Sequence record: OQ708376.1
Reading direction: 5' to 3' (one strand)
Source of the DNA: Escherichia phage vB_EcoM_CRJP21
Length of the DNA stretch: 64,000 bases
The translations under genes were made by a program, and so were the position numbers. This document shows, piece after piece, positions 1-64,000 of the stretch. The notes beneath the pieces are model-generated. The model did not search any database and was not told the origin of the DNA. It saw only the letters and a list, made by a program, of their open reading frames with translations. Positions within the stretch are counted from its first letter, which is position 1; every line of letters begins with the position of its first letter.

Positions 1-227
1 AAGTAGCACCACCCAAGTGGTTCACCAACTTTAAATTGTTCGGAAGGAATTTCAAAACCAATCTCATTAGGATAAAAGTTTTTACCATTCTCGCCATTCT
101 GTCCTACAACAAGACCTAAATCTTGAATTGTGTTATCTGCATAGGTTACAATTAAATGCCCAGCACCATTAATAACTAGACTTTTGATGCCGGAGTTATT
201 ACATGAACCATTAAATGAAATTGTCAT
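1..227 (-). CDS. Hypothetical protein, N-terminal part only (gene continues past window start)
   Basis: Manual translation from ATG (plus-strand CAT at 225-227) gives an open frame to position 1 (MTISFNGSCNNSGIKSLVINGAGHLIV...); not in ORF track because no stop lies within the window. Confidence 0.3.
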   Translation of the reverse strand, partial: MTISFNGSCNNSGIKSLVINGAGHLIVTYADNTIQDLGLVVGQNGENGKNFYPNEIGFEIPSEQFKVGEPLGWCY

Positions 228-337
228 AATATTTCCCTTGTATGAGTTAATGTCATATACCAATATTTATCAGTACAAAATACATTTCGTTATCATTAAT
301 AAATAAATGAAAGTTCACTACTAAAAGGGCTTAAACA

Positions 338-835
338 ATGGCATTAAGATCAAAAGACTTTCTCTTCAGAAGAAAAACAAAAGATGGTTCATGGCAAGAT
401 TTTCCTGAATCTGATAGCTGGTATCCAGCTAACTTGGATTATCACTGGAATGAACAAACGTTACCACTCGCAAGTGGTGGCTACTATGGCTGTACTACAG
501 GTTTACATACTATTTCATTTACACTACGTAATTTTATTGGTAGAATTTATGTATTAGCTACATTAGCTAGTAATCCTACTGATGATGATTGGTTTCCAAT
601 TAAATTCACTGAAAGTTGTAATTATTATCTTGAATTTACTGATATGGTTATTTTAAATCCAAATGGTGGGGATTTAATTAGACAACAAGGAACTACCGGA
701 ACATTTGCTGAAACAGTAACTGGTAATTTTACTTACCTTAAAGTTGGTATAGACCGTGATTATATTAGTAAGTATCCATCAGATGTCCAAAAAAGTTTAG
801 CTGGGAAGTTAGAACAAATTTTAATTAACTACTAA
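338..835 (+). CDS. Hypothetical protein (165 aa)
   Basis: Complete ORF, first of three tightly spaced plus-strand ORFs ending at a terminator; no recognisable motif. Confidence 0.5.
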   Translation: MALRSKDFLFRRKTKDGSWQDFPESDSWYPANLDYHWNEQTLPLASGGYYGCTTGLHTISFTLRNFIGRIYVLATLASNPTDDDWFPIKFTESCNYYLEFTDMVILNPNGGDLIRQQGTTGTFAETVTGNFTYLKVGIDRDYISKYPSDVQKSLAGKLEQILINY

Positions 836-844
836 GGATTAGAA

Positions 845-1453
845 ATGAAATTAGAAACAGAACAACCAAAACTATTTGTTAAAGGTCATGTCCTAATTAC
901 TGACGTTACTGATCCATCAAATCAAAAAATCGTTTTAGATAAATCTAACGCTATTCACCCTGAAAATATGAGTACTGCCATTGCTAATGCGTTAGCATAT
1001 AATCAAGACAGTACTGGTATTCCTATTGGTTCTATTAGCGAGATGCGTTTTGGTAATGGTGGTACAGTAGTTTTAAGTACTGGTCGTGTTACTTATAAAA
1101 AACCACGTGTTACATCATTCGGTGGTTTGTATTCACAAACATATTTGAAAAAAATCAACCCACGAATTACGGCAGGTATTGATTCACAATACAATAATAT
1201 TACAACTGTACATATACCAGGACAGTCCTATACTGATATTGTATGTATTTGTACTCTAGGGTTAGGTGAACCATCCGACCAAGGTGTAAGCTCAGGGACA
1301 AGCATGGATGGAACTTATGTATTTGATGAATTGGGATTGTACACGGATGGCGATAGTGGTATTCCTTTAACCCATATCATTTTTCACCCAGTTGAGAAAA
1401 GTGCAAACCGTGTCTTACAAATTAAATACACAGTTCGTGTACAATTACAATAA
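845..1453 (+). CDS. Hypothetical protein (202 aa), possibly virion-associated
   Basis: ORF starts 10 nt after the previous stop; Gly/Ser/Thr-rich composition; no catalytic motif. Confidence 0.5.
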   Translation: MKLETEQPKLFVKGHVLITDVTDPSNQKIVLDKSNAIHPENMSTAIANALAYNQDSTGIPIGSISEMRFGNGGTVVLSTGRVTYKKPRVTSFGGLYSQTYLKKINPRITAGIDSQYNNITTVHIPGQSYTDIVCICTLGLGEPSDQGVSSGTSMDGTYVFDELGLYTDGDSGIPLTHIIFHPVEKSANRVLQIKYTVRVQLQ

Positions 1454-1465
1454 TGGGGACATATA

Positions 1466-2566
1466 ATGAGTGTTAATTATACAATTTATAGAAGTAATGG
1501 TAGTGTTTATGCTACCATTCCAAATAATGTTATTTTAGGACCAAACCAGCCCGGAAGTAACCCAGTTCCGTTAAATTTAGTTGGTAGAAATAAAGTAAGT
1601 TACGGTCAAGCGTGGAATGAAAACTTTTTACATTTAGTTGAAAATTTCAGTTCAGCATCTGCACCACGTGGCAACGTCAATGGTCAACTTTGGTATAGAA
1701 ACACTGGTAGTACTGGTGAGTTATTGATATCATTAGTTGATAATGCTAGACAACCTGCTGATATGGTAAGTGAAGCTGAATGGGCGTCTATCCCTATGAT
1801 TACTGTTTTTAACACAGTACCTGATGGTGAAAATAGTGTTATGGGTCGTATGGTATTAACTAGTAACGGTGATTCTCTTCGTGTGTTAATGAAAAACAAA
1901 GAATGGCGTGAAATTCAAACATCTAGACCAGAAAACAAAGAGTATTCATCATTATTAGATATTAACTATGATAATGGTAAAAAATATATAGAGTTCACAC
2001 AAAGTAATAGTACTAAACCGATTGCGTATTTTAACTTAGGTGGTACTTCACAAGTAGATACAAATAACTGGACAACATTAACTAATGGTACTGGTGTCTT
2101 TGAATTTGGTAGCAACTATTTCTATGAATTAAAAATTATGATTAGAGAAGTAAATGATTCTTCTGGTGAGATAGTTTCTCTTCCATACAATTCCAAAACC
2201 TTTTTTATAAAAGGGCAATTTTATGTAGATAATCAAGGAACTTTTGTTCCTGGTTCGGTGGGGGCAAGTCAAATGCCAGACCCACGTAGGATTACACAAT
2301 TAGAATCCATTAAAGATGTTATTACCAGTAGTCGCCCAAACTGGGACGTAAATATTGTTATTAATGGTGTAGATCCATCTATCCCAAATCCTAATGGAAC
2401 ATCTAAAGCTGATTATGAAAATTGGGTTATCAATTCTCTAAACTCAAATAAAAATTTAGGTTTTCGAGTTGATGGTAGTATTAGTAATCTAACTGCTGGT
2501 GAATCCGTTAAACTACAAGCATCCGTGTTGTTAAATATTACAGGTATTCCGATTATTGGAGTATAA
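1466..2566 (+). CDS. Hypothetical protein (366 aa), possibly structural/fibre-like
   Basis: ORF followed directly by a hairpin terminator; Asn/Gly/Ser/Thr-rich composition typical of phage fibre-like proteins. Confidence 0.5.
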   Translation: MSVNYTIYRSNGSVYATIPNNVILGPNQPGSNPVPLNLVGRNKVSYGQAWNENFLHLVENFSSASAPRGNVNGQLWYRNTGSTGELLISLVDNARQPADMVSEAEWASIPMITVFNTVPDGENSVMGRMVLTSNGDSLRVLMKNKEWREIQTSRPENKEYSSLLDINYDNGKKYIEFTQSNSTKPIAYFNLGGTSQVDTNNWTTLTNGTGVFEFGSNYFYELKIMIREVNDSSGEIVSLPYNSKTFFIKGQFYVDNQGTFVPGSVGASQMPDPRRITQLESIKDVITSSRPNWDVNIVINGVDPSIPNPNGTSKADYENWVINSLNSNKNLGFRVDGSISNLTAGESVKLQASVLLNITGIPIIGV

Positions 2567-2597
2567 AAAAAGGAGCCACACGGCTCCTTTTTGTTTT
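2565..2597. terminator. Bidirectional rho-independent terminator
   Basis: A-run, stem GGAGCC (2572-2577) / GGCTCC (2582-2587), then T-run; sits between convergent genes. Confidence 0.7.
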
Positions 2598-3060
2598 AAT
2601 ATCTATATGGTAAACTGTTGACAAACTGTGTACCTTCACGTATACTTTCCCATAGTGAGTAAAAATCTTTCATTAAGTTTGTGTTAAGTAAAGTATTTTT
2701 AGCACCAGGGTGTAATGGTTTAGGCCAAGAACCAATTCTAACCCAAGCATAACCAGAGCTTTCATGATTTAAAGTTGGTACAAATTCATTCTCAACTACA
2801 ATAACAAATGAATAATATTTAAATTTACCATTTTTTGTACAAAATACATCAAACGGTATAATATCAATAATGTTAGGTATTGAGTTGCCCAACTCTTCTT
2901 TAATTTCTCGCATCAGACCTTGTAGTGGTGTTTCGTTATGTTCAAGCTTTCCACCAACAAATGCCCAGTTGTTAGAATAGGTACTTCTTTCAGAACGCAA
3001 GTTTAACATCATATGTCCAGTACTTTTTGATAAAAATATAGCACCAACCGCTTCATTCAT
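2596..3060 (-). CDS. NUDIX hydrolase
   Basis: Exact Nudix box G-x5-E-x7-REIKEELG in GGKLEHNETPLQGLMREIKEELG. Confidence 0.85.
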   Translation of the reverse strand: MNEAVGAIFLSKSTGHMMLNLRSERSTYSNNWAFVGGKLEHNETPLQGLMREIKEELGNSIPNIIDIIPFDVFCTKNGKFKYYSFVIVVENEFVPTLNHESSGYAWVRIGSWPKPLHPGAKNTLLNTNLMKDFYSLWESIREGTQFVNSLPYRY

Positions 3061-3073
3061 AACAACACCTCCT

Positions 3074-4417
3074 TTATTTGTCAGTGAAAGTTATTTTCCA
3101 ATATCCCTGACGATACACAGGCATGATACTTTTATGCCATTTAAATTTGTCATTATATCTATAATAACCATTGTCTTCTTTATTATAAATGTAATTTCGT
3201 ACAGTAGATGGATCAATTAATTGTGCACCGTCATTTGTAATTTTAAACAAATAATTTGATGGGATTTCGGTTTCTTTATAAATGATGTTATGTATACTGT
3301 TATTTACATAATATTGTTCAGGTAATGCACTTGAAAGTACTGAATCTTTCTGCACAAACCCATGTATAGTGTAATCAACAGTATAATTGGTATTATCAAG
3401 CTGTACTATAATTTTGTTGGCATCTTCATTTTCACCATACGACGCTATATGACCTTTTAGTGGGTTGTCTTCTTCAATAGATTGTTGAAATTTAATCCCT
3501 ACTTTTTTGTCATCAAAATTTGGTTCTAGATATTTAAGATATTTTTCCCATGAATATATTCCACCGTTGGGAGAAACCGCAGATAGCGATTGGCTAACCA
3601 AGGTAAGTTGGTATGTATCAGGTAAATTATACTTGGAATTAGTAATTTCTTCAACTTTAATGCATAAATTCTTGGGTGTAAAAACATCTGTTATTATATC
3701 TGAATAATTTCCCATTTCAAAATCAAATTCGTCACGAGCACCTTTAATATTTGTAGTAATCTGTTGGATTAATTTTGGTTTTTCAACAATAGCTGGTAAA
3801 GAAAACCATATTGTCGTTTCAAATGTTAAAACCATTATATCCAAATCTGGGTCAGTTCCTTGTGGAAAACCACGAGTAGAAAACTGACAATCTATTAGTT
3901 CAACATCACTAAGCGATGTCCAATCTAACGGGTTATCAGATAATTGAAGTTGTATACTAGGTGCAAACAAAGTTGAGATTTGTTCGAATAATTCCATTTT
4001 AGTTTGAGTTTGAGTTACCCAAATATTCAAATCAAACGTAAAAGTCCAAGGTACTGGGTTATGTCTTACAATTTTGTATTGTGTGTCAAGATCTTTTGTG
4101 TACTCATTAATAGCAGGGGACTTGTTAGACCCCATTACTATAGTTTCGTTGGCATTAGAACGAATATTTTTACGATCCAACTTTAGTTGATTAACACTTA
4201 TGGTCATTATAGGTGCTGATGGGAGAACATTTTCACTATTCCCATTTATAATTGCTGCTGCCATTCTTGAAATATCGGCATAGCGACATGGAACCTTTTT
4301 GTATTTTGGGTTTCCATTAGCATCAATACCATTTTGTACTTGAAATTCACCAAAAACTCTGATAAGATGTTTCAGTACTCTGCGAAATTGACCGTCATAA
4401 TAATAATCTATTTTCAT
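3074..4417 (-). CDS. Hypothetical protein (447 aa), likely virion structural
   Basis: Long ORF whose start overlaps the stop of the upstream 501-aa ORF (4414-4417); no motif recognised. Confidence 0.5.
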   Translation of the reverse strand: MKIDYYYDGQFRRVLKHLIRVFGEFQVQNGIDANGNPKYKKVPCRYADISRMAAAIINGNSENVLPSAPIMTISVNQLKLDRKNIRSNANETIVMGSNKSPAINEYTKDLDTQYKIVRHNPVPWTFTFDLNIWVTQTQTKMELFEQISTLFAPSIQLQLSDNPLDWTSLSDVELIDCQFSTRGFPQGTDPDLDIMVLTFETTIWFSLPAIVEKPKLIQQITTNIKGARDEFDFEMGNYSDIITDVFTPKNLCIKVEEITNSKYNLPDTYQLTLVSQSLSAVSPNGGIYSWEKYLKYLEPNFDDKKVGIKFQQSIEEDNPLKGHIASYGENEDANKIIVQLDNTNYTVDYTIHGFVQKDSVLSSALPEQYYVNNSIHNIIYKETEIPSNYLFKITNDGAQLIDPSTVRNYIYNKEDNGYYRYNDKFKWHKSIMPVYRQGYWKITFTDK

Positions 4418-5919
4418 TCTGTGTCCTTATGTATGCGATAAACAGTATTAGGTTTAACTGCGTCATGTAATGGAACTTTGTTATCACTATTTACAAACTG
4501 TGTAAGTGCTAAGTCTGCACCTTCCCACGGTTTTCTTCCACCATAATCAAAAATAACCCATGAATTCTTAGTTGCATTGAATTCCCATAACGTAACTGGA
4601 GTATAATCGGTGCGATAGAAATAGTCACCATCTACTGCATCAGTTGGGAACATATTTCCTTCAGGGACTGTACCTCGTGCTGGTGGAATTTTAGGACGAT
4701 AATCTTGTTGCGAATCAATATTACCATATACACAATTGGACGTGAATGGTTCATTGACATAAGTTACCTTTGGTTCCCCCCACTTGTCATCATTATACTG
4801 ATAAATGTGTGGTTCTTTATAAAAAATACAAAAATCTTCCACATCTTCTGGTGGAACATCACTGGTAGTATATTCTACATCACAATTTAACCATTTTTTA
4901 GCACTTTTATCATATTGATACAACGTATAACCTGTCACATCTGCGTCATTTTCTTTAAAGAAGAAGTCACCATCCATTGGTTTTCTGGGAAAGATGGTTC
5001 CACGCTTGACTTCCACAGAAATCCATGTATCATTAACAAACTCTTTGAGTACTGGGTATGTTTTTTTCAAAAAATACATTCCATCGGCAGGTTCTTCTGG
5101 AAAATCATAACCGTTAAGCATATATTTTGATAAATCTACTGTATCAGGTCGATCATCATACAAATGTTCGTTTGTATAATGAATATAGGGTACTTCATCA
5201 TCAGCTTGCATGATGATACGGTTCATGATATCCATTTCATTGCCATAGTTACTGTTTTCCGACGAACCATCATCGGTATTTCCATTACCATTATTAGGGT
5301 CATCTGGATTATCAGGATAATTATTGTTACCGAGTAAATCGGAGTACTCAGGTGAGTCGGTTAGCGGTTTAACTCTAAGTTTATAAATGTGATGTTGCCA
5401 CGTAACCGAGTATCCCTCAGATGTACGAAATGCATCTTGGACGACATAGAAGCGGTTTAGACCTGTATCTTTACCCAATACATCAAAATCACGTAAATTT
5501 GGTAGTTCTATCACATCCCCTGGCATGATTTTTCTACCTAAACGCTGCATCATTGTATTATAATGGATTGTGATGTCCATAGTGTTGAAATTAAAGAACA
5601 ATCCTGGGATTTTCAAGTCTGGAGTTGCTTCTTGAACTTGATAGACACAACTAAGTGTGATAGCTTCAAGGTTGTAGTTTCTGTTTGGTGTGTCACCAAA
5701 AATTAAATCGCCAATACTTGACACAACTGATCCTGAAGATGTATAATCACCTCCATAGGATAAGTCAGTGTTGTCAGCAACTTGTTTTGGACCGACATAT
5801 GCATAAAGCCACATGTCAACTCCACCAATGTTGTATTGTTCAGCAATGGCAGAATCAATGAACTTGTAATCATTGGTTCTACCTTTTTTCCACATTCTAT
5901 ATGTCATGATTGTCTCCAA
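4414..5919 (-). CDS. Hypothetical protein (501 aa), likely virion structural
   Basis: Long ORF, first gene of a minus-strand operon ending with the NUDIX gene; no motif recognised. Confidence 0.5.
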   Translation of the reverse strand: METIMTYRMWKKGRTNDYKFIDSAIAEQYNIGGVDMWLYAYVGPKQVADNTDLSYGGDYTSSGSVVSSIGDLIFGDTPNRNYNLEAITLSCVYQVQEATPDLKIPGLFFNFNTMDITIHYNTMMQRLGRKIMPGDVIELPNLRDFDVLGKDTGLNRFYVVQDAFRTSEGYSVTWQHHIYKLRVKPLTDSPEYSDLLGNNNYPDNPDDPNNGNGNTDDGSSENSNYGNEMDIMNRIIMQADDEVPYIHYTNEHLYDDRPDTVDLSKYMLNGYDFPEEPADGMYFLKKTYPVLKEFVNDTWISVEVKRGTIFPRKPMDGDFFFKENDADVTGYTLYQYDKSAKKWLNCDVEYTTSDVPPEDVEDFCIFYKEPHIYQYNDDKWGEPKVTYVNEPFTSNCVYGNIDSQQDYRPKIPPARGTVPEGNMFPTDAVDGDYFYRTDYTPVTLWEFNATKNSWVIFDYGGRKPWEGADLALTQFVNSDNKVPLHDAVKPNTVYRIHKDTE

Positions 5920-5948
5920 AATAAATCGGGTATATCTTTATTTACCTT

Positions 5949-5977
5949 GTAGACAAACCGTAAGAATGTGATATAAT
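5949..5977 (+). promoter_or_regulatory. Promoter: GTAGAC -35-like box, 17-bp spacer, TGaTATAAT extended -10
   Basis: TATAAT at 5972-5977 with TG at 5969-5970; -35-like hexamer at 5949-5954; about 40 nt upstream of the ClpA-like start. Confidence 0.45.
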
Positions 5978-6017
5978 GTTTATTAATTAGAGTGACGTGA
6001 ATCACATAGGAGAATAC

Positions 6018-8306
6018 ATGAATCTTACTCAATTGTTCAAAAAAAGCGACGAACTGGCAACATCTCTAGGTCATACATTCTTGACTATTGACCACGTAAG
6101 TGCCACAGTACTGACTATTGATAGCATCAAGAACGTATTTGAAGATATGAACATTGATGCAGACAAACTGCACAACCGCCTAATGAACTATCTTAAAAAT
6201 ACAACAGTTCCACATGCACCAAAAAGTGTTAAAGATGAAGACGCGAATCGCACTTCACTTCTAGTGAATCGCGTTGTACATGAGCTTTCTAAAAAATCAG
6301 TTATTGAACAACTAAAAAGTGATGATTTTTCGATTGATGCATATTTTGTTCTATTCGAATGTCTGTCTTTCCCTAACACAGCACTAGAAGCTGCGTTAAA
6401 AGAAGAAGGTGTTAGCTGTACTGAAGCTGCACGTGCATTACAGAAACACGTTGAGTCACTTGATAAGGGTATCAACTTACAAAGTATTAATGACGAACCG
6501 ATTGGAGATAAAAAAGTGGCCCAACAGCAGCAATCATCTAAACAAAAAGGTTTGGAAGACTATACAACGAATCTAACTGCTCTTGCAAAAGAAGGCAAAC
6601 TAGATCCTATGATTGGTCGCCAGAAAGAATTGTCTGCATTGATTGAGACTCTTGCTCGCAAAACCAAAAAGAATGCTATTCTCACTGGTGAAGCTGGTGT
6701 AGGTAAAACACAAATCATCGACGGGCTTGCACAAGCTATTGCTGATGGTAACGTACCTGAACACCTAAAAGACGTTGAAATTCTTTCACTAAATGTTGGT
6801 GCATTGACTGCTGGTACTAAGTATCGTGGTGAATTTGAAGAACGCATCGACAATTTGCTAAAAGAACTAAAGAAACGTGAAAATACTATTGTTTTCATTG
6901 ATGAAATTCATATTATGGTTGGGGCTGGTTCCGCAAGTAATGGTTCTATGGACATGAGCAATATGCTTAAGCCAGCACTTTCACGTGGTGAGATTCGTGT
7001 AATTGGTGCAACAACATATGATGAATATCGTAAAAATATCGAGAAAGATAGTGCATTAACTCGTCGTTTTATGAAAATTGACGTAGTTGAGCCGACAATT
7101 GATGAAACTCGTGCAATTGTTAATGGTTTGAAACCAACGTATGAAAAATTCCATAATGTTGAGTTCACATCTGATGCAATGGATGCTGTAATTTCTCTCA
7201 GTGATAAATTCCTGAAGAATAAGCACTTCCCAGATAAAGCAATTGATCTAATGGATGCTGCTGCGGCTAAAGTTCGTTCACGTGACAACAATAGTAAGCT
7301 TATTACTTCCAATTTGATTCAAGAAGTTGTTGCTGGTATTGCCAATTTGGATATCAACGTGGTTGCATGTACTGAAAGTGATCGTATGCGTAATCTACCA
7401 GATGCACTACGCTCACGTGTATACGGTCAAGAGGAAGCTATTCAAAAATTAGTTGATAACGTGATGGTAGCTCGTGCAGGACTGCGTGACAAATCTAGTG
7501 TTCAGGGTGCATTTATGTTTGTTGGACCATCTGGTACTGGTAAAACAGAAATTACCAAAGCATTAGCAGACGCAACTGGTGCGGAACTCATTCGCTTTGA
7601 TATGTCAGAATTTTCTCAAGAACATACTGTTTCTAAACTAATTGGTTCACCTCCAGGTTATGTTGGTCATGATTCTGGTAACGGTTTACTGTTGGATAAA
7701 ATTGAGCAGTTCCCTAATGCAGTACTGTTACTTGATGAAATTGAAAAAGCAGATCGTAAAGTACTACTAACCTTCCTACAGGTTTTGGATGAAGGTCGTC
7801 TGACTGGTTCTCAAGGTAAAACTGTATATTTTAATAACGTAACTGTTATTATGACTACAAACCTTGGTGCGGCTGATTCAACAAAGCGTAGCATTGGTAT
7901 GAGCGGTAGTGACACTGCACAGGACAAGGCAATTAAAGCATTCTTGCCACCAGAGTTTATTAACCGTATTGATAGTATCGTTACGTTTAAAGACCTAAGC
8001 AGTGAAGCTATTGACAGCATCATTGATAAGTTCATGGGTGGTTTGAATGAACAAGTCAAAGACCGTAATGTTAAAGTTACATTGACAAAAGCTGCACGTG
8101 AATGGCTTGCGAAAAATGGGGTAAAAGTTGGTATGGGTGCACGTCCAATGAAACGTACCATTGAACAAAACATTCGTGTACCACTAGCTAAAGAAATGTT
8201 GTGTGGTTCACTTGTGAATGGTGGTAACATTACATTTGATGTTATTGATGGTAAAATCGGTATTAAGCCGAAACGTACCAAAGCTGTAGATAAAGCACTA
8301 GTATAA
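6018..8306 (+). CDS. ClpA/ClpC-type Hsp100 AAA+ ATPase (two nucleotide-binding domains, no ClpB middle domain)
   Basis: Walker A GEAGVGKT and GPSGTGKT, Walker B IVFIDEIH and LLLDEIEKA, Clp-N-like N-terminus, SIGM tripeptide at the position of the ClpA IGL ClpP-docking loop. ORF track start at 5997 is GTG; ATG at 6018 has an AGGAGA RBS. Confidence 0.85.
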
Positions 8307-8343
8307 AAAAAGAAAAGGAGAGCATAATGCTCTCCTTTTTTTA
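8305..8343. terminator. Bidirectional rho-independent terminator
   Basis: A-run, stem GGAGAGC (8317-8323) / GCTCTCC (8329-8335), T-run; between the convergent ClpA-like and giant ORFs. Confidence 0.75.
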
Positions 8344-11300
8344 TTACTTAACTAATAATATATTTTTAATATCATTACCACTAACTTGTAGACTATCAGT
8401 GTATACTGAAAGATCTATAGTGTAACTATTTTGTGTGTAACGTTTTAACATATCATAATTACCTAAATTAATTCCATTGAAAGAATATGTAGTATTAAGT
8501 TTAAAATCATGTTCTGCACTATACATTACACCACGGAGTAAATTATTTGCATTTCTAACTTCAACTTTTTCATATCCAATCGATATAATATCATTCATGT
8601 TTGCGGCTGAACCGGATAAAACATTATTTCTAATACTATAAGGACTTATTGATTTAGGTTGAGAAACATAGGTTGTATTTTCTTCACTAATGGTTGTGAT
8701 GTTAGTAACAGTACCACCAACAACACCGATATACATACCGTCAACCATTGGGAATCCATAAACCCATATCCCTTCATTATTTCTAAACGGTTGAATAACA
8801 CTTGAATCATATTCGATAACGTTGATTTCTAAACTATCAGTCATTTTAGTTCTTGCCAATTCACTAAGAACTCCCGCACCCGTAATTGGTAAGTTATAAC
8901 CGTTATCGATAGTAATTCCATCAACATCAAATATTTCATTAGAGATTATCCAAACGTCAACGTCATCTGGTGTTATTCCGTCATTGTACTTACCACCATT
9001 TAAAGTAGTATCGTAGAAAACATCATAATTAATTACATCAATGGTGTAATTTCTATTTTGTTCATACAATTTAATACCATTCTTGACAAATTCAGGGTCA
9101 GCAAATGTTCTAACACGAACAATGTTCAATGCTAGAGGCTGTACTGGCTCATTTTGTTGTGCAAGAGTGATGTTATCATAACGGAGAACTGCACCAGTAC
9201 TCTCATCAATCAATTCAATCGTTTCCTTACCTGTATTTCTTACAGTGAATAGGATCGGAGTTGTATTGTTTTTGATGTTAGATACACGCAAGATTGTTTC
9301 CCATGTGTGATTTTGATATCTCACAAAATCTTCACCATCAGGAGTGAAAATCATCACCTTATCACCATCAGATAGGTCATTGTCAACTATTTCTGCTTCA
9401 GTTAAGCTATTAATAGATCTCACACGATAGAAATATTTTTCATCAAACTTCGATGTTGTTTTATTAATATCATTTTCAATCTTAGCATATGAAGGAATAC
9501 TTACAATTGCTTCTGTATGTTTATATGGATTGATAATTGCCATACCTTCAGTTTGATATCTGCTGTTATCACGTAATTGTACAAGAGATACATTGTCAAA
9601 CCCATATCCATCAACTGTAAATCTAATTTGACCTACATCACGCCCAGAAGGGTTTATGTCAGATATATCCACAATATAAGGATCAACTTCATCATCTTTA
9701 ACTTCCCATTTTATTGAAGAAGTTTGAGATTCCAATGCTAGGTTATCAAATGCATTCATATCATTGAAGTACTTAGCTTCAGTAATACTATCAAGTATAT
9801 ATTGATAATCAGAATACATTGGATTATTTTGATCTAGTGGTAAATCATCAAGATTTATTTCAGCTAGTTCAACCATTTCACCATTTGTGATAAAATAATC
9901 TTCCATGAAATCATCAATACTTTGTTCATCAGGTATACTTTGATATACACCGTTAACATTTAAGTAAACATATTTTCGTGGAATCATTGTAATTGCATAG
10001 ATATCAATTGGGGTCTTACTAAGAATCTCTTCAGCTTTTTCGTACTTATCAGTAGCGTCTTTGTCGAATAACCCTCTCATACCTGCTAATACGTGAATAG
10101 CATCAGTATAGAAACGGGTATCACCACCTACTTCATCATAACGATAAACATATACACCATACTCAACTTCAAGTTTAACTTTTACTTCATAGTCTGATGC
10201 GTCAGGATTTTTATCTTTAATTAATGAAATGTATTTTTGATACAATTCACTGCTTATTTCAAAATATCCATAGTTATAATCATTACTAGAAGAAAAGCCT
10301 AATGGAAGTCTAGTACTAGGATTGTCATTATAAGTAAGTCCACTAAATCCACATCCAACTTCATCGTGAATTTTCTCATCACTTATATCTTTATAAAGTT
10401 TCAAACGGTTTGCCAATGTGTTATACTGAACATATTGTCTAAGGTCAGTAAACATATCGTTATGCGTTGATTCTTTATAAACACGTTCCAATGTAGCAGT
10501 GAATTCATCAGTTGCTTCTAAATCTTCCGCATGGTCTTTATACCACTGGTTAACGCCATATGCTGTTCCTAGTGTTACATCCAATTCTGGATAGTAGATT
10601 TGCATTTGATAAGCAATAAGAAGATCGAAAGTTTCTTCACTATATTCTGGGAAAGAATATATATAACGTTGTAATTCATAGTTACTAACAGCATCCTTTT
10701 CATTGGATTGATATTTGTTATTAACACTTACTAATTCATTTATGCTTGCCAAATCTTCATTTGGTTTACACTGAATATTATCATAATGCATAATAATATC
10801 AATTTCTTGGAATCTTCTATTTGGTGTAACGAAATCACTTGGTAGTGAACCTACCTGTTCCCATTTTTGGGTAATTTCATTAAATTGAGCGTACTCATAA
10901 TCCCAAATATCTTTTTCAGTTTTGATCCAAGAACCATCAACGAAAATATATCCATTAGGATCTAAATCATTACATAGACCTTTTATTAAATCATCATCAG
11001 ATGTCTTTTGCTCTATTTGTGAACGAATTTTAGTTCTATAAGGTTTAACTTCTTCAAAATATTCAACAATTTGATTAATCAAATTATCGTTTGAATAGTT
11101 TTGAACTAATGATTGTTCCAAACCAACAATATAGATATATGATGTTTTAAATACCCAATCCACAACACTTTGTTCAACATGTACATATTTGACCATATCA
11201 AAAACAATTTCGCTTTGATGTAAATCGAAAGAATTTTTGAGTAAAGCTAGTGCTTTACGAACGTTGATTTCACGATTGCTTAGTGAACCATTATCATTAT

Positions 11301-14300
11301 GAACACTATAATCTGCGTAAAGCATATCATTGAGTTCAACTGTACTGTTTTCACGACCAATCGCTTTCCAATAAATTGAATCGCGTGATTGTGATTTAAT
11401 ATACAATGTCCAAATGTTTTCACTATCGGTAACTCTGATAATATCGCCAACTTGGTAGTTTTTAGTATTAGCATCTTCTAAGCTTGACTCTTGAGTATAA
11501 GTCGTGTTACTATCATATCCAACATCATACCAATCAGCATATGACCAGTACTGAGTCATGTCTAATGAGGTTCCTAGTGATTCAACATAATCAGATTGTT
11601 TAATCATTTTATGTTGTCCCTCACCTTTGTTTTCTAACGTTATAGTAACAACACTACCCGCGTTTGCTGGACTATTCATTAACTGAATATATCCATTTTC
11701 GTCGAAGTGAATAAAATAAACAGCACTAGAAGTTAATGGATTTGGTAGATATCCACTAGTACTTAAAATAACAGCGTCATTTTCTTTAAATTTATCACTT
11801 TCAACTGCAATAACTAATTCATTATTGTAAGACAACACACGGAAAGAAACTTCATTAGGGTTAACTTCAGTGGTTTTAACATTAAACACATCTTCCATAA
11901 CAACACTATTAGTGGTTATGTTTTGTGACCTATAATAATTATTAGCACTTTCTACAAAGTTTCTACGAGCTTCTATAACATTTTGGAACCAAGTTTTGTT
12001 TGATCCTAAACCGTTATCAACATCTGGATATAATAAATTAATCACAGAACCTGATTCAGTTGTTTCTTGACCAATTAGTGAGTTCCACATTGAATCCCAA
12101 ATTAGTGGGTTAAAGTTATAGCTGTCACCTTCTTTACATAGTTGATACTGGTCATGTTTAACAACTTCAGTACTATCCATGTAATAAGAAACAGTTAAAA
12201 TACTGGTATCATCATTCACTTTAAATTGCATATTACTAAGAATAAACGAGTTTTCATTTATTGGAGCGAACCAAGGAATGTTTAGCTGTGTTGGATCTTT
12301 AATAATACGAGCAATGTCAGTACATGATTTCGTTCTGGTATGTAGTGGTGGTACATAAATTGTATCACGTACCCAGAAATAGTATTTTGTTACATAACTA
12401 TCAGTTGAACTATCATATTCCAAAAATGTACTATAATTATCTTCAAGTGCAGTTCCACTTGGTAGATACATAGTATTATTTTTGTTTTTCTTAGCAACAT
12501 CTTTACAGTATTTGTCCCAGTTATATGGCTCAACTGGTGAACAAACCCACTCTAACACATCAATGGTACTATGTGGTAACAAACGGCCCCAGTTGTAACG
12601 TTTGTATTCATTGGTTGCATCAATATCAACATTACCGTCTGCGTCATAAATTGCACGAGTATAATCCAAATAAAATGCAGTGCTAGTGTTCCACCATACT
12701 TGACCAACTTTATCAGCACCCCAAGCCTGGATTAACTCTCCATTACTATTATACTGTGCAGGATCAACTGGTGAAGTATATGTTACGTTTTGCATAGCCG
12801 CACCTGGAATAACACCATTAATTGGGTCATAAACGTTTAGATATAGCTCAGTAATGTTAGTACGTTCATCATATGTCGTTGGACGATCAAATAAAGTACT
12901 TTGTGGTGCTTTAAAACTATATTTCTTGTCAATGTAAGCTTGACGATCATCAGTACTGGCAAAACGTGATACATAACGATACAAACGTGGACGTGTATCT
13001 GGATCAGTAAATTCAATATCAATAGAAGTGTCAAATGGAACTACCATAACTTTAGGATCAGAACCAGCAGTATAATATTGACTTTCTACTGTTAAAGTAT
13101 CTGGCATAAAGTTAGTTTCATCAACAAAATAATAATAATCACCATCTTCAAGTGGTACATTATCAGTTAAAGTTACTTTACAAAATTGTTCAGCATACAC
13201 ATCGGTATTTTCAATAGGTGTTATAGAAACCATTTGTACATTAGTATCAACCAATTCAAAAATGTTCCACAAACCATTACCGTCTTTAAACATCCACACA
13301 GATTCAGGATTTTCACCTTTACCATTAGTATAAGTTATGCGGTCATTATATGCAGTACTGAAATCTTTTGTTGTGTACGATACTTCATCCAATGTTACTG
13401 GACCAATATCTGGAAGTTGGATGTTTTCACTTCTTCCACTACGCATTGGGAATGAGAACTTACCATTTGGACGTGTAATCCAACGAGGATCTTTACCTTG
13501 CTCACCGAAGTATACAATATGATTACCATTACCATTTGAAGTTGCATTTACATCAAAAGAAACCATTTGAGGTTGTTGTTTAAATTGGTCATTGATTAGT
13601 TTAAATTGAAGGTTTTTCTTACCATCAATATTACCATATGTACCAATTTTAAATGCCCATTCTTGTAATGCTTTATATTCATCAGTGTCATATGATTTAG
13701 AAACACGAAGTACACGTTCTAAAACTTGGTTAGTACCTTTATCGTGAATGAATCCTTTATAGAAATCAACACGACTAACATCACTACTAATCATACGCTG
13801 TAGATAATCACGAGATTGATAACCAATCAAATGGTTTGACAACTCTTGTAATTGTACATCACTTACTGGAGTTTCACTATCATAATAATGTTGGAAATCC
13901 GACACTAATTTTTCAAATGATGGTAGTGTTCCAGCTTCCAAGATAATAAATCCAGGAGCTTGTAGGCGACCAGTCCATGAACCAGTAATATATCCATACA
14001 TTTTAATTAGTTCTTGAATAGAACCATATGTTGGCTGATAAATGTAATCACCAAAAATAGTTTTATCATCAAAAATAACAGCATGTTCATATGAACACAA
14101 ACTTAAACGAATCAATGCAATGCGTTTATTAGATTCTAAAGTTCTAACAGTGAAGATATTTCCAATACGAGAAGTTTCAATTTCATATTGGCGAATACCT
14201 TGGTTATTATCATCAAGTAATGACCATACACCACCATTATTTTGCGTAATAGATTGTACTGAACCAAAGTCTGCCCCAAATTTAGCGTTTGCAGCACTTG

Positions 14301-17300
14301 GGGTACAAGAAATAAATTCACCAGTTACTAGAGAATTCTGACTCCAGATCACGAAATCTTTAGCAATAGTGTTCCAATCTTGTTGAGCACCACTATCATT
14401 TACATCTTCAAAAATCCAACCATGTTCTTTAAGATATTCACCATATCCACAAATAAAAGTATAAACTTCTTGGTAACTATTGAAAACTTTACCATATTCA
14501 ATTGAAGCTTCAGACTTCCATTCATTATAATGAACAACATTACGGTTTTCCAATTTAAGAGTTACTTTTCTACCATTTTTTACTGGAAGTTTATATTTAA
14601 ATTTAGCACCAACTAGATCATATCCATCAATCTGATATGCACTACCATTCCAAGTAATTTTGATCGCACTCATTTGCTCATCACGGATATTATTAGAACG
14701 AACAAGACCAATGGTTTGGTTTTCTTGTGAAATAAGACCGAAAGATTTAGCATTGAATGTTAGCTGATCTGCTTTAGTAAATCCTCCAATTTTATGACCA
14801 ACATTTATATAAGAAGAACGAACTACATCCCCATACTTGGTGGTAATATTTTTATTTTGATACATCAAATGGTCACTTACAAACATTTGATAACCAATTG
14901 TTCTTGTGCTATTTTCACCATGAACTACTGTATTTTTATCAAAATTAATACGCTTACGTGTATCACCATAAAGGAATTGTGAACCATCAGTGAATACTTC
15001 TTTTAAGTTATCGTTGCGGGTATCCCAGAAATAGTTAGCAAATTGTGCTGGTTTAGCTTTATACAAAAGCATCATTTGGTCATATGCAAACAATGTAGTG
15101 TTCATGTATGTAAATTCCATGTCACCCATATCACCATATGTCCAAGGTTCTGCTCTATGATTTAAAGATCCAGACACTAAACCTAAAATTTCAGGTGCAA
15201 TATATTCAACCACACAAATATCAATACCAGAAGATGTTTTATTTCCAGTTTTTGTAATTTTGAATGGCTGTACACCAAATCTTTTATATTTGTCATATTG
15301 ACCACGACGATCACCAAATAAAATAGTTCCAGTACTGCTATCTCCAATAGTTCCGTCAATATCCCAAAGACCACTAGGAACTAAATCACCTTGCTCATTC
15401 ATAACAAGTGCTTCATATACATATACAACATCACTATCACGTTCACCAACTTGAACAGCCGTTGGTTCGTATTCTTGGTTCCACCAAGTTGGACGTTGTG
15501 TAAAGCCAAACATTTCCCACGGATGGGTAGCTGGGCGATATGTACCATATTGGTCAGTGTAAATGGCACGCCATGAACCACGTGCAGGAATTTCAGTACT
15601 TTGACCATTAACTACATAATAAGTGCCAGTATAGTTCCAAGTTCTCCAATTGTTAGGATCATAATCATGTGTACTATTACTGATACCATTAGTTGCGGTG
15701 AAGTTAATGTATCCACGTAGTAATAATGTTTGTTTCTCTTCAGCACTATATTCAGTTTTAGTGAAATATGGTGTAGGGAAAAGGTCATCACTATTCAATA
15801 CTGGTACGTAATCAACATCTTTGAATTTATTATCAATACTATTAAAAATTCTATTTTCTAATTCATATACAACATCATCCATTTTATCAACACCATTGAT
15901 AACACGGTATGCTTTGGAAATAATACCAGTATGACTGATGTTATAACAGCTTGGTTTACTACCAGCAGTGAGGAATGTCGCTTTTTCTGGTACATATGCT
16001 TGAAGAATACCTAAGAACTGTGGTGTTGGTGGTATAAATGCACGAATGAATCCAGAAGTACTTCCAACATTATCATAATAGAATGGGAATGAACTATCAC
16101 GTCCCATATTAATAGTAGTTAAAATTGCATCAACAATGTTTGCAGCACTATTTTGTAAAAAGTCTGATGGATTTTCATCATACATACGAAGCATTTGTGT
16201 ATTAAATTTATTAATGAATCTAAAATATTCAGATTGCATAAACATAGTTGCTTCAAACAAATCAATATCTTCATTTGCAGTATGTGCCATCAATGGAAGC
16301 ATAGATGCTTCATTTTGGATAATTTTAGTACCTACGCCATTATTAACCAATCCTTTAGCCAAACGTTCTTCATAGTCATTGAAATCATCAGAAGAACCAC
16401 GTGTAATGTTCTTTTGAATAATATCCTGAAAATGTAAAGTGTAGTCACCTTGGTTAATGTATATAATATTAGAATTATATGGGTTATTTTGTAGGTTGAT
16501 TGGAACTTCATATGCACCTAATTCTTTATTAGGAGTTACAGTACTGCTATAAGTTCTAATTTGAATAACAGAATCTTCATCCAATTCTACAGTACTATCT
16601 AGAGTGATGCTTTGTACTTGACCTTTTGAAACATTTTTGGTATATTTGGACACATCAACACCATCAACCACAACTTCAATAATATCAGAATCATTATCTA
16701 AAACTTTTTGTGCCAATTCGAATGTATGGTCATATTTTACAATCTGAACACCATCACCAGTAATTGGATGCCAATCTAGATAAGTTTCACGGTCAGCTTT
16801 ATAGTACTGATATGTTCTATCAACTTCAATAACATATGCATACATACCATCAACTGGTTCTTTAAAAACTTCCATATCATAAACAGTACTGAATACACGA
16901 TACATATCAGTACGTTGGACTTGTGGAGTTTGTTTTACAAATTGTTTAGAGTACTCTTCTGAACGAACCCAATCGGTTTGAAGATTCATTTCATTATTTT
17001 CATCAATAATGTTATAATAGTATAAACCATCAATTTCAACTTCTTTTCCAAGATGGTCATAGGTATAACGTTGGGATTGTAAAAAGTTTTCATAAATGTA
17101 ATAATTATAATCACCAAGTTCAATGTTATATCCATATACACTATCAGTTGCATAGTTGTAATTTATTTTAAAACCAAACAACTCTGAACCTTTAAAGTTA
17201 CTTGATGGATATGTAGTACTGTTGTCAAGTTTGATACCATTACGATCATAAAGTTGGAATTTAGGGAATACGTTAACACTAGTTTTTGATTGTGCACGAA

Positions 17301-18345
17301 CCCACAAAGATCCATTCCAGTACATAGAACTATTACCATACTCATTACCTTTAGTGATTAGAACAACATCACCATCTTGAGGTTCACCACTTGGGCGTGA
17401 TTCGGTTTCTTCTTCTGGATCTAGTGCTAAACCATAAACACGAGTACCATCTTGCATTTTTTTCACATATACATTATAAATTCTATTGTTTTCACCATTG
17501 TTACCAATACTGGTGAATAGAATACGCATTCCATCTTGCGGAATAATACCATCAATACGTATACCACTATTAATATCTTTTTGAACGATATCTTCAGGTT
17601 TAATAATATCAGAGAACAGATCAACAGTTCCACGGAATTTTGTACCGTAGTTAATTAGCTCAATATTTTTATTATATTCAATAATTGGTGCACGTGCACG
17701 AATAAAACGTGAATCTTGCATTAATTCTTCAGTTAATATTGAGCCATCTTCTAATGTTTCACCTAAAGTATACCAAAAGTTTTGTAGTGACCATGTATTA
17801 CCATTAAGTGCTCCACGTTCCATTACAATGTAATCAGGTGAAGTAATATTATAAGAGTTTTTAGTATCCCAAAGATATGAGCTAAAATTGTTCATTTTAT
17901 TTGGGTTAATAGCTGGAGTCCATGCATAAAACTTACCGTTGAACAAACGGCTTTCATTATCGGTTAGTGCTCCATAATGATTCATGTATCCAACTAGATC
18001 ATCATAAAATTGAATTGAACGAATTGTCGAATCATCATTTTTTGAGACGTAAGCAGTGGACAACTGATAAAGTTGACGTGCTACAGTACTTTCATGTAAG
18101 AAGATATTACCAGCAGCGGCAGGAGAACCCATATCACCAATATAGCCGTCAACTAATTCGTTTTCAGCCGGATTAAACCATTGTTGAATAACATCATCAC
18201 TGACTTTTTGAATATCTTCTAAGCCTTGCATCCACTCAGGCAATCTTTTAATAAAAAGCTTCTTCTGTACTGCTTCAGCCATCTGTGTAGGTTGAAACTT
18301 AAAATTATTAGTCATTTTTGGACTCCATATAATTCGTTCATTCAT
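8344..18345 (-). CDS. Giant virion structural protein (3333 aa), probably baseplate or tail-fibre associated
   Basis: Single uninterrupted 10-kb ORF immediately downstream of the gp6-like gene (the position of gp7 and later wedge/fibre genes in T4); Asn/Tyr/Gly/Thr-rich fibre-like composition. Confidence 0.65.
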   Translation of the reverse strand: MNERIIWSPKMTNNFKFQPTQMAEAVQKKLFIKRLPEWMQGLEDIQKVSDDVIQQWFNPAENELVDGYIGDMGSPAAAGNIFLHESTVARQLYQLSTAYVSKNDDSTIRSIQFYDDLVGYMNHYGALTDNESRLFNGKFYAWTPAINPNKMNNFSSYLWDTKNSYNITSPDYIVMERGALNGNTWSLQNFWYTLGETLEDGSILTEELMQDSRFIRARAPIIEYNKNIELINYGTKFRGTVDLFSDIIKPEDIVQKDINSGIRIDGIIPQDGMRILFTSIGNNGENNRIYNVYVKKMQDGTRVYGLALDPEEETESRPSGEPQDGDVVLITKGNEYGNSSMYWNGSLWVRAQSKTSVNVFPKFQLYDRNGIKLDNSTTYPSSNFKGSELFGFKINYNYATDSVYGYNIELGDYNYYIYENFLQSQRYTYDHLGKEVEIDGLYYYNIIDENNEMNLQTDWVRSEEYSKQFVKQTPQVQRTDMYRVFSTVYDMEVFKEPVDGMYAYVIEVDRTYQYYKADRETYLDWHPITGDGVQIVKYDHTFELAQKVLDNDSDIIEVVVDGVDVSKYTKNVSKGQVQSITLDSTVELDEDSVIQIRTYSSTVTPNKELGAYEVPINLQNNPYNSNIIYINQGDYTLHFQDIIQKNITRGSSDDFNDYEERLAKGLVNNGVGTKIIQNEASMLPLMAHTANEDIDLFEATMFMQSEYFRFINKFNTQMLRMYDENPSDFLQNSAANIVDAILTTINMGRDSSFPFYYDNVGSTSGFIRAFIPPTPQFLGILQAYVPEKATFLTAGSKPSCYNISHTGIISKAYRVINGVDKMDDVVYELENRIFNSIDNKFKDVDYVPVLNSDDLFPTPYFTKTEYSAEEKQTLLLRGYINFTATNGISNSTHDYDPNNWRTWNYTGTYYVVNGQSTEIPARGSWRAIYTDQYGTYRPATHPWEMFGFTQRPTWWNQEYEPTAVQVGERDSDVVYVYEALVMNEQGDLVPSGLWDIDGTIGDSSTGTILFGDRRGQYDKYKRFGVQPFKITKTGNKTSSGIDICVVEYIAPEILGLVSGSLNHRAEPWTYGDMGDMEFTYMNTTLFAYDQMMLLYKAKPAQFANYFWDTRNDNLKEVFTDGSQFLYGDTRKRINFDKNTVVHGENSTRTIGYQMFVSDHLMYQNKNITTKYGDVVRSSYINVGHKIGGFTKADQLTFNAKSFGLISQENQTIGLVRSNNIRDEQMSAIKITWNGSAYQIDGYDLVGAKFKYKLPVKNGRKVTLKLENRNVVHYNEWKSEASIEYGKVFNSYQEVYTFICGYGEYLKEHGWIFEDVNDSGAQQDWNTIAKDFVIWSQNSLVTGEFISCTPSAANAKFGADFGSVQSITQNNGGVWSLLDDNNQGIRQYEIETSRIGNIFTVRTLESNKRIALIRLSLCSYEHAVIFDDKTIFGDYIYQPTYGSIQELIKMYGYITGSWTGRLQAPGFIILEAGTLPSFEKLVSDFQHYYDSETPVSDVQLQELSNHLIGYQSRDYLQRMISSDVSRVDFYKGFIHDKGTNQVLERVLRVSKSYDTDEYKALQEWAFKIGTYGNIDGKKNLQFKLINDQFKQQPQMVSFDVNATSNGNGNHIVYFGEQGKDPRWITRPNGKFSFPMRSGRSENIQLPDIGPVTLDEVSYTTKDFSTAYNDRITYTNGKGENPESVWMFKDGNGLWNIFELVDTNVQMVSITPIENTDVYAEQFCKVTLTDNVPLEDGDYYYFVDETNFMPDTLTVESQYYTAGSDPKVMVVPFDTSIDIEFTDPDTRPRLYRYVSRFASTDDRQAYIDKKYSFKAPQSTLFDRPTTYDERTNITELYLNVYDPINGVIPGAAMQNVTYTSPVDPAQYNSNGELIQAWGADKVGQVWWNTSTAFYLDYTRAIYDADGNVDIDATNEYKRYNWGRLLPHSTIDVLEWVCSPVEPYNWDKYCKDVAKKNKNNTMYLPSGTALEDNYSTFLEYDSSTDSYVTKYYFWVRDTIYVPPLHTRTKSCTDIARIIKDPTQLNIPWFAPINENSFILSNMQFKVNDDTSILTVSYYMDSTEVVKHDQYQLCKEGDSYNFNPLIWDSMWNSLIGQETTESGSVINLLYPDVDNGLGSNKTWFQNVIEARRNFVESANNYYRSQNITTNSVVMEDVFNVKTTEVNPNEVSFRVLSYNNELVIAVESDKFKENDAVILSTSGYLPNPLTSSAVYFIHFDENGYIQLMNSPANAGSVVTITLENKGEGQHKMIKQSDYVESLGTSLDMTQYWSYADWYDVGYDSNTTYTQESSLEDANTKNYQVGDIIRVTDSENIWTLYIKSQSRDSIYWKAIGRENSTVELNDMLYADYSVHNDNGSLSNREINVRKALALLKNSFDLHQSEIVFDMVKYVHVEQSVVDWVFKTSYIYIVGLEQSLVQNYSNDNLINQIVEYFEEVKPYRTKIRSQIEQKTSDDDLIKGLCNDLDPNGYIFVDGSWIKTEKDIWDYEYAQFNEITQKWEQVGSLPSDFVTPNRRFQEIDIIMHYDNIQCKPNEDLASINELVSVNNKYQSNEKDAVSNYELQRYIYSFPEYSEETFDLLIAYQMQIYYPELDVTLGTAYGVNQWYKDHAEDLEATDEFTATLERVYKESTHNDMFTDLRQYVQYNTLANRLKLYKDISDEKIHDEVGCGFSGLTYNDNPSTRLPLGFSSSNDYNYGYFEISSELYQKYISLIKDKNPDASDYEVKVKLEVEYGVYVYRYDEVGGDTRFYTDAIHVLAGMRGLFDKDATDKYEKAEEILSKTPIDIYAITMIPRKYVYLNVNGVYQSIPDEQSIDDFMEDYFITNGEMVELAEINLDDLPLDQNNPMYSDYQYILDSITEAKYFNDMNAFDNLALESQTSSIKWEVKDDEVDPYIVDISDINPSGRDVGQIRFTVDGYGFDNVSLVQLRDNSRYQTEGMAIINPYKHTEAIVSIPSYAKIENDINKTTSKFDEKYFYRVRSINSLTEAEIVDNDLSDGDKVMIFTPDGEDFVRYQNHTWETILRVSNIKNNTTPILFTVRNTGKETIELIDESTGAVLRYDNITLAQQNEPVQPLALNIVRVRTFADPEFVKNGIKLYEQNRNYTIDVINYDVFYDTTLNGGKYNDGITPDDVDVWIISNEIFDVDGITIDNGYNLPITGAGVLSELARTKMTDSLEINVIEYDSSVIQPFRNNEGIWVYGFPMVDGMYIGVVGGTVTNITTISEENTTYVSQPKSISPYSIRNNVLSGSAANMNDIISIGYEKVEVRNANNLLRGVMYSAEHDFKLNTTYSFNGINLGNYDMLKRYTQNSYTIDLSVYTDSLQVSGNDIKNILLVK

Positions 18346-18361
18346 TTGATTTATTTATGAT

Positions 18362-18388
18362 ATAAAAAAGGCGTTCCGAAGAACGCCC
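18362..18388 (-). terminator. Rho-independent terminator (minus strand)
   Basis: Stem GGCGTTC / GAACGCC with CGAA loop (UUCG on the minus-strand RNA) and a minus-strand T-run; between the gp6-like and giant genes. Confidence 0.6.
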
Positions 18389-18394
18389 GTTATA

Positions 18395-21300
18395 TTAAGA
18401 ACCGATATTAATATTACTTTTAGCTAGTGAGTTAACAATTTGAACATTTTCAACAGATGCAGTACTCAAAAATATTTGGTCTGAACGTGAAGGGATTTCA
18501 AATAGAGAGCCAAATTTTGAATTTGGATTTTGTGCAACTATAACAATGGTACTAATATGTCTACCTAACTGTGAGTGTATGTAAGTACACAAATCAGTAT
18601 AATAGAAACTTTCACCGAAATCCCAGTTGTCAACATTGAAGTATTCATTAGTTAATGCTATAACATTTTGACGAATTTCATCGTCACTCATTGTGCTGTT
18701 TGGTAATTTCACTACTTTAAAATCAGCTTTGTAATCTTCAGCAGCACTGTTGCCAAATAAAGGTAAGTACTCAGCACTATGCCAAATAATACTATCACTA
18801 ATGACTATTTTTTGTTCAACATCTTTGAACATATCTTTCAATTCAACCGATGTAGGTGGTTTAGGAATACTACCAACAGCATTATTTTTCAACCAAACGT
18901 CAACTTCAGTTTTATATGAATTGGTTAATACATACATATCAATTAAGTTTGTTCTACTAGGATCAATGCGATTGTCGTCAGGTGCATAGTGTTTCCAATG
19001 GAAGTCTATACTAGTACGTGCATTAGTTTTAACAGTGTACTGTGAAGTAACATCTTTGTATCCATAATAATCTAGCTTCTGATTCTCGTCAGCATTAGTT
19101 CCCATGTTATTAATTGCACGATAAAAAGCCAATTCAGGACTAACAGTGCCAGTATCATCGGAATAAGTTAAATTACTAATTAGCTGTCCTAAACGATCAT
19201 TGTTATTACCAACTGTTTGTTCAATAAAATAATATTTACCATCATAGTTAAAACCAACTAAAAATCCAGAACCTTTACTATATAATCCACTCAATGTGGT
19301 TGAACGAATTGCGTTATTTCTAACAAATTCAGTTCTTTTATATGCATTCGGCTCTGCCAAGGCTTGTTCCATTGTATAAGACCACGATGAATCAAGAAGT
19401 GTGAAGGTATCATTTGGTAACGACAGTACTGATATAGTGAAATCACTATTTTCCTGAAATACCAAAATACCACCATATTTTAATGCATCGGTTCCAGTCC
19501 AAGTAGGAACAATTTCTTTAAATTGGTTTGGTTCCAATGGTATACCATTACTATCTACTTTCCTAGATGTAACAATAACACGAGAACCATCTAGATAGCC
19601 ATTCTCTTGTTGAATTGTGTCATAAATTTGAAAATCTATATTACTTGTCAATCCTGAATTACTACTACTAGTAGTGTTAGATGATAAAATTTCAATCTTA
19701 TCACTTTGAACTGTACCAGTACTAATATCAGTAATTTTTTTAGATGATACAAAGTAAAATCTTACTTTTTCTCCACCCACAAAAATATATTCAATACCGT
19801 TAGCATCAAATTCCCAAGTTTCTGCTGTATATTTTACATTAATTATAATTAAAACTTCATTACCATTATATACAATAGTATCATCATTGGTACTTACTTC
19901 AATAGGAACCCATGATGTCGTTTCTTTGTCATGTACAATAACAAAATCAGTTTTTTTATCTAGCATAGCAGAAATTGCTTGAACTTCAACCGAGTTAAAT
20001 CTAGTTCTATATGGTAAAATGTACTCTATGGCTTGCATTCCACTTGGAACCGATGTACTCAGTACATAAAATCCATTATCCAATACACTAACTACACTAG
20101 CCCATATAGTAGTTCCAGAATTAGAAAATTTAATTAGAGTACCAACCTGATATGAACCATAAACTGTACCAGATGAACCCAAAATTCTACCATATGTGTT
20201 AGTTGTATAATTTGAATTGTATACCGGAGTCCATGCTTGTTGTATTTCAATACCAATTGTATTTGATGGAAACGCTTGGTAACGTTGTATTACCGCATTT
20301 TCACCAATCAATGGTTGAATATTGTCAATAACAATACTAGCATTTGTTTTTGTAGTTGGTAGCAATAATGATCTATTAAATTGTGTGTTTTCTTGATATA
20401 ATGCACCATCATCACTAAAAACATCGGTATTTTGATACTTACCAGTAGGATCATTAATATCAATAAATCTTGATTGTCCACTATAAATTCTATTAATAGC
20501 TTTAGATTTAAGTACAGTATTGCCTAAACTAAGTGGTGCAATATTATAATCTTCACCATTGACAAAACGGTTTTGTGTATAGTACATTTGTGGTGCACGT
20601 GCTTTAATCTGCTCAATAGTCTCTGCACTTTGTGCACGGTCGGACTCATATTGTAATGAAAAACGTATATCCAATGTACTAGATTCATAACTTGACTGTG
20701 TTTTTGTACGATATGTATATTTTACGCTTTTGTTTTGAATTTCAGAAGTTTTAATGTTATATGTTTTACCATTACTAACACGATACCATACGCGGAACGT
20801 CCCACGGGGAACAACACCACTTCTTGAGTCTGGATACTTAATTGTTATTTGATCTTTATCACGAGTAGTAACAGCAAAAATTGTTTTTAATTGACGATTA
20901 ACAGTGTTATATGCAATACTTTCCATTGATGGAACTTTTGTCCATTTGGTACGAACAATACCATCTTCATTTATTTCTTGAACCCATACATCAGTTTCGT
21001 TGATATTATCAACGTTAATATCTTGTATACGGTTCTCTTCACGGATAGCATATTGATAATCTTGATATGTCAATGTACCTTGTACGAAATATACAAAAAA
21101 ACCAGTATTTGGTGAACTAAATCCATTACCATCATTTTGATAAACAATATATTTTTGCTCTTGTGGTTCTGGATGTCGTTCTTCAACACCAACAGACGTA
21201 ATATCAGGATTCACTACTTCAAATGTCATAGATTCACCATTGACAGTTGCAATAAATGGAATACTGGGTGCTGTCATTGGGATGGTGTTCATTCGATATA

Positions 21301-21856
21301 GTTGACGAGAGACACCATTAACATCAATACGCTTGACTGGATTACCAAATTGGTTAGTACTGACAAATGAACTGTTCATTACTAGAATGAAGTTTTCATA
21401 CCAGTTAGCATCCATCGGGTCATTCCAACGAATGATTTTATCTTTTAATGATTCATTAAAACTATTACGAACATCTTGGTTTGTTTTAATTTCGGTTAAT
21501 TTAGCAACTGCACGACCTGGATATGAGCGGCGTGGTGAGTAAGAAATCATTTTAGCTAGTTTTAGTACTGATGCACGACGAGTTGCAGTATCTAAAAAGT
21601 TTTCACGTGTGTTCAAATCCATACGAAATGCCAAGTTCTGCCCTAGCATAGAAATCGTATCTAAAATAAAAATAAACTGGTCGTTTTCGATCCAGTCGTT
21701 GAATGAGTCTGGGTAAGTTGCACGTAGATAATCAATCATACTCTGACGGATAGTATCGAAGTCATAAGCTGTAAGATTGATTTTATAAAAACTTTCATAT
21801 ACTTGAGTCCAATCCTCACCAGCGTATAAATTTGATTGCCTTTTTTGTTGTGACAT
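18395..21856 (-). CDS. Baseplate wedge protein, gp6 / baseplate-J-like (1153 aa)
   Basis: N-terminal region aligns by eye with T4 gp6 (YDF..., L.D.L.A.N block); lies directly downstream of the gp25-like gene, the conserved W-J order. Confidence 0.5.
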   Translation of the reverse strand: MSQQKRQSNLYAGEDWTQVYESFYKINLTAYDFDTIRQSMIDYLRATYPDSFNDWIENDQFIFILDTISMLGQNLAFRMDLNTRENFLDTATRRASVLKLAKMISYSPRRSYPGRAVAKLTEIKTNQDVRNSFNESLKDKIIRWNDPMDANWYENFILVMNSSFVSTNQFGNPVKRIDVNGVSRQLYRMNTIPMTAPSIPFIATVNGESMTFEVVNPDITSVGVEERHPEPQEQKYIVYQNDGNGFSSPNTGFFVYFVQGTLTYQDYQYAIREENRIQDINVDNINETDVWVQEINEDGIVRTKWTKVPSMESIAYNTVNRQLKTIFAVTTRDKDQITIKYPDSRSGVVPRGTFRVWYRVSNGKTYNIKTSEIQNKSVKYTYRTKTQSSYESSTLDIRFSLQYESDRAQSAETIEQIKARAPQMYYTQNRFVNGEDYNIAPLSLGNTVLKSKAINRIYSGQSRFIDINDPTGKYQNTDVFSDDGALYQENTQFNRSLLLPTTKTNASIVIDNIQPLIGENAVIQRYQAFPSNTIGIEIQQAWTPVYNSNYTTNTYGRILGSSGTVYGSYQVGTLIKFSNSGTTIWASVVSVLDNGFYVLSTSVPSGMQAIEYILPYRTRFNSVEVQAISAMLDKKTDFVIVHDKETTSWVPIEVSTNDDTIVYNGNEVLIIINVKYTAETWEFDANGIEYIFVGGEKVRFYFVSSKKITDISTGTVQSDKIEILSSNTTSSSNSGLTSNIDFQIYDTIQQENGYLDGSRVIVTSRKVDSNGIPLEPNQFKEIVPTWTGTDALKYGGILVFQENSDFTISVLSLPNDTFTLLDSSWSYTMEQALAEPNAYKRTEFVRNNAIRSTTLSGLYSKGSGFLVGFNYDGKYYFIEQTVGNNNDRLGQLISNLTYSDDTGTVSPELAFYRAINNMGTNADENQKLDYYGYKDVTSQYTVKTNARTSIDFHWKHYAPDDNRIDPSRTNLIDMYVLTNSYKTEVDVWLKNNAVGSIPKPPTSVELKDMFKDVEQKIVISDSIIWHSAEYLPLFGNSAAEDYKADFKVVKLPNSTMSDDEIRQNVIALTNEYFNVDNWDFGESFYYTDLCTYIHSQLGRHISTIVIVAQNPNSKFGSLFEIPSRSDQIFLSTASVENVQIVNSLAKSNINIGS

Positions 21857-21923
21857 AATTTATTCCTTTAAATCAGTAAAGTACTAGTTCAGTACTGGGA
21901 ATTATATATAGAAATATTTATTC

Positions 21924-21953
21924 AAAAAGAAAAGCACTCCGAAGAGTGCTTTT
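21924..21953 (-). terminator. Rho-independent terminator (minus strand)
   Basis: Stem AAAGCACTC / GAGTGCTTT with CGAA loop, A-run on plus strand (T-run on minus). Confidence 0.6.
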
Positions 21954-21957
21954 GTAA

Positions 21958-22353
21958 TTATAAAGACGATACTGAATATGTTGCCATTCTGTTATTACTT
22001 CTTGCATCGAATACAATAGTAAGTTCTTCTAATGTATCCAATACTACGTACTGTAATACAATATTCATTTGGTATCCATATTCTATTCTTGAAATTTGCA
22101 ATTTCTTAAGATTTAAGCGTGGATCTAAGCTAATTATTCTACGGGCATCTGCTTCCAAAAGGTTGATAGTATTATAACCTTCCAATTCAAACAGCAAATC
22201 CCATGCAATAAAACCATAGTCAGCATCAAATGCTCTTTCGCCTTTTTTTGTATTGAAATGATTCATTAAATCTTGGCGAACCAATTCACTATCATACAAT
22301 GTTTCAGTTCTACCCACTACTGGGGTAGAAAAACCTTTAAAAACAACTGCCAT
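21958..22353 (-). CDS. Baseplate wedge protein, gp25 / GPW-like
   Basis: 131 aa, size and pattern (KGERAFDADYGF...DLLFE) resemble T4 gp25 lysozyme-fold wedge protein. Confidence 0.65.
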   Translation of the reverse strand: MAVVFKGFSTPVVGRTETLYDSELVRQDLMNHFNTKKGERAFDADYGFIAWDLLFELEGYNTINLLEADARRIISLDPRLNLKKLQISRIEYGYQMNIVLQYVVLDTLEELTIVFDARSNNRMATYSVSSL

Positions 22354-22368
22354 TGACTATTTCCTTTA

Positions 22369-22857
22369 TTATACGGATTCAACAATACGTGCCATCTTTT
22401 CCGCTCTTGAAGTGGTTTGTTTATACCATGTACTATCACGCAATTCCTTACCAGCAGTTTTATAATCAGCCTTACCTAATGCGGTCATTGCTTTTTTAAA
22501 TTTTAAAACTTTGGTTTTTCCCATCTGGAATACCATCAACCATAATACACGTTGAACCTGTACAGGTGCGGTCATACCAAATTGTTCATAAATTGATTTT
22601 GCATCATTGTACGCAGTTTGAGCATCTTTAAGAAGAAGTTGGTCAGCTTGTGCTTCTGTTAAACCATTCTTGAAATTTTCACCAGGTAAAACTAGGTGAC
22701 CATAGCCAATAGTATCAAGACCTAAGCTGTCTTTATATACCCAAAACTTATCATTTTTAAAATAACCAAGTTTTTTCTGATAAGCAATAGTTCCTTCAAA
22801 TTCTTTAATTTCCTTAAAAAATTGCTCATCTGTATTTTTAATTTCCCATTTACTCAT
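22369..22857 (-). CDS. e: T4-type lysozyme (likely endolysin)
   Basis: Matches T4 lysozyme by eye: catalytic E...EG and D...TIGYGHL, MVFQMGKT, and the C-terminal W-Y-x-Q-T block. Confidence 0.85.
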   Translation of the reverse strand: MSKWEIKNTDEQFFKEIKEFEGTIAYQKKLGYFKNDKFWVYKDSLGLDTIGYGHLVLPGENFKNGLTEAQADQLLLKDAQTAYNDAKSIYEQFGMTAPVQVQRVLWLMVFQMGKTKVLKFKKAMTALGKADYKTAGKELRDSTWYKQTTSRAEKMARIVESV

Positions 22858-22893
22858 AAAGATATCCTCGTTTTATTTATAGTACTAAAATAT

Positions 22894-25557
22894 TTATTGA
22901 CATGCCTCTAAACGACGAGCCATTAACTCAGCACGGCGAGTAGTTTGGCGATACCAAGCTGAATTACGTATTTGAGCAGCAGCTTGTTTATAATTACCTT
23001 TAGCTAATTCAGACAACATAGTTTTAAATTTAAGTACCCCACCTTTACCCATCTGGAATACCATTTGGCATAGTACTTGTTGAGCCAAATAAGGTGTTTT
23101 CATGTTGTATGAAGCATAAATTGATTTAGCATCATATATAGCTTTACTACTATCACGAACTAACATATCGTTGGCTTGCTGTTCAGTTATTCCATCTGAA
23201 AAGTTTTCACCACTAATAATTAAGTGACCATAACCAATAGTTGGATACCCACGACTATCCAAATAACGCCAGAATTTACCATTACGATAATATCCTTTTG
23301 CTTGTTGGTATTGTAATGTACCTTCATATTCTTTTAATTCAGAAATAAATTGTGCATCACCTGGAACAACTTTCCAATCGATTGCAGTTTTATCAACATT
23401 TCCAATATTATAGGTAGGTTGCTCCACCGGAGTTGTTGAAGCTCCACTTCTCTGTGTTCTTCTCCTACGAGGCACATGACGAGAACCACGTTGAGAATAT
23501 CCAGTACCTATCGTTTTGATTTTTGTTGTAACTACCAATTCATCACTATCAACTGAAGGTTGTACAACTGCTTTTGGAGCAGATTGATTAGTTGCTTGAC
23601 CACCAATTAATGTTTTATTCGCCGCATCAGACCCTGTTCCTGTTTGTGAAGCATAAAATAATCCTGGGTCAACAGAACCACTGAATCCAAGAACATTTGC
23701 TGATGTAACACGAATTTCAAACTGTATGACACCATTTGCTTTTCCAACAACTTGACCTTTTTGAACAACATCTTTGTTTAATAAATCAGATTGAATATTA
23801 TAAAAAATAGATTTATATCCAGACTTATGTTGTATTAAAAGAGCACCATTAGTAATTACTACCACACCACCATCTGGTGCAACTACATCACCTTTACATT
23901 GTATTTCCCAACCTGAACGGTCTGCCTTTCCTCCACTTTGTGTTGGAACACCTTTCCCCCAGTAACCATATTGTCGAATAGTACCGCTACATGGCATTAA
24001 CATATGTAAACCTTCATATGTAATACTATATCCAGTCATCCCAGGATCAGATGTCATCAAATCTTGTGATTGAACTTGTTCAGTTTCTGATGTATAGTTA
24101 ACAAACTGAACAGCTTCAGTGTCTTGTGCTACGGGTAATTCTGGTGATACATCATTTGCTGGTTGTGGTTGTACTGGTGATTCACTAGAACCACTTCCAC
24201 CACCTTGTCTTGGTGGTTCAACATAACTACCATGATTTTCAGCGTTAACCCATGCAGCAATATCATGAATGTGTTCATTAAGACCAGCAGATGGTGTTCT
24301 AAAGTTTGGTGCAGTAAATTCAGCAGTACCGCTATTACCACCACTATTAACTGTTAATGTTTGACCACCACCACTAATAATTGCTGATGATGATCCAATT
24401 AGGTTTGCAGATGTTGCGGCAGAAATAGAAGCATTTGAACCAGCCGTAATATCAGTACTGCTACCACTTTGCATACGTAATGATGCAGCAGTAACTAAAC
24501 GAAGGTCTGCCCCAGAATTAACAACAACTTGTCCACCAACTTTTGCATCAAGAGCACCAATTAGATCTAATTTAGTATTTGCACCAACTCGTGCATTGAA
24601 ATCTTGTCCGGTTTCAATATTATATGAACGTCCAGCAGTAATATTAATATCTTGACCAGCACGAATATTAATATTCTTATCACAGTGCATGTCAATATCA
24701 CCTTCACCAGTGAATTTTATACGTGCAGTGCCATCACGATTAATTAAAAGAACATCACCAGTAGCTTCTGATAAAAGAAGTTGTGCACCACTACGTGTTT
24801 TTATTACGACACCTTCATTTTTACGAGAACCAACACGTGTATCGTTTACTGGGTTATTAAATTGTGTATCTTGATATCCATCTGGGTCTTGATCCCACGT
24901 TGGTGCTGTTAATTCCTCTTCAGTATATCCATCATCAATAATAAAACTATTACCACGTGGCGAAGACATACCATATACAGTACTGGTGGTTTGTCGAGTA
25001 CTACTACGATTCGCCAACCCAGCTTCTTCGTCATATAAAAGGTTTTGCTTTTTAAGACCTGCGATAATTGGAACGTTAGCATATTTGTCTTGCATATCGG
25101 TAGTGATAGTGTTACGATCATAGTCAGTAACAGGAAGTGGCATATCAGTTCCACCATAATTACTTACTTCAGTTGCCATACCTGGAACCATCGTATTCAT
25201 ACGCTGGTCATATACACAACCAATCCAATATGCTTGGAATGTACGGGCTTGTGCAAAAATTACAACAACTGTACACCCTACGTCTGGTGGTACTGCCCAA
25301 AAACCGTATCCTTTTGGATATTGACCATATGCATCAGCACTTGGAATACCTGGTGTTTTACCAGCAAAAGGAGACATGTAAGATGCTTCTATCCATGATT
25401 CTTTTGAGTTTTTATCACTTTGAGAACCTTGTATCCAAACTTTCAGTTTTCCTGATTTAGTTGGATCTCTGTTATCCATAACAGTTGCTAACTGCGGATA
25501 AGATGGGTCAAAACGACCCAACTGCTGTTGTGCATACTTTTTACTTGTATCTGCCAT
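22894..25557 (-). CDS. Baseplate central spike protein, gp5-like, with beta-helix repeats and a C-terminal T4-type lysozyme domain
   Basis: N-terminal gp5/VgrG-like OB segment (KVWIQGSQ..., GYGFWAVPPDVGCTVVVIF), Gly/Ser/Ala-rich beta-helix-like repeats mid-protein, and a C-terminal domain paralogous to the adjacent lysozyme (TIGYGHL, MVFQMGKGGV, W-Y-x-Q-T). Confidence 0.75.
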   Translation of the reverse strand: MADTSKKYAQQQLGRFDPSYPQLATVMDNRDPTKSGKLKVWIQGSQSDKNSKESWIEASYMSPFAGKTPGIPSADAYGQYPKGYGFWAVPPDVGCTVVVIFAQARTFQAYWIGCVYDQRMNTMVPGMATEVSNYGGTDMPLPVTDYDRNTITTDMQDKYANVPIIAGLKKQNLLYDEEAGLANRSSTRQTTSTVYGMSSPRGNSFIIDDGYTEEELTAPTWDQDPDGYQDTQFNNPVNDTRVGSRKNEGVVIKTRSGAQLLLSEATGDVLLINRDGTARIKFTGEGDIDMHCDKNINIRAGQDINITAGRSYNIETGQDFNARVGANTKLDLIGALDAKVGGQVVVNSGADLRLVTAASLRMQSGSSTDITAGSNASISAATSANLIGSSSAIISGGGQTLTVNSGGNSGTAEFTAPNFRTPSAGLNEHIHDIAAWVNAENHGSYVEPPRQGGGSGSSESPVQPQPANDVSPELPVAQDTEAVQFVNYTSETEQVQSQDLMTSDPGMTGYSITYEGLHMLMPCSGTIRQYGYWGKGVPTQSGGKADRSGWEIQCKGDVVAPDGGVVVITNGALLIQHKSGYKSIFYNIQSDLLNKDVVQKGQVVGKANGVIQFEIRVTSANVLGFSGSVDPGLFYASQTGTGSDAANKTLIGGQATNQSAPKAVVQPSVDSDELVVTTKIKTIGTGYSQRGSRHVPRRRRTQRSGASTTPVEQPTYNIGNVDKTAIDWKVVPGDAQFISELKEYEGTLQYQQAKGYYRNGKFWRYLDSRGYPTIGYGHLIISGENFSDGITEQQANDMLVRDSSKAIYDAKSIYASYNMKTPYLAQQVLCQMVFQMGKGGVLKFKTMLSELAKGNYKQAAAQIRNSAWYRQTTRRAELMARRLEACQ

Positions 25558-25570
25558 AATATTTTATTCC

Positions 25571-27820
25571 TTAATCAACTATACTATCGTGACGTTTGAG
25601 TGCACGAATTACAATTGCAGCTTGAATTTGTTGTGTAAAAGAACCACCTGCACCAAAATCATGAACAATTTTATTAACACGATAAATTGTTTGGTTAAAT
25701 GTGGTTGGTGTATTAATATCCAAAACACCAGTGTTATCATTTATTGATATTACTGGTTGTAATTTTAGTAATAGATACGCTTCAGATGTTATATAATTTG
25801 CTACATGATAATCATCTGGGTTAATTTCCATATCTTCACCATTAATTACTTGTTCTAGATATTGTAAGTAAGAGTAATCACTCCACCCTAACCAGTACGG
25901 GTCGCCTACTACACGCATATCGAGTTTACACAAAAAAGGTCTATTGTAATAGTTGTCACGTATTTTACGTCTATCCATTTCATATGTGCTGCTGTTATCG
26001 TTTAACGAAGCGGATAAAGTTGTTTCATTGTTAGTTGCTTCAGTTGGCATTGTGAACACTTCACCATAACGGTGACCAACACCATCAGTACCGCCATCGT
26101 TTTCTTCATAAGTGGTTACATAATCCTCAATATATTGAGGTAAAACATTGACTTGATAGTTATTATAACGGTCTTGTTCTTCTGCGTTACCAACCTGCAT
26201 TTGATTTTTTGCTAAAGTTTCAACTTCAGTTAACAATTGTTGTTGGGCTTGTGTTAACATCCCTCCTAAATCACGAGTTACACGTAAATCACTTGTTTTT
26301 GCCCATGCGTCTGGTATACTATTGTATTGTACACCTTGAATATTGAGTTCTTGGGATGTATGTGTACCTGCATGGTTCGCTACATCTTGTATCGGACCAG
26401 GGTTACGTGTAGTGGCTACGAAAAATTGCTGATCAAATTTCAAATCCAAATCAAGTATCTCACTATTAAGCCCACTAAATTGATAATTATAAGTTTTCAT
26501 GTTTATTTTTGGTTTTTGATCATTAGGATCTACGTATTTTTCTGCGTTCTCAAAAAAGTACTCAAATGTGAAATTTTCAGGTTGTAAATCCGATTCATGA
26601 ACAATATCACCTATTTTAAATCTAACAATATAAAAAATTACTTTATAAACAGAAGTATTACGATAATTATCAAAACCAACGTATTGTTTAACTGGTATAA
26701 TGTTTACAAATTGACGCACACTAGTACTATCATCGGCTTGTACAGTACATGTATCAATAACGTCATCAATAATTCGAGATATAGGAGTACTTGGGTTCCA
26801 TGAAAAGTTTTTAGAACCTTGTGCACCACTTTTAGTTGTTCCGGCCTCTGCCATTTGTTTAGAATCATAGTTTATAAACAAATCTTGCAAATCAGGTGCT
26901 ACTTTAAATTCGAAAAATTTACCTTCGGATAATTCACCAAATTTATATCTAAGATAACCATATTGTTGGTCAGCCATCTGATTTAATTTATCTTCTAAAT
27001 CAAAGCAGAAGTCACCAAAGTTTTCAGCAGTACAATTGAATGGTTCTTTTAAGGTCCATTCAATGTTATCAACTAAAGCTGCTCTATTATGAACTAAGTT
27101 CATAGTATACATCATAGTACTACCACTTTGTGAAGCACTTGCAGTAACACTATTAATTTTAACTGACCAGCGTCTTGTTGTTTCTGGGATAATTTCAGGT
27201 ATTCCATTTTTATTAAAGCCAATAAACTTTAATTCCAAGATCAATGGCAAGTCCATAAATTTATGATATCTAAGTTTGTTACTTAACGAAATTAATTCAT
27301 CATATAGACTCATACTATTATTTTCAGACATATTAAGTACTGCTGTATTAAAACAATAGTTTGTTGTCATTCCTGGTGTTGAAGGTCCAGCTTGTGTCAT
27401 TTGTACACTAGTGATATTATATTTGCCAGTAACACCACTTTCTGATATCACATGTCGTTGCACTTCTGCATCTGGGTAAAGCCAAAAGTTTTTAAAATCA
27501 TCTTTATCTAAGGCAAATAAACAAAAGTGCCAAGTTGGGTTATCATATTTCAATAATTTATTGTCATACGGTATTACAAACTGACTTAAATCGAGATCTT
27601 CATAAACTTGATCAACACTAGCACTTTGTTTTGGTAATGATACTACATTACTTACATTTGCTTTGTAATTATTTTTTGTAATAGTTTTTACATCATTTTG
27701 TAATGTATTTGCTGTAGCTTTCAAACTATCAAGTGCATTAGATGTGGTGGTTTTAGCCTTACCAGTAATACTTGTAATATCATTTTGAAAATTATCAACT
27801 GTACTTCGTAAATCTGCCAT
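25571..27820 (-). CDS. Hypothetical baseplate-associated protein (749 aa)
   Basis: Large ORF directly upstream of the gp5-like spike gene in the same operon; no motif recognised. Confidence 0.45.
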   Translation of the reverse strand: MADLRSTVDNFQNDITSITGKAKTTTSNALDSLKATANTLQNDVKTITKNNYKANVSNVVSLPKQSASVDQVYEDLDLSQFVIPYDNKLLKYDNPTWHFCLFALDKDDFKNFWLYPDAEVQRHVISESGVTGKYNITSVQMTQAGPSTPGMTTNYCFNTAVLNMSENNSMSLYDELISLSNKLRYHKFMDLPLILELKFIGFNKNGIPEIIPETTRRWSVKINSVTASASQSGSTMMYTMNLVHNRAALVDNIEWTLKEPFNCTAENFGDFCFDLEDKLNQMADQQYGYLRYKFGELSEGKFFEFKVAPDLQDLFINYDSKQMAEAGTTKSGAQGSKNFSWNPSTPISRIIDDVIDTCTVQADDSTSVRQFVNIIPVKQYVGFDNYRNTSVYKVIFYIVRFKIGDIVHESDLQPENFTFEYFFENAEKYVDPNDQKPKINMKTYNYQFSGLNSEILDLDLKFDQQFFVATTRNPGPIQDVANHAGTHTSQELNIQGVQYNSIPDAWAKTSDLRVTRDLGGMLTQAQQQLLTEVETLAKNQMQVGNAEEQDRYNNYQVNVLPQYIEDYVTTYEENDGGTDGVGHRYGEVFTMPTEATNNETTLSASLNDNSSTYEMDRRKIRDNYYNRPFLCKLDMRVVGDPYWLGWSDYSYLQYLEQVINGEDMEINPDDYHVANYITSEAYLLLKLQPVISINDNTGVLDINTPTTFNQTIYRVNKIVHDFGAGGSFTQQIQAAIVIRALKRHDSIVD

Positions 27821-27831
27821 ACGTTACTCCA

Positions 27832-28146
27832 TTAGCCTATGTTTCGAGTACCATTAAGATAATTCTGTACTCTTTGATTTGCTGGTATTCTAATTGTTAC
27901 TCCACTTTTAAAATTATATATAGGATCTTCTCCTAGTATGTCTGGATTTAACAATGCGAAAATATAATATAAGCGTTCATTACCATACATTTCGTATGCT
28001 AAACGCCAAGGTTGATATTCATATTTCAATGGGATCTCATAAAAATCATCAGTATCAGCCGGAACAATATCACGTGGTAAATTATACCCAAGATACCATG
28101 TTTGTTTCACCTTAGCGTAAGGTGAGTATTGACTATAGTTGGACAT
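27832..28146 (-). CDS. Hypothetical protein (104 aa)
   Basis: ORF whose start overlaps the stop of the upstream gene, within the baseplate operon. Confidence 0.45.
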   Translation of the reverse strand: MSNYSQYSPYAKVKQTWYLGYNLPRDIVPADTDDFYEIPLKYEYQPWRLAYEMYGNERLYYIFALLNPDILGEDPIYNFKSGVTIRIPANQRVQNYLNGTRNIG

Positions 28147-28877
28147 TAAATGAATCCTCCTTTACGTAATAGTTCACCACGTTTGAATGCATTGAGGTTG
28201 AACGTTTTAGTCATATAATCCGATGTTGGCTGTTCTTCAAGTTGTAACATAACTGAGATTTTTTGTGGAACCCAAACTTCATCTTGTGGGTTCATATATC
28301 CAGTACTTCTAAGTTGTTCGAAGAATTTTCTACTATCCATGTCGGATAAATTAAAAGTACTATCGCTACTATTCAACGGAACTTGAATATAAGAAACATC
28401 ATTTGGGTAAGTAAAATTATAAGATTTTAAAATAACAGGAATATCATTATATGTATAACGACCATATCCACTTAGAAGTAAGATTGGTGGTGGTGCACCT
28501 GCAATTGCGAGTTCGGGGTTATTAGCCGAAGCAGCTTGTCTACCAAAATCCATCAACGAAACAGAACGTATAAAATGAACACATGCCAACGCATACATAG
28601 CTTCTGCTGCTGTATTCGCATAAAATTCACCCTGAATCGTGAAAACTGTATTAGTAGTGTTCTTATAGTTGTTATAGTTACTGTTAGTATGTATAGGGGA
28701 CTGTGTTTCATACTGAATTGACCTTTGTTCAGTAATTGTTGGTGTTACAGTCCAAACCAACCCATTAGTTGGACGCAGAAACGAAAGTAGAGTTGGTTCG
28801 GAGCTATCTCCAAAATCACCATATACATAGTTAGCACCTGCGGCTTTAGGTCGTAATCGAATTCTACGATCAATCAT
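28146..28877 (-). CDS. Hypothetical baseplate-associated protein
   Basis: ORF track gives 28146..28967 with a TTG start; the first ATG (28877) has a GGAG RBS and leaves the divergent gp55 promoter intergenic. Confidence 0.45.
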   Translation of the reverse strand: MIDRRIRLRPKAAGANYVYGDFGDSSEPTLLSFLRPTNGLVWTVTPTITEQRSIQYETQSPIHTNSNYNNYKNTTNTVFTIQGEFYANTAAEAMYALACVHFIRSVSLMDFGRQAASANNPELAIAGAPPPILLLSGYGRYTYNDIPVILKSYNFTYPNDVSYIQVPLNSSDSTFNLSDMDSRKFFEQLRSTGYMNPQDEVWVPQKISVMLQLEEQPTSDYMTKTFNLNAFKRGELLRKGGFI

Positions 28878-28922
28878 CTTTTTGATTCTCCATAATAAGG
28901 GAACATTTGATGTATTTATACG

Positions 28923-28951
28923 TGGGACAAACTGCTTTTTGGTGCTATAAT
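28923..28951 (+). promoter_or_regulatory. Promoter: TGGGAC, 17-bp spacer, TGcTATAAT
   Basis: TGGGAC at 28923-28928, TATAAT at 28946-28951 with TG at 28943-28944; upstream of the gp55-like gene. Confidence 0.5.
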
Positions 28952-29008
28952 AACATTGATGGTACAAGGATTGTACCTATTGGATTTAAACATGGAGAGT
29001 AAAATACA

Positions 29009-29848
29009 ATGACAAATAGACCAAAGCGTAAAAAGTATCTCAATAATGCTGATTTACTTCGTGAAATACAAAAAAGTAAAATTTCATATTGCTGGTTATT
29101 AGACAAATCATATAGTATGTATGATTATATTGTTTTTCATGAGTCAGAAATTACTGCTGAGTTACTAGAAAAAGCTAAGGCAGCACGAATTAAACGACTG
29201 AACAATGAAATGCTTGATAGTATTCGTGAAAAGGAAAATATGAGTGCTAAAAAAGCTAAAGAATATGCAGATGAACACAATTTAGTTATCACTGACGTTC
29301 CAATTGATGAAGTTGTTATTCGTGTTATTACAGATGAACATATTCCACCAGATACTAGAGTTAACTTTGAACCATTCAAGCATTATATTGTAGATAATGA
29401 AGGTATTCTCTATGAAGTTTGTCGTTCTCACTGGAAAGGCGACCTTGAAACTGGTGAATTCAGTACTGTTCATGGTAAAATTACAAATGAACTAGGGAAG
29501 ATGTTCATTAAACTTGCTGAGGAAATCTCTCATAAATCTAATTACAGAAACTATACATACTTAGATGAAATGATGGGTGATGCAAGAATACAATTAGTTA
29601 AAAACGCACTTCTCTTTAAAGAGAGCATTCTTTATAAAAAAGATAAACCAGCAGTTCAGCTAAATCCTTTCTCTTACTATACATCATTCGTAAACAATAG
29701 TTTTCGTTCTATATTGAATAGTGAGAAAAATGTTCGAAATATACGTGATGATTTACTTGAAATGCATGGCTTTACGCCATCACATACACGTCAAATTGAA
29801 ATTGAATTGAACATGATTGAAAGGAAAAATGAAGATGGCTCTGTTTGA
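29009..29848 (+). CDS. Late-transcription sigma factor, gp55-like (with extra internal segment)
   Basis: N-terminus (KKYLNNADLLREI) and C-terminal block (F..YT...DEMMGD..., NPFSYYTSFVNNSF) align by eye with T4 gp55; sits just upstream of gp47 as in T4; 279 aa against 185 aa in T4. Confidence 0.55.
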   Translation: MTNRPKRKKYLNNADLLREIQKSKISYCWLLDKSYSMYDYIVFHESEITAELLEKAKAARIKRLNNEMLDSIREKENMSAKKAKEYADEHNLVITDVPIDEVVIRVITDEHIPPDTRVNFEPFKHYIVDNEGILYEVCRSHWKGDLETGEFSTVHGKITNELGKMFIKLAEEISHKSNYRNYTYLDEMMGDARIQLVKNALLFKESILYKKDKPAVQLNPFSYYTSFVNNSFRSILNSEKNVRNIRDDLLEMHGFTPSHTRQIEIELNMIERKNEDGSV

Positions 29849-30866
29849 TAAAGCAATTACATTCACTGATATTCACTTAGGTTTAAAGAATAACAGCAAG
29901 CAACACAATGAAGATTGTTTAAACTTCATTAAATTCATGATTGATGTAGCTAAAAAAAATAATATCAAAGTTTGTGTTTTTATGGGAGATTATTTTCATA
30001 ATAGAAGTAATATCAATATTCAAACACTAAACTATGGTTTACAAATTCTTCAATTATTAAATGATAATTTTGAAAAAGTATATTTTTTAGTCGGCAACCA
30101 TGATATGTATCATAAAAACAAACGTGATATAACAAGTATCAATATGGCTCAAGTTTATGAAAATATAGAATTCATTAATGAAATTACAACCTTTGATGAT
30201 TGTACTTTCATTCCATTTATGATTGAAGATGAATATAAGTTGTTACCTCAACTAAAAAGTAAGTATGTTTTTGGTCACTTAGAGTTACCAGGTTACTTGC
30301 TTAACAAGATGGTAGAAATGCCCGATCATGGAAAAGAAACAGAAGGTTCTTTTGGTGGATGTGAGTATGTTTTTAGTGGACATTTTCATAAACGACAGTC
30401 AAAAACAACTTCAAAAGGAACTCGTGTAGTTTATACTGGTAATTGTTTTCCACATAATTTTTCCGATACATGGGATGATGCAAGAGGTGTGATGATTCTT
30501 GAACATGGAAAAGAACCTATTTTCAAGTCATGGGATAATGCACCAAAATATAGAACATTCACACTTTCTGAATTGTTGACTGATCCAAGCTATTATCTAC
30601 AAGATAACACAATATCAAAAGTTCAAGTTGATATATCAATAACAACTGATGAGATTAGTTTTATTCGTGATACATTTACTAAACTTTATAACATTAGGGA
30701 GTTTAATGTTGTAACTAGCAAGCAAAGTATTTCAGAATTAATCGAAGATGGTGTTAGTTTTGAAAGTACTGAATCAGTTGATGAGATAGTTTTACAGCAA
30801 ATTATGGAAATTGATTCACCAATGTTTGATAAAAATCTTCTAATCCAAATTTACAGATCGTTATAA
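29835..30866 (+). CDS. Mre11/SbcD-like recombination nuclease, gp47-like
   Basis: Phosphoesterase motifs DIHLG, GDYFH, VGNHD, GHFH; paired with the downstream Rad50-like gene. ATG at 29835 chosen over the track start because of the AAGGA RBS. Confidence 0.8.
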   Translation: MALFDKAITFTDIHLGLKNNSKQHNEDCLNFIKFMIDVAKKNNIKVCVFMGDYFHNRSNINIQTLNYGLQILQLLNDNFEKVYFLVGNHDMYHKNKRDITSINMAQVYENIEFINEITTFDDCTFIPFMIEDEYKLLPQLKSKYVFGHLELPGYLLNKMVEMPDHGKETEGSFGGCEYVFSGHFHKRQSKTTSKGTRVVYTGNCFPHNFSDTWDDARGVMILEHGKEPIFKSWDNAPKYRTFTLSELLTDPSYYLQDNTISKVQVDISITTDEISFIRDTFTKLYNIREFNVVTSKQSISELIEDGVSFESTESVDEIVLQQIMEIDSPMFDKNLLIQIYRSL

Positions 30867-30874
30867 GGGACTAT

Positions 30875-33022
30875 ATGCTAAACATTACACGTATATCTAT
30901 GAGGAACTTCTTTTCATTTGGTAATGCACCACAATCAATTGATTTGAATGGTTCCGACATTTCATTAGTACTGGGTCAAAATAATGATGCAGTTATTGAA
31001 GGTGGTGACAGTACCGGACGTCGAAATGGTGTAGGGAAAAGTGCTATTATTCAAGGATTAGTTTTTGGATTATTTGGTAAAAGTATTGGTAATGATATTA
31101 AAATTCCGAACCTAGTCAATAAAACTAATGGCAAAAATTGTGAAGTAGTTGTAGAGTTTGAAAAAGATGGTGTACAATATCTGGTTGAACGTGGGAGAAG
31201 TCCCACGTATTTCAATTTTGTTACTTTAGGTAAAGATAATAAAATTGAAGATGAATCAAGGGGAGAAAAGAAAGACACACAAGAAGATTTGAATGAAATT
31301 CTTGGTATATCTCAATTATTATTTGAACATATTGTAGTACTGAATGCTAACGTTGAACCTTTCTTAGCTTTATCCACACAAAAACAACGTGATATGATAG
31401 AAGAACTTCTTGGAATAACACAGTTGACGGAAAAAGCTGAAATGCTAAAGGAGATGTATAAGGATACTAAACGTTTAGCCGAACAAGAAAAGTTCAAAAA
31501 TGAAACTGTAGCTGCAAGTAATGAACGTATTCAAAAAAGTATTGAGACACTACAAGAACAGGCAAACCAGTTTGAAATTGATAAAAATAATAGAGTATCT
31601 AAGTTAAATGAAGAGTTGAATATATATAAAACTTTAGACTTTAATGACCTCTATGAAGCTGCTGATATAAAAGAGAAAGCTCTTATTCATAACGCAAAGC
31701 GTGGGGAAATCGAACGCCGTGTACAAGAGTTGGCTTTAAAATTTGATGCATATGACCGTGAACTTGAAAGATCTAAAAGAGCATTAAATCTAAGCATTGA
31801 TAAGCTAAAAACTATTGATATTAGTGCAGAATTGGAAAATCATAATGAGTTGGAGATATGGAAACAGTTAGAGGGTATTCTAAAAGAGAATAATAACCAA
31901 AAACGTTTCAAAGAACAAAAACTAAACTCACTAAAAATAGCTTTAAAAGGATATGAATGTTCAATTAATGCTGAAATTGACAAATTATCAACAGTTGAAA
32001 ACAGCAAATGTCCACTTTGTATGTCTGAATTAGAACATAACGAACATACTTCTTCAATTAAAGACAAAATCCAAAGTACTATTAATGATCTTCAAGCTAA
32101 AATTGATAGTTCTTCTTCTGAAATTGAAACATTACTTCAAGAAATTGATAGTATTGAGATTTTTGATATGCCACCTAAGCCCGTGACATATTATAATACA
32201 CTTTCAGAAGCACAAATGCATGAACATAAGCTTCAAGAATTGGTCAGAAAGAGTGAAGAAGAACAAATAAACATCTATGCAAATGAACTTATGTCATCAT
32301 ATGATGAACTTAACTCATATGAACTAATGGAAGTTCCAGATACATTAAACAAATATGAAGTTAAAGAGTTAGAAATGACTGTAAATTCATTATCACAGCA
32401 ATTAGATCGTGAATTGAAGACTACTAACACATTTATTAGCCAAATTAATACCCTGAAGACTGATTCTTTAGTACCAATTGATTATAGCGACTATAATAAT
32501 CTTGATAAAATGTCAAATCACCAAGATTTCTTGGTTAAATTACTTTTAAACAAGGATTCTTATGTCCGTAAACGTATTATTGAGCAAAATATATCATATT
32601 TGAATACACGACTTCAGTACTATATCGATATGTGCGGTTCTGAGCATAATGTTGTGTTTTTGAATGATTTGAGTGTTGAAATTGAGAAGAGTGGACAGTA
32701 CTTTGACTATAAACAGCTTAGTAGAGGTGAGCGTACAAGGGTAAACATCGCATTATCTTGTGCTTTCCGTGATACATATGAGTCATTATACCAAAGTATT
32801 AATATTCTTATCATTGATGAGATGATTGACCAAGGTCTTGACTCAAGTGGTGTTCTACGTGTGTGGTCTATCTTCCAAGATATGGCTGCTGTACGTGGTA
32901 AGAACGTTTATGCTATTTCCCACAGAGAAGAGTTACTATCTAAGACTGAAAAAATCCTCAAAGTTGTTAAAGAGGACGGTTTCAGTACTGTTGAATATGC
33001 AACCCTTGACGATGTTTTCTAA
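30875..33022 (+). CDS. Rad50/SbcC-like recombination ATPase, gp46-like
   Basis: Walker A GRRNGVGKSA, long coiled-coil middle with CPLC zinc hook, ABC signature LSRGERTRV, Walker B ILIIDE. Confidence 0.85.
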   Translation: MLNITRISMRNFFSFGNAPQSIDLNGSDISLVLGQNNDAVIEGGDSTGRRNGVGKSAIIQGLVFGLFGKSIGNDIKIPNLVNKTNGKNCEVVVEFEKDGVQYLVERGRSPTYFNFVTLGKDNKIEDESRGEKKDTQEDLNEILGISQLLFEHIVVLNANVEPFLALSTQKQRDMIEELLGITQLTEKAEMLKEMYKDTKRLAEQEKFKNETVAASNERIQKSIETLQEQANQFEIDKNNRVSKLNEELNIYKTLDFNDLYEAADIKEKALIHNAKRGEIERRVQELALKFDAYDRELERSKRALNLSIDKLKTIDISAELENHNELEIWKQLEGILKENNNQKRFKEQKLNSLKIALKGYECSINAEIDKLSTVENSKCPLCMSELEHNEHTSSIKDKIQSTINDLQAKIDSSSSEIETLLQEIDSIEIFDMPPKPVTYYNTLSEAQMHEHKLQELVRKSEEEQINIYANELMSSYDELNSYELMEVPDTLNKYEVKELEMTVNSLSQQLDRELKTTNTFISQINTLKTDSLVPIDYSDYNNLDKMSNHQDFLVKLLLNKDSYVRKRIIEQNISYLNTRLQYYIDMCGSEHNVVFLNDLSVEIEKSGQYFDYKQLSRGERTRVNIALSCAFRDTYESLYQSINILIIDEMIDQGLDSSGVLRVWSIFQDMAAVRGKNVYAISHREELLSKTEKILKVVKEDGFSTVEYATLDDVF

Positions 33023-33027
33023 TTAAA

Positions 33028-33058
33028 GATAAAGGGAGCCTTAGCTCCCTTTTTTTAT
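33028..33058. terminator. Bidirectional rho-independent terminator
   Basis: Stem GGGAGC (33034-33039) / GCTCCC (33044-33049), loop CTTA, then T-run; overlaps the stop codon of the minus-strand gene. Confidence 0.7.
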
Positions 33059-33532
33059 ATCAACCATATTTAATTTACCGTCCTTAATCAGCTTTCTAGC
33101 TTGCTTTACACGAGCAGTAGTGTTACTACCAGGGACAACTCCTAACCCTTCCAGAATCGCGTTTTGCTGTGTTGCTGGAAGCCTTTTAAACTTATTAACA
33201 TCCACAGTTAGTGCAGTGTGATGTATAACTTGTTCATCGTCAGGAATGCTGTTATTACGCTCTAAGTAATCAGCAAGATTTCTGAGTACCTCATATAATG
33301 GTTTATCAGTTAAGTGCTTCATATATCGATTGAAGCTGTTTTGTACCTTTCCTTCCCAAGCATTGACTTCATTTTGAAGAACTTGTCTACAATGTTGGTT
33401 ACCATAGTGGTAGTGATCCAGTACTGGTTTAGTTATTGGTTCTTTAATTATAGGATCTATTCCATTTTGTTTCTTTAGTAATTTGTTTCGATAGTTTGCA
33501 GCATCCTTACTATCTTTTAATCTTTTTTTCAT
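33041..33532 (-). CDS. Endonuclease VII-like (gp49-like) junction-resolving nuclease, lacking the zinc cysteines
   Basis: By-eye alignment with T4 endo VII: QNG, LDHYHY (LDHDHE in T4), NAWEG (NAAEG), FNR, L..YLE; the four Zn-ligand Cys positions are not Cys here; TATAAATA late-promoter motif upstream on the minus strand. Confidence 0.45.
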   Translation of the reverse strand: MKKRLKDSKDAANYRNKLLKKQNGIDPIIKEPITKPVLDHYHYGNQHCRQVLQNEVNAWEGKVQNSFNRYMKHLTDKPLYEVLRNLADYLERNNSIPDDEQVIHHTALTVDVNKFKRLPATQQNAILEGLGVVPGSNTTARVKQARKLIKDGKLNMVDIKKGS

Positions 33533-33562
33533 AATTCCTCACCAAACTATTTGTTATCAAAA

Positions 33563-33570
33563 TATTTATA
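33563..33570 (-). promoter_or_regulatory. T4-type late promoter motif TATAAATA (minus strand)
   Basis: Plus-strand TATTTATA at 33563-33570, about 30 nt upstream of the endo VII-like start codon. Confidence 0.4.
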
Positions 33571-33623
33571 GATTAGTTATTTGCAATATTTTAAGTACTT
33601 AATGAATATTTTTATAAAAATAG

Positions 33624-33652
33624 TGAGACAACTTTAAAGTTTGTGCTATAAT
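33624..33652 (+). promoter_or_regulatory. Promoter: TGAGAC, 17-bp spacer, TGcTATAAT
   Basis: TGAGAC at 33624-33629, TATAAT at 33647-33652 with TG at 33644-33645; no protein-coding ORF downstream. Confidence 0.5.
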
Positions 33653-33659
33653 GTTTGTT

Positions 33660-34107
33660 GTAGTAATGACAATCCTGTTGAATGCAGAAATGCATATAAA
33701 TTAGAACCTGATCCTATCGAAAATGTAGATGGCAGATGAGCAGTTCAACAGTGCGATGAGCAAAAGAAACCCGTTAGATGTGGGCATAGTTTGAACCCCT
33801 CACGGCAATGCGGCTCAATAAAGAACTCCGATAAGCATACAGAGAGTTCCTCGATAGACATATAAGGATCGCACCTTACCAGATTTGCTAAGGGAGTTTA
33901 TTAAGTGATTTTAATAAACAGCCTGAAGTTTGATTGTATAGACTTTCAGGTGAGTGTCAGGATGATTAAGACTGACGACCGTTGCACATGACTGCGATAG
34001 AGAGAAACAGAGCAACCCGCTTTCGTTCTTAATATATTTTTAAGAAATTCGCAATACAATAAATGCTGAAACCATCAGCGTCAAGAAATAGAGACTTCAT
34101 TGTCTCT
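33660..34107 (+). ncRNA. Candidate structured non-coding RNA (about 450 nt, unknown class)
   Basis: Bounded by the promoter at 33624-33652 and an intrinsic terminator at 34090-34112; no ORF above about 20 codons on either strand; several internal hairpins; visibly less AT-rich than flanks. Confidence 0.35.
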
Positions 34108-34114
34108 TTTTTAT
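34088..34114 (+). terminator. Rho-independent terminator
   Basis: Stem AGAGAC (34090-34095) / GTCTCT (34102-34107), loop TTCATT, T-run 34108-34112. Confidence 0.7.
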
Positions 34115-34329
34115 TGTCTTCATTCCCCTGCGGGGGGATGAAAATGTCCTCAACAAATCCCGTCAAGTATTAAATCTTTTAAAGTTCTTTATAATTAATT
34201 TAATTAAATGAATATGAGTTACGTAGTAACGAATATTCTTCAGCTAACGAATGAAATGAGTTAGATGAATCCAATAATATTAAAATTAATCCTTTCATAA
34301 TTCAATTCAAATAATTCTGTAGTTTAAAA

Positions 34330-34360
34330 CCAAAAAAAAAACCAGCAACAATGTGCTGGC
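34330..34360 (-). terminator. Rho-independent terminator (minus strand)
   Basis: Stem CCAGCA / TGCTGG (34342-34359) preceded on the plus strand by a 10-A run (T-run on minus), just downstream of the minus-strand operon. Confidence 0.65.
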
Positions 34361-34370
34361 TATATGAAAA

Positions 34371-34580
34371 TTAGTGCTTCTCGTTTTGTTTTTTAATTTT
34401 TTTATTAAAAGACTTAACTAATAAGTCTCTATCTATTAATGGCATATTAAGGAGTGTTCCATAGTCAATGTTATCCATATATACAGAACATTCCATTAGT
34501 GCATTTTTGATTTCTGACTTATTCAGTTCTATCTCCTTCAGTACTTCTTGTATTTCTTCAGGAGATGACTGGAGAAGCAT
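34371..34580 (-). CDS. Hypothetical protein (69 aa)
   Basis: Small ORF overlapping the stop of the upstream gene at 34580; charged, helix-like composition. Confidence 0.4.
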   Translation of the reverse strand: MLLQSSPEEIQEVLKEIELNKSEIKNALMECSVYMDNIDYGTLLNMPLIDRDLLVKSFNKKIKKQNEKH

Positions 34581-35416
34581 TACTCGAAAAAATGACTAGG
34601 ATCATATTTTAGTCCATCAATTTCCCATTGATGATTACATCCATCACATTCTACTTCCATACTATGAGATACACCAATTTCAAGTACTTCATCCATTTTT
34701 TCACGAATTAGTTTAAGTACTCCCTTCGATTGTTGTCCAAGCCATTCATTAATAAATTCTTTTTCAACTACTTCATCACCATCTGGTGTTATAATTTTTG
34801 CAATAACTCCACCAATCATATCGAAGTTAAGTTGAGCCATGTTTTCAAATACTTCAGAAAATATTTTTACTTTTTCATCTTTATCAATATCAGCAGTTTC
34901 AAGAAACTTAGTCTTCTGCTGCTCACTGAACATGCGTTCAGCAAACGATGAATATTCTTTCCATGTCAGTGGTCTAAATTCTAAACGTAGTCCATTATCT
35001 AAATCAATTGATGGGATTTCTTCAAATGCTTGTGCAGTTTCAAGAAGATATGATAGATTACGTTCAAATCGACCTTCTTTTTCACATTCAGGACATACAA
35101 CGTTAATATCATATGTTTCTTCTTTAGAAGCAACTTTAATAGCAATAAGAAGCATTTCAACGTCATTTACATACAACTCATCAGCGTCAATTACATTAGG
35201 AACACAGTTTTCAATAACACGGGATACTGCATCTCCGTTTAGTAACATATCGGGGGTATTAAGTGTCATTTCATCACGTGCACTACGTGCACAAACTCCA
35301 CATTTGACACCTTTTGGACCTAGAACTCCTTCTTTATAAGGAATAACGCCGTTTGTAACTAACTTAGTACTGATCTCTTCAATTTTAGTGTACTTAGCAA
35401 GTGGATTCATAGCCAT
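34580..35416 (-). CDS. Zinc-ribbon protein with three CxxC pairs, unknown function
   Basis: CGVC, CPEC and CDGC motifs in a 278-aa ORF. Confidence 0.5.
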   Translation of the reverse strand: MAMNPLAKYTKIEEISTKLVTNGVIPYKEGVLGPKGVKCGVCARSARDEMTLNTPDMLLNGDAVSRVIENCVPNVIDADELYVNDVEMLLIAIKVASKEETYDINVVCPECEKEGRFERNLSYLLETAQAFEEIPSIDLDNGLRLEFRPLTWKEYSSFAERMFSEQQKTKFLETADIDKDEKVKIFSEVFENMAQLNFDMIGGVIAKIITPDGDEVVEKEFINEWLGQQSKGVLKLIREKMDEVLEIGVSHSMEVECDGCNHQWEIDGLKYDPSHFFE

Positions 35417-35546
35417 TTTATTAAATCTCCATGTAATAAATGTGTTTTAGTATTTATAAGACTAAAAAAGATTAAATTAAACTAATTTTTATATTCTCTA
35501 TAGTTTCATAAATATTTCTATAATACATCTATTAAAAGGGAATGTT

Positions 35547-37751
35547 ATGGCTGGAAATACAAGTGATTACCTACTCCAGCAGTTGGTTAATCAAACTAAA
35601 GATAACAACGATAGTTTGAGTGCTATTCGTGAGTTATTGGCTGAAAATATAAAAAATGATAGAAAGAAATCCGGTTCTAAAAGTGGAAAACGTAATGGAA
35701 GTAATTCATCAAGTACTGGAAACCGTGGCTCTCGAACAAATAACAAAGCTGATGATGGTAAAGAATTTGGAAAAATATTCAAATCATTATCATCTGAAGT
35801 ATCGAATGTCGGCAAAACTATGATGAGTACGTCTGCAAACGTTAGCAATGTTGTAAACTCACTAGGAATGAGTGCATCTTCATTTGCTGGTTCATTAGCA
35901 ATGATCCCAGGTCCAGTTGGTGCAGCAGCATCTGCATTCAAATTGGTCGCTGACGCTGGTTTAGCAGTTTATAATGTGTTAAATGCACAGCTTGAAGTTT
36001 ATAATAGAATAAACAGTGCTGGTGTCGCTCTATCTGAAGGTTACGGCTCCATATTAAAAGGTGCTGGTGCATCAATGATGAGTATTGATGCATTTGGTGA
36101 AGCATTACAAACTCATAGTGCCGTTGTTGCACAATTAGATGGTGCATATGGTGATGGTGTTTCTACATTTGGTAAATTATTGGGTACTGTGCAACAAGCA
36201 CAAAATCAATTAGGTTTATATGGTGTTTCTCAAAAAACATTAACTGATTTAACTGCACGTAATATTAAATTCCAAAAGCAATTTGGTGGAAGAGAAATGT
36301 TACGTAGTATGGATCAAGCAAAAAGTACTGAACAGTTTATCATGAGCATGACTAAGTTCAGTAAAAGCATGGGTGAGTCAGTTGATGCACTATTAAATAA
36401 AACACAAAACTTAGATAAATCATTAGACACACGTTCAATGCAAATCGCATTACAAAACTATTCTGGATTATCTAGTAAAGCAGCAGTTGCAACATCAAAA
36501 GCATTTAACGAAGCGGCTGCCAGTATGGGTGATGCTGGTGCAGATTTTCTACGTTTAATTTCACATCGTTTAACTATTGGTGGAGTACCAGATGATTTAT
36601 TGACTCCAGTACTGAACCAATTTGCTGATTTAGGTGAGAACTTGGTACGTAGTGGTGTTACTGATTCACAAGAAATTCGCCGTCAACAATTGGAATTTGT
36701 TAAAAAGAACAAAGAACTAATAAAGCAAGATTTATTAAATCAGATACAATTAGGAAACACTACAGCAGCAACCTTCAACCAACAGCTACTTGATATGGAA
36801 GCTGCGATTAATGATCCTAAGAGTCAACCAGCAGATAAACTAACACAATTCACGGATAGATTCAATAGATGGATTAGTAAAGAATTTACTGAACCATTTA
36901 ATAAAATGTATGCAGATACACAAAATTCTATTGCGGATTACCTTACTGATATTGCAGACCGTACTGATGGTGCATGGGAATTTATCGGAGAGTTAGCACT
37001 TGATGGTTTTGGTTTGGTTCCTATTGCGAAAGATGCAGTTGCGTATTTGGATAGGATTGGTGGTGAGTTTGAGCAGTGGTTAGAAGGGTTAGGTACTGAA
37101 ATTTTTGGTAGTGGATATAATAAAGTTTCAGAAGCATTTGATAGCTTTATGAATAACCTAATGGATCTTCCTGGTAAACTTTGGGATTCTGTTAAAGGTT
37201 GGTTTGGTGGTTCAGACGACAAAGTAAAAGTAGAAAACAATTCTGTTACCGATGGTGCAGAAAAAGTTAATAATTATTTTGAAGAAAAAATGAATTCATT
37301 TGGTGATTATATTTCTAGTTCATTTGATGGTTTTTTAAAATGGAATTCAAGTAGAAACTTTAAACAACCAAAACCCCTTGATGAATCAGTTGCTGAAAAA
37401 CTTATTAGTAGTGGTCTTGAAAATAAGCCAAGAGCTACTGCGAGAATTGAAAAATCTGAACATGTTGCACCATATGTAACGATAACTCCAAAAACATTTG
37501 ACAAATCAGCATGGGGACCAAATGATCTACCAATTCAAGCTGAACCGGACGATTATGAGTCCATGAAAGCGATGATAAATAGTGGTAGTAGTATGGCAAA
37601 TGCTAATAATAATGCCACAATATCAGAAGACATGAAAGAGTTACTTAAAAAACTTGCTGATGTTAATGAGCAATCTCTATCTGCTGTACAACAGACAAAT
37701 AACTATCTAAGAACTATCTCTGAAAACACTCAAGGTGAGAGAAACAGTTAA
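35547..37751 (+). CDS. Hypothetical protein (734 aa), possible internal virion / tape-measure-like protein
   Basis: Basic Ser/Gly/Lys/Arg-rich N-terminus, then Ala/Gly-rich hydrophobic segment and long helical Q/L/K-rich stretches; immediately upstream of portal. Confidence 0.5.
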   Translation: MAGNTSDYLLQQLVNQTKDNNDSLSAIRELLAENIKNDRKKSGSKSGKRNGSNSSSTGNRGSRTNNKADDGKEFGKIFKSLSSEVSNVGKTMMSTSANVSNVVNSLGMSASSFAGSLAMIPGPVGAAASAFKLVADAGLAVYNVLNAQLEVYNRINSAGVALSEGYGSILKGAGASMMSIDAFGEALQTHSAVVAQLDGAYGDGVSTFGKLLGTVQQAQNQLGLYGVSQKTLTDLTARNIKFQKQFGGREMLRSMDQAKSTEQFIMSMTKFSKSMGESVDALLNKTQNLDKSLDTRSMQIALQNYSGLSSKAAVATSKAFNEAAASMGDAGADFLRLISHRLTIGGVPDDLLTPVLNQFADLGENLVRSGVTDSQEIRRQQLEFVKKNKELIKQDLLNQIQLGNTTAATFNQQLLDMEAAINDPKSQPADKLTQFTDRFNRWISKEFTEPFNKMYADTQNSIADYLTDIADRTDGAWEFIGELALDGFGLVPIAKDAVAYLDRIGGEFEQWLEGLGTEIFGSGYNKVSEAFDSFMNNLMDLPGKLWDSVKGWFGGSDDKVKVENNSVTDGAEKVNNYFEEKMNSFGDYISSSFDGFLKWNSSRNFKQPKPLDESVAEKLISSGLENKPRATARIEKSEHVAPYVTITPKTFDKSAWGPNDLPIQAEPDDYESMKAMINSGSSMANANNNATISEDMKELLKKLADVNEQSLSAVQQTNNYLRTISENTQGERNS

Positions 37752-37762
37752 GGACGAAAATA

Positions 37763-39502
37763 ATGAGTTGGAAACGACATATGACAGTGGGAAGGTCTAA
37801 ACTATCGACCATCCCAAATCAGTCCAGTAATAGCAATAAATCAACAGGAACGAAAACAAATTTCGCTTCCTATCTTCCTGTTGTATATAATGGATTGGCA
37901 AATCGTACTGAGCGTTATAGTCAGTATGAGCAAATGGACCAAGATCCTGAAATTAGAACTGCATTGAATATAATTGCTGACTTTTGTACTCAAAGTACTG
38001 AAGATTTTGGTTTACCATATAAAATCAAATATAAAGATGATATTGGTGATACTGAAGTAACGACTATTGAAGATCGTTTAGATGCATGGACTGAACAAAA
38101 TGATTTTAAAACACGAATGTATGAAATTGTGCGTGGTCTTCTGAAATATGGTGATCAATTTTTCATTCGAGATCCAGAAACATTCGATTGGTATTGGGTA
38201 AGTCCCAAAAATGTTGAGCAAGTATTTGTTAACGAAGCCACTGGTAAAACACCAGTAATTTATTATATACGTGACGTATCATTAAATTTGAAAGATAAAG
38301 TTTTTAGTAACCTTCAAGTAGGATTTGATAAAACCGCTTATCCAGGAGCTATTCCAACAACAATGGGTGGTGGTGGTTCAGTAGCTGCTGGTGGTGCATC
38401 TGGTTTTACAAGTCAAGGAAATACGGCTGACCCATTCAGTACTAACGGTCAATTAGACGTTATTCCTGTTGGTGCAGAACACGTAATTCATCTAACACTA
38501 AATACAGGACAAGATGGGGTATGGCCTTTTGGTACTAGTATACTTGAGGACGTATTTAAAGTCTATAAGCAAAAAGAACTTCTGGAAGATAGTATCATAA
38601 TTTATCGTGTACAACGTGCACCTGAGCGTCGTGTATTTAAAATTGATGTTGGTGATATGCAAGCACACCAAGCGATGGCTTATGTTGAAAGATTTAAAAA
38701 TGAAATCCACCAGCGTAGAATACCTTCAAACAAAGGTGGAAGTACTTCACTAATGGATGCAGCGTATAATCCATTAAGCATTTTAGAAGACTACTTTTTC
38801 CCACAAACTTCTGAAGGTCGTGGTTCAGATGTTCAAACATTACCAGGCGGTGATAACTTAGGACAAATTGATGACTTACGTTATTTCAATAATAAATTGA
38901 TTCGTGGTCTTCAAATACCAGCTTCATATCTACCACAAGGTCCAGATGATGGTGGTGTTTCATTATTTGGTGATGGTGCTACACAAGCTATGGCAAGTGA
39001 ATTGCGATTCAATAATCAATGTATGCGTTATCAACGTTTAGTTGCAAAACATTTTGATGCTGAATTCAAAAGATTTATGGTTAAAAATGGATATAACATT
39101 AGTACTTCATCTTTTGAAGTTATTATGAATCCACCTATTAACTTAGCTTCTTATCGTAAAGCTGAACTAGATGCTAAACTAATTAATACATATCTTCCTC
39201 TTAATGACTTGCCTTATATGGCAAAACAAACAATTCTTGAAAAAATGGGCTTTTCTAAAGCTGATATTGTTAAGAATGAACAAATGTGGTTACAAGAGAA
39301 TCCACAAGATGGTTCCCAACCTTCTGGTGGTGAAGAAGATTCCGCAGGATTGCAGTCTGTTGGTATTGATGCTCCAAATGATCCTGGAATGGATCTTGGT
39401 ATTGATGGAGAAGGTAATTTGGAAAGTGCTGATGCCGAATACCAAGAGCAACAGAGTGGAAGTGGTGGTTTCGACCCTAATAATTTAGGCAATTCTTTTT
39501 AA
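37763..39502 (+). CDS. gp20: Portal protein, gp20-like
   Basis: Strong by-eye match to T4 gp20 core (IIYRVQRAPERRVF vs VVIYRITRAPDRRVW; TLPGGDNLGQIDDLRYF vs TLPGADNTGNMEDIRWF). Confidence 0.85.
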   Translation: MSWKRHMTVGRSKLSTIPNQSSNSNKSTGTKTNFASYLPVVYNGLANRTERYSQYEQMDQDPEIRTALNIIADFCTQSTEDFGLPYKIKYKDDIGDTEVTTIEDRLDAWTEQNDFKTRMYEIVRGLLKYGDQFFIRDPETFDWYWVSPKNVEQVFVNEATGKTPVIYYIRDVSLNLKDKVFSNLQVGFDKTAYPGAIPTTMGGGGSVAAGGASGFTSQGNTADPFSTNGQLDVIPVGAEHVIHLTLNTGQDGVWPFGTSILEDVFKVYKQKELLEDSIIIYRVQRAPERRVFKIDVGDMQAHQAMAYVERFKNEIHQRRIPSNKGGSTSLMDAAYNPLSILEDYFFPQTSEGRGSDVQTLPGGDNLGQIDDLRYFNNKLIRGLQIPASYLPQGPDDGGVSLFGDGATQAMASELRFNNQCMRYQRLVAKHFDAEFKRFMVKNGYNISTSSFEVIMNPPINLASYRKAELDAKLINTYLPLNDLPYMAKQTILEKMGFSKADIVKNEQMWLQENPQDGSQPSGGEEDSAGLQSVGIDAPNDPGMDLGIDGEGNLESADAEYQEQQSGSGGFDPNNLGNSF

Positions 39503-39575
39503 ACATAAATAACAATGTATAAGAATGAGGGTTTATTTTTACCCTCATTTATAATGCATATTTCAAGGAGATCAA

Positions 39576-39803
39576 ATGTTAAAGGACATCTTTGAATCTA
39601 GCAGTGATTCAATGTACGACCCTGAAGATGATCAGAACGTATATAAAATTACTGATTCCAGAAAACCGAAACTAACATTACAAGTATTAAACAACTTAAG
39701 AAAGTACCGTGAATTTAAAGCACATGAAGAACAACGCCGCAAAAATGTGGTTGCAGTTGTTTATGCCGCTGCACCAACAGGTGACGGTTCTGGGTTAATG
39801 TAA
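39576..39803 (+). CDS. Small head-module protein (75 aa), possible prohead core protein
   Basis: Small ORF between portal and the acidic/protease genes, the position of gp67/gp68 in T4; no motif. Confidence 0.35.
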   Translation: MLKDIFESSSDSMYDPEDDQNVYKITDSRKPKLTLQVLNNLRKYREFKAHEEQRRKNVVAVVYAAAPTGDGSGLM

Positions 39804-39904
39804 ACCGAAAATCGCACTTTTTAAAGCTTTTAAAAAAGGCGATTTTATTCAGTACTAAATAATATCATACTTTATACGAATGTAATATATCTATGGAGGA
39901 TATA

Positions 39905-40753
39905 ATGGCGAATTTAAAACTACTACAAGAAGCAATTGCGGCGTTTGCAAATGGCGAACAAGATATTGCTGATAAAAAAATGCGTAAGTATTTCGTTGAG
40001 CAAGCTCAAGAAATTAACAAACAACTAGAAGAAAGCATGGAAGATGAAGACGACGATGAAGATTGTGAAGTCGAAGTTAAAGTCAAAGATGAAGAAAAGC
40101 TTGACGAAGATTTTGATGTACAACCAGACGAAGGTCTAAATGCTGAAATCGAATACACCCTTGGTGAAGAAGATGAAAGTGCAGAAGAAGAAGTTGAATT
40201 CTCTGCTGATGCAGATGGTGACGGTGAAGACGATGTTGACGTTGAAGTGAAAGCTGATGCTGATGTTCCTTCCGAAGACCAATGGGAATCAATCCAAGAT
40301 GCTTTCCGTGGCCTACAACAAATGTTTGATGAAATCGGTGACGGTGAAGTTGATCTAGATTCTGAAGAAGAAGTAGAAGATAGCGAAGAAGAAGTTGGTG
40401 TTGACGGTGACGACGAATTTGCTGATGTTGAATTCGGCGATGAAAAATTCGGTGAATCCTTCAAACTAGAAAAAGTTGCTCCAGTTGATAAGAAAGAAAA
40501 AGCTGGCACTCATTCCAAATCTCCAGTAGCACCAGAAGCTAAATCTCCAGTAGCAGGAGCAGAGCCAGTTAAATTCGCTAAGAAAACTGACCAAGCCCCA
40601 CTACTAGACCTAGATGATAAATCTGTTCTACCAAAAGATAGCCTAGATCTTGGTAAAAATGCTCGCGGTGAAATGAAAGATGTTAAAGCACCAAAAACTA
40701 CTGCATCTAATTCTAAATCACCACTAAGCAAAGCACAACCTAAACTAAAATAA
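39905..40753 (+). CDS. Hyper-acidic protein, candidate prohead core/scaffold component
   Basis: Long Asp/Glu runs (EDEDDDEDCEVEVKVKDEE..., GDGEDDVDVEV...) then Pro/Lys/Ala-rich tail; GGAGG RBS precedes the ATG at 39905 (track start 39893). Confidence 0.55.
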   Translation: MANLKLLQEAIAAFANGEQDIADKKMRKYFVEQAQEINKQLEESMEDEDDDEDCEVEVKVKDEEKLDEDFDVQPDEGLNAEIEYTLGEEDESAEEEVEFSADADGDGEDDVDVEVKADADVPSEDQWESIQDAFRGLQQMFDEIGDGEVDLDSEEEVEDSEEEVGVDGDDEFADVEFGDEKFGESFKLEKVAPVDKKEKAGTHSKSPVAPEAKSPVAGAEPVKFAKKTDQAPLLDLDDKSVLPKDSLDLGKNARGEMKDVKAPKTTASNSKSPLSKAQPKLK

Positions 40754-40773
40754 ATATCTGAAAGGAGATCATT

Positions 40774-41397
40774 ATGAGTAGTATGATTCGTGAATGGTCT
40801 TCATTCAATGATTCTAAAGTTGTTTTGGAACATCGTGATAATGGATTTGGTGGGCGTGACTGCTATCTTCGTGGTATTGCTATTCAAGCCGACCAACGAA
40901 ATTTGAACGAGAGAATTTACCCTTTATCTGAAATTACAAGGGCAGTAAATAACATGAACCAGCGTTTAGCTAAAGGTGAAAGCATTCTTGTTGAATGTGA
41001 CCATCCAGAAACACTAACTATTAACCTAGACCGTGTAGCAGCAATGATTACTAAGGTTTGGATGGAAGGTGCTAATGGTATGGCAGAAATCAAACTACTT
41101 GATACTGCACATGGTCAGAATATCCGTAAAATGCTAGAGGCTGGTGTAAAACTTGGTGTAAGTTCTCGCGGTTCCGGTAACGTTGATTATAATGGAATAG
41201 TTTCTGATTTTGAAATTATCACTATTGATATTGTTGCTCAACCTAGTGCTCCAGAAGCATACCCAACAGCGGTATTTGAATCTCTGATGAGTAAGTACGG
41301 ATCACCTTGTAATAGTTCTAAAAAAATCACTGAATCTAAAAAAGTAAATAATTTAGATTCTGAAATATACGATTTTTTCAAGAAATTAAAAGGTTAA
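40774..41397 (+). CDS. gp21: Prohead core protease, gp21-like
   Basis: Matches T4 gp21 by eye: ERIYP (RLYP), GVSSRGSG (GVSSRGLG), PSAPEAYP (PSAPDAWV). Confidence 0.8.
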   Translation: MSSMIREWSSFNDSKVVLEHRDNGFGGRDCYLRGIAIQADQRNLNERIYPLSEITRAVNNMNQRLAKGESILVECDHPETLTINLDRVAAMITKVWMEGANGMAEIKLLDTAHGQNIRKMLEAGVKLGVSSRGSGNVDYNGIVSDFEIITIDIVAQPSAPEAYPTAVFESLMSKYGSPCNSSKKITESKKVNNLDSEIYDFFKKLKG

Positions 41398-41408
41398 CAT
41401 TTTAAAAA

Positions 41409-41416
41409 TATAAATA
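41409..41416 (+). promoter_or_regulatory. T4-type late promoter motif TATAAATA
   Basis: Exact TATAAATA about 45 nt upstream of the scaffold gene start. Confidence 0.45.
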
Positions 41417-41463
41417 TCTGTATGTTGAAGTACAGATATTTCAGTACTTAAAGGAGAGAACGA

Positions 41464-42579
41464 ATGTCTAAATTAGAAAAGCTTCTAAAAGAATCATCTC
41501 TTTCTGATGAGGCAAAACAGCTAATTCAGGAAGCATGGAATGAAGAAAAGAATACACTAGCCGCAGAGATGCGTGAAGAAATGAAAGGCCGTTATCAGCA
41601 AGATTTGGCTGAACTAACCGAAGGTTTGAACACGATGGTTACTCAAGTCATTGCTGAAGAAATGGGTGCTGTATATGAAGAGAAAAAACGTCTCGTTGAA
41701 GATCGTGTAACTCTACGTAAAACACTAAGCAATTTCTCTGCGTTTTCAAACTCTGTTTTGGCTGAAGAAGTTAAACAAATGCGTAAAGAACGTAAGCATC
41801 TTCATGAATGCATGGGTAAATTCGTTAATTTTTCTAACGGTATCCTAGCAGAAGAGCTAAAAGAATTCCACACTGAAAAACGCCAACTAGTAGAAACTCG
41901 CGTTAAACTACTTGCTGAAGGTTCACGTCAAATTGCTGAAGCTCGTAATAACTTCATCAAACGTACATCTGAAAGTGCTGCTAAATATATTGCAGAAACC
42001 ACTCAGAAGAATCTATATGCGTTGAAACAAGATCTAGTGGAAGCAAAACAAAATATGTTTGGTCGTAAAATCTTTGAAGCATTTGCTCAAGAGTTTAATG
42101 TCAAACAATTTAATGAAAACTCATTGCTACGTTCCCTAACTGAATCAATTAAATCTAAAGAAGATGAAATTGCTCAAGTTAAGCAAGAACTACATGAAAC
42201 TGCTAATGCCGTTAAAGCTGCTAAAACCAAACTACGTATTATGGAAGATGCACAAGCACGTAATGCGATTATGTCTGAACTAGTAAAACCACTAACTGCA
42301 CAGCAAAAACAAATTATGGAATCCCTTCTAGCTACTTCACCTACTGAAAAGCTTAAAGAAGATTTCAGCAAGTACCATAAGTCAGTACTTAACGGTACTA
42401 AAGTAAATGAATCTGCTACCACTCGTCAAGCAGTTCAGTCTTCCGCTAAGAAAACTCTTGCAGAAGGTAAAGTAATCACTGGCAACCGTCAGGCTATTGT
42501 TGAAAGCGAAGAAATGACCGCTGACGATATGGCATTCCTAAAAGAACTCGATGTTCTTTCAGGTATCAATAAAAAATAA
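41464..42579 (+). CDS. Prohead scaffolding protein, gp22-like (coiled-coil)
   Basis: Charged, helical, repeat-rich sequence (repeated EEVKQMRKERKHL / EELKEFHTEKRQL blocks) between protease and major capsid genes. Confidence 0.6.
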   Translation: MSKLEKLLKESSLSDEAKQLIQEAWNEEKNTLAAEMREEMKGRYQQDLAELTEGLNTMVTQVIAEEMGAVYEEKKRLVEDRVTLRKTLSNFSAFSNSVLAEEVKQMRKERKHLHECMGKFVNFSNGILAEELKEFHTEKRQLVETRVKLLAEGSRQIAEARNNFIKRTSESAAKYIAETTQKNLYALKQDLVEAKQNMFGRKIFEAFAQEFNVKQFNENSLLRSLTESIKSKEDEIAQVKQELHETANAVKAAKTKLRIMEDAQARNAIMSELVKPLTAQQKQIMESLLATSPTEKLKEDFSKYHKSVLNGTKVNESATTRQAVQSSAKKTLAEGKVITGNRQAIVESEEMTADDMAFLKELDVLSGINKK

Positions 42580-42617
42580 ACATTTTAAAGCATTTTAATA
42601 ATCAAATTTTTCAGTTC

Positions 42618-42625
42618 TATAAATA
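42618..42625 (+). promoter_or_regulatory. T4-type late promoter motif TATAAATA
   Basis: Exact TATAAATA about 45 nt upstream of the major capsid gene; followed by a leader shared with the acidic-protein gene. Confidence 0.5.
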
Positions 42626-42670
42626 ATATCATACTGAAAAACGAATATAACATCTTTAAGGAGATATATA

Positions 42671-43846
42671 ATGTCACAACTACTAAATGAATCCAAATGG
42701 GTAGCAGTAAAAGAGAAACTAGTTGAAGGTCTACAGGGTACTCGTAAGTCTGTAATGGAAACTGTTCTTGATAACCATCGTAAAGTTATGCTAACTGAAT
42801 CCGCAACTTCTGGTGCAACTACCGCTGGTAACATCGCTACTCTAAACAAAGTGATTCTACCAATTATGCGTCGTGTAATGCCAACCGTTATTGCTAACGA
42901 AATCATCGGTGTTCAACCAATGACTGGTCCAGTTGGTCAGATCCACACCCTACGTGTGCAATATGCTGATAACGCACCTGGTGTTATCGCTGGTGAAGAA
43001 ATGCTTTCTCCATACAAAATCGCTAAATCCTACTCTGGTGATCTAAATGCGGATAATAGCAACCCACAAGCTGCTCCTACTAGCCAACTAGAAGGTACTA
43101 TGGGTCGTCGCGTTAACATCCGTATTCTACGTGAAACTGTTGAAGCGAAATCTCGTCGTCTATCTGCACGTTGGACTGTTGAATCTGCACAAGATGCTCA
43201 ATCCCAACATGGTGTTGACGTTGAAGCAGAACTAATGGCTGCAATCGCTCAAGAAGTTACCGTAGAAATCGACCAAGAGCTACTAAGCCGTCTACGTGCA
43301 CTACCTGGTGCTGCTGCTGTAACTTATGACCAATCTAAAGTTACTGGTGTTGCAACCTTCGTTGGTGATGAGCACGCTGCTCTAGCAACTCTAATTAACC
43401 GTCAAGCAAACGAAGTTGCTCGTCGTACTAAGCGTGGTGCTGCAAACTGGGCTGTTGTTTCCCCAACTGCACTAACCATTCTACAATCTGCTACTACTTC
43501 TAGCTTTGCACGTACCACTGAAGGTACTTTCGAAGCACCAACTAACGTTAAGTTTGTAGGTACTCTAAACAGCACTATGCGTATTTTTGTTGATACTTAT
43601 GCAAGTGATGCAGAAGATATTCTAATTGGTTATAAAGGTAATGCAGAAACTGATGCTGGTGTGTTCTATTGCCCATACATCCCACTAATGGCTTCCGGTA
43701 CTGTAATGGACCCTAACACTGGGGAATTGGTCACAACTTTCTTAACCAGGTATGGTTATGTTCAGTTGACCGATAGCACCAGTTCACTAGGTAACGCTGC
43801 GGACTACTACAGCAAAATCGCTATCAAAAACGTTACTTTCATGTAA
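42671..43846 (+). CDS. gp23: Major capsid protein, gp23-like
   Basis: Last gene of the portal-protease-scaffold module; codon usage like highly expressed genes; strong terminator after the stop; remembered T4 gp23 similarity is approximate. Confidence 0.75.
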   Translation: MSQLLNESKWVAVKEKLVEGLQGTRKSVMETVLDNHRKVMLTESATSGATTAGNIATLNKVILPIMRRVMPTVIANEIIGVQPMTGPVGQIHTLRVQYADNAPGVIAGEEMLSPYKIAKSYSGDLNADNSNPQAAPTSQLEGTMGRRVNIRILRETVEAKSRRLSARWTVESAQDAQSQHGVDVEAELMAAIAQEVTVEIDQELLSRLRALPGAAAVTYDQSKVTGVATFVGDEHAALATLINRQANEVARRTKRGAANWAVVSPTALTILQSATTSSFARTTEGTFEAPTNVKFVGTLNSTMRIFVDTYASDAEDILIGYKGNAETDAGVFYCPYIPLMASGTVMDPNTGELVTTFLTRYGYVQLTDSTSSLGNAADYYSKIAIKNVTFM

Positions 43847-43887
43847 TTGTAATAGATTTAAAAGATTTAATCAAAAAAAATAAAAAC

Positions 43888-43919
43888 AATAGGGACTCTT
43901 CGGAGTCCCTTTTCTTTTT
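43888..43919 (+). terminator. Rho-independent terminator
   Basis: Stem GGGACTC / GAGTCCC with TTCG loop, followed by a T-run. Confidence 0.8.
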
Positions 43920-43931
43920 ATTAAAAAACCC

Positions 43932-43960
43932 TTGACACAATGTTCTGGAATGTATATAAT
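43932..43960 (+). promoter_or_regulatory. Consensus sigma70-type promoter TTGACA-17-TATAAT
   Basis: TTGACA at 43932-43937, exactly 17-bp spacer, TATAAT at 43955-43960; about 30 nt upstream of the 43993 ORF. Confidence 0.65.
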
Positions 43961-43992
43961 ACGCACATACACGAAAATAAAGAGACAAAATT

Positions 43993-45090
43993 ATGCCAAA
44001 CGTAAGTATCACCAAAGAAGAGTTTATCAGCAAAATGACTGCTAAGTATGGTGAATTTGATTTCAGTACTTTAGTATTCAAAGCAAGTAAGACAACAGTG
44101 AAATGTAACAAGTGTGGAAAAGAAAACACCAAACCTGCACTTCGTCACATTGCATGTACATGTGCATCATGTTATTCAAACATGTCACAACGTTCAAACA
44201 ACGACACATTCATCAGTACTGTAGAAACTAAATTTGGAAAAGATAAATTCAAATTTGATAAACTAAATTACACTAATGCTATATCAAAAGTAACAATTTT
44301 CTGCACAGATGAAGATCACAATGATTACTTTGAAATTACACCCAATAAATTTCTTTCTGGTAAAGGATGCCCCGTATGTAATAAAAATGAAGCATACAGT
44401 ACTGAAGAGTTCAAAGAAAAAGTAAAAGATAATTATGGTGATTTATTGGATTTAACTAACACGGTGTATGTAAATCAAAAAACTAAAGTAACTGTGTATT
44501 GTAACGCAGGTAATCATGAATGGACAGTTGATCCAAAAACTTTACTTGTTGGTAAGACTGGATGTGGTACATGCTCCGGTAAAGGCGGTCGAAGTACTGA
44601 ACGTTTCATTGAACTTGTGTCGCCTATCCATAACCATAAGTATGATTATAGCTTGGTGGATTACAAGACTAGTGATGAACATGTGGATATTATTTGTCCT
44701 GAACATGGTGTCTTTAAACAAATACCCAAATCTCATATGGCAGGAAGAGGATGTCCATCATGTGGTGAGTATGGTTATCAACCATCAAAGCCTGGATATT
44801 TCTATGTACAAAAACTATCTAATAACTCAAAAGTCGTTTACAAATACGGAATTACCGGAGACATGAAGAGACGAATTCATGAACAAAGTCGCAATTCTGA
44901 GTTCGAGCATGAAGTACTGGTAGAACGTTACTTTGAGGATGGTAATAAACCATTATTATTGGAAAAGTTTATCAAGCAATACATTGAAAGTGGTGTTGTA
45001 AGTACTGAAGAGTTACCGTCAGGATTTACTGAAACATTTGATGCTAAGTATCTTGAAAGTGTTTTAGAAATTGTAAATACTTTTAAGTAA
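43993..45090 (+). CDS. Multi-zinc-ribbon protein with C-terminal T5orf172 / GIY-YIG-like domain
   Basis: Repeated CxxC pairs (CNKCG, CTCASC, CPVCN, GCGTCSG, CPSCG), then GYFYV...YKYGIT...R...E...SGFTETF resembling the T5orf172 fold. Confidence 0.55.
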   Translation: MPNVSITKEEFISKMTAKYGEFDFSTLVFKASKTTVKCNKCGKENTKPALRHIACTCASCYSNMSQRSNNDTFISTVETKFGKDKFKFDKLNYTNAISKVTIFCTDEDHNDYFEITPNKFLSGKGCPVCNKNEAYSTEEFKEKVKDNYGDLLDLTNTVYVNQKTKVTVYCNAGNHEWTVDPKTLLVGKTGCGTCSGKGGRSTERFIELVSPIHNHKYDYSLVDYKTSDEHVDIICPEHGVFKQIPKSHMAGRGCPSCGEYGYQPSKPGYFYVQKLSNNSKVVYKYGITGDMKRRIHEQSRNSEFEHEVLVERYFEDGNKPLLLEKFIKQYIESGVVSTEELPSGFTETFDAKYLESVLEIVNTFK

Positions 45091-45104
45091 ACAATCTAAA
45101 GGAG

Positions 45105-45464
45105 TTGACACGGATGTTAACTGTATACAAATTTAACAAAGAAGAGTACTTAAAGAGTCAGTACTCAAATATAGAAATAAATGTTCCTTATGGTACGTTA
45201 GTTGGATATGATGAAGCCACTGAAACATTGTATTATAATGATGATAGATTGGATTATAGTTTAGATTCTTTTATAGAAGATATACTAAACACACATACTG
45301 AAGATATGTTATATGAAGAATACATAGATCATTATAGGGAACGTATGTCACAATTACACTCAGACGCTCCAGTACTAAACATTACACAAGAACCTTCTGA
45401 ATTTCAGCCCCATAATCCTTTTCAACGTTTAATAGATATTGGTTTGAAATTCACTATTAGTTGA
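45105..45464 (+). CDS. Hypothetical protein (119 aa)
   Basis: ORF with SD-like GGAG upstream; Tyr/Glu/Asp-rich; no motif. Confidence 0.4.
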   Translation: MTRMLTVYKFNKEEYLKSQYSNIEINVPYGTLVGYDEATETLYYNDDRLDYSLDSFIEDILNTHTEDMLYEEYIDHYRERMSQLHSDAPVLNITQEPSEFQPHNPFQRLIDIGLKFTIS

Positions 45465-45503
45465 TAGATAAATATCTCCATATTAATGATGGAGATTGAA
45501 TCT

Positions 45504-45812
45504 ATGTCACAGATATGTTATGTTATAATAAATTCTGCATGGCCTGAGTATGTTAAAATTGGTTTTACTTCAAAATCAGAAATGACAGAACGTCTAAGAA
45601 CGTATCAGACTGCTACACCATTTCGTGACTTTGAAGTATATCATGAAGTTCATTTTGATGATGCACGTTTGGCTGAAAAAGAAATACATAAAAGGCTTAA
45701 GCAGATGAATGCAACTAGACAACCCAATACCGAGTGGTTTAAAATGTCTAAAAAGATAGCAGCCAACATTATTGATTCCGTATGGGATGATATGGATAAC
45801 GACTTGCTATAG
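45504..45812 (+). CDS. T5orf172 domain protein (GIY-YIG superfamily)
   Basis: CYVIIN...YVKIGFT...R...ELH...TEWF matches the T5orf172 signature; ATG at 45504 has a GGAG RBS (track start 45486). Confidence 0.7.
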   Translation: MSQICYVIINSAWPEYVKIGFTSKSEMTERLRTYQTATPFRDFEVYHEVHFDDARLAEKEIHKRLKQMNATRQPNTEWFKMSKKIAANIIDSVWDDMDNDLL

Positions 45813-45852
45813 GAATAAATATAGTATATATTAATCATAAAGGGATTTATAC

Positions 45853-47463
45853 ATGAGCATAAGTTTTAATAACCCATTGGATACAATGACCAGTACTGGT
45901 GCTAATGGATCTTTAGAACTAATAGTGCTTGGTGGTACACCAACTAACCCAAGACCTATTCGTTTTAACTCGTCATCAGTTATCATACCAGTACAAACTT
46001 TACCAACTGGTGAACAAGGTGCAATGGTCTTTGATAGAAACGAGTTAGTTTTGAAGTATCATAACGGTACTAGTTGGATTGCAGTATACGATACTGATAC
46101 CATTTTAGAACCAATTAGAATTTCACTTGATGAAGTAAATAGAAAACTAAATTTAAAAGTAGAAAGTGTAACTTATAGTAGTAGTACTGTTCCTAGTGCA
46201 AGTATTAGTGGAACAAACTTAAACATTGTATTCCCTACTGCTTCTAGTGGTGGTTCTGGTCCAACTGGTCTTTACACTTCACTTAAACCTGGTGCTATTA
46301 CACAATATTCATTGACTTCTGGTCAATCTGTTGCTAGTATACGTGAACAAATGTCAGGACAATCGAATGGACAAAGTGGGAGAAACGGTTCACAAGGTGC
46401 TCCGTGGAAAACGTCTGACGGTTGGTGTTTTGCTGATGGTATGTGGTGGCAATGGGAGGGGGAAAATGGTACAATTACCAAACAAGTACCAAACCTTAAC
46501 CAAAACGCGTACTTAAAAGGGATATCCACATCAGGTGTAACTAAAACTGATAGTGTTATTGGTAGTAGCGGTAATATTAGCGGCACAGTATTAAGTGTTG
46601 CCCAATTACCATCACACTCATTTAGTTTTAGTGGGACCACAGGGGCTGCTGGTCGTCATGGTCATAGTCAAGCACTAAAAGGTATGGACCGTAGTGGTCT
46701 AAATGCGTTAACTTCAAGTAATGATAACGGTATACCAACTGTAATCAATAACATTAACGAAGCACCAGACCACATTCACTCATTTAGTGGAAACACTAAC
46801 ACACTTGGTGGAAACCAACCACACTATCATGGTATTAGTAACATTGATGTGGAACACTTTAACGTTGCATATCTATATAACATTGCTGAATCTAACGTCG
46901 CATTGAGTGAAAAAGTTGCAAACACTCGTTATGTACTAAAAACTGGTGATACAATGACTGGTTCATTGACTATTGCAAACAGTGCGTCAATTAAGTCAAA
47001 TGATACATCATTAGTTCTATATTTCCGTAACGCAAGCGGTGGTGAGCGTGCGGCAGTGTATCATAACTCTTCAAATAATACATTGAGATTACGTTCCGGT
47101 GGAGCAGAAGTTACTGTAAACTCTTCTGGTACGTTAGCTGCTCCATCATTAACTGTTTCTAACAACTCAGCTACTGTTGGTGGTAAAAATATTGTTCGTT
47201 CAATTAACGGTACTGCTGCTGATGCTAGTGGCAACGTTACTTTGCAAATTAGTACTAATAACGTACAAAGTATTCGTTTGAGTGCACGTATTGAAACAAG
47301 TAAAATACCTGATTCTTCATGGACATATACACCAGAAGGTGCATTTATGGATGGCGTATGGATTTCTGTTAATGGTAGTTCAGGCACTCACTTAGAACGA
47401 ATTAGTTATCGCTATGTTCAAATGCAAATAAATGGTAACTGGGAAACAGTACGTCAACAATAA
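45853..47463 (+). CDS. Tail fibre protein with HxH metal-binding motifs
   Basis: Gly/Ser/Thr/Asn-rich fibre-like sequence with HGH, HIH and HYH motifs like the T4 gp37/gp12 tip; followed by a Tfa-type chaperone gene. Confidence 0.6.
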   Translation: MSISFNNPLDTMTSTGANGSLELIVLGGTPTNPRPIRFNSSSVIIPVQTLPTGEQGAMVFDRNELVLKYHNGTSWIAVYDTDTILEPIRISLDEVNRKLNLKVESVTYSSSTVPSASISGTNLNIVFPTASSGGSGPTGLYTSLKPGAITQYSLTSGQSVASIREQMSGQSNGQSGRNGSQGAPWKTSDGWCFADGMWWQWEGENGTITKQVPNLNQNAYLKGISTSGVTKTDSVIGSSGNISGTVLSVAQLPSHSFSFSGTTGAAGRHGHSQALKGMDRSGLNALTSSNDNGIPTVINNINEAPDHIHSFSGNTNTLGGNQPHYHGISNIDVEHFNVAYLYNIAESNVALSEKVANTRYVLKTGDTMTGSLTIANSASIKSNDTSLVLYFRNASGGERAAVYHNSSNNTLRLRSGGAEVTVNSSGTLAAPSLTVSNNSATVGGKNIVRSINGTAADASGNVTLQISTNNVQSIRLSARIETSKIPDSSWTYTPEGAFMDGVWISVNGSSGTHLERISYRYVQMQINGNWETVRQQ

Positions 47464-47473
47464 GGAATGTGTA

Positions 47474-47989
47474 ATGCAACTAACAAATTTTAAGATGTAT
47501 GAAAAAGAAGGTGGTAATCCTAATTCTTTGTATATGATGTCCGATGAAGGTATGGATTGGTATGAATCTCGTGAATTGTTTGACATTAATAAAGCAAAAT
47601 TTATGTATGATACTAATGGTTTAATTGTTTCAGCATCATATAACATTTATGATCTAGTACCTTTAGGTTTTAGTGTTTCTGAAATTGAATATGATGGTGA
47701 TATTAACAAACTTTATGGTATGGTTTACGATGGAAATACTATTCATGACTATATTGAAACTAAAGAAGAAAAAATTGAACGCCTAAAAAATGAATTATCT
47801 AATTTGAAATACATTGCAATTCAAGAACTTGGACACTTAAAAACTGCTATGGATCTTGAGTTAGCAACTGATGAAGAAGCTGTATTGTTTGTAAAATTGA
47901 AAGATTATGTAACGCAATTGAATTCAATCAAACCAGCAGACATGATCAAGAAAACATTTTCATTTCCAGTTAAACCGGAAAAAAAATGA
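47474..47989 (+). CDS. Tail fibre assembly chaperone (Tfa-like)
   Basis: C-terminal DLELATDEEAVLFVKLKDYVTQLNSIKP resembles lambda Tfa [27 protein letters not shown]; AAGGA RBS before ATG at 47474 (track start 47432 overlaps the fibre gene). Confidence 0.65.
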   Translation: MQLTNFKMYEKEGGNPNSLYMMSDEGMDWYESRELFDINKAKFMYDTNGLIVSASYNIYDLVPLGFSVSEIEYDGDINKLYGMVYDGNTIHDYIETKEEKIERLKNELSNLKYIAIQELGHLKTAMDLELATDEEAVLFVKLKDYVTQLNSIKPADMIKKTFSFPVKPEKK

Positions 47990-48017
47990 GACAACACGTA
48001 AAGACGTGATACAATTA

Positions 48018-48055
48018 AGTCATCTCACCGATTGTGGTGAGGTGACATTTTTTTG
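48018..48055 (+). terminator. Rho-independent terminator
   Basis: Stem TCATCTCACC / GGTGAGGTGA (one mismatch), loop GATTGT, then a 7-T run. Confidence 0.6.
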
Positions 48056-48079
48056 AAAACACACATGGAGAAATACAAA

Positions 48080-48382
48080 ATGGCTAAATCTAAAAAAGAA
48101 GTTAAAGTTGAAATTCGTGATCTAAACGATGAACAACGTAAACGTCTCGGCGATGCACTTAACAACATTGTTGTACAACTAACTTTCATTGATGATACCA
48201 AAGCATCCTTATCTGATTTTGTTTCTAGTGTTTCTGATGAACTTGGTATCGATGCATCTGATATCAAACAAGCTGCACAACGTATGTACAAAGGTGATTA
48301 CTTTGACAAACAAAATAAACTCGATAATATCGAAACTATTCTTAGTGTTACTAATAATCTTCCACAAGCAGATGATTACTAA
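48080..48382 (+). CDS. Hypothetical small protein
   Basis: ORF with GGAG RBS before ATG at 48080 (track start 48053 overlaps the terminator); no motif. Confidence 0.4.
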   Translation: MAKSKKEVKVEIRDLNDEQRKRLGDALNNIVVQLTFIDDTKASLSDFVSSVSDELGIDASDIKQAAQRMYKGDYFDKQNKLDNIETILSVTNNLPQADDY

Positions 48383-48403
48383 TTAGTACTAAAATATATT
48401 AAA

Positions 48404-48431
48404 TAGCCTCCAATGACGGAGGCTTTCTTTT
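48404..48431 (+). terminator. Rho-independent terminator
   Basis: Stem GCCTCC / GGAGGC, loop AATGAC, followed by TTTCTTTTT. Confidence 0.7.
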
Positions 48432-48461
48432 TAACTTAATAAACGTAAGGGAATACAAACG

Positions 48462-51400
48462 ATGTATATCGATGCTTATATGGAACGTAAACGTACTGGT
48501 GATATTCTTCATGTAGTTGAACGTAAGAATGGTAAACGTATTCTACGCGAATTAGAACCAGTATATGAATATTATGTTGAATCCCCACAAGGAACACATA
48601 AAACTGTTTATGGTACAATGGCTAAACATTTTGAGTTTCAAACTCAAGCTCAAATGAATAAAAGTGTAGAGAAACACAAAAGTGAAGGTCTACGTATTTT
48701 TGAAAGTGATTGTAACATTACATTTAAAACATTAGCCAAAGAATATATGGGAAAAGGCTCACCCGATTTGAACATCGTGTTCTTCGATATCGAGACTGAT
48801 TTCCATAAGAAATTTGGTTATGCTCCACCATCAGACCCGTTTAACCGAGTAACCGCTATTTCTCTATATCAATCATGGACTGGAAAGGATTATGTACTTA
48901 CTTTACCACCTGCTGATATGGAAATTTATGAAGCACAAGATATTGTTCGCCAACTAAATGAAGAAACAAACGATCCTAACAGTACTGTAATTTTATATAC
49001 AGACGAAAAGGAAATGTTTATGGAATTCTTTAGTTTAATTGATGATTCTGATGTTATTTCAGGATGGAATAGTGAATTCTTTGATATTCCATATATGATC
49101 AATCGAACTAAAAAAATCTTCAATGAAGCAACAACTGCTCGTTGGTGTTTATGGAATAAAAAACCAAATTCACGTGAAGCAGACAACTTTGGTAAAACTG
49201 TTCAAACATATGATCTGGTAGGTCGCGTCCATCTTGATTATTTGGCTTTGTATAAGAAACATGCTGGTCAAGTTGAACAATCTTATAAACTAGATTATAT
49301 TGCTGAAAAAGTAACTAAAGAAAATAAAGTATCATATGAAGGTTCATTGGATAAACTTTACAGAGAGGATTACATTACTTTCTTGCGTTATTCTAAACAG
49401 GATAGTATTCTTCTTAAAAAGATTGATGCTAAATGTGACTATATCAACCTACACAATCGACTTGCACACAAAGAATGTGTACTTATCAGCACAACAATGG
49501 GTTCAGTAGCACTAATCGACACTGCTATTATCAACTTAGCACATACTCGTGGTGAAGTTGTTTTTAACAAAGCACCTAAAGATGATCTTGAGTTTGATCC
49601 AGAAATGGAATATTATGGTGAAGATGGTGAAGATGAAGATGAGAAAATTAGTGCAAAAGCAGCAGGTGCATGGGTACAAGATCCAGTACTAGGACTTGTA
49701 AGTGACCTTGGGTGTACTGACTTTAACTCTCTTTACCCTACAGTTCTACGCACTTTGGGTATGAGTACTGAATGTATTCTTGGTCAATTACGTCAAGATT
49801 ACACCGATGCGTATCTTGCAGCTAAAATCCAAGAACAGAAGAACAAATCTAAATCTAAATCATTTGAACCAGATTGGACTGCGGCATGGCATGGTTTATT
49901 TGCTGCTGTTGAATTTACAATGGTTCATGAAAAGTCAGAAGAAACATTGATTGTTGATTTAGAAGATGGGAGTTCTTTTAAAGCAACGGGCAAAGAGCTA
50001 TATGATATTATTTTTGCAGAAGATAGTACTATTGTACTTAGTGCAAACGGAACACTTTTTGATAAGTCTAAGTCTGGTGTAATTCCTGACATTCTAACTC
50101 AATGGTATTCTGAACGTAAAGCACAGCAAAAAATGGTCATTGACTACAAACATATGTATACTGATGGTTGGGAGTTTAATGGCTATGAAAAAGTCGAACC
50201 ACTACTATCAAACTATACCCCTGGTACAATGTTTAGAACTAATATTCATGATAATGATCCTGTATACTTACTTCGTAAAGAAATTGGTAAAGGACAATGG
50301 GATGAAGTTGCTAAGTTGATTGTAGAAAATGGTTTAGTACTAAAAGATGGTCGTATTTTCTGTCCTAAAGAAGAAAAAGATTACTTCAAACAACGTAGTG
50401 CTTTCTGGAAACAGAACCAACAGATTCGTAAGATTCTTCTAAACAGTCTATATGGTGCACTATTGAACAAAGGTTCTCGTTTCTTTGACAAACGTTTAGG
50501 TCAATCCGTAACATTAACTGGACGTTCTATGACCAAACATATGGCAAGTCGTATCAATGAGATTACTACTGGTGTATATAATCACCAAGGTGGTTCAGTA
50601 ATTTATGGTGATACTGACTCAGTTTACTTTAGTGTAACGCATTATCTGAAAGAACAAGGTATTCCATATAATCTATCTAAAGAAGAGATTGTTGATATGT
50701 ATATTAAAATTGGTGAAGAAGTTGGTGAATCTTTCCCATCATTTATGCATGAGATGTTCAACACTGGTATTGAAAAAGGTAAGATTGTTGGTGCAGACCT
50801 TGAGATGGTTGGTTCACGTGGCCTATTCTTGAAGAAAAAACGTTATGCAATTCTGAAGTACTGGGAAGATGGGTTCCGTAAAGATATTGATGGTAAACCA
50901 GGTGAAATCAAAGCGATGGGTCTTGAAATTAAACGCTCAGACACGCCAAAATACATCCAGAACTTCCTAGAAGAGACTCTAATCGCATTACTGGTAGGTG
51001 AGAGTGAACAGCAGCTAAAACAGCGTGTACGTGAGTTTAAGGACGTATTTAAGGATATGCCTGTACATGAAAAAGGTTCACCAAAAACTGTAAAAAACTA
51101 CACTAATTTAGAGGCTGAATATCAGCTAACTGGTAAGTGTAAAGTTGGTCACGTTCTTGCTGGTATCCAATGGAACCGTCTACGTGAAGTTTATGATGAT
51201 AAATCTGTTCCAGAAGTAACAGATGGAACAAAAGTAATTGTCTGTAACTTAAAAGATAATCCTATGGGAATTAAAGCTGTTGGATATCCAATTGACTGTG
51301 TTGAGTATCTACCAGAATGGTTCTTGGAACTACCATTTGATACTGAAAAAATGGAAGAGATTGTTCTAACTAAAAAATTAGAGAATATTTTTGGTATTTT

Positions 51401-51467
51401 GGATATGGATATTGGTATTCATGAAAAAAGTACTGCGTCAGTAAACAATGGATTCTTCACTTGGTAA
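48462..51467 (+). CDS. gp43: Family-B DNA polymerase, gp43-like
   Basis: Exo I motif FFDIETDF, polymerase motif A DFNSLYP, motif C YGDTDS; 1001 aa. Confidence 0.9.
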   Translation: MYIDAYMERKRTGDILHVVERKNGKRILRELEPVYEYYVESPQGTHKTVYGTMAKHFEFQTQAQMNKSVEKHKSEGLRIFESDCNITFKTLAKEYMGKGSPDLNIVFFDIETDFHKKFGYAPPSDPFNRVTAISLYQSWTGKDYVLTLPPADMEIYEAQDIVRQLNEETNDPNSTVILYTDEKEMFMEFFSLIDDSDVISGWNSEFFDIPYMINRTKKIFNEATTARWCLWNKKPNSREADNFGKTVQTYDLVGRVHLDYLALYKKHAGQVEQSYKLDYIAEKVTKENKVSYEGSLDKLYREDYITFLRYSKQDSILLKKIDAKCDYINLHNRLAHKECVLISTTMGSVALIDTAIINLAHTRGEVVFNKAPKDDLEFDPEMEYYGEDGEDEDEKISAKAAGAWVQDPVLGLVSDLGCTDFNSLYPTVLRTLGMSTECILGQLRQDYTDAYLAAKIQEQKNKSKSKSFEPDWTAAWHGLFAAVEFTMVHEKSEETLIVDLEDGSSFKATGKELYDIIFAEDSTIVLSANGTLFDKSKSGVIPDILTQWYSERKAQQKMVIDYKHMYTDGWEFNGYEKVEPLLSNYTPGTMFRTNIHDNDPVYLLRKEIGKGQWDEVAKLIVENGLVLKDGRIFCPKEEKDYFKQRSAFWKQNQQIRKILLNSLYGALLNKGSRFFDKRLGQSVTLTGRSMTKHMASRINEITTGVYNHQGGSVIYGDTDSVYFSVTHYLKEQGIPYNLSKEEIVDMYIKIGEEVGESFPSFMHEMFNTGIEKGKIVGADLEMVGSRGLFLKKKRYAILKYWEDGFRKDIDGKPGEIKAMGLEIKRSDTPKYIQNFLEETLIALLVGESEQQLKQRVREFKDVFKDMPVHEKGSPKTVKNYTNLEAEYQLTGKCKVGHVLAGIQWNRLREVYDDKSVPEVTDGTKVIVCNLKDNPMGIKAVGYPIDCVEYLPEWFLELPFDTEKMEEIVLTKKLENIFGILDMDIGIHEKSTASVNNGFFTW

Positions 51468-51478
51468 GGAGTAATAAT

Positions 51479-51628
51479 ATGGTTATTGTAAATGAAATTG
51501 AACTAAACTATGATGAAGTAAACGATACTTTCACTAATGAGATGTTGAATCTTACTGAAGAAAGTGTAAATGAGGCATGGGAAAAATATGTAGAATGGAC
51601 TTCATTACAAGGTAAAAATAATGAGTAA
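51479..51628 (+). CDS. Small acidic ORF (49 aa), possibly translationally coupled
   Basis: Manual reading: ATG at 51479 through a stop overlapping the start of the next gene (ATGAGTAA); below ORF-track size cutoff. Confidence 0.3.
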   Translation: MVIVNEIELNYDEVNDTFTNEMLNLTEESVNEAWEKYVEWTSLQGKNNE

Positions 51629-51917
51629 TATATATAAGCGTATTGGTGAAGTATTAGAAGGTAATGGTATCATTAATTCTGTACTAGCATATGATAATGA
51701 TGAAGAAGTAGTTCTAATTGGTGCGGGTTTTACTCGCACTGGTTCAGTGGAAGTTGACGGAGAGATTGCTGATGTTTACACTCTTGTGAAAAAGCGTAAA
51801 GTTGTTTTTGTCGATGATGTACATACATTAAAAGACTTGAAAAAATTACGCGATAAAATTGGCATGAGTTCTACAATTGATAAGCCTTATCTTCAACGTT
51901 GGAATACAAAATACTGA
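51621..51917 (+). CDS. Hypothetical protein (98 aa)
   Basis: ORF between polymerase and clamp-like genes; no motif. Confidence 0.45.
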   Translation: MSNIYKRIGEVLEGNGIINSVLAYDNDEEVVLIGAGFTRTGSVEVDGEIADVYTLVKKRKVVFVDDVHTLKDLKKLRDKIGMSSTIDKPYLQRWNTKY

Positions 51918-51925
51918 TAAAAAAT

Positions 51926-51954
51926 TGAGACAAGCATCATTTTTGAGATATAAT
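51926..51954 (+). promoter_or_regulatory. Promoter: TGAGAC, 17-bp spacer, TATAAT
   Basis: TGAGAC at 51926-51931, TATAAT at 51949-51954; upstream of the clamp-like gene. Confidence 0.5.
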
Positions 51955-52018
51955 GGTGCTTGTAGTAATCTTACATAAAAACATTTTTTGATTAACAAAT
52001 AAAACGGAGAATTATATA

Positions 52019-52750
52019 ATGGATCTACGCAACGTACTACGTGACCTCGTAAACACAACCAGTGGTATTGACTTCTCTTGTATTGCAGTAAGCAGTGAAG
52101 ACCGTGGTGAAGGACAACGTGTATATCTAGAAGCGTACACAGATGACCGAACTCTTGTAATGCGAGCATATACTAAAGAAGATGTTCCTGAAGTTCAGGG
52201 TCGTTTTGGCTTAGGTAATCTAGGTCTTCTTCAGGGTCTAATGTCTCTAAAAACATACAGTACCGAAGGAACCACAATCACATCAAATGTTAAAGATGGT
52301 TCAGTTAAAAGTCTGGCATTTAAATCTGAAGATGCAAGCACTACATTTATGGTACAAGCTGAAAAACTTATTCCAGTTCAACCACGTTTTCATGAACAAC
52401 CATATGACGTACAGGTTATTCCTAGTGCAGCAAAAGTTCAGGAACTAAAGAGTTTTTCTGGTGTATTTAAATCTTTTAGTTCTCTTGTAACTCCGTATAC
52501 TGAAGGCGACACCCTATACTTTCACGTTGGTGAGAAAAACAAAAGTAACCACGTTGGTTCTCTAGCTTTTTCTAAAACTGAAGGTGAATTAGGTCTTGGT
52601 TTTGGTTATAATATTGATCGCGTACTTCAAGCATTATCTCGCGTATCTAATGCCGAATCAGTATCACTTGGTATTACTAAAACTGGTATGCTAAATGTAA
52701 CACTAGATACTGGAATTGCAGTATACAAATTTTACGTAACAGGCTGCTAA
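52019..52750 (+). CDS. Sliding clamp, gp45-like (putative)
   Basis: By-eye similarity to T4 gp45 (N-terminal L..N.TSGI; LGNLGLLQGL vs LNGFLGILSL; DASTTFMV vs DARSTIFW); similar size; downstream of the polymerase. Confidence 0.5.
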   Translation: MDLRNVLRDLVNTTSGIDFSCIAVSSEDRGEGQRVYLEAYTDDRTLVMRAYTKEDVPEVQGRFGLGNLGLLQGLMSLKTYSTEGTTITSNVKDGSVKSLAFKSEDASTTFMVQAEKLIPVQPRFHEQPYDVQVIPSAAKVQELKSFSGVFKSFSSLVTPYTEGDTLYFHVGEKNKSNHVGSLAFSKTEGELGLGFGYNIDRVLQALSRVSNAESVSLGITKTGMLNVTLDTGIAVYKFYVTGC

Positions 52751-52814
52751 TATAAATAACGGGGAACACTATGTTCCCCAAATTAGTTTGATTTAAAAAG
52801 TAAAGGAATACAAA

Positions 52815-53021
52815 ATGCCATTATATACATATCGTTGTGAAAAAGAAGAATGCAAACATAGCATGGAAAAAATTGTTAAAATTGCAAATCGTGATGAACC
52901 TCATGATTGTCCTAAATGTAATGGTGAAAAAACTATGAAGTTGGAAGTGTTCACTCCAGGTGATAAGGGTGCTAATCTTTATTTCCGTGGAAAATGGTTT
53001 GCAAATACTGGAGGTTACTGA
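52815..53021 (+). CDS. Small zinc-ribbon protein (68 aa)
   Basis: C-x5-C ... C-x2-C arrangement (CEKEEC ... CPKC); stop lies 2 nt before the GroES-like start. Confidence 0.45.
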   Translation: MPLYTYRCEKEECKHSMEKIVKIANRDEPHDCPKCNGEKTMKLEVFTPGDKGANLYFRGKWFANTGGY

Positions 53022-53022
53022 T

Positions 53023-53322
53023 ATGAAAATTAAAATGATTAATGATTACGTTCTTGTTCGACAAATTGAAGCACAGAATAAAAGTACTGGTGGTATTATT
53101 CTAGGTAATGTTGAACCACCATGTATTGGGATGGTAATTTCCGTTGGTCCAGGTAAAATTCTTCCGAACGGACAACTAGCAGAACATAATATTAAAGAAG
53201 GTGATATGGTTGTGTTTGGTCGTTCATCTTTGAACACACCACTGACTGAAGATCTTGGTGGGGGCGAAGATACATATTATGTAATGAAAATCGAAGAGAT
53301 TTTTGGTAAGAAAAATGGCTAA
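53023..53322 (+). CDS. GroES-type co-chaperonin (gp31-like)
   Basis: MKIKMINDYVLVRQIE...STGGIILG...GDMVVF parallels GroES; GGAGG RBS 8 nt upstream. The track ORF 52960..53322 shares this reading frame, but its first 21 codons run through the stop of the zinc-ribbon gene, so the ATG at 53023 (just behind the RBS) is taken as the start. Confidence 0.75.
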   Translation: MKIKMINDYVLVRQIEAQNKSTGGIILGNVEPPCIGMVISVGPGKILPNGQLAEHNIKEGDMVVFGRSSLNTPLTEDLGGGEDTYYVMKIEEIFGKKNG

Positions 53323-54040
53323 AAAGAAATTTATTCCATTTTGGATGGTCCCTGCTCACTGGGGACTTTCTGGAAAGGCAAAAGAGATAGCTAAAGCATA
53401 CTACTACAATGATGATTATGAAGCTGATATGAAAGTTGCTGAATTGACATATCTAACTCCATATGAAGTTGAAGTGGCCCAATTGGATATTAAAAAGAAA
53501 TATAGCGTAATTGGAGATTTGGAATATCTAATTGCTGTACTTGATGTTGAACTAAAATATTCTAAAATTACTCGTGAACAGTATGATGTTAAAGTTCTTG
53601 ATGCAAAACTAAGTATTGGAGTTATTACAGAAAAAGAATATGATATGGAAATCATTGAGTTAATGCCAGAAGGTGATGAAAAAAGGCTTAAGGCTATTGA
53701 ATTTGCATATCGTTACGATGAAATCACACAAAGTGAATATTCTAAGGAAATATACACACTTCGTAAAGAACCTTGGATTGATTTGGATGTTGTTCTTGAT
53801 CCTGAAACTAATGAAGTTGAGTTTGTATTTGACTATAATGAATATTTCTGGAAAAAGTTGAAAGCTGAAGGTCATCCAGGAAATGATGAAGAAGAAATTA
53901 TCGATAACTTTGTGAGAGACTTGGGGCGTAAACTTGCTACGGATGATTTCAGTGATGATTACGACACAAAGCTGGTGAGTGCGAACGAAGGATTAGACAA
54001 GCTACCTGGTTTGCCTGAAGGATTTCGTTCATATAGATAA
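53303..54040 (+). CDS. Hypothetical protein (245 aa) with internal repeats
   Basis: ORF overlapping the GroES-like stop; repeated I/E-I-T-x-E/Q-Y motifs; acidic. Confidence 0.45.
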   Translation: MVRKMAKKKFIPFWMVPAHWGLSGKAKEIAKAYYYNDDYEADMKVAELTYLTPYEVEVAQLDIKKKYSVIGDLEYLIAVLDVELKYSKITREQYDVKVLDAKLSIGVITEKEYDMEIIELMPEGDEKRLKAIEFAYRYDEITQSEYSKEIYTLRKEPWIDLDVVLDPETNEVEFVFDYNEYFWKKLKAEGHPGNDEEEIIDNFVRDLGRKLATDDFSDDYDTKLVSANEGLDKLPGLPEGFRSYR

Positions 54041-54043
54041 CAT

Positions 54044-54082
54044 ATAAAAAAAAAGGAGAGCAAATGCTCTCCTTTTCTTTTG
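54044..54082. terminator. Bidirectional rho-independent terminator
   Basis: A-run, stem GGAGAGC (54055-54061) / GCTCTCC (54066-54072), T-run; stem nearly identical to the terminator at 8317-8335. Confidence 0.75.
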
Positions 54083-54089
54083 AAAAATA

Positions 54090-54779
54090 TTAAACCAATG
54101 CTGGGATGTATTGGAAAAGTTTAACACCGAAATCACCTGCTGCATCAGCAGATTGGGAACGTAGGTAAACTTCGGTAACACCATCTTTAGCAAGTAGTGG
54201 AACACCAGTTAGATCATCAATTAGTAGACGGCCTTCTTCGGATTCAGTACTTGGTACACCTTGTGGTGATTTAAGATCTTTGTTAAAGACACCAGCACGT
54301 TCAACTAGGAAGGTTACAACGGAAGCATCAGCAATACTAACTGAACCTGCACTCAATACACCATCAGGTGCGTTGGTGAAACCAGTAACTGGAAATACTT
54401 CAAGACCATTACCTGCGATGTTAGAGGTAGCGATGATAACCGCACGTTGTTGAACAACATCGACAATACGTTTAACGTTAGTTTGTGCTGCATAAGATGC
54501 ATTGTAATCAGCTTCTAGTGTGCCAAGAACAAATGCAGTTCCATCAATACGTTTGATACCTTTATCATTTAGATATGCTAGAATTTCTTCTGGAATATCA
54601 GTGTTTAGAAAACGTTGTAGACCAGCATAAGAAGAAACTGCACCAGTAACTAGAACGTTTACGTTTCCTAGCTTACTGATAGCAATGGATGCTAGGGCGT
54701 TAGTGCCACAAAAGTAACCTAGAATACGTTCAAAGGAATAACCATTGATACGTTCAAAAGAAGTATTAGTATATGACAT
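54090..54779 (-). CDS. Putative virion protein (229 aa), paralogue of 54794..55393
   Basis: Shares blocks with the neighbour (QQRAVIIATS vs QQRAVLVTTS; FLVERAGVFNKD vs FICERQDVFNKQ); high-expression-like codon usage. Confidence 0.55.
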   Translation of the reverse strand: MSYTNTSFERINGYSFERILGYFCGTNALASIAISKLGNVNVLVTGAVSSYAGLQRFLNTDIPEEILAYLNDKGIKRIDGTAFVLGTLEADYNASYAAQTNVKRIVDVVQQRAVIIATSNIAGNGLEVFPVTGFTNAPDGVLSAGSVSIADASVVTFLVERAGVFNKDLKSPQGVPSTESEEGRLLIDDLTGVPLLAKDGVTEVYLRSQSADAAGDFGVKLFQYIPALV

Positions 54780-54793
54780 AATCTATCCTCCTA

Positions 54794-55393
54794 TTATAGT
54801 TGAACAGGAAGAGCAGCACGTACTTTAATTGCTACAGCAGTAGATGCACCTGCATCACCAACACCATCAGTACCTTGACTTACGAAAGTTTTGGTACGGA
54901 AAACTTTAGCTTGAGCGATAGACTTAGCTAGGTCAACAGTTGGATCAACTGGAGCAGGACATGCTGAACCAGGACGAACTTCTTGCTTGTTAAATACGTC
55001 TTGACGTTCACAGATGAAAGTCAATGCAACAGAATTAGCACCACCTGCTACATCAGCACCACTAGTGCCGAACGCAACTACGTTTGGATTAGCATTTTTG
55101 AAATCAGCAGGAATAACAACTTCTGAATCAAGAGCTAGTAGAGAGGTAGTCACTAGAACTGCACGTTGTTGTAGTAGTTGGGTAACCATGAATAGGTTAT
55201 ATTGAGCATTACTTAGAGCAGTTTGATACGCTTCAGCTTGAACATCAGAACCGTCAGAAGTAACTTTGGTAGTACCTAGTTCAACATCAGTTGGTAGATC
55301 GATTACGATGGTAACGAAACCGTTATTACCACCCCACCATTCGCGAGCAACGCTAGACATACCATAGTTACGGTTAAAAGAATTAAGACTCAT
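54794..55393 (-). CDS. Putative virion protein (199 aa), paralogue of 54090..54779
   Basis: Paralogue blocks as above; AAGGAG RBS upstream of the ATG at 55393. Confidence 0.55.
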   Translation of the reverse strand: MSLNSFNRNYGMSSVAREWWGGNNGFVTIVIDLPTDVELGTTKVTSDGSDVQAEAYQTALSNAQYNLFMVTQLLQQRAVLVTTSLLALDSEVVIPADFKNANPNVVAFGTSGADVAGGANSVALTFICERQDVFNKQEVRPGSACPAPVDPTVDLAKSIAQAKVFRTKTFVSQGTDGVGDAGASTAVAIKVRAALPVQL

Positions 55394-55515
55394 GAAAATC
55401 TCCTTGTCAAATTTTGTGCAGGTATATCCTGCTTAAAGTTATTTATCAAAAAATATCACTAGCATTTAAATTTACTGAGATATTTAATGAATTTCTATGA
55501 TATTATTTATCAAAT

Positions 55516-55544
55516 CTGGGAAAGTGATTCAAGATGTGCTATAA
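55516..55544 (+). promoter_or_regulatory. Promoter: TGGGAA, 17-bp spacer, TGcTATAAT
   Basis: TGGGAA at 55516-55521, TATAAT at 55539-55544 with TG at 55536-55537; upstream of RNase H. Confidence 0.45.
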
Positions 55545-55554
55545 TTATTAATGA

Positions 55555-60812
<5,258 letters not shown>

Positions 60813-60822
60813 TTAAAAAATA

Positions 60823-60851
60823 TGGGACAGTATAAAAACCTGTGCTATAAT
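60823..60851 (+). promoter_or_regulatory. Promoter P2: TGGGAC, 17-bp spacer, TGcTATAAT
   Basis: TGGGAC at 60823-60828, TATAAT at 60846-60851 with TG at 60843-60844; about 90 nt upstream of the gp32-like start. Confidence 0.5.
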
Positions 60852-60938
60852 GTAAAACGTTGAAGGAACAATGAAGTTTCTGAAACATTGAAGCCAATTA
60901 ACAAATAACAAAGAAACCCAAAATCAAGGAAGATATAT

Positions 60939-61991
60939 ATGAAATCTCTAGCTGAAATTCGTGCACACCTAAAAGCAGAACAAGAAAAAGCAGAAGCTCA
61001 AAAGAATGGTACATTTACTGGCGAGCGTAAAGCTGATTCGTTCTTAGCTTTCTGGAACGTACCTTATAACGAACCACTAAACCTACGTTTTCTACCAGAT
61101 GCAGATGAGTCTAACCCATTCTTCTGGCGTGAACGTGACATGATTAACCTAACTTTCAATGGTGTAGTCGGTATGCACACTGATAAAGTTACCGTTCAAG
61201 TACCTTGTAACGAAATGTGGGTTCCTAAATCCTGTCCGGTTCTGAAAGAAGTACGTCAATGGTTCCAAAGTGCGAATGAAACAGGGAACGAAGAACTAAA
61301 AGCAATGGCTGGTCGTTACTGGAAGAAGAAAACCTATCTAATGCAATGTTTTATTGCTCCTGATAGCGTTGCAGTAAAAGACGACATTGCACCAGAAAAT
61401 CCAATTCGTCGTATTCTGGCTAACAAAGATATCTTTGATAAAGTTAAATCCATCCTGCTAAACCCAGGCATCAAAGAGTCTCCAACTCACTACGTTCAAG
61501 GTCGTGATTTTGGTATTGTTAAAACTAAGAATGGTGGTGGTTATAATAGCTACGACATGTCTCAATTCTCCATGTCTGAGCGTCCACTAAACGAAGAAGA
61601 ACTAGCAGCAATTGAAAAATATGGCCTATACAATCTAAATGATTTTATGCCAAAACAACCAACTCCAGAAGAGTTGAAAGCAATTGAAGAAATGTTCGAA
61701 GCATCAGTAAATGGTGAAGCATATGATCCAGCACGTTGGGCATTTGCATATCGTCCAGCAGGTGTACCAAAACCTAACTCTGGAACTGTTACTGAATCAA
61801 AACCAACTCCTGCTCCAGTACAACAAGAGTCAGAACCTGCACCAGTAGCACCTACTGCTCCAGTTACACCAGCCCCACAAGCTGCTCCAGTAACTCCAGT
61901 CGCTACCCCAGCAGCAACCACTCCTGAAGCACCAAAAGAACAACTATCTGCATCTGCACTAGTTGCTCGTTTGAAACAACAAGGTAAGTAA
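60939..61991 (+). CDS. gp32: Single-stranded DNA-binding protein, gp32-like
   Basis: N-terminal region with LRFLP and Cys-containing core aligns with T4 gp32 by eye; acidic/Pro-Ala-rich C-terminal tail; adjacent to uvsX. Confidence 0.75.
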   Translation: MKSLAEIRAHLKAEQEKAEAQKNGTFTGERKADSFLAFWNVPYNEPLNLRFLPDADESNPFFWRERDMINLTFNGVVGMHTDKVTVQVPCNEMWVPKSCPVLKEVRQWFQSANETGNEELKAMAGRYWKKKTYLMQCFIAPDSVAVKDDIAPENPIRRILANKDIFDKVKSILLNPGIKESPTHYVQGRDFGIVKTKNGGGYNSYDMSQFSMSERPLNEEELAAIEKYGLYNLNDFMPKQPTPEELKAIEEMFEASVNGEAYDPARWAFAYRPAGVPKPNSGTVTESKPTPAPVQQESEPAPVAPTAPVTPAPQAAPVTPVATPAATTPEAPKEQLSASALVARLKQQGK

Positions 61992-62007
61992 TAGTTTTTG
62001 AAAAGTT

Positions 62008-62038
62008 AAGGGGCAACGGAGTTTGCCCCGTTTTATTT
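62008..62038 (+). terminator. Rho-independent terminator
   Basis: Stem GGGGCAA / TTGCCCC, loop CGGAGT, followed by TTTTATTT. Confidence 0.75.
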
Positions 62039-62060
62039 CATAAAATTCAAGGAGCGAATT

Positions 62061-63179
62061 ATGAAAATGACAAGTGGTTTTGCGAACATTCTTAAAAACA
62101 GTACTGGTAGTGTTAAAAAGAATACTGGTGTTAGTGTTGGTTTTCATGATCCAGATACATGGGTTAGTACTGGTAACTACGCACTAAATTATCGCATCAG
62201 TGGCTATTTTGACCGTGGTATCCCACTAGGCAAAGTAACTATGTTTGCTGGTGAATCAGGTAGTGGTAAATCTTTTATCGTATCTGGTAATATTGCACGT
62301 GAAGCTCAAAAACAAGGCATCTTTGTTGTTATGATTGACTCAGAGAACGCATTGGATTCAGATTGGCTTCAAGCACTTGGTGTTGACACTTCTGAAGAAA
62401 AACTTTTGAAAGTCAATATGGGTATGATTGGTGACGTTGCAAAATTCACCTATGAGTTCATTGAAGGATATCGTAAAGAATACGAAAATACACCTAAAGA
62501 TGAACGTCAAAAAGTATTGTTTATTATTGATTCAATTGGTATGCTAAACACTGAAGTAGCCAATGATCAAATGAAAGCGGGTAACCTTAAAGGTGACATG
62601 GGTCATAAACCCAAACAGCTTAAAGCATATATCACAAACTGTGTAAACTCTATTGGTTCATTGAACATTGGTATGGTTTGCGTTAACCACAGTTATGAAT
62701 CTCAGGACATGTTTAACCCAGATCCTAAAGTTTCAGGTGGTAGTGGTTTGATTTATGCTTCATCTATGGTTATCGCAATGGGTAAATTAAAACTTAAAGA
62801 AGATGAAGACGGAAATAAAACTTCCGAAGTAAATGGTATTCGTGCTAAATGTAAAGTCATGAAGACTCGTTACAACAAGCCGTTTGAAGATGTAGAAATT
62901 AAAATTCCTTGGGATAAAGGTATGGACCCACGTAGTGGTCTACTAGATATGTTTGAAAAATACGGTCTAATCACTAAATCAGGTAACCGTCTATTGTATG
63001 TTGATATTGTAACTGGCGAACAGATTCTAAAATATCGCAAAGAGTGGATGCGTAATGAAGATTCATGTCTTGATTTGGTAATGCATCAATTTAAAAATCA
63101 TCCTTTGATTGAAGAAGTTAAAGAAGAAGAAAAAGGTGATGAAACTTTTGGTACTGATGTGGATATTAGTGAGGAATAA
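62061..63179 (+). CDS. uvsX: UvsX recombinase (RecA-like)
   Basis: Walker A GESGSGKS; C-terminal DPRSGLLDMFEKYGLITKSGNRL matches T4 UvsX DPYSGLLDMALELGFVVKPKNGW. Confidence 0.85.
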   Translation: MKMTSGFANILKNSTGSVKKNTGVSVGFHDPDTWVSTGNYALNYRISGYFDRGIPLGKVTMFAGESGSGKSFIVSGNIAREAQKQGIFVVMIDSENALDSDWLQALGVDTSEEKLLKVNMGMIGDVAKFTYEFIEGYRKEYENTPKDERQKVLFIIDSIGMLNTEVANDQMKAGNLKGDMGHKPKQLKAYITNCVNSIGSLNIGMVCVNHSYESQDMFNPDPKVSGGSGLIYASSMVIAMGKLKLKEDEDGNKTSEVNGIRAKCKVMKTRYNKPFEDVEIKIPWDKGMDPRSGLLDMFEKYGLITKSGNRLLYVDIVTGEQILKYRKEWMRNEDSCLDLVMHQFKNHPLIEEVKEEEKGDETFGTDVDISEE

Positions 63180-63640
63180 TGAAACCTTGGCATTGGATTA
63201 TCAAAGATGATAAATCTAAAATTATTGAAATGATTGAGTTCTTTAACAAAGAAGTTGAAGAAGCTCGTCGTGAAGTAAAGAAGATTGGCATCATTGAAAA
63301 AATTGCTCAAGAGATTCCTGGCTGGCATGAGACGCGTCTAAGCCAGCTTCAAGAACTTGAAGCAGTATTGGAAATGTTAGAAATTGAAATGCGTCAGGTA
63401 CAAGCCGAGAAGTTCAAATACTTTCTCGAAGGATACCGCCGTGCACTATCTTCATCTGACTGTAAAAAGTATGTTGAAGGTGATAAAGATGTTTGTGAGT
63501 TAGCAGAACTTATAAACGAGGTATCTTATATAAGAAATACATATTCAAGTATTGTTAAATCCTTAGAGATGAAAGCTTTTCAGTTAAACAATATTGTGAG
63601 ACTACGTGCCGCTGGTATTGAGGATGCACGTTTAGAATAA
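63179..63640 (+). CDS. UvsY-like recombination mediator (putative)
   Basis: Directly downstream of uvsX, overlapping its stop; C-terminus KAFQLNNIVRLRAAG resembles T4 UvsY RGFAIKHIQDMRAFEAG; similar size. Confidence 0.4.
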   Translation: MKPWHWIIKDDKSKIIEMIEFFNKEVEEARREVKKIGIIEKIAQEIPGWHETRLSQLQELEAVLEMLEIEMRQVQAEKFKYFLEGYRRALSSSDCKKYVEGDKDVCELAELINEVSYIRNTYSSIVKSLEMKAFQLNNIVRLRAAGIEDARLE

Positions 63641-63647
63641 TTATCAT

Positions 63648-63674
63648 TAAGGACGCATATCGCGTCCTTTTTCT
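63648..63674 (+). terminator. Rho-independent terminator
   Basis: Stem GGACGC / GCGTCC with ATATC loop, then T-run. Confidence 0.7.
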
Positions 63675-63687
63675 ATGCGAGAATAAA

Positions 63688-64000
63688 ATGACAAAATTAA
63701 ATGAGTTTTTATCAAATGTAGCAGTTCTAGATACTGAAACTACTGGGGTTGAGAGTGAAGATGATATTATTGAATTTAGTATCTCGTATCCACATACTTC
63801 ACATGAAAACATTGATACTATTGATAACTATACATTGAGATACAAACCCTTGAAAGATATTCCACCAGAGGCATCTGCTGTACACTTTATCAGTACTGAG
63901 GATGTAGCTAATTGTGTTGGGTATAAAGATGATTTAGATAACATTGATGCACTTATGGGATGCCGTAAGTATTTTGTTGGTCATAATGTACAATTTGACC
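63688..64000 (+). CDS. DnaQ-like 3'-5' exonuclease (DexA-like), N-terminal part only
   Basis: Manual translation MTKLNEFLSNVAVLDTETTGVE... with the DEDD exonuclease motif I (LDTETTG) and later GHNVQFD; open to the window end. Confidence 0.6.
   Translation, partial: MTKLNEFLSNVAVLDTETTGVESEDDIIEFSISYPHTSHENIDTIDNYTLRYKPLKDIPPEASAVHFISTEDVANCVGYKDDLDNIDALMGCRKYFVGHNVQFD

Follow-up and report, generated by a model that had tools for sequence, protein, structure and literature searches.

A Nudix hydrolase gene in the putative neck module of an Asteriusvirus jumbo phage and its predicted late co-transcription

Is a Nudix hydrolase that is encoded directly behind the structural genes of a jumbo phage made late in infection together with their products, and does it travel in the virion or work in the infected cell? 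Nudix enzymes encoded by phages may modulate nucleotide pools, RNA caps and NAD/ADPr-based immunity; work on them has so far dealt with T4 NudE.1 and with the NAD-salvage NadM type only. The locus lies in a 64,000-nucleotide stretch of Escherichia phage vB_EcoM_CRJP21 (OQ708376.1), referred to here as the window, which is 100% identical to the jumbo myovirus Escherichia phage vB_EcoM_G17 (Asteriusvirus; 121Q/PBECO4 group). The region is 99.6–99.8% identical to 121Q, PBECO4 and phAPEC6, in which the same three genes are annotated. The Nudix gene itself is already known from the annotation of published genomes; the predicted gp14-like fold of the first gene product, the promoter footprint, the quantified synteny and the collated negative virion proteomics are added here.

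The three genes of the locus

Three co-directional open reading frames lie on the minus strand (4414..5919, 3074..4417 and 2596..3060; genes 1, 2 and 3 in the order of reading). Genes 1 and 2 share the 4 nt ATGA, and a spacer of 13 nt separates gene 2 from gene 3, the Nudix gene. The reading frame of gene 1 encodes 501 amino acids if counted from the TTG at 5919 and 497 from the ATG at 5907. The ATG is the better-supported start, as judged from the sequence, since it is preceded at a distance of 6 nt by a putative Shine-Dalgarno element, GGAG (5914..5917, minus strand), and the annotations of G17, 121Q and phAPEC6 place the start at the same ATG. We therefore use 4414..5907 for gene 1.

The product of gene 1 matches phrog_11591, a PHROG labelled ‘virion structural protein’, with E = 5.6e-272. 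An AF2 model of medium quality (mean pLDDT 67.7) suggests that the first 190 or so amino acids fold like T4 gp14, a head-closure or ‘stopper’ protein, and that a low-complexity N/D/G linker then leads to a C-terminal region rich in beta structure. In a Foldseek search with this model the top matches were T4 gp14 chains (9mkb_0, 9lu7_M, 9lu6_M and 9lu5_M; E = 1.7e-5 to 6.5e-4), the identity of which was confirmed. They took ranks 1, 2, 4 and 5, with TM-scores relative to the target of 0.44–0.59 for a query model with a pLDDT of only 67.7, and were followed by the P1 connector, the phage 812 stopper and the SPP1 connector complex. Profile-to-sequence comparison (hhalign) with T4 gp14 was not significant (E = 0.09), and sequence-level proof that gene 1 corresponds to gp14 or to gp13 was sought and not obtained, hhalign being significant for neither. 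Gene 1 is located directly upstream of a gp15 homologue on the same strand, as expected for gp14; genes 14 and 15 are adjacent in T4 in the same order and on the same strand as the two genes here, although the product of gene 1 is much longer than T4 gp14 (497 versus 256 amino acids).

Gene 2 (3074..4417, minus strand, 447 amino acids) is, on the evidence of its sequence, a gene for a T4 gp15-like tail terminator (tail sheath stabiliser/completion protein). Its product matches PF16724 (T4-gp15_tss) with E = 2.3e-20 and 73.3 bits against a cutoff of 25, residues 5–237 being aligned to positions 1–218 of the 245 positions of the model, and it matches phrog_11196 with E = 4e-227. Beyond the gp15-like part it carries a C-terminal extension of about 210 amino acids, whereas T4 gp15 has 272 amino acids in total. 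In T4, gene 15 precedes the terminase genes 16 and 17, whereas gene 2 precedes the Nudix gene. Homologues of both products have been detected in virions by mass spectrometry: CBB_234 (12 peptides) and PA5oct EST35_0163 for gene 1, and phAPEC6 gp248, CBB_233 (12 peptides) and PA5oct EST35_0162 for gene 2. The structural character that the first-pass annotation had ascribed to these two genes can be specified as putatively gp14-like for gene 1 and gp15-like for gene 2.

The third gene (2596..3060, minus strand) encodes a single-domain protein of 154 amino acids, which matches PF00293 with E = 2.6e-15 (57 bits; cutoff 21.1) and phrog_1198 with E = 4.6e-45. As read from the translation, its Nudix box spans residues 37–59 (G-KLEHN-E-TPLQGLM-REIKEELGN; 2884..2952, minus strand) and is complete with respect to the consensus GX5EX7REUXEEXGU (G37-x5-E43-x7-R51-E52-I-K-E55-E56-L-G58-N). 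G36, G37, E43, R51, E52, E55 and E56 are invariant among 42 homologues, and the confident structure model displays the predicted alpha/beta/alpha Nudix fold. By these sequence features, gene 3 is a real Nudix hydrolase gene.

Promoter, junctions and terminator

A T4-type late-promoter core, GTAAATA, is predicted 32 nt upstream of the ATG of gene 1 (5939..5945, minus strand). It differs by one mismatch from the ATAAATA core of the consensus in this phage (ATAAATA/TATAAATA), and the octamer before gene 1, GGTAAATA, agrees with TATAAATA of T4 at six of eight positions. The position of TAAATA before gene 1 is kept in five isolate lineages, its distance upstream of the ATG being 31–34 nt in RaK2, CBB and Vibrio phage 2.275.O and 20 nt in PA5oct. 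Of 54 distinct relatives from IMG/VR, 43 (about 80%, versus about 3% expected by chance) also carry it 10–60 nt ahead of gene 1. In the window, 19–20 of the 21 occurrences of ATAAATA are intergenic (p ~ 5e-20), and the motif is correctly oriented ahead of baseplate, head and endonuclease VII genes. For CBB and GAP32, this motif has been put forward as the late promoter (PMC5259590). The window also contains a gene for a gp55-like late sigma factor (29009..29848; phrog_12791, E = 3.4e-154), so that the two hallmarks of a T4-type late unit, a TATAAATA-like −10 element upstream (here a predicted promoter) and a gp55-type sigma gene, occur together.

The putative Shine-Dalgarno element of the Nudix gene, AGGAGG (3068..3073, minus strand), is located 7 nt before the ATG and abuts the stop codon of gene 2 (TAA, 3076–3074). 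No stable RNA hairpin was detected at this junction (z = 0.12), and the search for a terminator between gene 2 and the Nudix gene found none there. A strong predicted bidirectional intrinsic terminator is located instead at 2567..2592 and is common to the Nudix gene and the convergent gene 1466..2566. Its GC-rich stem of 11 bp, flanked by a run of A on one side and of T on the other, directly follows the Nudix stop codon and is itself followed by a U7 run; on the minus-strand RNA it folds with −16.2 kcal/mol (z = −4.98), and the G17 annotation also marks 2567..2592 as a terminator. This terminator and the tight co-directional packing support the earlier proposal of a three-gene minus-strand operon with the Nudix gene as its last member.

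An independent promoter of the Nudix gene was not found in conserved form when RaK2, CBB, the Vibrio phage and PA5oct were compared. Two sigma70-like matches within gene 2, at 3720–3693 (11/12) and 3654–3626 (10/12), were considered and rejected, as they are missing at the equivalent places in these four phages. The region as a whole shows no excess of such matches (46 versus 38.5 ± 7.1 in shuffled sequences). An internal GTAAATA at 3301, which precedes the Nudix ATG by 241 nt, was likewise rejected as a late promoter, since its position is not conserved: across the five lineages the distance from TAAATA to the Nudix gene is 241, 273, none, 94 and 352 nt.

Late co-transcription of the gp14-like, gp15-like and Nudix genes is well supported at the sequence level, given the conserved promoter core, the lack of a conserved internal promoter or terminator and the fixed gene order (see below); that the three genes are actually transcribed together and late is what we infer from these features. 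The late co-expression proposed earlier is the best reading, because the T4-type late-promoter core before the unit keeps its position among relatives and a gp55-like sigma gene is present in the window. The explanation that we favour, and regard as reasonably probable when taken as a whole, is that the locus forms the neck module, which joins head to tail, in an Asteriusvirus jumbo myovirus, and that one late transcript would start at the gp55-type promoter GTAAATA in the 111-bp divergent intergenic region, cross the gp14-like, gp15-like and Nudix genes and end at the bidirectional terminator 2567–2592. Ribosomes would initiate on the shared mRNA at a strong binding site that belongs to the Nudix gene itself, whose product is predicted to be a catalytically competent single-domain enzyme.

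Gene order in relatives and virion proteomes

The order gp14-like, gp15-like, Nudix was found at all 77 informative IMG/VR loci and in the isolates examined. At 63 of the 77 loci the Nudix gene starts between −8 and +59 nt from the stop codon of the gp15-like gene; at the remaining 14 the gap amounts to about 350–630 nt, and a same-strand open reading frame occupies it in 13 of 13 cases examined. In one lineage, opposite-strand genes are inserted between the gp15-like and Nudix genes, and there a separate GATAAATA precedes the start of the Nudix gene by 23 nt, a finding that fits the late reading. Three of the genes inserted between the two in metagenomic relatives have no Pfam match, and a fourth (L013) is nuclease-related (DUF7487 and a below-cutoff match to REase_MTES_1575). 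Every RaK2-like and PA5oct-like jumbo phage examined carries the family, as do at least 571 IMG/VR stretches, and it offers a clean and widespread example of a phage Nudix family. The copies in G17 (G17_00345), 121Q (gp578) and PBECO4 are 100% identical in protein sequence to the product of gene 3 and have the same neighbours and orientation, and the same gene is annotated as MutT-like/NUDIX in phAPEC6 (gp249) and as mutT in RaK2.

The near-absolute linkage of the Nudix gene to the tail terminator gene may reflect a functional coupling between head-tail joining and Nudix activity, a suggestion to which we give little credence. If it were true, the protein could be a sub-stoichiometric enzyme of the neck lumen that is ejected first, or an enzyme that destroys nucleotide immune signals set off by late structural proteins.

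The first-pass annotation had also proposed that the Nudix protein may be associated with the virion and could act at entry on host nucleotide or alarmone pools, a target that is speculative. The idea that Nudix proteins from phage late clusters are packaged is already in print (PMC9503650), and the available proteomics speaks against it. In the virion proteome of phAPEC6, a phage whose locus is 99.8% identical in DNA, gp248 is present and the Nudix protein gp249 is not, the gene 1 product being missed as well. CBB virions yielded 12 peptides each for CBB_233 and CBB_234 and none for the Nudix protein CBB_232. Among the 93 virion proteins of PA5oct, a set that includes proteins of 8–15 kDa, EST35_0162 and EST35_0163 are present and the Nudix protein EST35_0161 is not. 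For phage JP4, only 18 bands were identified. The Nudix protein is thus missing from three independent published virion proteomes, each of which detected at least one of its operon partners, and the proposed virion association and action at entry are not supported: the protein is an annotated gene product and not a demonstrated injected effector.

It is very unlikely, in our estimate, that the protein is nevertheless a low-copy, virion- or neck-associated enzyme delivered at entry. The gene stands beside neck genes in every relative examined, the PHROG ‘portal protein’ family phrog_15528 includes a Nudix segment, and Nudix fusions to portal, MuF and head protease proteins have been reported (PMC9503650). 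Shotgun proteomes do overlook low-copy proteins, as illustrated by the gene 1 product of phAPEC6 and by the gp15 homologue of RaK2, which was not detected in the virion proteome of that phage. The three negative proteomes, including the 93-protein set of PA5oct, do not have single-copy sensitivity; however, a 17-kDa protein of average sequence at neck stoichiometry should give detectable peptides. A gp15–Nudix fusion made by read-through or frameshifting was considered and rejected: the spacers measure 13, 12, 9 and 11 nt in the four lineages compared, so that the two genes do not stand in a constant frame to each other, and mass spectrometry gave no CBB_232 peptides. Most probably, the Nudix protein would act as a soluble enzyme of the late infected cell rather than as a virion component.

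Substrate class of the Nudix protein

The closest relatives of the protein in sequence and fold are MutT, NudI, NudG and NUDT18, with RppH just behind; the best fold match is NudI, and the closest cellular homologues carry the source name 8-oxo-dGTP diphosphatase. The NCBIfam equivalog models for MutT scored below cutoff (TIGR00586, 35.2 bits versus 97.9; NF008044, 36.8 versus 148), in alignments that cover only the box region (residues 4–63), and the same holds for the NudI nucleoside triphosphatase model NF012016 (31.8 bits versus 95). The phage family also has a conserved C-terminal motif of its own, ESSGYAW...WPKPLHPGAK. Since its equivalog scores are 3 to 5 times under the NCBIfam cutoffs and it differs in this motif from NudI, MutT and NudG of E. 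coli and Salmonella, which are small NTP or dNTP pyrophosphohydrolases of a single domain, neither orthology with these enzymes nor their substrates can be assigned to it. We favour the view that the protein would hydrolyse a small nucleotide substrate, most likely of the NTP/dNTP type or another NDP-X, as do members of the MutT/NudI/NudG group, both the activity and the substrate class being predicted. More distant homologues in RSL1 and BcepSauron are located among nucleotide-metabolism genes.

RNA-binding Nudix enzymes generally have basic surfaces. Most members of the phage family are acidic (median pI 5.5), a property more in keeping with an enzyme for small molecules than with one that binds RNA. 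This weighs against the alternative that the protein acts on RNA 5′ ends, removing pyrophosphate or a nucleotide-derived cap (ppp-, NAD-, Np4N-) late in infection and so tuning mRNA decay like RppH, NudC or T4 NudE.1, an alternative that we consider improbable. The best match of the protein among PDB sequences is the Bdellovibrio RNA pyrophosphohydrolase 3ees (E = 4e-7), residues 25–137 can be aligned to Dcp2, and RppH NCBIfam models are matched weakly; however, the score with NF001936 and related RppH models is far under the cutoff (27.9 bits versus 118). Two family members reach 26.8 and 30.1 bits on the Pfam Nudt16-like decapping model (cutoff 27), but the protein of the window stays below that threshold. 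In vitro, T4 NudE.1 removes the cap from NAD-RNA, and lysis is delayed when the enzyme is inactivated by mutation (bioRxiv 10.1101/2024.04.04.588121), but the kinship with T4 NudE appears to be at the superfamily level only (hhalign probability 94%, E = 1.4e-7, alignment of 93 columns with the box at its centre).

A third possibility, which we judge to be rather unlikely, is counter-defence: the enzyme would break down nucleotide immune signals (ADP-ribose, NAD-derived compounds or others) or alarmones, (p)ppGpp among them, that host defences produce on sensing late structural proteins. Late timing would match the appearance of such triggers, and the gene is retained over a very large clade; however, there is no linkage at this locus to Macro, NADAR, sirtuin or NAD-salvage genes, and the nucleotide-metabolism setting of the homologues in RSL1 and BcepSauron points elsewhere. 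ADP-ribose pyrophosphatases carry as their signature a conserved proline 15–16 residues past the Nudix box. This proline is missing here: with N59 as the last residue of the box, C and T occupy positions 74 and 75, and the nearest proline is P69. The fixed genomic position and the probably late expression of the Nudix gene make its product a reasonable target for a substrate screen.

Like T4 NudE (NudE.1), the protein is a stand-alone phage Nudix enzyme of about 150 amino acids, encoded beside late-function genes; the T4 enzyme is accessory rather than essential. The T4 gene, however, neighbours the lysozyme gene e, whereas the gene described here adjoins neck genes. ADPR, Ap3A, FAD, NAD and NAD-RNA are substrates of the T4 enzyme. 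A tblastn search with the Nudix protein gave 108 matches at E ≤ 1e-3, with no T4-like phage in the organism tally or among the matches listed. Salicola phage SCTP-2, an outgroup, has two different genes with Nudix domains directly behind its gp15-like gene.

The probable neck-gene operon and its genes

An ORF list returned the three-gene minus-strand unit at 2596-5919, with the Nudix gene last, exactly as described in the first-pass annotation. Bases 2000-6500 were 100% identical to vB_EcoM_G17 (MK327931) and phage Sharanji, and 99.6-99.8% identical to 121Q, PBECO4, phAPEC6, UB, JP4 and other Asteriusvirus jumbo myoviruses. The three genes are annotated in GenBank records of relatives (in phAPEC6 as gp247, gp248 'proximal tail protein' and gp249 'MutT/NUDIX hydrolase family protein'), the Nudix gene in dozens of genomes, and the locus is already known. 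Gene 1 (4414..5907, minus strand) begins at the annotated ATG at 5907, preceded by GGAG, and encodes 497 aa; starting from a TTG it would span 4414..5919. Gene 2 (3074..4417, minus strand; 447 aa) overlaps gene 1 through ATGA, and the Nudix gene (2596..3060, minus strand; 154 aa) starts 13 nt past the stop codon of gene 2 and has AGGAGG 7 nt ahead of its ATG. No terminator was seen at the gene 2-Nudix junction (fold z = 0.12). The Nudix stop is directly followed by a GC-rich hairpin of 11 bp with an A-run on one side and a T-run on the other (-16.2 kcal/mol, z = -5.0), which is common to the convergent gene 1466..2566 and is annotated as a terminator in G17.

The two upstream genes had been described as structural in character, and this was borne out for both. 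Residues 1-237 of gene 2 match the T4 gp15 tail-terminator family in Pfam (73.3 bits vs a cutoff of 25) and are followed by ~210 further residues. Gene 1 had no match by sequence in Pfam or the PDB. Its AlphaFold model, for which 47 homologues were used as input, had an overall pLDDT of 67.7, with block means mostly of 79-88 where the first ~190 residues are better modelled, and of 83-95 over residues 261-380. Foldseek returned T4 gp14 as hits 1, 2, 4 and 5 (E = 1.7e-5 to 6.5e-4; chains 9mkb_0 and 9lu*_M were checked and are gp14) and, below gp14, the phage P1 connector, the phage 812 stopper protein, the phage Chi neck and the SPP1 connector complex. The gene 1 profile was co-linear with the gp14 sequence at a non-significant E of 0.09. 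Based on the gp14 fold matches and the gp15 family match, genes 1 and 2 would correspond to T4 genes 14 and 15. The latter are likewise adjacent and co-directional; however, the terminase genes come next in T4, whereas here the place is taken by the Nudix gene.

Gene 1 also contains an N/D/G-rich low-complexity linker at residues ~194-222 (NNNYPDNPDDPNNGNGNTDDGSSENSNYGNE) and, at three later sites, a DG-x-[YF]-F motif (EPADGMYF, KPMDGDFF and AVDGDYF), the last copy being the most conserved among the 47 homologues. Divergent from the operon and embedded in the structural region is a gene for a ClpA/ClpB-like double AAA+ ATPase (6019..8306, plus strand; Clp_N, AAA, AAA_lid_9, AAA_2 and ClpB_D2-small), preceded by a promoter-like site at 5950-5977 on the same strand (TAGACA and TATAAT spaced by 16 nt, plus the TG of an extended -10). 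RaK2, CBB and the Vibrio phage carry the ATPase gene in the equivalent position.

Likely late promoters

The window encodes a gp55-like late sigma factor (29009..29848, plus strand; 279 aa; phrog_12791 at 3.4e-154, phrog_234 at 8.4e-18), with the T4-type family match restricted to residues 125-262; T4 gp55 has ~185 aa. All seven copies of the exact T4 late consensus TATAAATA in the window lie upstream of and are oriented toward genes, including those for baseplate lysozyme, baseplate hub and endonuclease VII. The shorter ATAAATA occurs 21 times, with 19-20 copies in intergenic DNA, which makes up 7.4% of the window (binomial p about 5e-20). These motifs usually stand 6-59 nt ahead of the start of a gene in the matching orientation; examples are 22874-22881, 33563-33570 and 35451-35458 on the minus strand and 41409-41416 and 42618-42625 on the plus strand. 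Because they are near-exclusively intergenic and usually precede correctly oriented starts, they likely mark the window's late promoters. The same motif was proposed as a late promoter in the related phages CBB and GAP32 (PMC5259590).

Upstream of gene 1 we found GGTAAATA, ending 32 nt from the ATG. The distance from TAAATA to the gene 1 start is 31, 32 and 34 nt in RaK2, CBB and Vibrio phage 2.275.O, respectively, and 20 nt in PA5oct, and its position is kept in isolates despite divergence of the surrounding intergenic DNA. Among distinct metagenomic relatives, TAAATA precedes gene 1 by 10-60 nt in 43 of 54, vs about 3% expected. For an independent Nudix promoter, which together with early expression and absence from virions had been named earlier as the refuting observation, there was no conserved candidate: the sigma70-like matches within gene 2 are not conserved in the relatives compared, and TAAATA upstream of the Nudix gene has no conserved position across them. 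In one environmental lineage (L016/L017) the gp15-like gene is parted from the Nudix gene by five or six genes on the opposite strand, and the Nudix gene there carries its own GATAAATA, 23 nt ahead of the ATG; in this 10-kb locus all four TAAATA copies are intergenic, three of them 21-39 nt upstream of a gene. Such promoter-motif evidence, including the separate GATAAATA, makes late expression look like a property of the Nudix family, probably achieved here via co-transcription with the neck genes. The proposed late co-expression is thus supported by the motif, the gp55-like gene and comparative sequence evidence, as is the operon reading by sequence and its comparison. In the PA5oct RNA-seq paper, several structural regions were weakly transcribed.

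Linkage of the Nudix gene to the gp15-like gene

RaK2, CBB, Vibrio phage 2.275.O and PA5oct share the arrangement gene 1, gene 2, Nudix, with Nudix identity down to 54%. An IMG/VR sample gave 80 loci with family members at 42-70% identity, 77 of them with enough upstream DNA. A gp15-like homologue was found upstream on the same strand in 77/77, preceded by a gene 1 homologue in all but three. The Nudix start lies -8 to +59 nt from the gp15-like stop in 63 loci; the remaining 14 have a spacing of about 350-630 nt, and each of the 13 examined holds a same-strand ORF of 65-214 aa (in the L040 gap the longer candidate is an opposite-strand ORF of 190 aa). It is this rigid tie to the tail-terminator gene, over a very large and mostly uncultivated clade, that is of specialist interest. 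A gp15-like/Nudix read-through fusion was considered and is unsupported, since the spacer lengths yield no consistent frame.

The junction has been invaded in some metagenomic relatives (L013 1775-3685; L016 2834-4903). In L013 the inserted gene encodes 636 aa, with DUF7487 and a REase_MTES_1575 match that falls below cutoff, and is possibly a mobile nuclease; in L016/L017 the insert is the block of small opposite-strand genes. More distant Nudix homologues in RSL1 and BcepSauron sit among nucleotide-metabolism genes. In the Salicola phage SCTP-2, gene 265 is the closest homologue and lies beside the terminase gene, away from the gp15-like gene; gp15-like gene 240 is directly followed by two distinct Nudix-domain genes, 241 and 242 (L099 4870-5289 and 5289-5816; PF00293, 23.9 and 52 bits), and the Nudix box of gene 241 has Y and K in place of the expected E and R. 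No Nudix gene was found after the gp15 homologue of XacN1. The annotated PA5oct Nudix start (locus position 5103; gene at L005 ~4872-5420) looks too far downstream, as family homology starts near 5001, with the open frame extending back over the end of the gp15-like gene.

The Nudix protein and the virion

The Nudix protein matches Pfam NUDIX (E = 2.6e-15) and phrog_1198 'MutT/NUDIX hydrolase' (4.6e-45). Its Nudix box is complete, with G36, G37, E43, R51, E52, E55 and E56 invariant in an alignment of 42 homologues, and a C-terminal motif, ESSGYAW...WPKPLHPGAK, is also conserved. The confident model (pLDDT 90.9) has a canonical single-domain Nudix fold. PDB sequence matches were flat (BdRppH at 4e-7, then MutT, NudI, Dcp2 and NudG), and the protein scored far below cutoff for all NCBIfam equivalogs. 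Among matches in a large protein database, the phage family (E <= 6.5e-26, at least 41% identity) stands well apart; after a wide gap come cellular proteins of 131-133 aa source-named 8-oxo-dGTP diphosphatase. The Pfam Nudt16-like decapping model was reached by two family members, not by the window protein. Most members of the family are acidic (median pI 5.5). Taken together, these lines of evidence favour a predicted small-molecule hydrolase, acting on NTP or NDP-X in the manner of MutT, NudI and NudG. The main rival is an RNA 5'-end enzyme, and a hydrolase of ADPr, alarmone or an immune signal is a third option. The only stand-alone phage Nudix with biochemistry found in our literature search, T4 NudE.1, acts on ADPR, Ap3A, FAD and NAD and decaps NAD-RNA, and its inactive mutant shows delayed lysis (bioRxiv 10.1101/2024.04.04.588121); its relationship to the window family is at the superfamily level only.

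Nudix proteins of myovirus late/morphogenetic clusters were explicitly proposed by Iyer, Burroughs and colleagues to be packaged and injected (PMC9503650), and the first-pass annotation had suggested virion association and action at entry, to be checked by virion proteomics. Three independent published proteomes of relatives argue against this, as each lacks the Nudix protein and contains products of neighbouring genes. The phAPEC6 region shares 99.8% DNA identity with the window; the 62 virion proteins listed for that phage include gp245, gp248, gp250c, gp251c and gp253, and not gp249. CBB_233 and CBB_234 were detected with 12 peptides each, CBB_232 (Nudix) not at all; the 93 PA5oct proteins, some as small as 8-15 kDa, include EST35_0162 and 0163 and lack 0161 (Nudix). 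Since proteome sensitivity is imperfect (gene 1 was missed in phAPEC6 and the gp15 homologue in RaK2), the Nudix protein may be present at a few copies per particle; nothing supports its packaging.

A 165-aa 'structural protein' is annotated in 121Q and G17 at window 338..835 (plus strand). phAPEC6 has instead a 57-aa ORF in another frame (L003 1385-1558, equivalent to window 384..557), probably an annotation error, which may account for the absence of the 165-aa protein from its proteome table. Just beyond the ClpA-like gene, a single 3333-aa ORF (8344..18345, minus strand) encodes a giant structural protein, whose phAPEC6 counterpart gp245 (381.9 kDa) was found in virions with 17 peptides.

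Follow-up and report, generated by a model that had tools for sequence, protein, structure and literature searches.

The closest described counterpart of the system reported here is ClpAPS of Escherichia coli, with which it shares the three components, the order of the N-terminal, D1 and D2 domains in ClpA, the lack of a middle (M) domain, the ATPase and pore motifs and the position of the ClpP-docking loop. In E. coli, clpS and clpA form an operon, whereas the phage genes are dispersed. E. coli ClpA can also act as a chaperone in the absence of ClpP, and ClpB-type chaperones lack a ClpP-docking loop.

Among phages, the nearest homologues are those of the RaK2-like group, where the same orthologues (gp581, gp464 and gp48 of 121Q, ORF069 of RaK2, those of GAP32, CBB_235 and CBB_104 of CBB, and gp246c of phAPEC6) occupy the same slots at 60-100% identity and differ in nothing essential. 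These have been annotated as ClpA-like or as Clp protease subunits (see Attai et al.). ClpA also occurs together with ClpP in PA5oct, whose proteins are 41% (ClpA) and 33% (ClpP) identical to those described here, and in the Agrobacterium jumbo phage Atu_ph07, which encodes ClpS, ClpX and ClpB as well. Some database labels for these proteins mislead: ClpP is called a 'head maturation protease', and the ClpA of PA5oct is filed under 'porphyrin biosynthesis'. In the literature we found no functional study of a phage-encoded ClpA or ClpP, and Clp proteins are not discussed in the papers on Sharanji, G17, phAPEC6 and PA5oct. The gene examined here is itself ordinary and already known, being annotated as ClpA in G17, Sharanji, ~50 phage records and PHROGs; what we add is the set of three Clp genes, the promoter type of clpA and clpP, and the covarying docking surfaces.

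A monocistronic clpA gene in a RaK2-like jumbo phage

The window, by which we mean the whole 64-kb stretch of DNA analysed, belongs to an Asteriusvirus jumbo coliphage with a genome of ~350 kb and is 99.9% identical to G17 and Sharanji. The phage is a RaK2-like jumbo phage, and a classical T4-type assignment is wrong. The reading frame of interest spans 5997..8306 on the + strand when opened at a GTG, which would give a translation of 769 aa. We rejected GTG 5997 as the start in favor of the ATG at 6018, which is preceded by a ribosome-binding site and is where the G17 and phAPEC6 annotations begin the gene. The gene and its signals are as follows.

5950..5977, + strand, predicted sigma70-like promoter with an extended -10 (11/12 in a consensus scan, TG before the -10)
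5950-5955, + strand, -35 element TAGACA of the clpA promoter
5972-5977, + strand, -10 element TATAAT of the clpA promoter, after a 16-nt spacer with TGA at its end
6008..6013, + strand, ribosome-binding site AGGAGA, 4 nt 5' of the ATG, read from the sequence
6018..8306, + strand, clpA-like coding sequence with ATG start, 762 aa, stop included
8313..8339, both strands, bidirectional intrinsic terminator, a hairpin of AAAAGGAGAGC-ATAAT-GCTCTCCTTTT followed by T-runs on either strand

The clpA gene is monocistronic. Sigma70-like sites also lie 5' of clpA in RaK2, CBB and PA5oct, with the TGn extended -10 present in RaK2 and CBB, and from its sequence we infer that the clpA promoter is functional. 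The terminator hairpin has a stem of 12 bp and forms the shared end of clpA and a convergent gene for a 3333-aa protein; the G17 record has a terminator at the same hairpin (ARNOLD, -13.0), and counterpart hairpins stand 3' of clpA in RaK2, CBB and PA5oct. Both neighbours are structural, one encoding a T4 gp15-like tail sheath stabiliser and the other the 3333-aa protein, which is known from virions. Rfam and tRNA scans of the window gave no match. An earlier note on this DNA had described a complete two-domain Hsp100 gene with its own promoter and terminator between structural genes, and this description stands, with a promoter that is of a non-late type.

A host origin of the gene, either as host DNA in a chimeric contig or through recent capture of a host clpA, has homology to ClpA in its favor and nothing more. 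At least 45 phage records carry the gene in the same context at 60-100% nucleotide identity, and its GC content is 38.4%, where the window has 34.5% and E. coli clpA 52.6%. A megablast search against 5,426 complete E. coli genomes returned zero matches, the product shares just 44% identity with E. coli ClpA, and identities drop from at least 52% within the phage clade (114 clusters) to at most 45% for the nearest sequences outside it, leaving a gap. Context, GC content and absence from the E. coli genomes refute a chimeric or host source, to which we give next to no weight, and the claim that the gene is phage-borne passed this check.

The product is a ClpA-type unfoldase without a middle domain

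Pfam models Clp_N, AAA, AAA_lid_9, AAA_2 and ClpB_D2-small match the clpA product. The top NCBIfam model is ClpA TIGR02639, which covers residues 9-747 of the 769-aa translation in a single stretch at 755 bits, under its equivalog cutoff of 993; NF008263 likewise scores 654 bits, under a cutoff of 1350. The PHROG 4871 model gives 1035 bits, and in a phmmer search against the PDB E. coli ClpA ranks first (4e-180), with 44% identity. Judged by these profile matches, the phage protein is a ClpA-type homologue, though an outlier and no certified equivalog. Its AlphaFold2 model superposes on the ClpA chains of ClpAP cryo-EM structures with a TM of 0.88-0.89. The domains and motifs are listed below.

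6018..6461, + strand, N-terminal domain, aa 1-148, a divergent Clp_N double repeat (Pfam, AlphaFold2)
6462..6563, + strand, flexible Gln/Lys-rich linker, aa 149-182, aligned to the N-D1 linker of ClpA
6564..7352, + strand, D1 AAA+ module (Pfam AAA and AAA_lid_9)
6687-6710, + strand, D1 Walker A GEAGVGKT, by motif alignment
6819-6830, + strand, D1 pore loop KYRG, by motif alignment
6891-6911, + strand, D1 Walker B FIDEIH, by motif alignment
7059-7070, + strand, D1 Arg finger TRRF, by motif alignment
7353..8267, + strand, D2 AAA+ module with the D2-small domain (Pfam AAA_2, 168 bits, and ClpB_D2-small)
7524-7547, + strand, D2 Walker A GPSGTGKT, by motif alignment
7656-7667, + strand, D2 pore loop GYVG, by motif alignment
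7725-7751, + strand, D2 Walker B LLLDEIEKA, by motif alignment
7959-7973, + strand, D2 Arg finger, by motif alignment
8136-8150, + strand, D2 sensor-2 GARPM, by motif alignment

The ATPase motifs of both D1 and D2 are intact, and they are essentially invariant across the 114 members of the ClpA clade. The N-terminal domain is the part of the phage protein least conserved relative to E. coli ClpA: Pfam Clp_N matches at 21.7 bits (cutoff 20.7) and covers one repeat only, and the AlphaFold2 model has eight helices that form two four-helix repeats. Within the linker, residues 156-176 have a pLDDT below 50.

ClpB and Hsp104 have the same AAA+ D1/D2 core, with ClpB models reaching 634 bits on phage ClpA, and ClpC and ClpB structures are strong Foldseek matches to its model. 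Unlike ClpB and Hsp104, in which a long coiled-coil middle domain is inserted in D1, phage ClpA has no such domain and does have a docking loop. The models for ClpB, ClpV, ClpK and ClpG match it only as two separated pieces, which indicates that the middle domain is missing, and the alignment to E. coli ClpA is continuous with no insertion between D1 and D2. A ClpB, ClpC or ClpV identity is ruled out by the missing M-domain. Of the 'ClpA/ClpC-type' label in the earlier note, the ClpA half is thus retained and the ClpC half dropped, and its statement that a ClpB middle domain is lacking was correct.

The IGM tripeptide sits at the ClpP-docking position

The earlier note had also placed an IGM tripeptide at the ClpP-docking loop, and an alignment puts it exactly on the IGL position.

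7860..7943, + strand, predicted ClpP-docking helix-loop-helix, aa 615-642, homologous to N606-T637 of E. coli ClpA
7893-7901, + strand, IGM tripeptide, aa 626-628, in gap-free alignment on IGL

Here, phage KRSIGMSGS aligns without gaps over E. coli RKSIGLIHQ, in which IGL is residues 617-619, and the AlphaFold2 model shows residues 624-630 as a low-confidence surface loop between a D2 strand (608-614) and a helix (634-642). Where E. coli ClpA has IGL followed by IHQ, the phage protein has IGM followed by SGS, and its loop is 2 residues shorter. The canonical docking motif is (L/I/V)-G-(F/L) (PMC8745299), relative to which the third residue of IGM is non-canonical; the next three contact residues also differ. 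Of the E. coli ClpA loop residues listed as contacting ClpP in the ClpAP structure (bioRxiv 10.1101/820209), four are changed in the phage loop: L619M, I620S, H621G and Q622S. Across the clade, the docking helix-loop-helix is full-length in all 114 members and the tripeptide is hydrophobic-Gly-hydrophobic in most; among the forms seen are IGM, LGL, IGV, MNM, LGM and VGF, with some IGG, IGA and MSM. Judging by their sequences, loops with IGG, IGA, MSM or MNM might dock weakly or have lost docking.

This loop bears on the proposal that phage ClpA docks through IGM on host ClpP and redirects host proteolysis, either exclusively or in addition to another partner, for example in mixed complexes. 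The loop is correctly placed and keeps Ile-Gly and a hydrophobic third residue, and the protein as a whole shares 44% identity with its E. coli counterpart and superposes, as a model, on the ClpA of ClpAP. Host ClpP is moreover abundant as infection begins. On the other hand, the four substitutions named above alter residues that contact ClpP. A proposal that phage ClpS proteins feed host ClpAP points the same way as docking on host ClpP (Iyer et al., 2021; PMC7824862).

ClpP and a ClpS-like protein are encoded elsewhere in the phage genome

A tblastn search found neither ClpP nor ClpS within the 64-kb window, confirming the earlier note as far as ClpP in the window is concerned. Outside this stretch, however, the genome of this phage type encodes both a ClpP and a ClpS-fold adaptor, 80-85 kb from clpA, with the three genes dispersed (spacing of about 82-85 kb) and in no operon. 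In 121Q, clpA is gp581, ClpP is gp464 and the ClpS-like protein is gp48. In G17 the genes lie as follows.

119902-120444 in G17, ClpS-like gene
201964-204252 in G17, clpA
289123-289815 in G17, ClpP gene

The earlier suggestion of a stand-alone unfoldase that may for this reason dock on host ClpP is consequently unsupported, having been drawn from only 64 kb of a ~350-kb genome.

Phage ClpP matches Pfam CLP_protease over its full length at 141 bits, and NCBIfam ClpP models score 152-155 bits compared to 51 for the model of ClpP-related head-maturation proteases. As with all three Clp proteins, its NCBIfam scores lie under the equivalog cutoffs (155 vs 249 bits for ClpP). Against the PDB, the best matches listed were all ClpP, the top one at 1.4e-36. 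The catalytic triad of Ser97, His122 and Asp171 is the same in all 67 members of the ClpP clade, and by its sequence the protein is a bona fide ClpP. Fold and triad resemble those of E. coli ClpP, to which it is 35% identical, but the pocket positions, while alignable, are changed at several sites (Y60T, F82S or F82N, F112L and L114G), and the phage protein is extended by an insertion of 3 residues and by a conserved C-terminal tail of 17 residues. The RefSeq label would make this ClpP a head-maturation protease. We rejected this since cellular ClpP models score much higher and since the window encodes, at 40774..41397, a separate T4 gp21-type prohead protease (Peptidase_S77), so that ClpP is unneeded for head maturation.

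The ClpS-like protein matches Pfam ClpS at 24.7 bits against a cutoff of 23, and its family profile matches PDB ClpS at 4e-8. The top 36 Foldseek hits of its AlphaFold2 model (pLDDT 86) are all ClpS structures, with a target TM of ~0.9 and an rmsd of 1.1 Å over 83 residues. On this predicted structure, the protein genuinely has the ClpS core fold. Compared to E. coli ClpS, whose core it matches at an rmsd of ~1.1 Å, the 181-aa phage protein has a folded and conserved N-terminal module of ~70 aa in place of a short flexible extension, and an additional C-terminal helix. At the positions that we take to be the N-degron pocket of E. coli ClpS (N34, D35, T38 and H66), D35 and T38 are identical, N34 is replaced by D, and the alignment at H66 is ambiguous. 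At E79, E82 and K84, which presumably are contacts to the ClpA N-domain, E79 is kept, E82 is replaced by I and K84 by F.

Other candidate Clp components were searched for in 121Q. No ClpX homologue was found there, the sole match to E. coli ClpX being the D2 ring of ClpA. A second ClpP, which with the first would form a ClpP1/ClpP2 pair, was considered in gp473 and is unsupported (Pfam 16.7 bits, below cutoff); the hydrophobic N-terminus of gp473 resembles a signal peptide by eye. An HslV-like identity for gp475 was set aside, as model matches were weak and no HslU was found. GroES-like and DnaJ-like proteins are encoded by the phage as well.

By tblastn, 70 phage records contain ClpA and 69 contain ClpP, each at 60% identity or above, and 71 match the ClpS-like protein. 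Hosts from Escherichia, Klebsiella, Salmonella and Erwinia recur in all three record lists, Cronobacter and Xanthomonas hosts also overlap where listed, and Pseudomonas phages account for 11 records each in the ClpA and ClpP searches. PA5oct gave no ClpS-like match at E ≤1e-4. The three genes occur together in G17, 121Q, RaK2/K64-1, CBB, PHA46 and GAP32; co-residence was verified directly in 121Q, G17 and several others and is elsewhere suggested by the per-gene record counts. An intact ClpP of the phage's own, under the same promoter type as clpA (see below), speaks against docking on host ClpP, which is then no longer needed.

Apparent covariation of the ClpA docking loop and the phage ClpP pocket

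The ClpP pocket varies within the clade, and its positions 60, 82 and 114 are unlike those of cellular ClpP. We compared 13 loop/pocket pairs, 12 from phages and one from E. coli, which are few and phylogenetically non-independent and in several of which the same-genome link is indirect. Of the 9 pairs with a Met-tipped loop, 8 have Leu112 in ClpP, and all 4 pairs whose tip is V, F or L have an aromatic residue at ClpP 112. PA5oct, in comparison, combines a canonical IGF loop with a more canonical aromatic ClpP pocket (Y82, Y112) and has no tail. In these pairs, change in the ClpA loop tends to accompany change in the phage ClpP pocket, while the catalytic motifs are fixed.

Since the ClpP of enterobacterial hosts is nearly constant, this loop variation fits co-evolution with the phage's own ClpP. 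A constant pocket as the target explains poorly why the tripeptide differs among phages of such hosts (IGM, LGL, IGV, MNM, LGM), and together with the phage ClpP described above this makes docking on host ClpP improbable, at perhaps one chance in five by our estimate.

Promoter type, virion data and a possible chaperone role

The clpA promoter, TAGACA-N13-TGATATAAT at 40 nt upstream, is closely matched by that of phage clpP, TGGACA-N13-TGATATAAT at 34 nt upstream. The genome of 121Q contains 19 occurrences of the motif GACA-N13-TGnTATAAT, all on the + strand, compared to 0.3 expected. The GACA-N13-TGATATAAT type is also found 5' of DNA-replication genes and of the late sigma factor gene, whereas the structural genes of the window have a late-type TATAAATA motif instead. 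Because clpA shares its promoter type with replication, late sigma and clpP genes, its expression would precede that of the late structural genes.

ClpA is absent from the MS lists of two published virion proteomes (phAPEC6 gp246c and CBB_235), in which the products of both clpA-flanking genes are present. ClpP appears weakly in virion preparations, as one peptide in CBB and as an ESI-MS/MS flag in PA5oct, and these traces hint at a morphogenetic role for ClpP.

The location of clpA would also suit a ClpP-independent chaperone or unfoldase for virion proteins, for instance for the adjacent 3333-aa protein, that is itself not packaged. The slot between the operon of the gp15-like tail-completion gene and the giant virion gene is kept in Asteriusvirus, RaK2 and CBB, although this position is weak evidence because the genomes are syntenic overall. 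In PA5oct, clpA comes after a DnaJ-like gene among structural genes. The GroES-like and DnaJ-like proteins of the phage, the ClpP-free chaperone activity of E. coli ClpA and the IGG, IGA and MSM loops, which may mean relaxed docking in some lineages, are all consistent with such a role, and a role in virion assembly has been suggested before (Iyer et al., 2021; PMC7824862). Set against this are the full-length docking helix-loop-helix in 114 of 114 members, mostly hydrophobic-Gly-hydrophobic, as opposed to its lack in ClpB-type chaperones; the near-equal numbers of clade records with ClpP (69) and with ClpA (70); and a replication-type promoter unlike the late TATAAATA type of the structural neighbors. 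We regard a ClpP-independent chaperone as unlikely, to about the same degree as docking on host ClpP.

Discussion

In the reading that we favor, and to which we assign a probability of roughly 0.55, the phage encodes a ClpAPS protease that is produced ahead of the late genes and has ClpA as its unfoldase. From the identity, architecture and motifs of the three proteins and the position of the docking loop, we infer that ClpA pairs with phage ClpP and with the ClpS-like protein, and that proteins are degraded by this machine during infection. In the proposed mechanism, clpA would be transcribed alone from its sigma70-type extended -10 promoter. The two intact AAA+ rings of hexameric ClpA would unfold substrates and thread them through the pore, and the IGM-tipped D2 loops would enter the apical pockets of a ClpP tetradecamer. 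As the partner, the likeliest ClpP is that of the phage itself, which is homologous to 121Q gp464, has an intact catalytic triad and is encoded ~85 kb off. The 121Q gp48 homologue with the ClpS fold probably attaches to the divergent N-domain, choosing substrates or re-directing them.

A more specific version of the phage-encoded ClpAPS protease, which we advance only tentatively, is that in RaK2-like phages it is orthogonal and self-contained, with a rewired interface insulated from the host and an adaptor with phage-specific substrates. On the ClpA side, the interface would consist of docking loops that are Met-tipped or otherwise non-canonical. On the ClpP side, it would consist of a pocket without aromatics at 60 and 82 and without Leu114, along with the new C-terminal tail. 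Such a machine may be insulated from host ClpA, ClpX and ClpP, and its three-module ClpS-like adaptor could direct it to, for example, host defence or housekeeping proteins that are removed in the takeover.

If a phage-encoded ClpAPS protease is indeed made, an unfoldase-peptidase-adaptor machine of its own would give a lytic phage host-independent control of protein turnover. This would bear on host takeover, on the removal of defence proteins and on quality control of a proteome of at least 600 proteins that includes 380-kDa virion components. An interface without cross-talk to host ClpP would, in addition, lend itself naturally to use as an orthogonal degradation module in synthetic biology.

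The unfoldase gene and its origin

The region 5900..8400 matched vB_EcoM_G17 and Sharanji with 100% coverage and 99.9% identity in a megablast search of 50,697 phage records, and slurp01, phAPEC6, PBECO4, 121Q and others at 99.5-99.8% identity; weaker matches came from Klebsiella, Salmonella, Cronobacter and Xanthomonas jumbo phages. These Escherichia phages belong to the genus Asteriusvirus (350-370 kb), and the window, which is less than one fifth of the whole phage genome, is collinear with 121Q 292240..348532, then 1..8440. Although its core genes are T4-like, the source phage is not a classical T4-type phage but a jumbo myovirus of the RaK2-like kind.

Features of the clpA locus
5950..5977 (+), promoter-like site, TAGACA-16 nt-TATAAT with a TG extension (11/12)
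5997..8306 (+), longest ORF, from GTG
6018..8306 (+), clpA coding sequence, ATG start preceded by AGGAGA, 762 aa
8313..8339, 12-bp hairpin downstream of clpA, T-runs on both strands

The GTG at 5997 was rejected as the start in favor of the ATG at 6018, which follows AGGAGA and is the start annotated in G17 and phAPEC6. The promoter-like site and the hairpin bear out the earlier note, which had given the gene its own promoter and terminator. Pfam detected Clp_N, AAA, AAA_lid_9, AAA_2 and ClpB_D2-small domains in the product, and the best model, ClpA TIGR02639, gave one continuous match of 755 bits, short of its equivalog cutoff of 993. Since the ClpB, ClpV, ClpK and ClpG models matched in two pieces only, the product has no middle domain, and identity as ClpB, ClpC or ClpV was rejected on that ground. 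Walker, pore-loop, arginine-finger and sensor-2 motifs are all intact, so that domains, model and motif alignment agree with the two-domain Hsp100 ATPase originally described. The best solved relative is E. coli ClpA (4e-180, 44% identity), on whose 'RKSIGLIHQ' (IGL 617-619) the phage 'KRSIGMSGS' aligns without gaps, placing IGM inside the ClpP-docking loop as proposed. In an AlphaFold2 model (pLDDT 80) residues 624-630 form a flexible loop on D2, and the model compares with the ClpA chains of ClpAP cryo-EM complexes at TM 0.88-0.89.

Host DNA or a chimeric assembly as the source of clpA was rejected on GC content (38.4% vs 52.6% in E. coli clpA) and because megablast found no match among 5,426 complete E. 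coli genomes. Within a collection of 5.8 billion proteins the ClpA clade is discrete, comprising 114 clusters at at least 52% identity with the nearest other proteins at no more than 45%, and clpA is therefore an old resident of the RaK2-like phage lineage. Two homologues carry annotation errors: Salmonella phage PHA46 (PP191103) has an intact clpA homologue with no CDS annotated (L018:301-2571), and that of PA5oct (NC_071039, L014:5983-8202) is named 'porphyrin biosynthesis' in RefSeq.

Probable partner genes outside the window

The absence of ClpP from the window was confirmed by tblastn, which found no ClpS there either. The gene is nevertheless not stand-alone, as had been supposed, since the 121Q and G17 genomes also carry clpP and a clpS-like gene outside the window. 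The relevant genes were found by reading the whole 121Q record.

Peptidase-related genes of 121Q (stretches L002 and L006)
L006:14364-15059, gp464, annotated 'protease (ClpP-like)', real ClpP
L002:34461-35006, gp48, annotated 'protease adapter protein ClpS', ClpS core confirmed
L006:18420-19028, gp473, second ClpP-like ORF, weak, under the Pfam cutoff
L006:19356-19952, gp475, HslV-like ORF, weak matches only

By its sequence, gp464 is a real ClpP. It matches Pfam CLP_protease over its full length (141 bits), scores 152-155 bits on cellular ClpP models vs 51 on the ClpP-related head-maturation model, and shares 35% identity with E. coli ClpP; all best PDB matches listed are ClpP, and 67/67 clade members keep the catalytic Ser, His and Asp. 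A T4 gp21-type prohead protease is encoded separately (window 40774..41397), and the RefSeq name 'head maturation protease' on gp464 is probably a mis-transfer from a PHROG name. In the phage ClpP clade the C-terminus ends in a conserved tail of 17 residues (consensus about EKGQYxVKRRxGxxxWV), and three residues are inserted ahead of GF(I/V)DG; cellular ClpPs and PA5oct ClpP have neither.

The ClpS-like gp48 (181 aa) matched weakly as a single sequence (Pfam ClpS 24.7 bits, cutoff 23; PDB E = 0.17), while a 17-member family profile reached 4e-8 against ClpS structures, and the top 36 Foldseek matches of its AlphaFold2 model (pLDDT 86) were ClpS structures (target TM ~0.9, rmsd 1.1 A). Its ClpS core, at about residues 65-140, comes after a conserved, confidently folded N-terminal module of three strands and helices, which stands in the position of the short, flexible extension of cellular ClpS; beyond the core lies a conserved C-terminal helix with LIRxDYPxD at its end. 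The gene directly follows that of a phage IF3 homologue and precedes that of a KTSC-domain protein. Near clpP are the two further peptidase-like ORFs: gp473, whose match to the ClpP fold is very weak and whose hydrophobic N-terminus resembles a signal peptide, and the HslV-like gp475, with Thr at position 2, for which no HslU partner was found in the 121Q genome.

In tblastn searches, 70 phage records contained ClpA and 69 contained ClpP, each at no less than 60% identity, and 71 contained the ClpS-like protein, with the same named phages returning across searches. Escherichia, Klebsiella, Salmonella and Erwinia are host genera common to all three; Cronobacter, Yersinia, Pectobacterium, Serratia and Xanthomonas occur in those searches that list them. 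Pseudomonas phages accounted for 11 records in the ClpA search and 11 in the ClpP search; for PA5oct the identity was 41% for ClpA and 33% for ClpP.

Clp genes of G17
201964-204252, clpA
289123-289815, clpP
119902-120444, clpS-like gene

Variation at the docking interface

In the ClpA clade (114 members) the ATPase motifs show essentially no variation, and the tripeptide differs between lineages.

Docking-loop tripeptides of phage ClpA
IGM: Asteriusvirus
LGL, IGA: close relatives of Asteriusvirus
IGV: RaK2
IGG: unassigned contigs
MSM, MNM: Salmonella 7t3/PHA46 group
LGM, MGM: GAP32, CBB, XbC2
VGF: XaC1

The canonical motif is (L/I/V)-G-(F/L) (PMC8745299). In ClpAP cryo-EM structures, the ClpP pocket is formed by L48, F49, A52 and F82 of one protomer and L23, Y60, Y62, I90, M92, F112, L114 and L189 of the adjacent one, and ClpA I620, H621 and Q622 make further contacts (bioRxiv 10.1101/820209). 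At the positions of E. coli ClpA 619-622 the phage protein has M, S, G and S, and at the E. coli pocket positions the phage ClpP clade has T60 (58/67), N or S at 82, and G114 (63/67). Among 13 loop/pocket pairs, 12 of them from phages and one from E. coli, a Met loop tip occurs with Leu112 in 8/9 and a V, F or L tip with an aromatic 112 in 4/4. With so few and non-independent pairs, the pattern is only suggestive. PA5oct combines a canonical IGF loop with an aromatic pocket in its tailless ClpP.

The ClpP of enterobacterial hosts is nearly constant. The varying loop therefore agrees better with co-evolution with the ClpP that the phage itself encodes than with docking on host ClpP, although this is suggestive only. 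Docking of phage ClpA on host ClpP was one of the two roles proposed earlier; the loop varies between phages whose hosts present almost the same partner, and we give such docking, exclusive or additional, a low probability.

Genomic location, promoter type and virion proteomes

The monocistronic clpA gene has structural neighbors on the opposite strand on both sides, an operon with a T4 gp15-like tail sheath stabilizer and a 3333-aa gene with homologues among the virion proteins of phAPEC6 and CBB; RaK2 and CBB have clpA in the identical slot. The 3333-aa ORF (8344..18345, -) is convergent with clpA and shares its terminator, and its homologues were detected in virions as phAPEC6 gp245 (382 kDa, 17 peptides) and CBB_236 (21 peptides). 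A ClpP-independent chaperone role of phage ClpA in virion assembly is an alternative to which we give the same low probability as to docking on host ClpP. In phAPEC6, ClpA (gp246c) is not among the 62 proteins detected, where gp245 and gp248 are listed; in CBB, ClpA (CBB_235) is absent from the virion proteins, where CBB_234 and CBB_236 are listed. ClpP appears in virion proteomes as a trace: CBB yielded a single peptide, and in PA5oct the protein carries an ESI-MS/MS flag.

Predicted promoters of the GACA-N13-TGnTATAAT type
TAGACA-N13-TGATATAAT, 40 nt upstream of clpA
TGGACA-N13-TGATATAAT, 34 nt upstream of clpP
before the SSB gene (121Q)
before the primase gene (121Q)
before the late sigma factor gene (121Q)

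This motif occurs 19 times in 121Q against 0.3 expected, always on the + strand of the record. Several structural genes in the window, including scaffold and major capsid, instead have the T4-late-like TATAAATA. All 12 perfect TTGACA-17-TATAAT sites of 121Q likewise lie on one strand, and TATAAATA occurs on both (8 and 9 copies). The CBB site upstream of clpA resembles a divergent RpoD-like promoter type, which the CBB authors associated with DNA-synthesis genes and a gp55-like sigma factor (CBB paper). Given the type shared with the SSB and primase genes and the CBB resemblance, the former label 'early-class promoter' is roughly right; more exactly, it is the predicted promoter type of replication genes.

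We consider it most likely, with a probability of roughly 0.55, that the clpA product would serve as the unfoldase in a ClpAPS protease encoded by the phage; it would be produced ahead of the late genes and act inside the infected cell, and it is not packaged.

Other elements and implications

The 121Q HNH endonuclease gene gp584 (314112..314877), noted in its record as 'associated with group I intron' and located between a baseplate wedge gene and a gp25-like gene, is missing from the window; only ~29 nt (21872..21900) stand in its place, which makes the site a mobile-element presence/absence polymorphism. An ORF-free gap of ~840 nt (33533..34370) contains a promoter of the clpA/clpP type, GACAACTTTAAAGTTTG-TGC-TATAAT (~33629-33654, +), followed by ~450 nt of GC-richer sequence and a terminator-like hairpin with a T-run (~34088-34118). 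A second ORF-free gap (121Q 192836-193036), likewise preceded by such a promoter, shares 85% identity with positions 33700-33899. For the predicted fold the z-score is -2.65, the window gap holds no tRNA and no Rfam family at gathering score, and we propose it as a candidate for a phage non-coding RNA that has two paralogous copies.

As an annotation the gene family is already known: it has been in GenBank records since 2012 and is phrog_4871 in PHROGs. ClpA is highly conserved in RaK2-like phages (Attai et al., 2018), and ClpA, ClpX, ClpP and ClpS are listed among jumbo-phage proteins (Iyer et al., 2021); the literature searched yielded no functional study of phage-encoded ClpA or ClpP. New here are the genome-level context of clpA and the variation at its interface. 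The window also encodes a GroES-like Cpn10 (53023..53322, +; Pfam 61.8 bits), and DnaJ-like, chaperonin-like, IF3 and HPF/RaiA homologues are annotated elsewhere in the genome (121Q gp49, gp58 and gp457, outside the window). With ClpA, ClpP and ClpS, these homologues make up an unusually broad phage toolkit for proteostasis and translation.

Follow-up and report, generated by a model that had tools for sequence, protein, structure and literature searches.

Predicted terminator hairpins of an Asteriusvirus jumbo coliphage: a shared design at convergent gene junctions and UUCG caps between co-directional genes

Results

Five hairpins with terminator anatomy

We analysed a stretch of 64,000 nucleotides from Escherichia phage vB_EcoM_CRJP21 (OQ708376.1; hereafter the window). 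It belongs to an Asteriusvirus jumbo coliphage of the 121Q/PBECO4/G17 group and is 99.9% identical to phage G17. The initial annotation had placed five hairpins in the window (8317, 18370, 21931, 43892 and 54055), and all five are present at these positions. They sit 3–45 nt past a stop codon, and the transcribed strand carries a T-tract. Their stems comprise 7–8 bp with 4–5 G-C pairs, the loops measure 3–5 nt and the folding energies range from -9 to -16 kcal/mol. The terminator-like character ascribed to them agrees with public records, since all five are annotated as terminators in the GenBank entries of G17 (MK327931) and UE-S1 (ON568341). The G17 annotations are ARNold predictions by the authors of that genome (PMC6563267). 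In a scan of the window, terminator-like sites occurred at about twice the frequency in shuffled sequence (17, 17 and 16 found versus 7.7, 9.0 and 8.9 expected). The presence of the five was confirmed; as predicted terminators they are ordinary and already known from public records.

Two of the five share the stem GGAGAGC. The first is a predicted bidirectional intrinsic terminator at 8313–8339 (AAAA-GGAGAGC-AUAAU-GCUCUCC-UUUU, hairpin core 8317–8335). It lies between the convergent stops of a ClpA-like ATPase gene on the + strand (ending at 8306) and the gene of a 3333-aa virion protein on the - strand (ending at 8344). Its dG is -16.2 on both strands, the scan counted 12 pairs on the - strand, and in G17 it is annotated as a terminator with -13.0; RNAfold adds an A-U pair, which lengthens the stem to 8 bp and leaves a loop of 3 nt. 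The tails read TTTTTTT on the + strand and TTTTCTTTTTTT on the - strand. The second predicted bidirectional intrinsic terminator, at 54051–54076 (AAAA-GGAGAGC-AAAU-GCUCUCC-UUUU, hairpin core 54055–54072), is located between convergent virion-protein genes (53303–54040, +; 54090–54779, -) and has the tails TTTTCTTTT (+ strand) and TTTTTTTTT (- strand). Both hairpins are perfect Watson-Crick palindromes. Like the hairpins at 2571 and 33033 described below, they have equal dG on both strands and stand in convergent context. Since they lie between convergent stops and are preceded by an A-tract and followed by a T-tract, the term 'bidirectional' fits the sequence, and in anatomy the pair is as nearly identical as had been described.

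Two GGAGAGC hairpins with separate histories

Within the 64 kb, GGAGAGC and GCTCTCC occur twice each and are confined to the two hairpins. The likeness of the two loci is limited to about 35 nt (A-tract, stem and T-tract), and the similarity of their flanks is that of the background. A genome-wide hairpin inventory had been suggested as a check on whether repeated terminator elements form a small family. In the whole 350-kb genome of G17, GGAGAGC is present at just two sites. Among the 73 non-redundant terminators of G17, 4 pairs share a stem arm of at least 7 nt versus about 1.2 expected from position-preserving shuffles (P 0.03–0.05). This excess is modest, as about one such pair is expected anyway.

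Comparison with relatives gave each hairpin an orthologue series of its own, and a hairpin occupies both loci in every genus examined. The orthologue stems at 8317 are GGAGAGC, GGAGCC and AGAGGGC; those at 54055 are GGAGAAC, GGAGAGC, GGAGAAUCA, GGACGCA and GGACAAC. In the orthologue alignments, 98.1% of the cells were paired at 8317 and 94.8% at 54055, versus 45–76% in a control with slid partners, and 6 and 5 pairs, respectively, had changed on both sides. The loops vary freely across orthologues, and those of the two loci differ in every lineage. Most other lineages carry GGAGAAC at 54055, one base pair from GGAGAGC, and the window's stem derives from this ancestral form, one A-U pair having become G-C within Asteriusvirus. 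Among at least 20 near-identical genomes, we detected no presence/absence polymorphism of the two hairpins. Judged from these alignments, each GGAGAGC locus was already occupied by its own hairpin before the genera diverged. With two copies, background flanks and separate orthologue series, the pair does not bear out the proposed family of repeated elements. The exact GGAGAGC hairpin is a generic sequence and was also found in at least 120 IMG/VR stretches, with at least 70 unrelated flank contexts in other phages; in Vibrio phage QD01 it lies between convergent genes.

A GGAG-type class at convergent junctions

In G17, 7 of the 8 terminators at convergent junctions start with an A-tract and GG(G)AG, versus none of the 65 co-directional ones (P=5e-9). 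A scan of our own gave ratios of 7:1 at convergent and 1:28 at co-directional sites. All four convergent junctions of the window carry a GGAG-type hairpin (2571, 8317, 33033 and 54055), and no such hairpins were found at its divergent junctions. The third predicted bidirectional terminator of this type, at 2567–2592 (AAAAAGGAGCC-ACAC-GGCUCCUUUUU), is flanked by the convergent genes 1466–2566 (+) and 2596–3060 (-); it has a near-twin at G17 286449, and its orthologue stems are GGAGCC, GGAGGC and GGUAGCC. The fourth, at 33031–33052 (AAAGGGAGC-CUUA-GCUCCCUUU), is flanked by the convergent genes 30875–33022 (+) and 33041–33532 (-), and at the orthologous junction RaK2 has GGGGAGC. In a small sample of unrelated phages the GGAG rule was absent (1/13 versus 7/15). 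The hairpins at 8317 and 54055 are nearly identical because convergent-junction terminators are confined to a narrow sequence design. On this comparative evidence, their likeness would reflect a shared lineage-specific design, without copying between the loci.

UUCG caps between co-directional genes

The other three hairpins are predicted co-directional terminators. At 18369–18388 (- strand; GGGCGUUC-UUCG-GAACGCCU followed by UUUUUU) the hairpin comes after a gp6-like baseplate wedge gene and before a giant virion protein gene. At 21930–21953 (- strand; AAAAGCACUC-UUCG-GAGUGCUUUU followed by CUUUUU) it separates a gp25-like gene from the next gene, for a baseplate wedge protein, and at 43891–43910 (+ strand; AGGGACUC-UUCG-GAGUCCCU followed by UUUCUUUUU) it comes after the major capsid protein gene. 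The tails are TTTTTT at 18370 and TTTTCTTTTT at both 21931 and 43892. The first two show CGAA on the + strand and C(UUCG)G on the transcribed - strand; at 43891–43910, C(UUCG)G is on the + strand, which is the transcribed one. UUCG is thus in sense orientation in 3 of 3 cases in the window, as it is in 12 of 12 in G17.

Among the 4-nt loops of G17 terminators, 12 of 44 were UUCG, or 5 of 33 once a repeat family had been collapsed, with 0.1 expected (P ~1e-7), whereas CGAA was found in none of the 44 on the annotated strand. ViennaRNA energies were alike whether the loop on these stems was UUCG or CGAA; that UUCG is exceptionally stable comes from the literature. The UUCG loop reported for the three hairpins is real and enriched. 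The idea that it marks a shared element found no support, because the stems (GGGCGUUC, AGCACUC and GGGACUC) are unrelated and have only the loop in common. Among orthologues of the 18370 hairpin, two lineages keep UUCG on another stem (GGCAUC), and in one lineage the loop is AAU. At 21931 the stem is constant within the genus and the loop drifts (UUCG, UUCU, ACUU); BF17 has a U-G wobble at this site that pairs only in the - strand RNA. As UUCG is replaced by UUCU, ACUU or AAU in relatives, the loop is favoured but replaceable. Across 93 G17 terminators, G-U pairs numbered 47 on the annotated strand versus 5 on the opposite strand, which, like the BF17 wobble, speaks for selection at the level of the RNA. 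The asymmetry is partly biased because ARNold chooses the strand with the better RNA hairpin.

Downstream of the capsid gene, a hairpin of -10 kcal/mol or lower was present in each of the 70 related loci whose downstream sequence was long enough for the energy test, versus 47% of coding controls (P 1e-20). Its stems differ among related loci, and UUCG is the top loop (25 of the 72 loci whose loop could be read). In the window, a perfect sigma-70 consensus promoter (43932–43960, + strand; TTGACA-17-TATAAT, 12/12 match) is located 22 nt downstream of this terminator. Terminator and promoter together make up a cassette in front of a variable ORF (43993–45090) with weak treble-clef zinc-finger and T5orf172 matches. 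The 43892 hairpin is also an exact mosaic breakpoint: identity between the window and G17 stops at the last T of its tail, and the promoter sequence is replaced in G17. No sigma-70 consensus was found beside the other four hairpins. An ATAAATA motif on the - strand lies at 18352–18358, some 10 nt beyond the T-tract of the predicted terminator at 18370, and another, conserved in the genus, at 21915–21921 on the - strand, directly downstream of the 21931 terminator. ATAAATA matches the motif described for late genes in the related phages CBB and GAP32 (PMC5259590), and both copies may serve as late promoters.

The genome also contains true multi-copy terminator families, namely a TTGAC-UUCG cassette, present 12 times, and GCCAGUAC, present 8–9 times. 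The TTGAC-UUCG cassette is located outside the window, in the early-gene region, has a different stem and carries a -35 box inside it, which is a described PeSL subclass. None of the five hairpins belongs to these families; their stems are unique or two-copy.

Discussion

The five hairpins are very probably Rho-independent terminators of the host RNA polymerase, with the GGAGAGC likeness arising by design and UUCG selected site by site. This reading draws directly on their anatomy, position and strand, on conservation with compensatory change, on the UUCG enrichment and on the class rule at convergent junctions. We found no transcript 3'-end, term-seq or RNA-seq data for the Asteriusvirus group in the literature searched; the functional reading is drawn from sequence anatomy and from comparison with relatives, which point to termination and 3'-end protection as the likely roles. 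Host RNA polymerase would transcribe the structural-gene region until a G+C-rich stem followed by a U-tract releases the transcript, and the hairpin remaining at the mRNA 3' end would protect it against 3' exonucleases. At 8317 and 54055, the palindrome with its A-tract and T-tract would yield an equivalent terminator from the same DNA on both strands. Under a design of A-tract, GG(G)AG, 1–4 nt ... CUCC and U-tract, two loci could easily end up with identical stems of 7 bp. The other three hairpins (18370, 21931 and 43892) would be one-way terminators between co-directional genes, each with an independently selected C(UUCG)G cap and each followed by the presumed promoter of the next gene.

Simple thermodynamics offers no explanation for the GGAG restriction at convergent junctions, and we found no description of it in the literature searched. 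Something beyond the generic terminator model may be at work at these junctions. One version of this, which we consider rather unlikely, is that in the RaK2/121Q lineage the arrangement A-tract, GG(G)AG...CUCC and U-tract forms a sequence-specific signal for colliding transcription units, or a recombination linker. Candidate readers of such a signal would be a GGAG-specific nuclease, an anti-Shine-Dalgarno-like interaction, or a termination/collision factor of phage or host; alternatively, the GGAG-type stem would be a linker where gene blocks were inverted. If a signal existed, the two look-alikes would be members of a functional class, beyond generic terminators.

Gene conversion or template switching between palindromes could also keep the GGAGAGC pair, or the GGAG class, alike. 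Such concerted evolution would account for the arrival of 54055 at the exact 8317 stem within Asteriusvirus and for two further identical-stem pairs in the GGAG class (GGAGCC at window 2571 and G17 286449, with loops ACAC and ACAA). It would also fit the 54055 loop, which is reverse-complemented in G17 and 121Q (AUUU versus AAAU), a flip typical of palindrome-mediated template switching. However, one compensatory pair change explains the identity, and by our own estimate the class constraint alone predicts 0.3–1.3 identical pairs among 21 GGAG-type pairs. The loops of the two loci never agree within a lineage, and in phage A4 GGAGAAC at one of them is accompanied by GGAGAGCC at the other, so that the two are not tied to each other. 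We therefore regard this explanation as improbable.

A role at the DNA level, in which the hairpins would be dimeric-protein, cruciform or recombination sites bounding opposite gene blocks and no RNA terminators, seems highly doubtful. GGAG-type hairpins do lie exactly at strand-switch boundaries, the 43892 hairpin coincides with the mosaic breakpoint, and PeSL stem-loops have been proposed as recombination sites in T4-like phages (PMC2839356). Moreover, covariation in perfect palindromic bidirectional hairpins is equally compatible with an RNA-level and a DNA-level role and does not separate the two. But the GGAG-CTCC half-sites are spaced by 8 to at least 11 nt, with loops of 3–6 nt, as in a stem base and unlike a fixed dimeric site. 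A and T tracts are present in every case, all immediately past stop codons; in co-directional terminators the G-U pairs are strongly biased towards the sense strand; and divergent junctions lack such hairpins.

RNA processing sites, which the initial annotation had also considered, are not supported, and we think it most unlikely that cleavage by RNase III, RNase E or a T4 RegB-like GGAG-specific enzyme, instead of termination, generates the 3' ends. RNase III requires a stem of roughly 20 bp, and its involvement finds no support because the present stems, at 7–12 bp and at most 16 if the A-U extension is counted, fall well short of this. RegB requires single-stranded GGAG in early mRNAs, but here GGAG is base-paired in a stable stem and the genes concerned are late structural genes. 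The hairpins matched no family in Rfam. In favour of processing, the AU-rich flanks suit a preference of RNase E, and T4 RegB cuts within GGAG (PMC1702504), the signature of the convergent-junction class.

The notion that the GGAGAGC, and perhaps the UUCG, hairpins are spread copies of a repeated or mobile element, like REP or PeSL cassettes, is largely refuted and deserves very little credence: two stems that agree in all 7 bp and have similar A and T tracts, the modest stem sharing in G17, the genuine multi-copy families of the same genome and a descent that the GGAG-type stems of 7 convergent junctions could in principle share speak for it, but the two copies per 350 kb, the lack of similarity past about 35 nt, the occupancy of both loci in all genera examined with independent loops and compensatory changes, the ancestral GGAGAAC at 54055, the unrelated UUCG stems and the absence of polymorphism among the near-identical genomes speak against it.

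Taken as Rho-independent terminators, the five hairpins can be compared with several known systems. REP/MITE-like palindromes are also short, intergenic and located at gene 3' ends, but the GGAGAGC pair has two copies only, no extended consensus and stable orthologous positions, and does not fit. The segment 43891–43960 resembles the PeSL cassettes of T4-like phages (PMC2839356, PMC4122927) in its stem-loop with a perfect sigma-70 promoter, its mosaic breakpoint and its variable ORF. However, the five hairpins are not multi-copy conserved cassettes, and promoter and breakpoint are features of 43892 only. C(UUCG)G hairpins were discovered in phage T4 mRNA in 1988 (reviewed in PMC4371310), so the UUCG preference, while real, has been known since then. 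Those of the present phage, which is T4-related, are likewise C-G-closed, on the sense strand, intercistronic and strongly over-represented, but here they cap terminators of a distant jumbo relative and the loop is not strictly conserved. In G+C-rich stem (7–9 bp), short loop (3–5 nt), U-tract and position past stop codons, the five match Rho-independent terminators of E. coli and its phages and nothing essential differs, the annotation in G17 and UE-S1 being itself a prediction. Finally, the convergent-junction hairpins share with described bidirectional intrinsic terminators (PMC12207403) the symmetric hairpin, the A-tract and T-tract, the convergent stops and the stability on both strands; what distinguishes this phage lineage is its restriction to GG(G)AG-type stems at such junctions.

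Results

A 3-kb sample of the window was 99.9% identical to Escherichia phage vB_EcoM_G17 (G17, MK327931), 121Q, PBECO4 and about 20 further Asteriusvirus jumbo coliphages. Alignment of the whole window placed it, reversed, at G17 146462-210269 with 99.4-99.7% identity except in one replaced segment. Its genes belong to the structural and replication core and include a ClpA-like ATPase, a 3333-aa virion protein, baseplate, late sigma factor, portal, capsid, DNA polymerase and terminase genes. The G+C content of the genome is 34.5%, and terminator-like sites in the window are about twice as common as in dinucleotide shuffles.

All five hairpins reported in the initial annotation are present at the positions given there. 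Two of them, GGAGAGC-ATAAT-GCTCTCC (8317-8335) and GGAGAGC-AAAT-GCTCTCC (54055-54072), are each flanked by the stop codons of two convergent genes. With an upstream A-tract, a downstream T-tract and the same folding energy on both strands (-16.2 and -15.9 kcal/mol, A-U pairs counted), they fit the proposal that this pair is bidirectional. GGAGAGC and GCTCTCC occur twice each in the window, and the 350-kb unique G17 genome holds two copies of GGAGAGC. A Pfam search with the genes flanking 54055 returned no family. The other three hairpins do carry the reported UUCG loops, with C(UUCG)G on the same strand as their genes: the minus strand at 18370 and 21931, where the plus strand reads CGAA, and the plus strand at 43892. 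The G17 record marks all five as 'putative transcriptional terminator, determined by ARNOLD' (method in PMC6563267), and the record of the relative UE-S1 (ON568341) likewise annotates terminators at the two GGAGAGC loci. Judged by sequence, the five elements are ordinary predicted intrinsic terminators that public records had annotated before. As a side observation, a T-tract with a single C inside (TTTTCTTTT) is the recurrent tail of many otherwise unrelated G17 terminators, and tails of this type also follow 8317 (minus strand), 54055, 21931 and 43892.

Within the window, a GGAG-type stem (an A-tract plus a stem starting with GG(G)AG) was found at 4/4 convergent junctions versus 0/10 co-directional terminators. 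The stems are GGAGCC at 2571-2588, GGGAGC at 33033-33050 and GGAGAGC at 8317-8335 and 54055-54072. Genome-wide in G17, such stems occurred in 7 of the 8 convergent-junction terminators, including those at G17 126068, 222792 and 286449, versus none of the 65 co-directional ones (Fisher P=5e-9); one co-directional GGGAG stem, at G17 100414, has no A-run. A second independent G17 scan, using its own ORF calls and perfect stems only, gave 7:1 at convergent junctions versus 1:28 for co-directional terminators (P=6e-6). Orthologous convergent junctions in RaK2 and other lineages carry GGAGCC, GGAGGC or GGGGAGC stems, with some exceptions. At the window-2567 junction, Yersinia, Serratia, CBB and GAP32-type relatives have another inverted repeat, TGGCAGAC...GTCTGCCA with a T-tract, instead of the GGAG-type stem; this repeat seems to extend into the convergent MutT-like gene at its 3' end.

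Given such a class constraint, identical 7-bp stems at two loci are unsurprising. A second identical-stem pair exists, namely GGAGCC-ACAC (window 2571) and GGAGCC-ACAA (G17 286449). Pure chance as the source of the likeness was rejected in part: among the 73 G17 terminators left after collapsing repeat families, 4 pairs have a stem arm of at least 7 nt in common, versus 1.15-1.28 expected from position-preserving column shuffles (P=0.03-0.05). These four include the GGAGAGC pair. The excess is modest, with about one such pair expected by chance, and the GGAG class constraint accounts better for the sharing above shuffle level. The rule might alternatively hold for bidirectional terminators in general, but hairpins of unrelated phages did not support this (non-seed hairpins in about 1 Mb of IMG/VR loci; GGAG-type at 1/13 convergent versus 7/15 co-directional sites, small numbers). 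The GGAG restriction therefore looks lineage-specific. Alternatively, GGAG/CUCC could be the site of a dimeric protein; however, the GGAG-CUCC spacing varies between 8 and 11 nt, which favours a constraint on the stem base.

The two GGAGAGC loci resemble each other over about 35 nt only, comprising A-tract, stem and T-tract, and their 100-nt flanks score 6-11 against each other (null 9.6 +/- 2.0). We gathered orthologous loci with neighbouring proteins as anchors and added intermediate relatives. At the ClpA locus (8317), every Asteriusvirus lineage has the GGAGAGC stem, as does Klebsiella phage RaK2, and nearly all the loops on it differ (AUAAU, AUAUU, AAAU, AUU, AUAU, AUAAAA); other lineages have GGAGCC or AGAGGGC. 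At the 54055 locus, GGAGAGC is confined to most Asteriusvirus. The stem there is GGAGAAC in phage A4, CBB, GAP32, Yersinia fHe-Yen9-04, Serratia BF and several metagenomic lineages, GGAGAAUCA in RaK2, and GGACGCA, GGACAAC or GGGAGAAC in further lineages. Since each locus has its own orthologue series, the two have separate histories, and their present-day identity thus requires one compensatory A-U to G-C change only. A mobile or duplicated element was rejected because there are two copies only, the flanks are at background level and each locus has a separate orthologue series.

In the orthologue alignments of 54055 and 8317, paired cells amounted to 94.8% and 98.1%, respectively, versus 45-76% with slid partners, and 5 and 6 pairs were altered on both sides. 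These alignments argue that the helices at both loci are under selection and that the loops are not. The 54055 loop reads AAAT in the window (54062-54065) and ATTT, its exact reverse complement, in G17 (156398-156401) and 121Q, on the same stem. This difference could stem from a palindrome-mediated template switch that flipped the loop, or from two point changes.

The initial annotation had taken the five hairpins for a small family of repeated terminator elements and had proposed a genome-wide hairpin inventory as a check. We ran this inventory on the whole G17 genome (93 unique annotated terminators). It did uncover multi-copy families, with none of the five hairpins among their members. For these five the family reading is wrong: the stems are not copies, and those of the UUCG hairpins are unrelated. 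True repeated terminator cassettes do occur elsewhere in the genome. A 12-copy family, GGGTTGAC-TTCG-GTCAGCCC, lies outside the window in the early-gene region of G17 (1461, 4213, 7482, 10771, 43897, 45311, 46593, 51089, 52173, 53782, 53965 and 57207). It holds a TTGACT -35 box within the stem and, in most copies, TATAAT or TATTAT 17-18 nt past that box. Its layout reads GGG-TTGACT-TCGG-TCAGCCC-TTTTTGC-TATAAT, a UUCG-capped terminator stem holding the -35 box. We found no description of this terminator/promoter cassette for the Asteriusvirus group. A second family of 8-9 copies, GCCAGTAC-NNN-GTACTGGC, sits behind tandem paralogous genes at G17 26183-40232; the genes ahead of these terminators are RCC1-like 'DNA condensation protein' paralogues. 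Its stems are kept and its loops are nearly all different (TCT, ACT, CAA, TCA, AGA, CTT), so that the stem appears selected and the loop free.

The hairpin also recurs in other phages. A 32-nt stretch of Vibrio phage QD01 (PV785814 161358-161389) is 100% identical to the 54055 element, A and T tracts included, and sits exactly between two convergent genes. QD01 belongs to the Straboviridae, the T4-like phage family, and is unrelated to the window phage. The pattern AAAGGAGAGC-N3-6-GCTCTCCTTT was present in at least 120 IMG/VR stretches from at least 70 unrelated flank clusters. Among the matches listed, the most frequent loop is UUCG/CGAA, and 47 of the 75 classifiable cases lie at convergent junctions. 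These matches argue that the hairpin sequence is generic and that its recurrence reflects convergence on a good bidirectional terminator.

The stems of the three UUCG hairpins (GGGCGUUC, AGCACUC and GGGACUC) are mutually unrelated. UUCG accounts for 12 of the 44 four-nucleotide loops in G17 (CGAA on the annotated strand for none of the 44) and, once the repeat family is collapsed, for 5/33 loops versus 0.1 expected from composition (P about 1e-7). Behind the major capsid gene, a hairpin of -10 kcal/mol or lower was present in 70/70 related loci (64-92% protein identity) versus 47% of same-size coding segments (P=1e-20). The stems of these terminators all differ among the related loci, and their 72 readable loops comprise 25 UUCG, 15 GNRA and 8 UUAG. 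Behind the baseplate wedge gene (the 18370 site), UUCG is kept on different stems in 3/4 lineages. Members of the genus share one stem at the 21931 site, with a loop that varies between them (UUCG, UUCU, ACUU). A substitution in BF17 at the latter site reads as a U-G wobble on the transcribed strand, whereas the opposite one would show a C-A mismatch. All 93 G17 terminators together hold 47 G-U pairs on the annotated strand versus 5 on the opposite strand, a count biased by ARNold's choice of strand. ViennaRNA energies of UUCG and CGAA do not differ for 21931 and 43892 and differ by 0.6 kcal/mol for 18370; the argument from UUCG stability therefore rests on the literature. That phage mRNA hairpins are capped by UUCG is textbook knowledge dating from 1988. 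The loop and strand data fit RNA-level selection for a very stable cap.

About 10 nt past the T-tracts of 18370 and 21931 we found ATAAATA, which matches the late-gene motif reported for the related phages CBB and GAP32 (PMC5259590). The 43892 hairpin is followed after 22 nt by a perfect TTGACA-17-TATAAT. The window holds two perfect 12/12 sigma-70 consensus promoters (TTGACA-17/18-TATAAT), at 5718-5747 and 43932-43960 (both plus strand), versus an estimated 0.2 or so expected by composition. Both are intergenic and point at the gene that follows: the ClpA-like gene for the first and ORF 43993 for the second. The window and G17 cease to match right after the last T of the 43892 terminator tail and match again about 600 bp further on. 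The replaced mosaic segment (43911-44560) comprises the promoter and the 5' half of ORF 43993-45090, within which identity resumes. In the window version of the segment, the promoter is the perfect sigma-70 one and the N-terminal part is longer, with a treble-clef zinc-finger match just above the Pfam cut-off and a weak T5orf172 match. At the 21931 site, the hairpin is retained in 121Q and followed by an inserted ORF of 765 bp (KM507819 314100-314864, gene 584, annotated 'protein associated with group I intron'). JP4, JNE01 and TH47 share this ORF with 121Q; it separates the baseplate wedge gene from the 21931 terminator and the putative late-promoter motif next to it, and is absent from the window (site 21857-21905), from G17 and from most other relatives. 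A palindromic element, CCCAGTACTGAACTAGTACTTTACTG (21868-21897, minus strand), conserved in all Asteriusvirus lineages compared, lies in the 5' untranslated region of the wedge gene and may be a 5'-UTR hairpin.

Discussion

Host RNA polymerase, which for late genes would carry the phage late sigma factor (encoded at 29009-29848), would transcribe into the hairpin and U-tract and release the RNA, whose 3' end the hairpin would afterwards protect. At convergent junctions, a single palindrome with A and T tracts could act for both directions. We infer termination and 3'-end protection from anatomy, position, strand bias and conservation; a literature search for transcript or 3'-end data on Asteriusvirus yielded ARNold predictions only. 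The suggestion that the hairpins also act as RNA processing sites found no support: the stems are too short for RNase III, GGAG is base-paired and no Rfam family matches. A scan of the whole window at Rfam gathering thresholds returned no known RNA family.

As first stated, the finding carries little weight: these are standard terminators, annotated before, and UUCG capping has long been known. The sole point beyond the textbook is that, in this lineage, GGAG-type stems are cleanly confined to convergent junctions. If this rule reflects a specific mechanism, it would be relevant to the way large phage genomes resolve head-on transcription. The comparative data also single out hairpins maintained by selection, which makes them reasonable candidates for compact terminator parts for E. 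coli, bidirectional ones included, subject to measured activity; their use would lie in synthetic biology.

T4-like phages are known for PeSLs, stem-loop promoter/terminator cassettes. The 43892 terminator with its promoter and breakpoint behaves like these cassettes (PMC2839356, PMC4122927). The 12-copy cassette from the Asteriusvirus early-gene region resembles the PeSL subclass in which stem-loop and -35 box overlap. PeSL-type cassettes elsewhere in the genome extend a shuffling mechanism known from T4-like phages to the jumbo Asteriusvirus group.

What the first reader, a model, noticed from the sequence alone, without database searches (positions are those of the whole stretch)
8344..18345. 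Single 10-kb ORF encoding a 3333-aa virion protein
An uninterrupted ORF of 3333 codons sits where T4 has the separate gp7-gp12 wedge and fibre genes, directly after the gp6-like gene. It may be a fusion of several baseplate/fibre modules or a giant fibre. Antisense ORFs inside it in the track are all short and low-complexity. A protein this large is unusual and implies special folding needs, which may relate to the ClpA-like and GroES-like genes.
Basis: partly seen in the sequence, partly recalled or inferred. Interest (0 to 1): 0.5.

Follow-up and report, generated by a model that had tools for sequence, protein, structure and literature searches.

The report
Giant two-module jumbo-phage baseplate protein
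The 10-kb gene is real and encodes a roughly 382-kDa virion protein, found across a whole supergroup of jumbo phages, that most likely forms the bulk of each baseplate wedge; it is neither a fibre nor a string of T4-like genes, and is built from two modules that some relatives encode as separate proteins.

Summary
The ORF (window 8344-18345, minus strand) is real. The window is an Asteriusvirus (G17/Sharanji 100%, PBECO4/phAPEC6 99.9%), and the product was detected in phAPEC6 virions by mass spectrometry. The true start is probably Met11 (3,323 aa, 381.9 kDa).

It belongs to a family whose 120 best-listed members are all giant (2,779-5,638 aa). The family is found throughout the Rak2/PA5oct/Atu_ph07 jumbo-phage supergroup, usually after gp5-like, gp25-like and gp6-like genes. 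A collinear core (aa ~14-2470) carries insertion hot spots; the last ~860 aa are clade-specific.

New here: in at least two lineages the family is encoded as two genes. The second begins with the conserved 80-aa helical block (giant aa ~2376-2458). The giant is therefore module I fused to module II.

Best reading: a wedge and peripheral baseplate scaffold at the gp7 position. gp7 orthology is not shown. ClpA adjacency holds only in the Rak2-like clade, and GroES lies 33 kb away.

The parts
8344..18345 (-). Whole open reading frame, 3,333 codons plus stop
8344..18315 (-). Probable true CDS starting at Met11 (3,323 aa, 381.86 kDa)
   Evidence: Met11 aligns with the first Met of all homologues. 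The mass matches phAPEC6 gp245.
18323..18326 (-). GGAG ribosome-binding site 7 nt upstream of the Met11 ATG
   Evidence: sequence
18175..18288 (-). aa 20-57: N-terminal helix-turn-helix predicted with low confidence. Candidate element for the wedge core bundle with the two gp6-like chains (inferred).
   Evidence: Model (H20-33, H43-57, pLDDT 27-59). By analogy, XM1 gp17 residues 1-48 form this element (PMC10457771).
11221..18315 (-). Module I (aa 11-2375): conserved collinear core. Blocks at aa 14-159, 160-470, 590-757, 769-1598, 1825-2140 and 2260-2375, with insertion hot spots between them.
   Evidence: HSP map, alignments, model of aa 1-1200. It exists as a separate 2,453-2,780-aa protein in split clades.
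10963..11220 (-). Conserved helical adaptor (aa 2376-2461), the first element of module II. It forms the N-terminus of stand-alone proteins in split clades.
   Evidence: tblastn and blastp. HHalign probability 98.5%, E 3.7e-15. phrog_10938 positions 2368-2485 hit stand-alone N-termini. Long helices with pLDDT 27-47.
8347..10962 (-). Remainder of module II (aa 2462-3333): clade-specific array of globular helical, alpha/beta and beta-barrel or beta-sandwich domains joined by flexible linkers
18369..18388 (-). Terminator-like hairpin between the gp6-like stop codon and the giant's start
18352..18359 (-). CATAAATA, 7 of 8 matches to the T4-type late promoter TATAAATA, just upstream of the ORF (inferred promoter)
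   Evidence: A gp55-like late sigma gene lies at 29009-29848.
8313..8339 (-). Strong 12-bp hairpin immediately after the stop codon, between the convergent giant and ClpA-like genes. Probably a bidirectional terminator.
18395..21856 (-). gp6-like baseplate wedge gene (1,153 aa), the presumed partner. It is immediately upstream in nearly all family loci.
   Evidence: phrog_10646 and phrog_219, DUF8360 in relatives, synteny

Best explanation
The gene encodes a structural protein of the tail baseplate. It is the dominant wedge and peripheral scaffold of Rak2-like jumbo phages, and it is encoded where simpler contractile systems encode the gp7/TssG/gpI-type wedge protein.

The proposed mechanism has four steps, all inferred:
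1. One copy per wedge (six per virion, about 2.3 MDa in total) joins two copies of the gp6-like protein. The joint would be the giant's N-terminal helix-turn-helix.
2. The rest of module I (aa ~60-2375) folds into a large multidomain body. Its surface loops tolerate insertions, and in other clades these carry carbohydrate-binding, FG-GAP and lectin-type domains.
3. Module II is attached through a conserved ~80-aa helical adaptor (aa ~2376-2461). In this phage the two modules are fused in one chain. In some relatives module II is a separate protein that starts with the same adaptor.
4. The clade-specific C-terminal domains of module II form the outermost part of the baseplate. They are the likely docking platform for this clade's fibres, or a contact with the cell surface.

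Shown: the ORF, its presence in virions, the family, the gene order, the two-module architecture, and the globular non-repetitive character.

Inferred: baseplate location, stoichiometry, the N-terminal bundle, and the role of the C-terminus.
For: - Intact and under selection.
- Present in virions of phAPEC6 and PA5oct.
- The gene order gp5-like, gp25-like, gp6-like, giant holds in all 18 Rak2-like loci and in at least 13 distant loci.
- The 120 best-listed family members are all 2,779-5,638 aa, with a collinear core.
- The family occurs in 92 phage records across the supergroup.
- The model of aa 1-1200 is compact and confident (pLDDT 84.8, pTM 0.80), with a floppy helix-turn-helix within the first ~47 residues counted from Met11. 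This matches the position of the core-bundle motif in XM1 gp17.
- Distant members carry CBM_5_12, FG-GAP_2 and Laminin_G_3 domains in insertions or C-termini, which points to external exposure.
- Split-gene relatives are documented.
- Fibre and gp10-like genes follow the giant in PA5oct and L002.
- The gene is bracketed by terminator-like hairpins and has a late-promoter-like motif upstream.
Against: - There is no direct localisation. The baseplate assignment rests on gene order.
- In the L031 and L048 clade, module I is not next to the gp6-like gene. Eight other ORFs intervene.
- A different small virion protein (window 1466-2566) shares its N-terminus with the ORF that follows gp6-like in that clade. 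The gp7 role could belong to another protein.
- aa 1201-2133 were not modelled.
- PHROGs files the family under 'head and packaging', although that label is automatic.
Confidence: 0.6

Rival explanations
1. The giant is a peripheral baseplate protein but not the gp7 equivalent. Another, smaller protein completes the (gp6)2-gp7 core bundle, and the giant is bolted on outside, comparable in role to T4 gp8/gp10/gp11 without being related to them.
For: - No fold or profile similarity to gp7 or TssG-type proteins.
- In the L031 and L048 clade, module I is separated from the gp6-like gene by eight ORFs.
- In that clade a 270-290-aa ORF directly follows gp6-like. Its N-terminus matches the window's 366-aa virion protein at 1466-2566.
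Against: - In most lineages the giant is the gene directly after gp6-like.
- The N-terminus of the 366-aa protein looks like a fibre attachment region and not a helical motif (alignment text; my reading).
- No other gp7 candidate was identified in the baseplate cluster.
Confidence: 0.27
2. It is a giant tail fibre or adhesin: an elongated, probably trimeric, receptor-binding fibre.
For: - Fibre genes follow it in some relatives.
- Carbohydrate-binding modules occur in distant homologues.
Against: - No internal repeats.
- aa 1-1200 fold into a compact body with pTM 0.80.
- The C-terminal 1,200 aa are globular domains on linkers.
- RaK2's fibres are accounted for by other proteins, gp526-534 and gp098 (PMC10253068).
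Confidence: 0.06
3. It is a head-to-tail concatenation of homologues of T4 gp7, gp8, gp9, gp10, gp11 and gp12, whose lengths sum to 3,002 aa.
For: - Its position after gp6-like matches the T4 gene order 6-7-8-9-10-11-12.
- The total length is similar.
- There is a weak hit to a gp10-like domain carrier, CBA120 TSP4.
Against: - HHalign of the family profile against each T4 protein gives probability of 0.4% or less.
- None of those proteins appears among the fold-search hits.
- The T4 proteins occur at 1, 2 or 3 copies per wedge, which a single chain cannot reproduce (established T4 knowledge).
- PA5oct keeps a separate gp10-like gene next to its giant.
- The one natural break point in the family lies at aa ~2350-2376, not at T4-like boundaries.
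Confidence: 0.04
4. It is an internal or ejected virion protein, such as a tape measure or an N4-vRNAP-like giant, and not an external baseplate component.
For: - PHROGs labels the family 'head and packaging'.
- It is very large and is detected in virions.
Against: - It is embedded in the baseplate gene cluster.
- It has a mixed alpha/beta multidomain architecture, not an all-helical tape measure. 3,323 aa would also be far too long for a 94-128-nm tail.
- It has no polymerase or other enzymatic family hit.
- Homologues carry extracellular-type carbohydrate-binding domains.
Confidence: 0.03

Closest known systems
gp7-type baseplate wedge proteins: T4 gp7 (1,032 aa), XM1 gp17 (242 aa), P2 gpI, Mu gp48, T6SS TssG, pyocin PA0619
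   Same: - Encoded directly after the gp25-like and gp6-like genes.
- A structural virion component.
[quoted passage not shown]
- A variable remainder that in known systems holds fibres or spikes.
   Different: - 3 to 14 times larger.
- No detectable sequence, profile or fold similarity.
- Two-module build with a second conserved helical adaptor.
- In one clade the gene is not adjacent to gp6-like.
phrog_10938, annotated 'virion structural protein' in PBECO4 (gp538), 121Q (gp582), RaK2 (ORF070), GAP32, CBB, phAPEC6 (gp245) and PA5oct (RefSeq gp355; probably the gp128 of the PA5oct paper, inferred from its position beside the wedge gene gp129)
   Same: It is a member: full-length match, E = 0, positions 1-3324 of 3324. 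It is 100% identical to the G17 and Sharanji proteins.
   Different: Nothing differs. The family itself has no assigned function or location in the literature I could search.
CBA120 TSP4 N-terminal region (anchor domain plus T4 gp10-like XD domains), the branching-fibre attachment module
   Different: The match is below significance and covers fewer than 100 of 1,200 residues. The aligned residues are not known.
Large peripheral baseplate proteins of other jumbo phages, such as phiKZ gp87 and gp27 (9xqs, 9xqd)
   Same: Large multidomain baseplate periphery proteins in a jumbo myovirus.

Membership tests
phrog_10938 / Rak2-like giant virion structural protein family | Full-length match to the family HMM | tested here: met
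   E = 0, 5,793.6 bits, residues 11-3330 against profile positions 1-3324 of 3324
phrog_10938 / Rak2-like giant virion structural protein family | Presence in purified virions | tested here: met
   By literature, not by experiment here. phAPEC6 gp245 (99.9% identical gene) gave 17 unique peptides. The PA5oct homologue is flagged ESI-MS/MS-positive.
gp7 / TssG / gpI-type wedge protein | Gene immediately downstream of the gp25-like and gp6-like genes | tested here: met
   In the window: 21958-22353, then 18395-21856, then 8344-18345. Conserved in 18 of 18 Rak2-like loci and at least 13 distant loci. Not met in the L031 and L048 clade.
gp7 / TssG / gpI-type wedge protein | N-terminal helix-turn-helix that forms the core bundle with two gp6 chains | tested here: inconclusive
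   A helix-turn-helix is predicted at aa 20-57 with low confidence, at the position expected from XM1 gp17. No complex prediction was available. HHalign against the gp6-like N-terminus was negative.
gp7 / TssG / gpI-type wedge protein | Sequence or fold similarity to a known gp7-type protein | tested here: not met
   - phmmer and family profile against PDB sequences: nothing.
- HHalign against T4 gp7: probability 0.3% or less.
- aa 1201-2133 were not modelled.
gp7 / TssG / gpI-type wedge protein | One copy per wedge (six per virion), in contact with gp6 and gp25 | not testable with these tools
   Only a rough hint from peptide counts per residue: gp6-like 21 peptides over 1,153 aa, against the giant's 17 over 3,323 aa.
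Phage tail fibre / tailspike | Repetitive or elongated trimeric architecture (beta-helix, coiled coil, triple-beta repeats) | tested here: not met
   No internal repeats. Compact globular models. No significant fibre or tailspike fold.
Phage tail fibre / tailspike | Recognised fibre or depolymerase domains (Pfam, PHROGs) | tested here: not met
   No Pfam family in the giant or in 14 relatives. Only CBM_5_12 and FG-GAP in the insertions of distant members.
T4 gp8 / gp9 / gp10 / gp11 / gp12 modules | Detectable homology to any of these proteins | tested here: not met
   HHalign of the family profile against each protein gives probability 0.4% or less. None appears among the fold-search hits. Sensitivity is limited, because the T4 targets were single sequences and one third of the protein is unmodelled.
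Tape measure protein | Predominantly helical, with length proportional to tail length | tested here: not met
   Mixed alpha/beta domains. 3,323 aa is several times what a 94-128-nm tail needs (tail lengths; the 1.5 Å-per-residue rule is established knowledge).

The most novel reading that the evidence does not exclude
This family represents a distinct architectural solution for contractile-tail baseplates. A single 300-640-kDa polypeptide per wedge would replace the multi-protein periphery of T4-type baseplates. Its folds would have no counterpart among solved baseplates. An ~80-aa helical adaptor would attach the outer module either within one chain (fused, as here) or between two chains (split genes in relatives). 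Nature has thus supplied matched fused and split versions of the same joint.
Probability: 0.4. Interest if true: 0.6.

Novelty: new variant of a known kind. Interest (0 to 1): 0.5.

Why it matters
- **Unassigned mass.** Rak2-like jumbo phages (RaK2, K64-1, phiKp24-type relatives, PBECO4, 121Q, G17) are studied for their elaborate multi-depolymerase fibre systems and as therapy candidates, yet nothing is known about what those fibres are mounted on. This protein is by far the largest in the virion and probably makes up about 2.3 MDa of the baseplate. It has no assigned role in the literature I could search.
- **Guide for cryo-EM.** If it is a gp7-position wedge scaffold with a separable outer module, that gives cryo-EM studies a concrete map of domains and boundaries to fit.
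- **Fibre docking.** It points to the clade-specific C-terminal ~870 aa as the place to look for the docking site of clade-specific fibre anchors.
- **Engineering.** It offers a natural split point (aa ~2350-2376) for engineering.
- **Limits of homology methods.** About 2,400 confidently or moderately modelled residues have no significant structural neighbour, even though many baseplates have been solved.

Tried and rejected
1. Pfam on the giant and on 14 relatives: nothing consistent.
2. phmmer and a family-profile hmmsearch against all PDB sequences: nothing. The best hit was E 0.31 to a ribosomal protein.
4. HHalign of the N-terminus, the helical adaptor and the whole family profile against T4 gp6, 7, 8, 9, 10, 11, 12 and 53 and against the gp6-like family: all probabilities 1.1% or less.
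5. Self-BLAST for repeats: none.
6. Exhaustive phmmer of the C-terminal 863 aa against 1.84 billion representatives, looking for shuffled or stand-alone copies: only 7 hits, all giants or fragments.
7. The idea that the 366-aa virion protein at 1466-2566 is the true gp7: no Pfam or PDB support, and its N-terminus is not helical. Left open, not adopted.
8. ClpA and GroES as dedicated folding helpers: rejected as unsupported.
9. Rooting fusion against fission with a crude NJ tree: unresolved.
10. Literature search for a published role or structure: none found.
11. Alignments A1 and A2 were too large for structure prediction. Only 22 homologues per model could be used, and only two 1,200-aa segments could be modelled, so aa 1201-2133 remain unmodelled.
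Full report
**1. The observation**

The window holds one uninterrupted frame of 3,333 codons from 18345 down to 8344 on the minus strand.
- With the ORF's own base composition, a stop is expected every ~12 codons. The probability of 3,333 stop-free codons is about 1e-121.
- The other five frames contain 163-607 stops, and none stays open beyond 97 codons.
- Overlapping and antisense ORFs are all 89 aa or shorter.
- The next largest ORF in the window is the 1,153-aa gene just upstream.

**2. Source and integrity**

Megablast identifies the window as an Asteriusvirus. The gene is 100% identical in phages G17 and Sharanji. It is 99.9% identical in PBECO4 and phAPEC6, and 99.2% in 121Q.
- It is a single CDS in at least 17 independent records.
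- Metagenomic protein clusters at 44-86% identity are also uninterrupted, at 3,310-3,361 aa.
- Three Salmonella-phage records from one study show the gene in pieces. In SD-1_S14 a 13-nt and an 11-nt deletion are responsible, and the second removes invariant residues. These assemblies are 310-326 kb instead of ~350 kb, so I regard the breaks as probable artefacts. I could not check reads.

**3. Start codon**

Met11 aligns with the N-terminal Met of every homologue. A GGAG sits 7 nt upstream of it, whereas Met1 has no such site. The Met11 product weighs 381.86 kDa, equal to the 381.88 kDa listed for phAPEC6 gp245. The real product is probably 3,323 aa.

**4. Virion protein**

The phAPEC6 structural proteome lists gp245 (381.88 kDa) with 17 unique peptides, next to gp244, 'baseplate wedge', 131 kDa (PMC7247149). 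The PA5oct homologue is flagged ESI-MS/MS-positive in its RefSeq record. The second refutation criterion, absence from virions, is not met either.

**5. The family**

- *Size.* A word-indexed search returned 198 relatives. The best 120 are all 2,779-5,638 aa long, with identities down to 24%.
- *Distribution.* tblastn finds the family in 92 isolated-phage records: the Rak2-like genera, a Vibrio phage (38%), PA5oct-like phages (28%), Atu_ph07, Phosso and SCTP-2, and weakly XacN1-like phages. IMG/VR contigs carrying it reach 480 kb.
- *Core.* Pairwise HSP maps show a collinear conserved core, aa ~14-2470. It divides into blocks at 14-159, 160-470, 590-757, 769-1598, 1825-2140 and 2260-2470.
- *Insertions.* Insertion hot spots lie between the blocks and reach ~1,600 aa in some members. 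In distant members the recognisable Pfam domains sit in these insertions or in the C-terminal region: FG-GAP_2 and CBM_5_12 by direct scan, and Laminin_G_3 and Gly_rich_2 from precomputed annotation.
- *C-terminus.* The last ~860 aa are conserved only within the Rak2-like clade. An exhaustive HMMER search with them found 7 hits among 1.84 billion representatives, all giants or short fragments.

**6. Gene order**

In the window the order on the minus strand is:
- a 104-aa wedge subunit
- a 749-aa virion protein
- an 887-aa gp5-like hub with lysozyme
- a 162-aa lysozyme
- a gp25-like protein
- a 1,153-aa gp6-like protein
- the giant

The run gp25-like, gp6-like, giant recurs in all 18 Rak2-like loci examined. 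It also recurs in at least 13 distant loci, including RaK2, PA5oct, Atu_ph07 and metagenomic contigs. This is the position of gp7 in T4. It is also the position of the gp7-type protein in simpler systems, such as XM1 with gp15-gp16-gp17 (PMC10457771).

**7. Structure**

*aa 1-1200.* AlphaFold2 with 22 homologues gave mean pLDDT 84.8 and pTM 0.80. The model is a compact body of mixed beta and helical domains. The first ~57 residues form a low-confidence helix-turn-helix.

*aa 2134-3333.* The model has pLDDT 68.6 and pTM 0.33. It is a chain of confidently folded domains (beta-rich, helical, alpha/beta, beta-barrel or sandwich) joined by low-confidence linkers. It also contains a stretch of long helices (aa ~2357-2461) with very low confidence, even though this is one of the best conserved sequences in the family.

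*Fold searches.*
- Foldseek on aa 1-1200 gave no E of 1e-3 or better. The best hit was the same TSP4 fragment, E 0.11.
- T4 gp7-gp12 never appear among the listed hits.

*Sequence methods.* These agree. There are no Pfam hits, no PDB sequence hit even with a family profile, and HHalign probabilities of 1.1% or less against T4 gp6-12 and gp53 and against the gp6-like family. A self-comparison finds no repeats.

**8. Two modules**

The main new result is that some relatives encode the family as two genes.

*P0072 clade.* This covers loci L003, L004 and L030, and the 77%-related L029.
- A 2,780-aa protein matches giant aa 14-2344.
- It ends with in-frame stops.
- It is followed by a GGAG and a new start codon. 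In L029 the new gene is in a different frame and has a GTG start.
- The new gene's product begins MSHQNEIFFAMLRHVLDEQEDIDWAFKTS. This aligns with giant aa ~2376-2449.

*Second clade.* This comprises six contigs of 203-286 kb (L031 and relatives).
- The same helical block forms residues 4-82 of a 929-aa protein.
- That protein is encoded upstream of a 2,453-aa protein matching giant aa 18-2155.
- A tail-tube paralogue and a small ORF lie between the two genes.

*L044.* The block lies on the opposite strand.

*Extent and confirmation.*
- Of the 120 listed homologues, the four that lack the block in the same chain are P0072, P0073, P0087 and P0088.
- Stand-alone module II proteins form a family of 90 clusters, 538-1,564 aa, on contigs up to 388 kb.
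- HHalign between that family and the giant's C-terminal part gives 98.5% probability (E 3.7e-15) for giant aa 2379-2458 against residues 8-88. Weaker collinear matches follow further on.
- The giant's own PHROG profile, positions 2368-2485, hits the N-termini of stand-alone proteins at E 1e-12 to 1e-18.

The giant is therefore module I (aa 11 to ~2375) fused to module II (aa ~2376-3333). Module II consists of a conserved helical adaptor followed by clade-variable domains.

A crude midpoint-rooted NJ tree puts the split lineages in at least two places. One is sister to the Vibrio plus Rak2-like clade. Whether fusion or fission came first is unresolved.

**9. Mechanism (inferred)**

- The position after gp6-like and the N-terminal helix-turn-helix suggest that module I joins two gp6-like chains in each wedge, as gp7-type proteins do.
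- Its large, insertion-tolerant body would form the baseplate periphery.
- The helical adaptor is highly conserved but predicted with low confidence. That is the behaviour of a segment that folds only against a partner. It would tie module II to the assembly, in the same chain here and between chains in split clades.
- The clade-specific C-terminal domains would then be outermost. They are candidates for docking the clade-specific fibre anchors. RaK2 gp528 has a 105-aa anchor conserved only among alcyoneusviruses (PMC10253068).
- None of this is localised experimentally. gp7 orthology fails the similarity test, so I claim positional and probable functional equivalence, not family membership.

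**10. A caveat on gp7**

In the L031 and L048 clade, eight ORFs separate gp6-like from module II, and module I is not adjacent. The ORF directly after gp6-like (270-290 aa) shares its first ~76 residues with a 366-aa virion protein of the window at 1466-2566. That N-terminus looks to me like a fibre attachment region and not a helical motif, and it has no Pfam or PDB match. It remains an alternative candidate for a wedge-core partner.

**11. Chaperone idea**

- The ClpA-like gene (5997-8306, plus strand) converges on the giant, with a strong hairpin between them.
- This adjacency holds in all 17 Rak2-like loci that have downstream DNA. It holds in none of the distant loci within the available flank.
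- PA5oct-like phages have a ClpA-like gene, but about 145 kb from their giant. In Deifobo it lies at ~65 kb, against 212 kb for the giant. Atu_ph07, L002 and L003 have other genes downstream.
- The protein has two Walker A motifs and a [10 protein letters not shown] loop resembling ClpA's ClpP-docking IGL loop (the comparison with E. coli ClpA is from my knowledge). This fits an unfoldase feeding a protease better than a folding helper.
- The GroES-like gene (PBECO4 gp507) is about 33 kb away among replication and head genes. In T4 the GroES analogue gp31 serves the major capsid protein (established knowledge).
- The link to the giant's folding is therefore unsupported, though not disproved.

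**12. Transcription (inferred)**

A terminator-like hairpin (18388-18369) follows the gp6-like gene. CATAAATA, 7 of 8 matches to the T4 late promoter, lies just upstream of the ORF. A 12-bp hairpin (8339-8313) follows the stop codon. The giant may be its own late transcription unit.

**13. Literature**

The genome and proteome papers for RaK2, phAPEC6, PA5oct and Sharanji, the phiKp24 and Alcyoneusvirus fibre papers, and a 2026 review of jumbo phages list the protein at most as a large hypothetical or structural protein. None assigns a role or structure.

**14. Verdict**

- Right: it is a virion protein in the wedge-gene position, and it is a fusion.
- Wrong or unsupported: the fused parts are two family-specific modules, not T4 gp7-gp12 modules; it is not a fibre; and the chaperone connection has no support.

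It is a new variant of a known kind, a baseplate wedge and peripheral protein. It is notable for its size across the whole family, for the absence of any structural relative, and for the natural fused and split versions.

**Limits**
- aa 1201-2133 are unmodelled.
- Fold searches used 1,200-aa multidomain queries.
- The T4 targets in the profile comparisons were single sequences.
- The location in the virion is inferred.

Noticed in passing
window 18313-18345 (minus strand): The annotated ATG (Met1) is probably not the start. Met11 has a GGAG 7 nt upstream, aligns with the first residue of all homologues, and gives the mass reported for phAPEC6 gp245. PBECO4 and several other records annotate the longer form.
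   Followed up: yes
window 18352-18388 and 8313-8339: The giant gene is bracketed by terminator-like hairpins. The downstream one has a 12-bp stem between convergent genes. A CATAAATA late-promoter-like motif lies just upstream, so the gene may be its own late transcription unit. ATAAATA motifs also precede the gp6-like gene (21915), the 162-aa lysozyme (22874 and 22891) and the first baseplate gene (28913). The motif is under-represented in the window overall.
   Followed up: partly
window 5997-8306 (+): The ClpA-like AAA+ protein has Clp_N, two AAA modules and a D2-small domain. It also has a [10 protein letters not shown] loop resembling the ClpP-docking IGL loop of E. coli ClpA, suggesting that it feeds host ClpP. 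Homologues exist in the Rak2-like, Vibrio 2.275.O and PA5oct-like phages.
   Followed up: partly
window 1466-2566 (+): A 366-aa virion structural protein (PBECO4 gp543, phrog_14394). Its N-terminal ~76 aa are 38% identical to the ORF that directly follows the gp6-like gene in split-clade loci (L031 3577-4452). It could be a baseplate-attached fibre or an alternative wedge-core partner. It has no Pfam or PDB match.
   Followed up: partly
L050 (Salmonella phage SD-1_S14, OR699183.1 288518-298465): The giant is annotated as three CDSs because of a 13-nt and an 11-nt deletion (net -24 nt). The second removes the invariant NWGR motif. Sister records SD-2_S15 and SD-6_S16 are also fragmented, while SD-15_S21 is intact. 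These records are 310-326 kb, against ~350 kb for relatives. This is probably an assembly artefact.
   Followed up: partly
L031 10019-21412 (and L034, L035, L038, L042, L043): In this uncultivated jumbo-phage clade the module II gene precedes the module I gene. A tail-tube paralogue (206 aa, phrog_4542) and a 132-aa Gp53-like_C ORF lie between them. A late sigma factor gene and a second tube-like protein are among the eight ORFs between gp6-like and module II.
   Followed up: partly
L048 (contig ONAT22-1 scaffold_36, 269 kb): A stand-alone module II protein (671 aa) is followed directly by the tail sheath gene. No module I gene lies within 10 kb, so it is unknown whether this phage has module I elsewhere or lacks it.
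   Followed up: no
window ~51.8-52.2 kb (PBECO4 gp507 equivalent): The GroES-like co-chaperonin gene sits beside a zinc-ribbon gene and the DNA polymerase, about 33 kb from the giant. By analogy with T4 gp31, it more probably serves capsid protein folding.
   Followed up: partly
window 22894-25557 (-): The gp5-like hub protein (887 aa) carries its lysozyme domain at the C-terminus (aa 765-882), after the OB-fold and DUF2345 regions. This differs from T4 gp5, where the lysozyme is central. A separate 162-aa lysozyme gene follows. The RaK2 paper already noted the unusual domain order.
   Followed up: no
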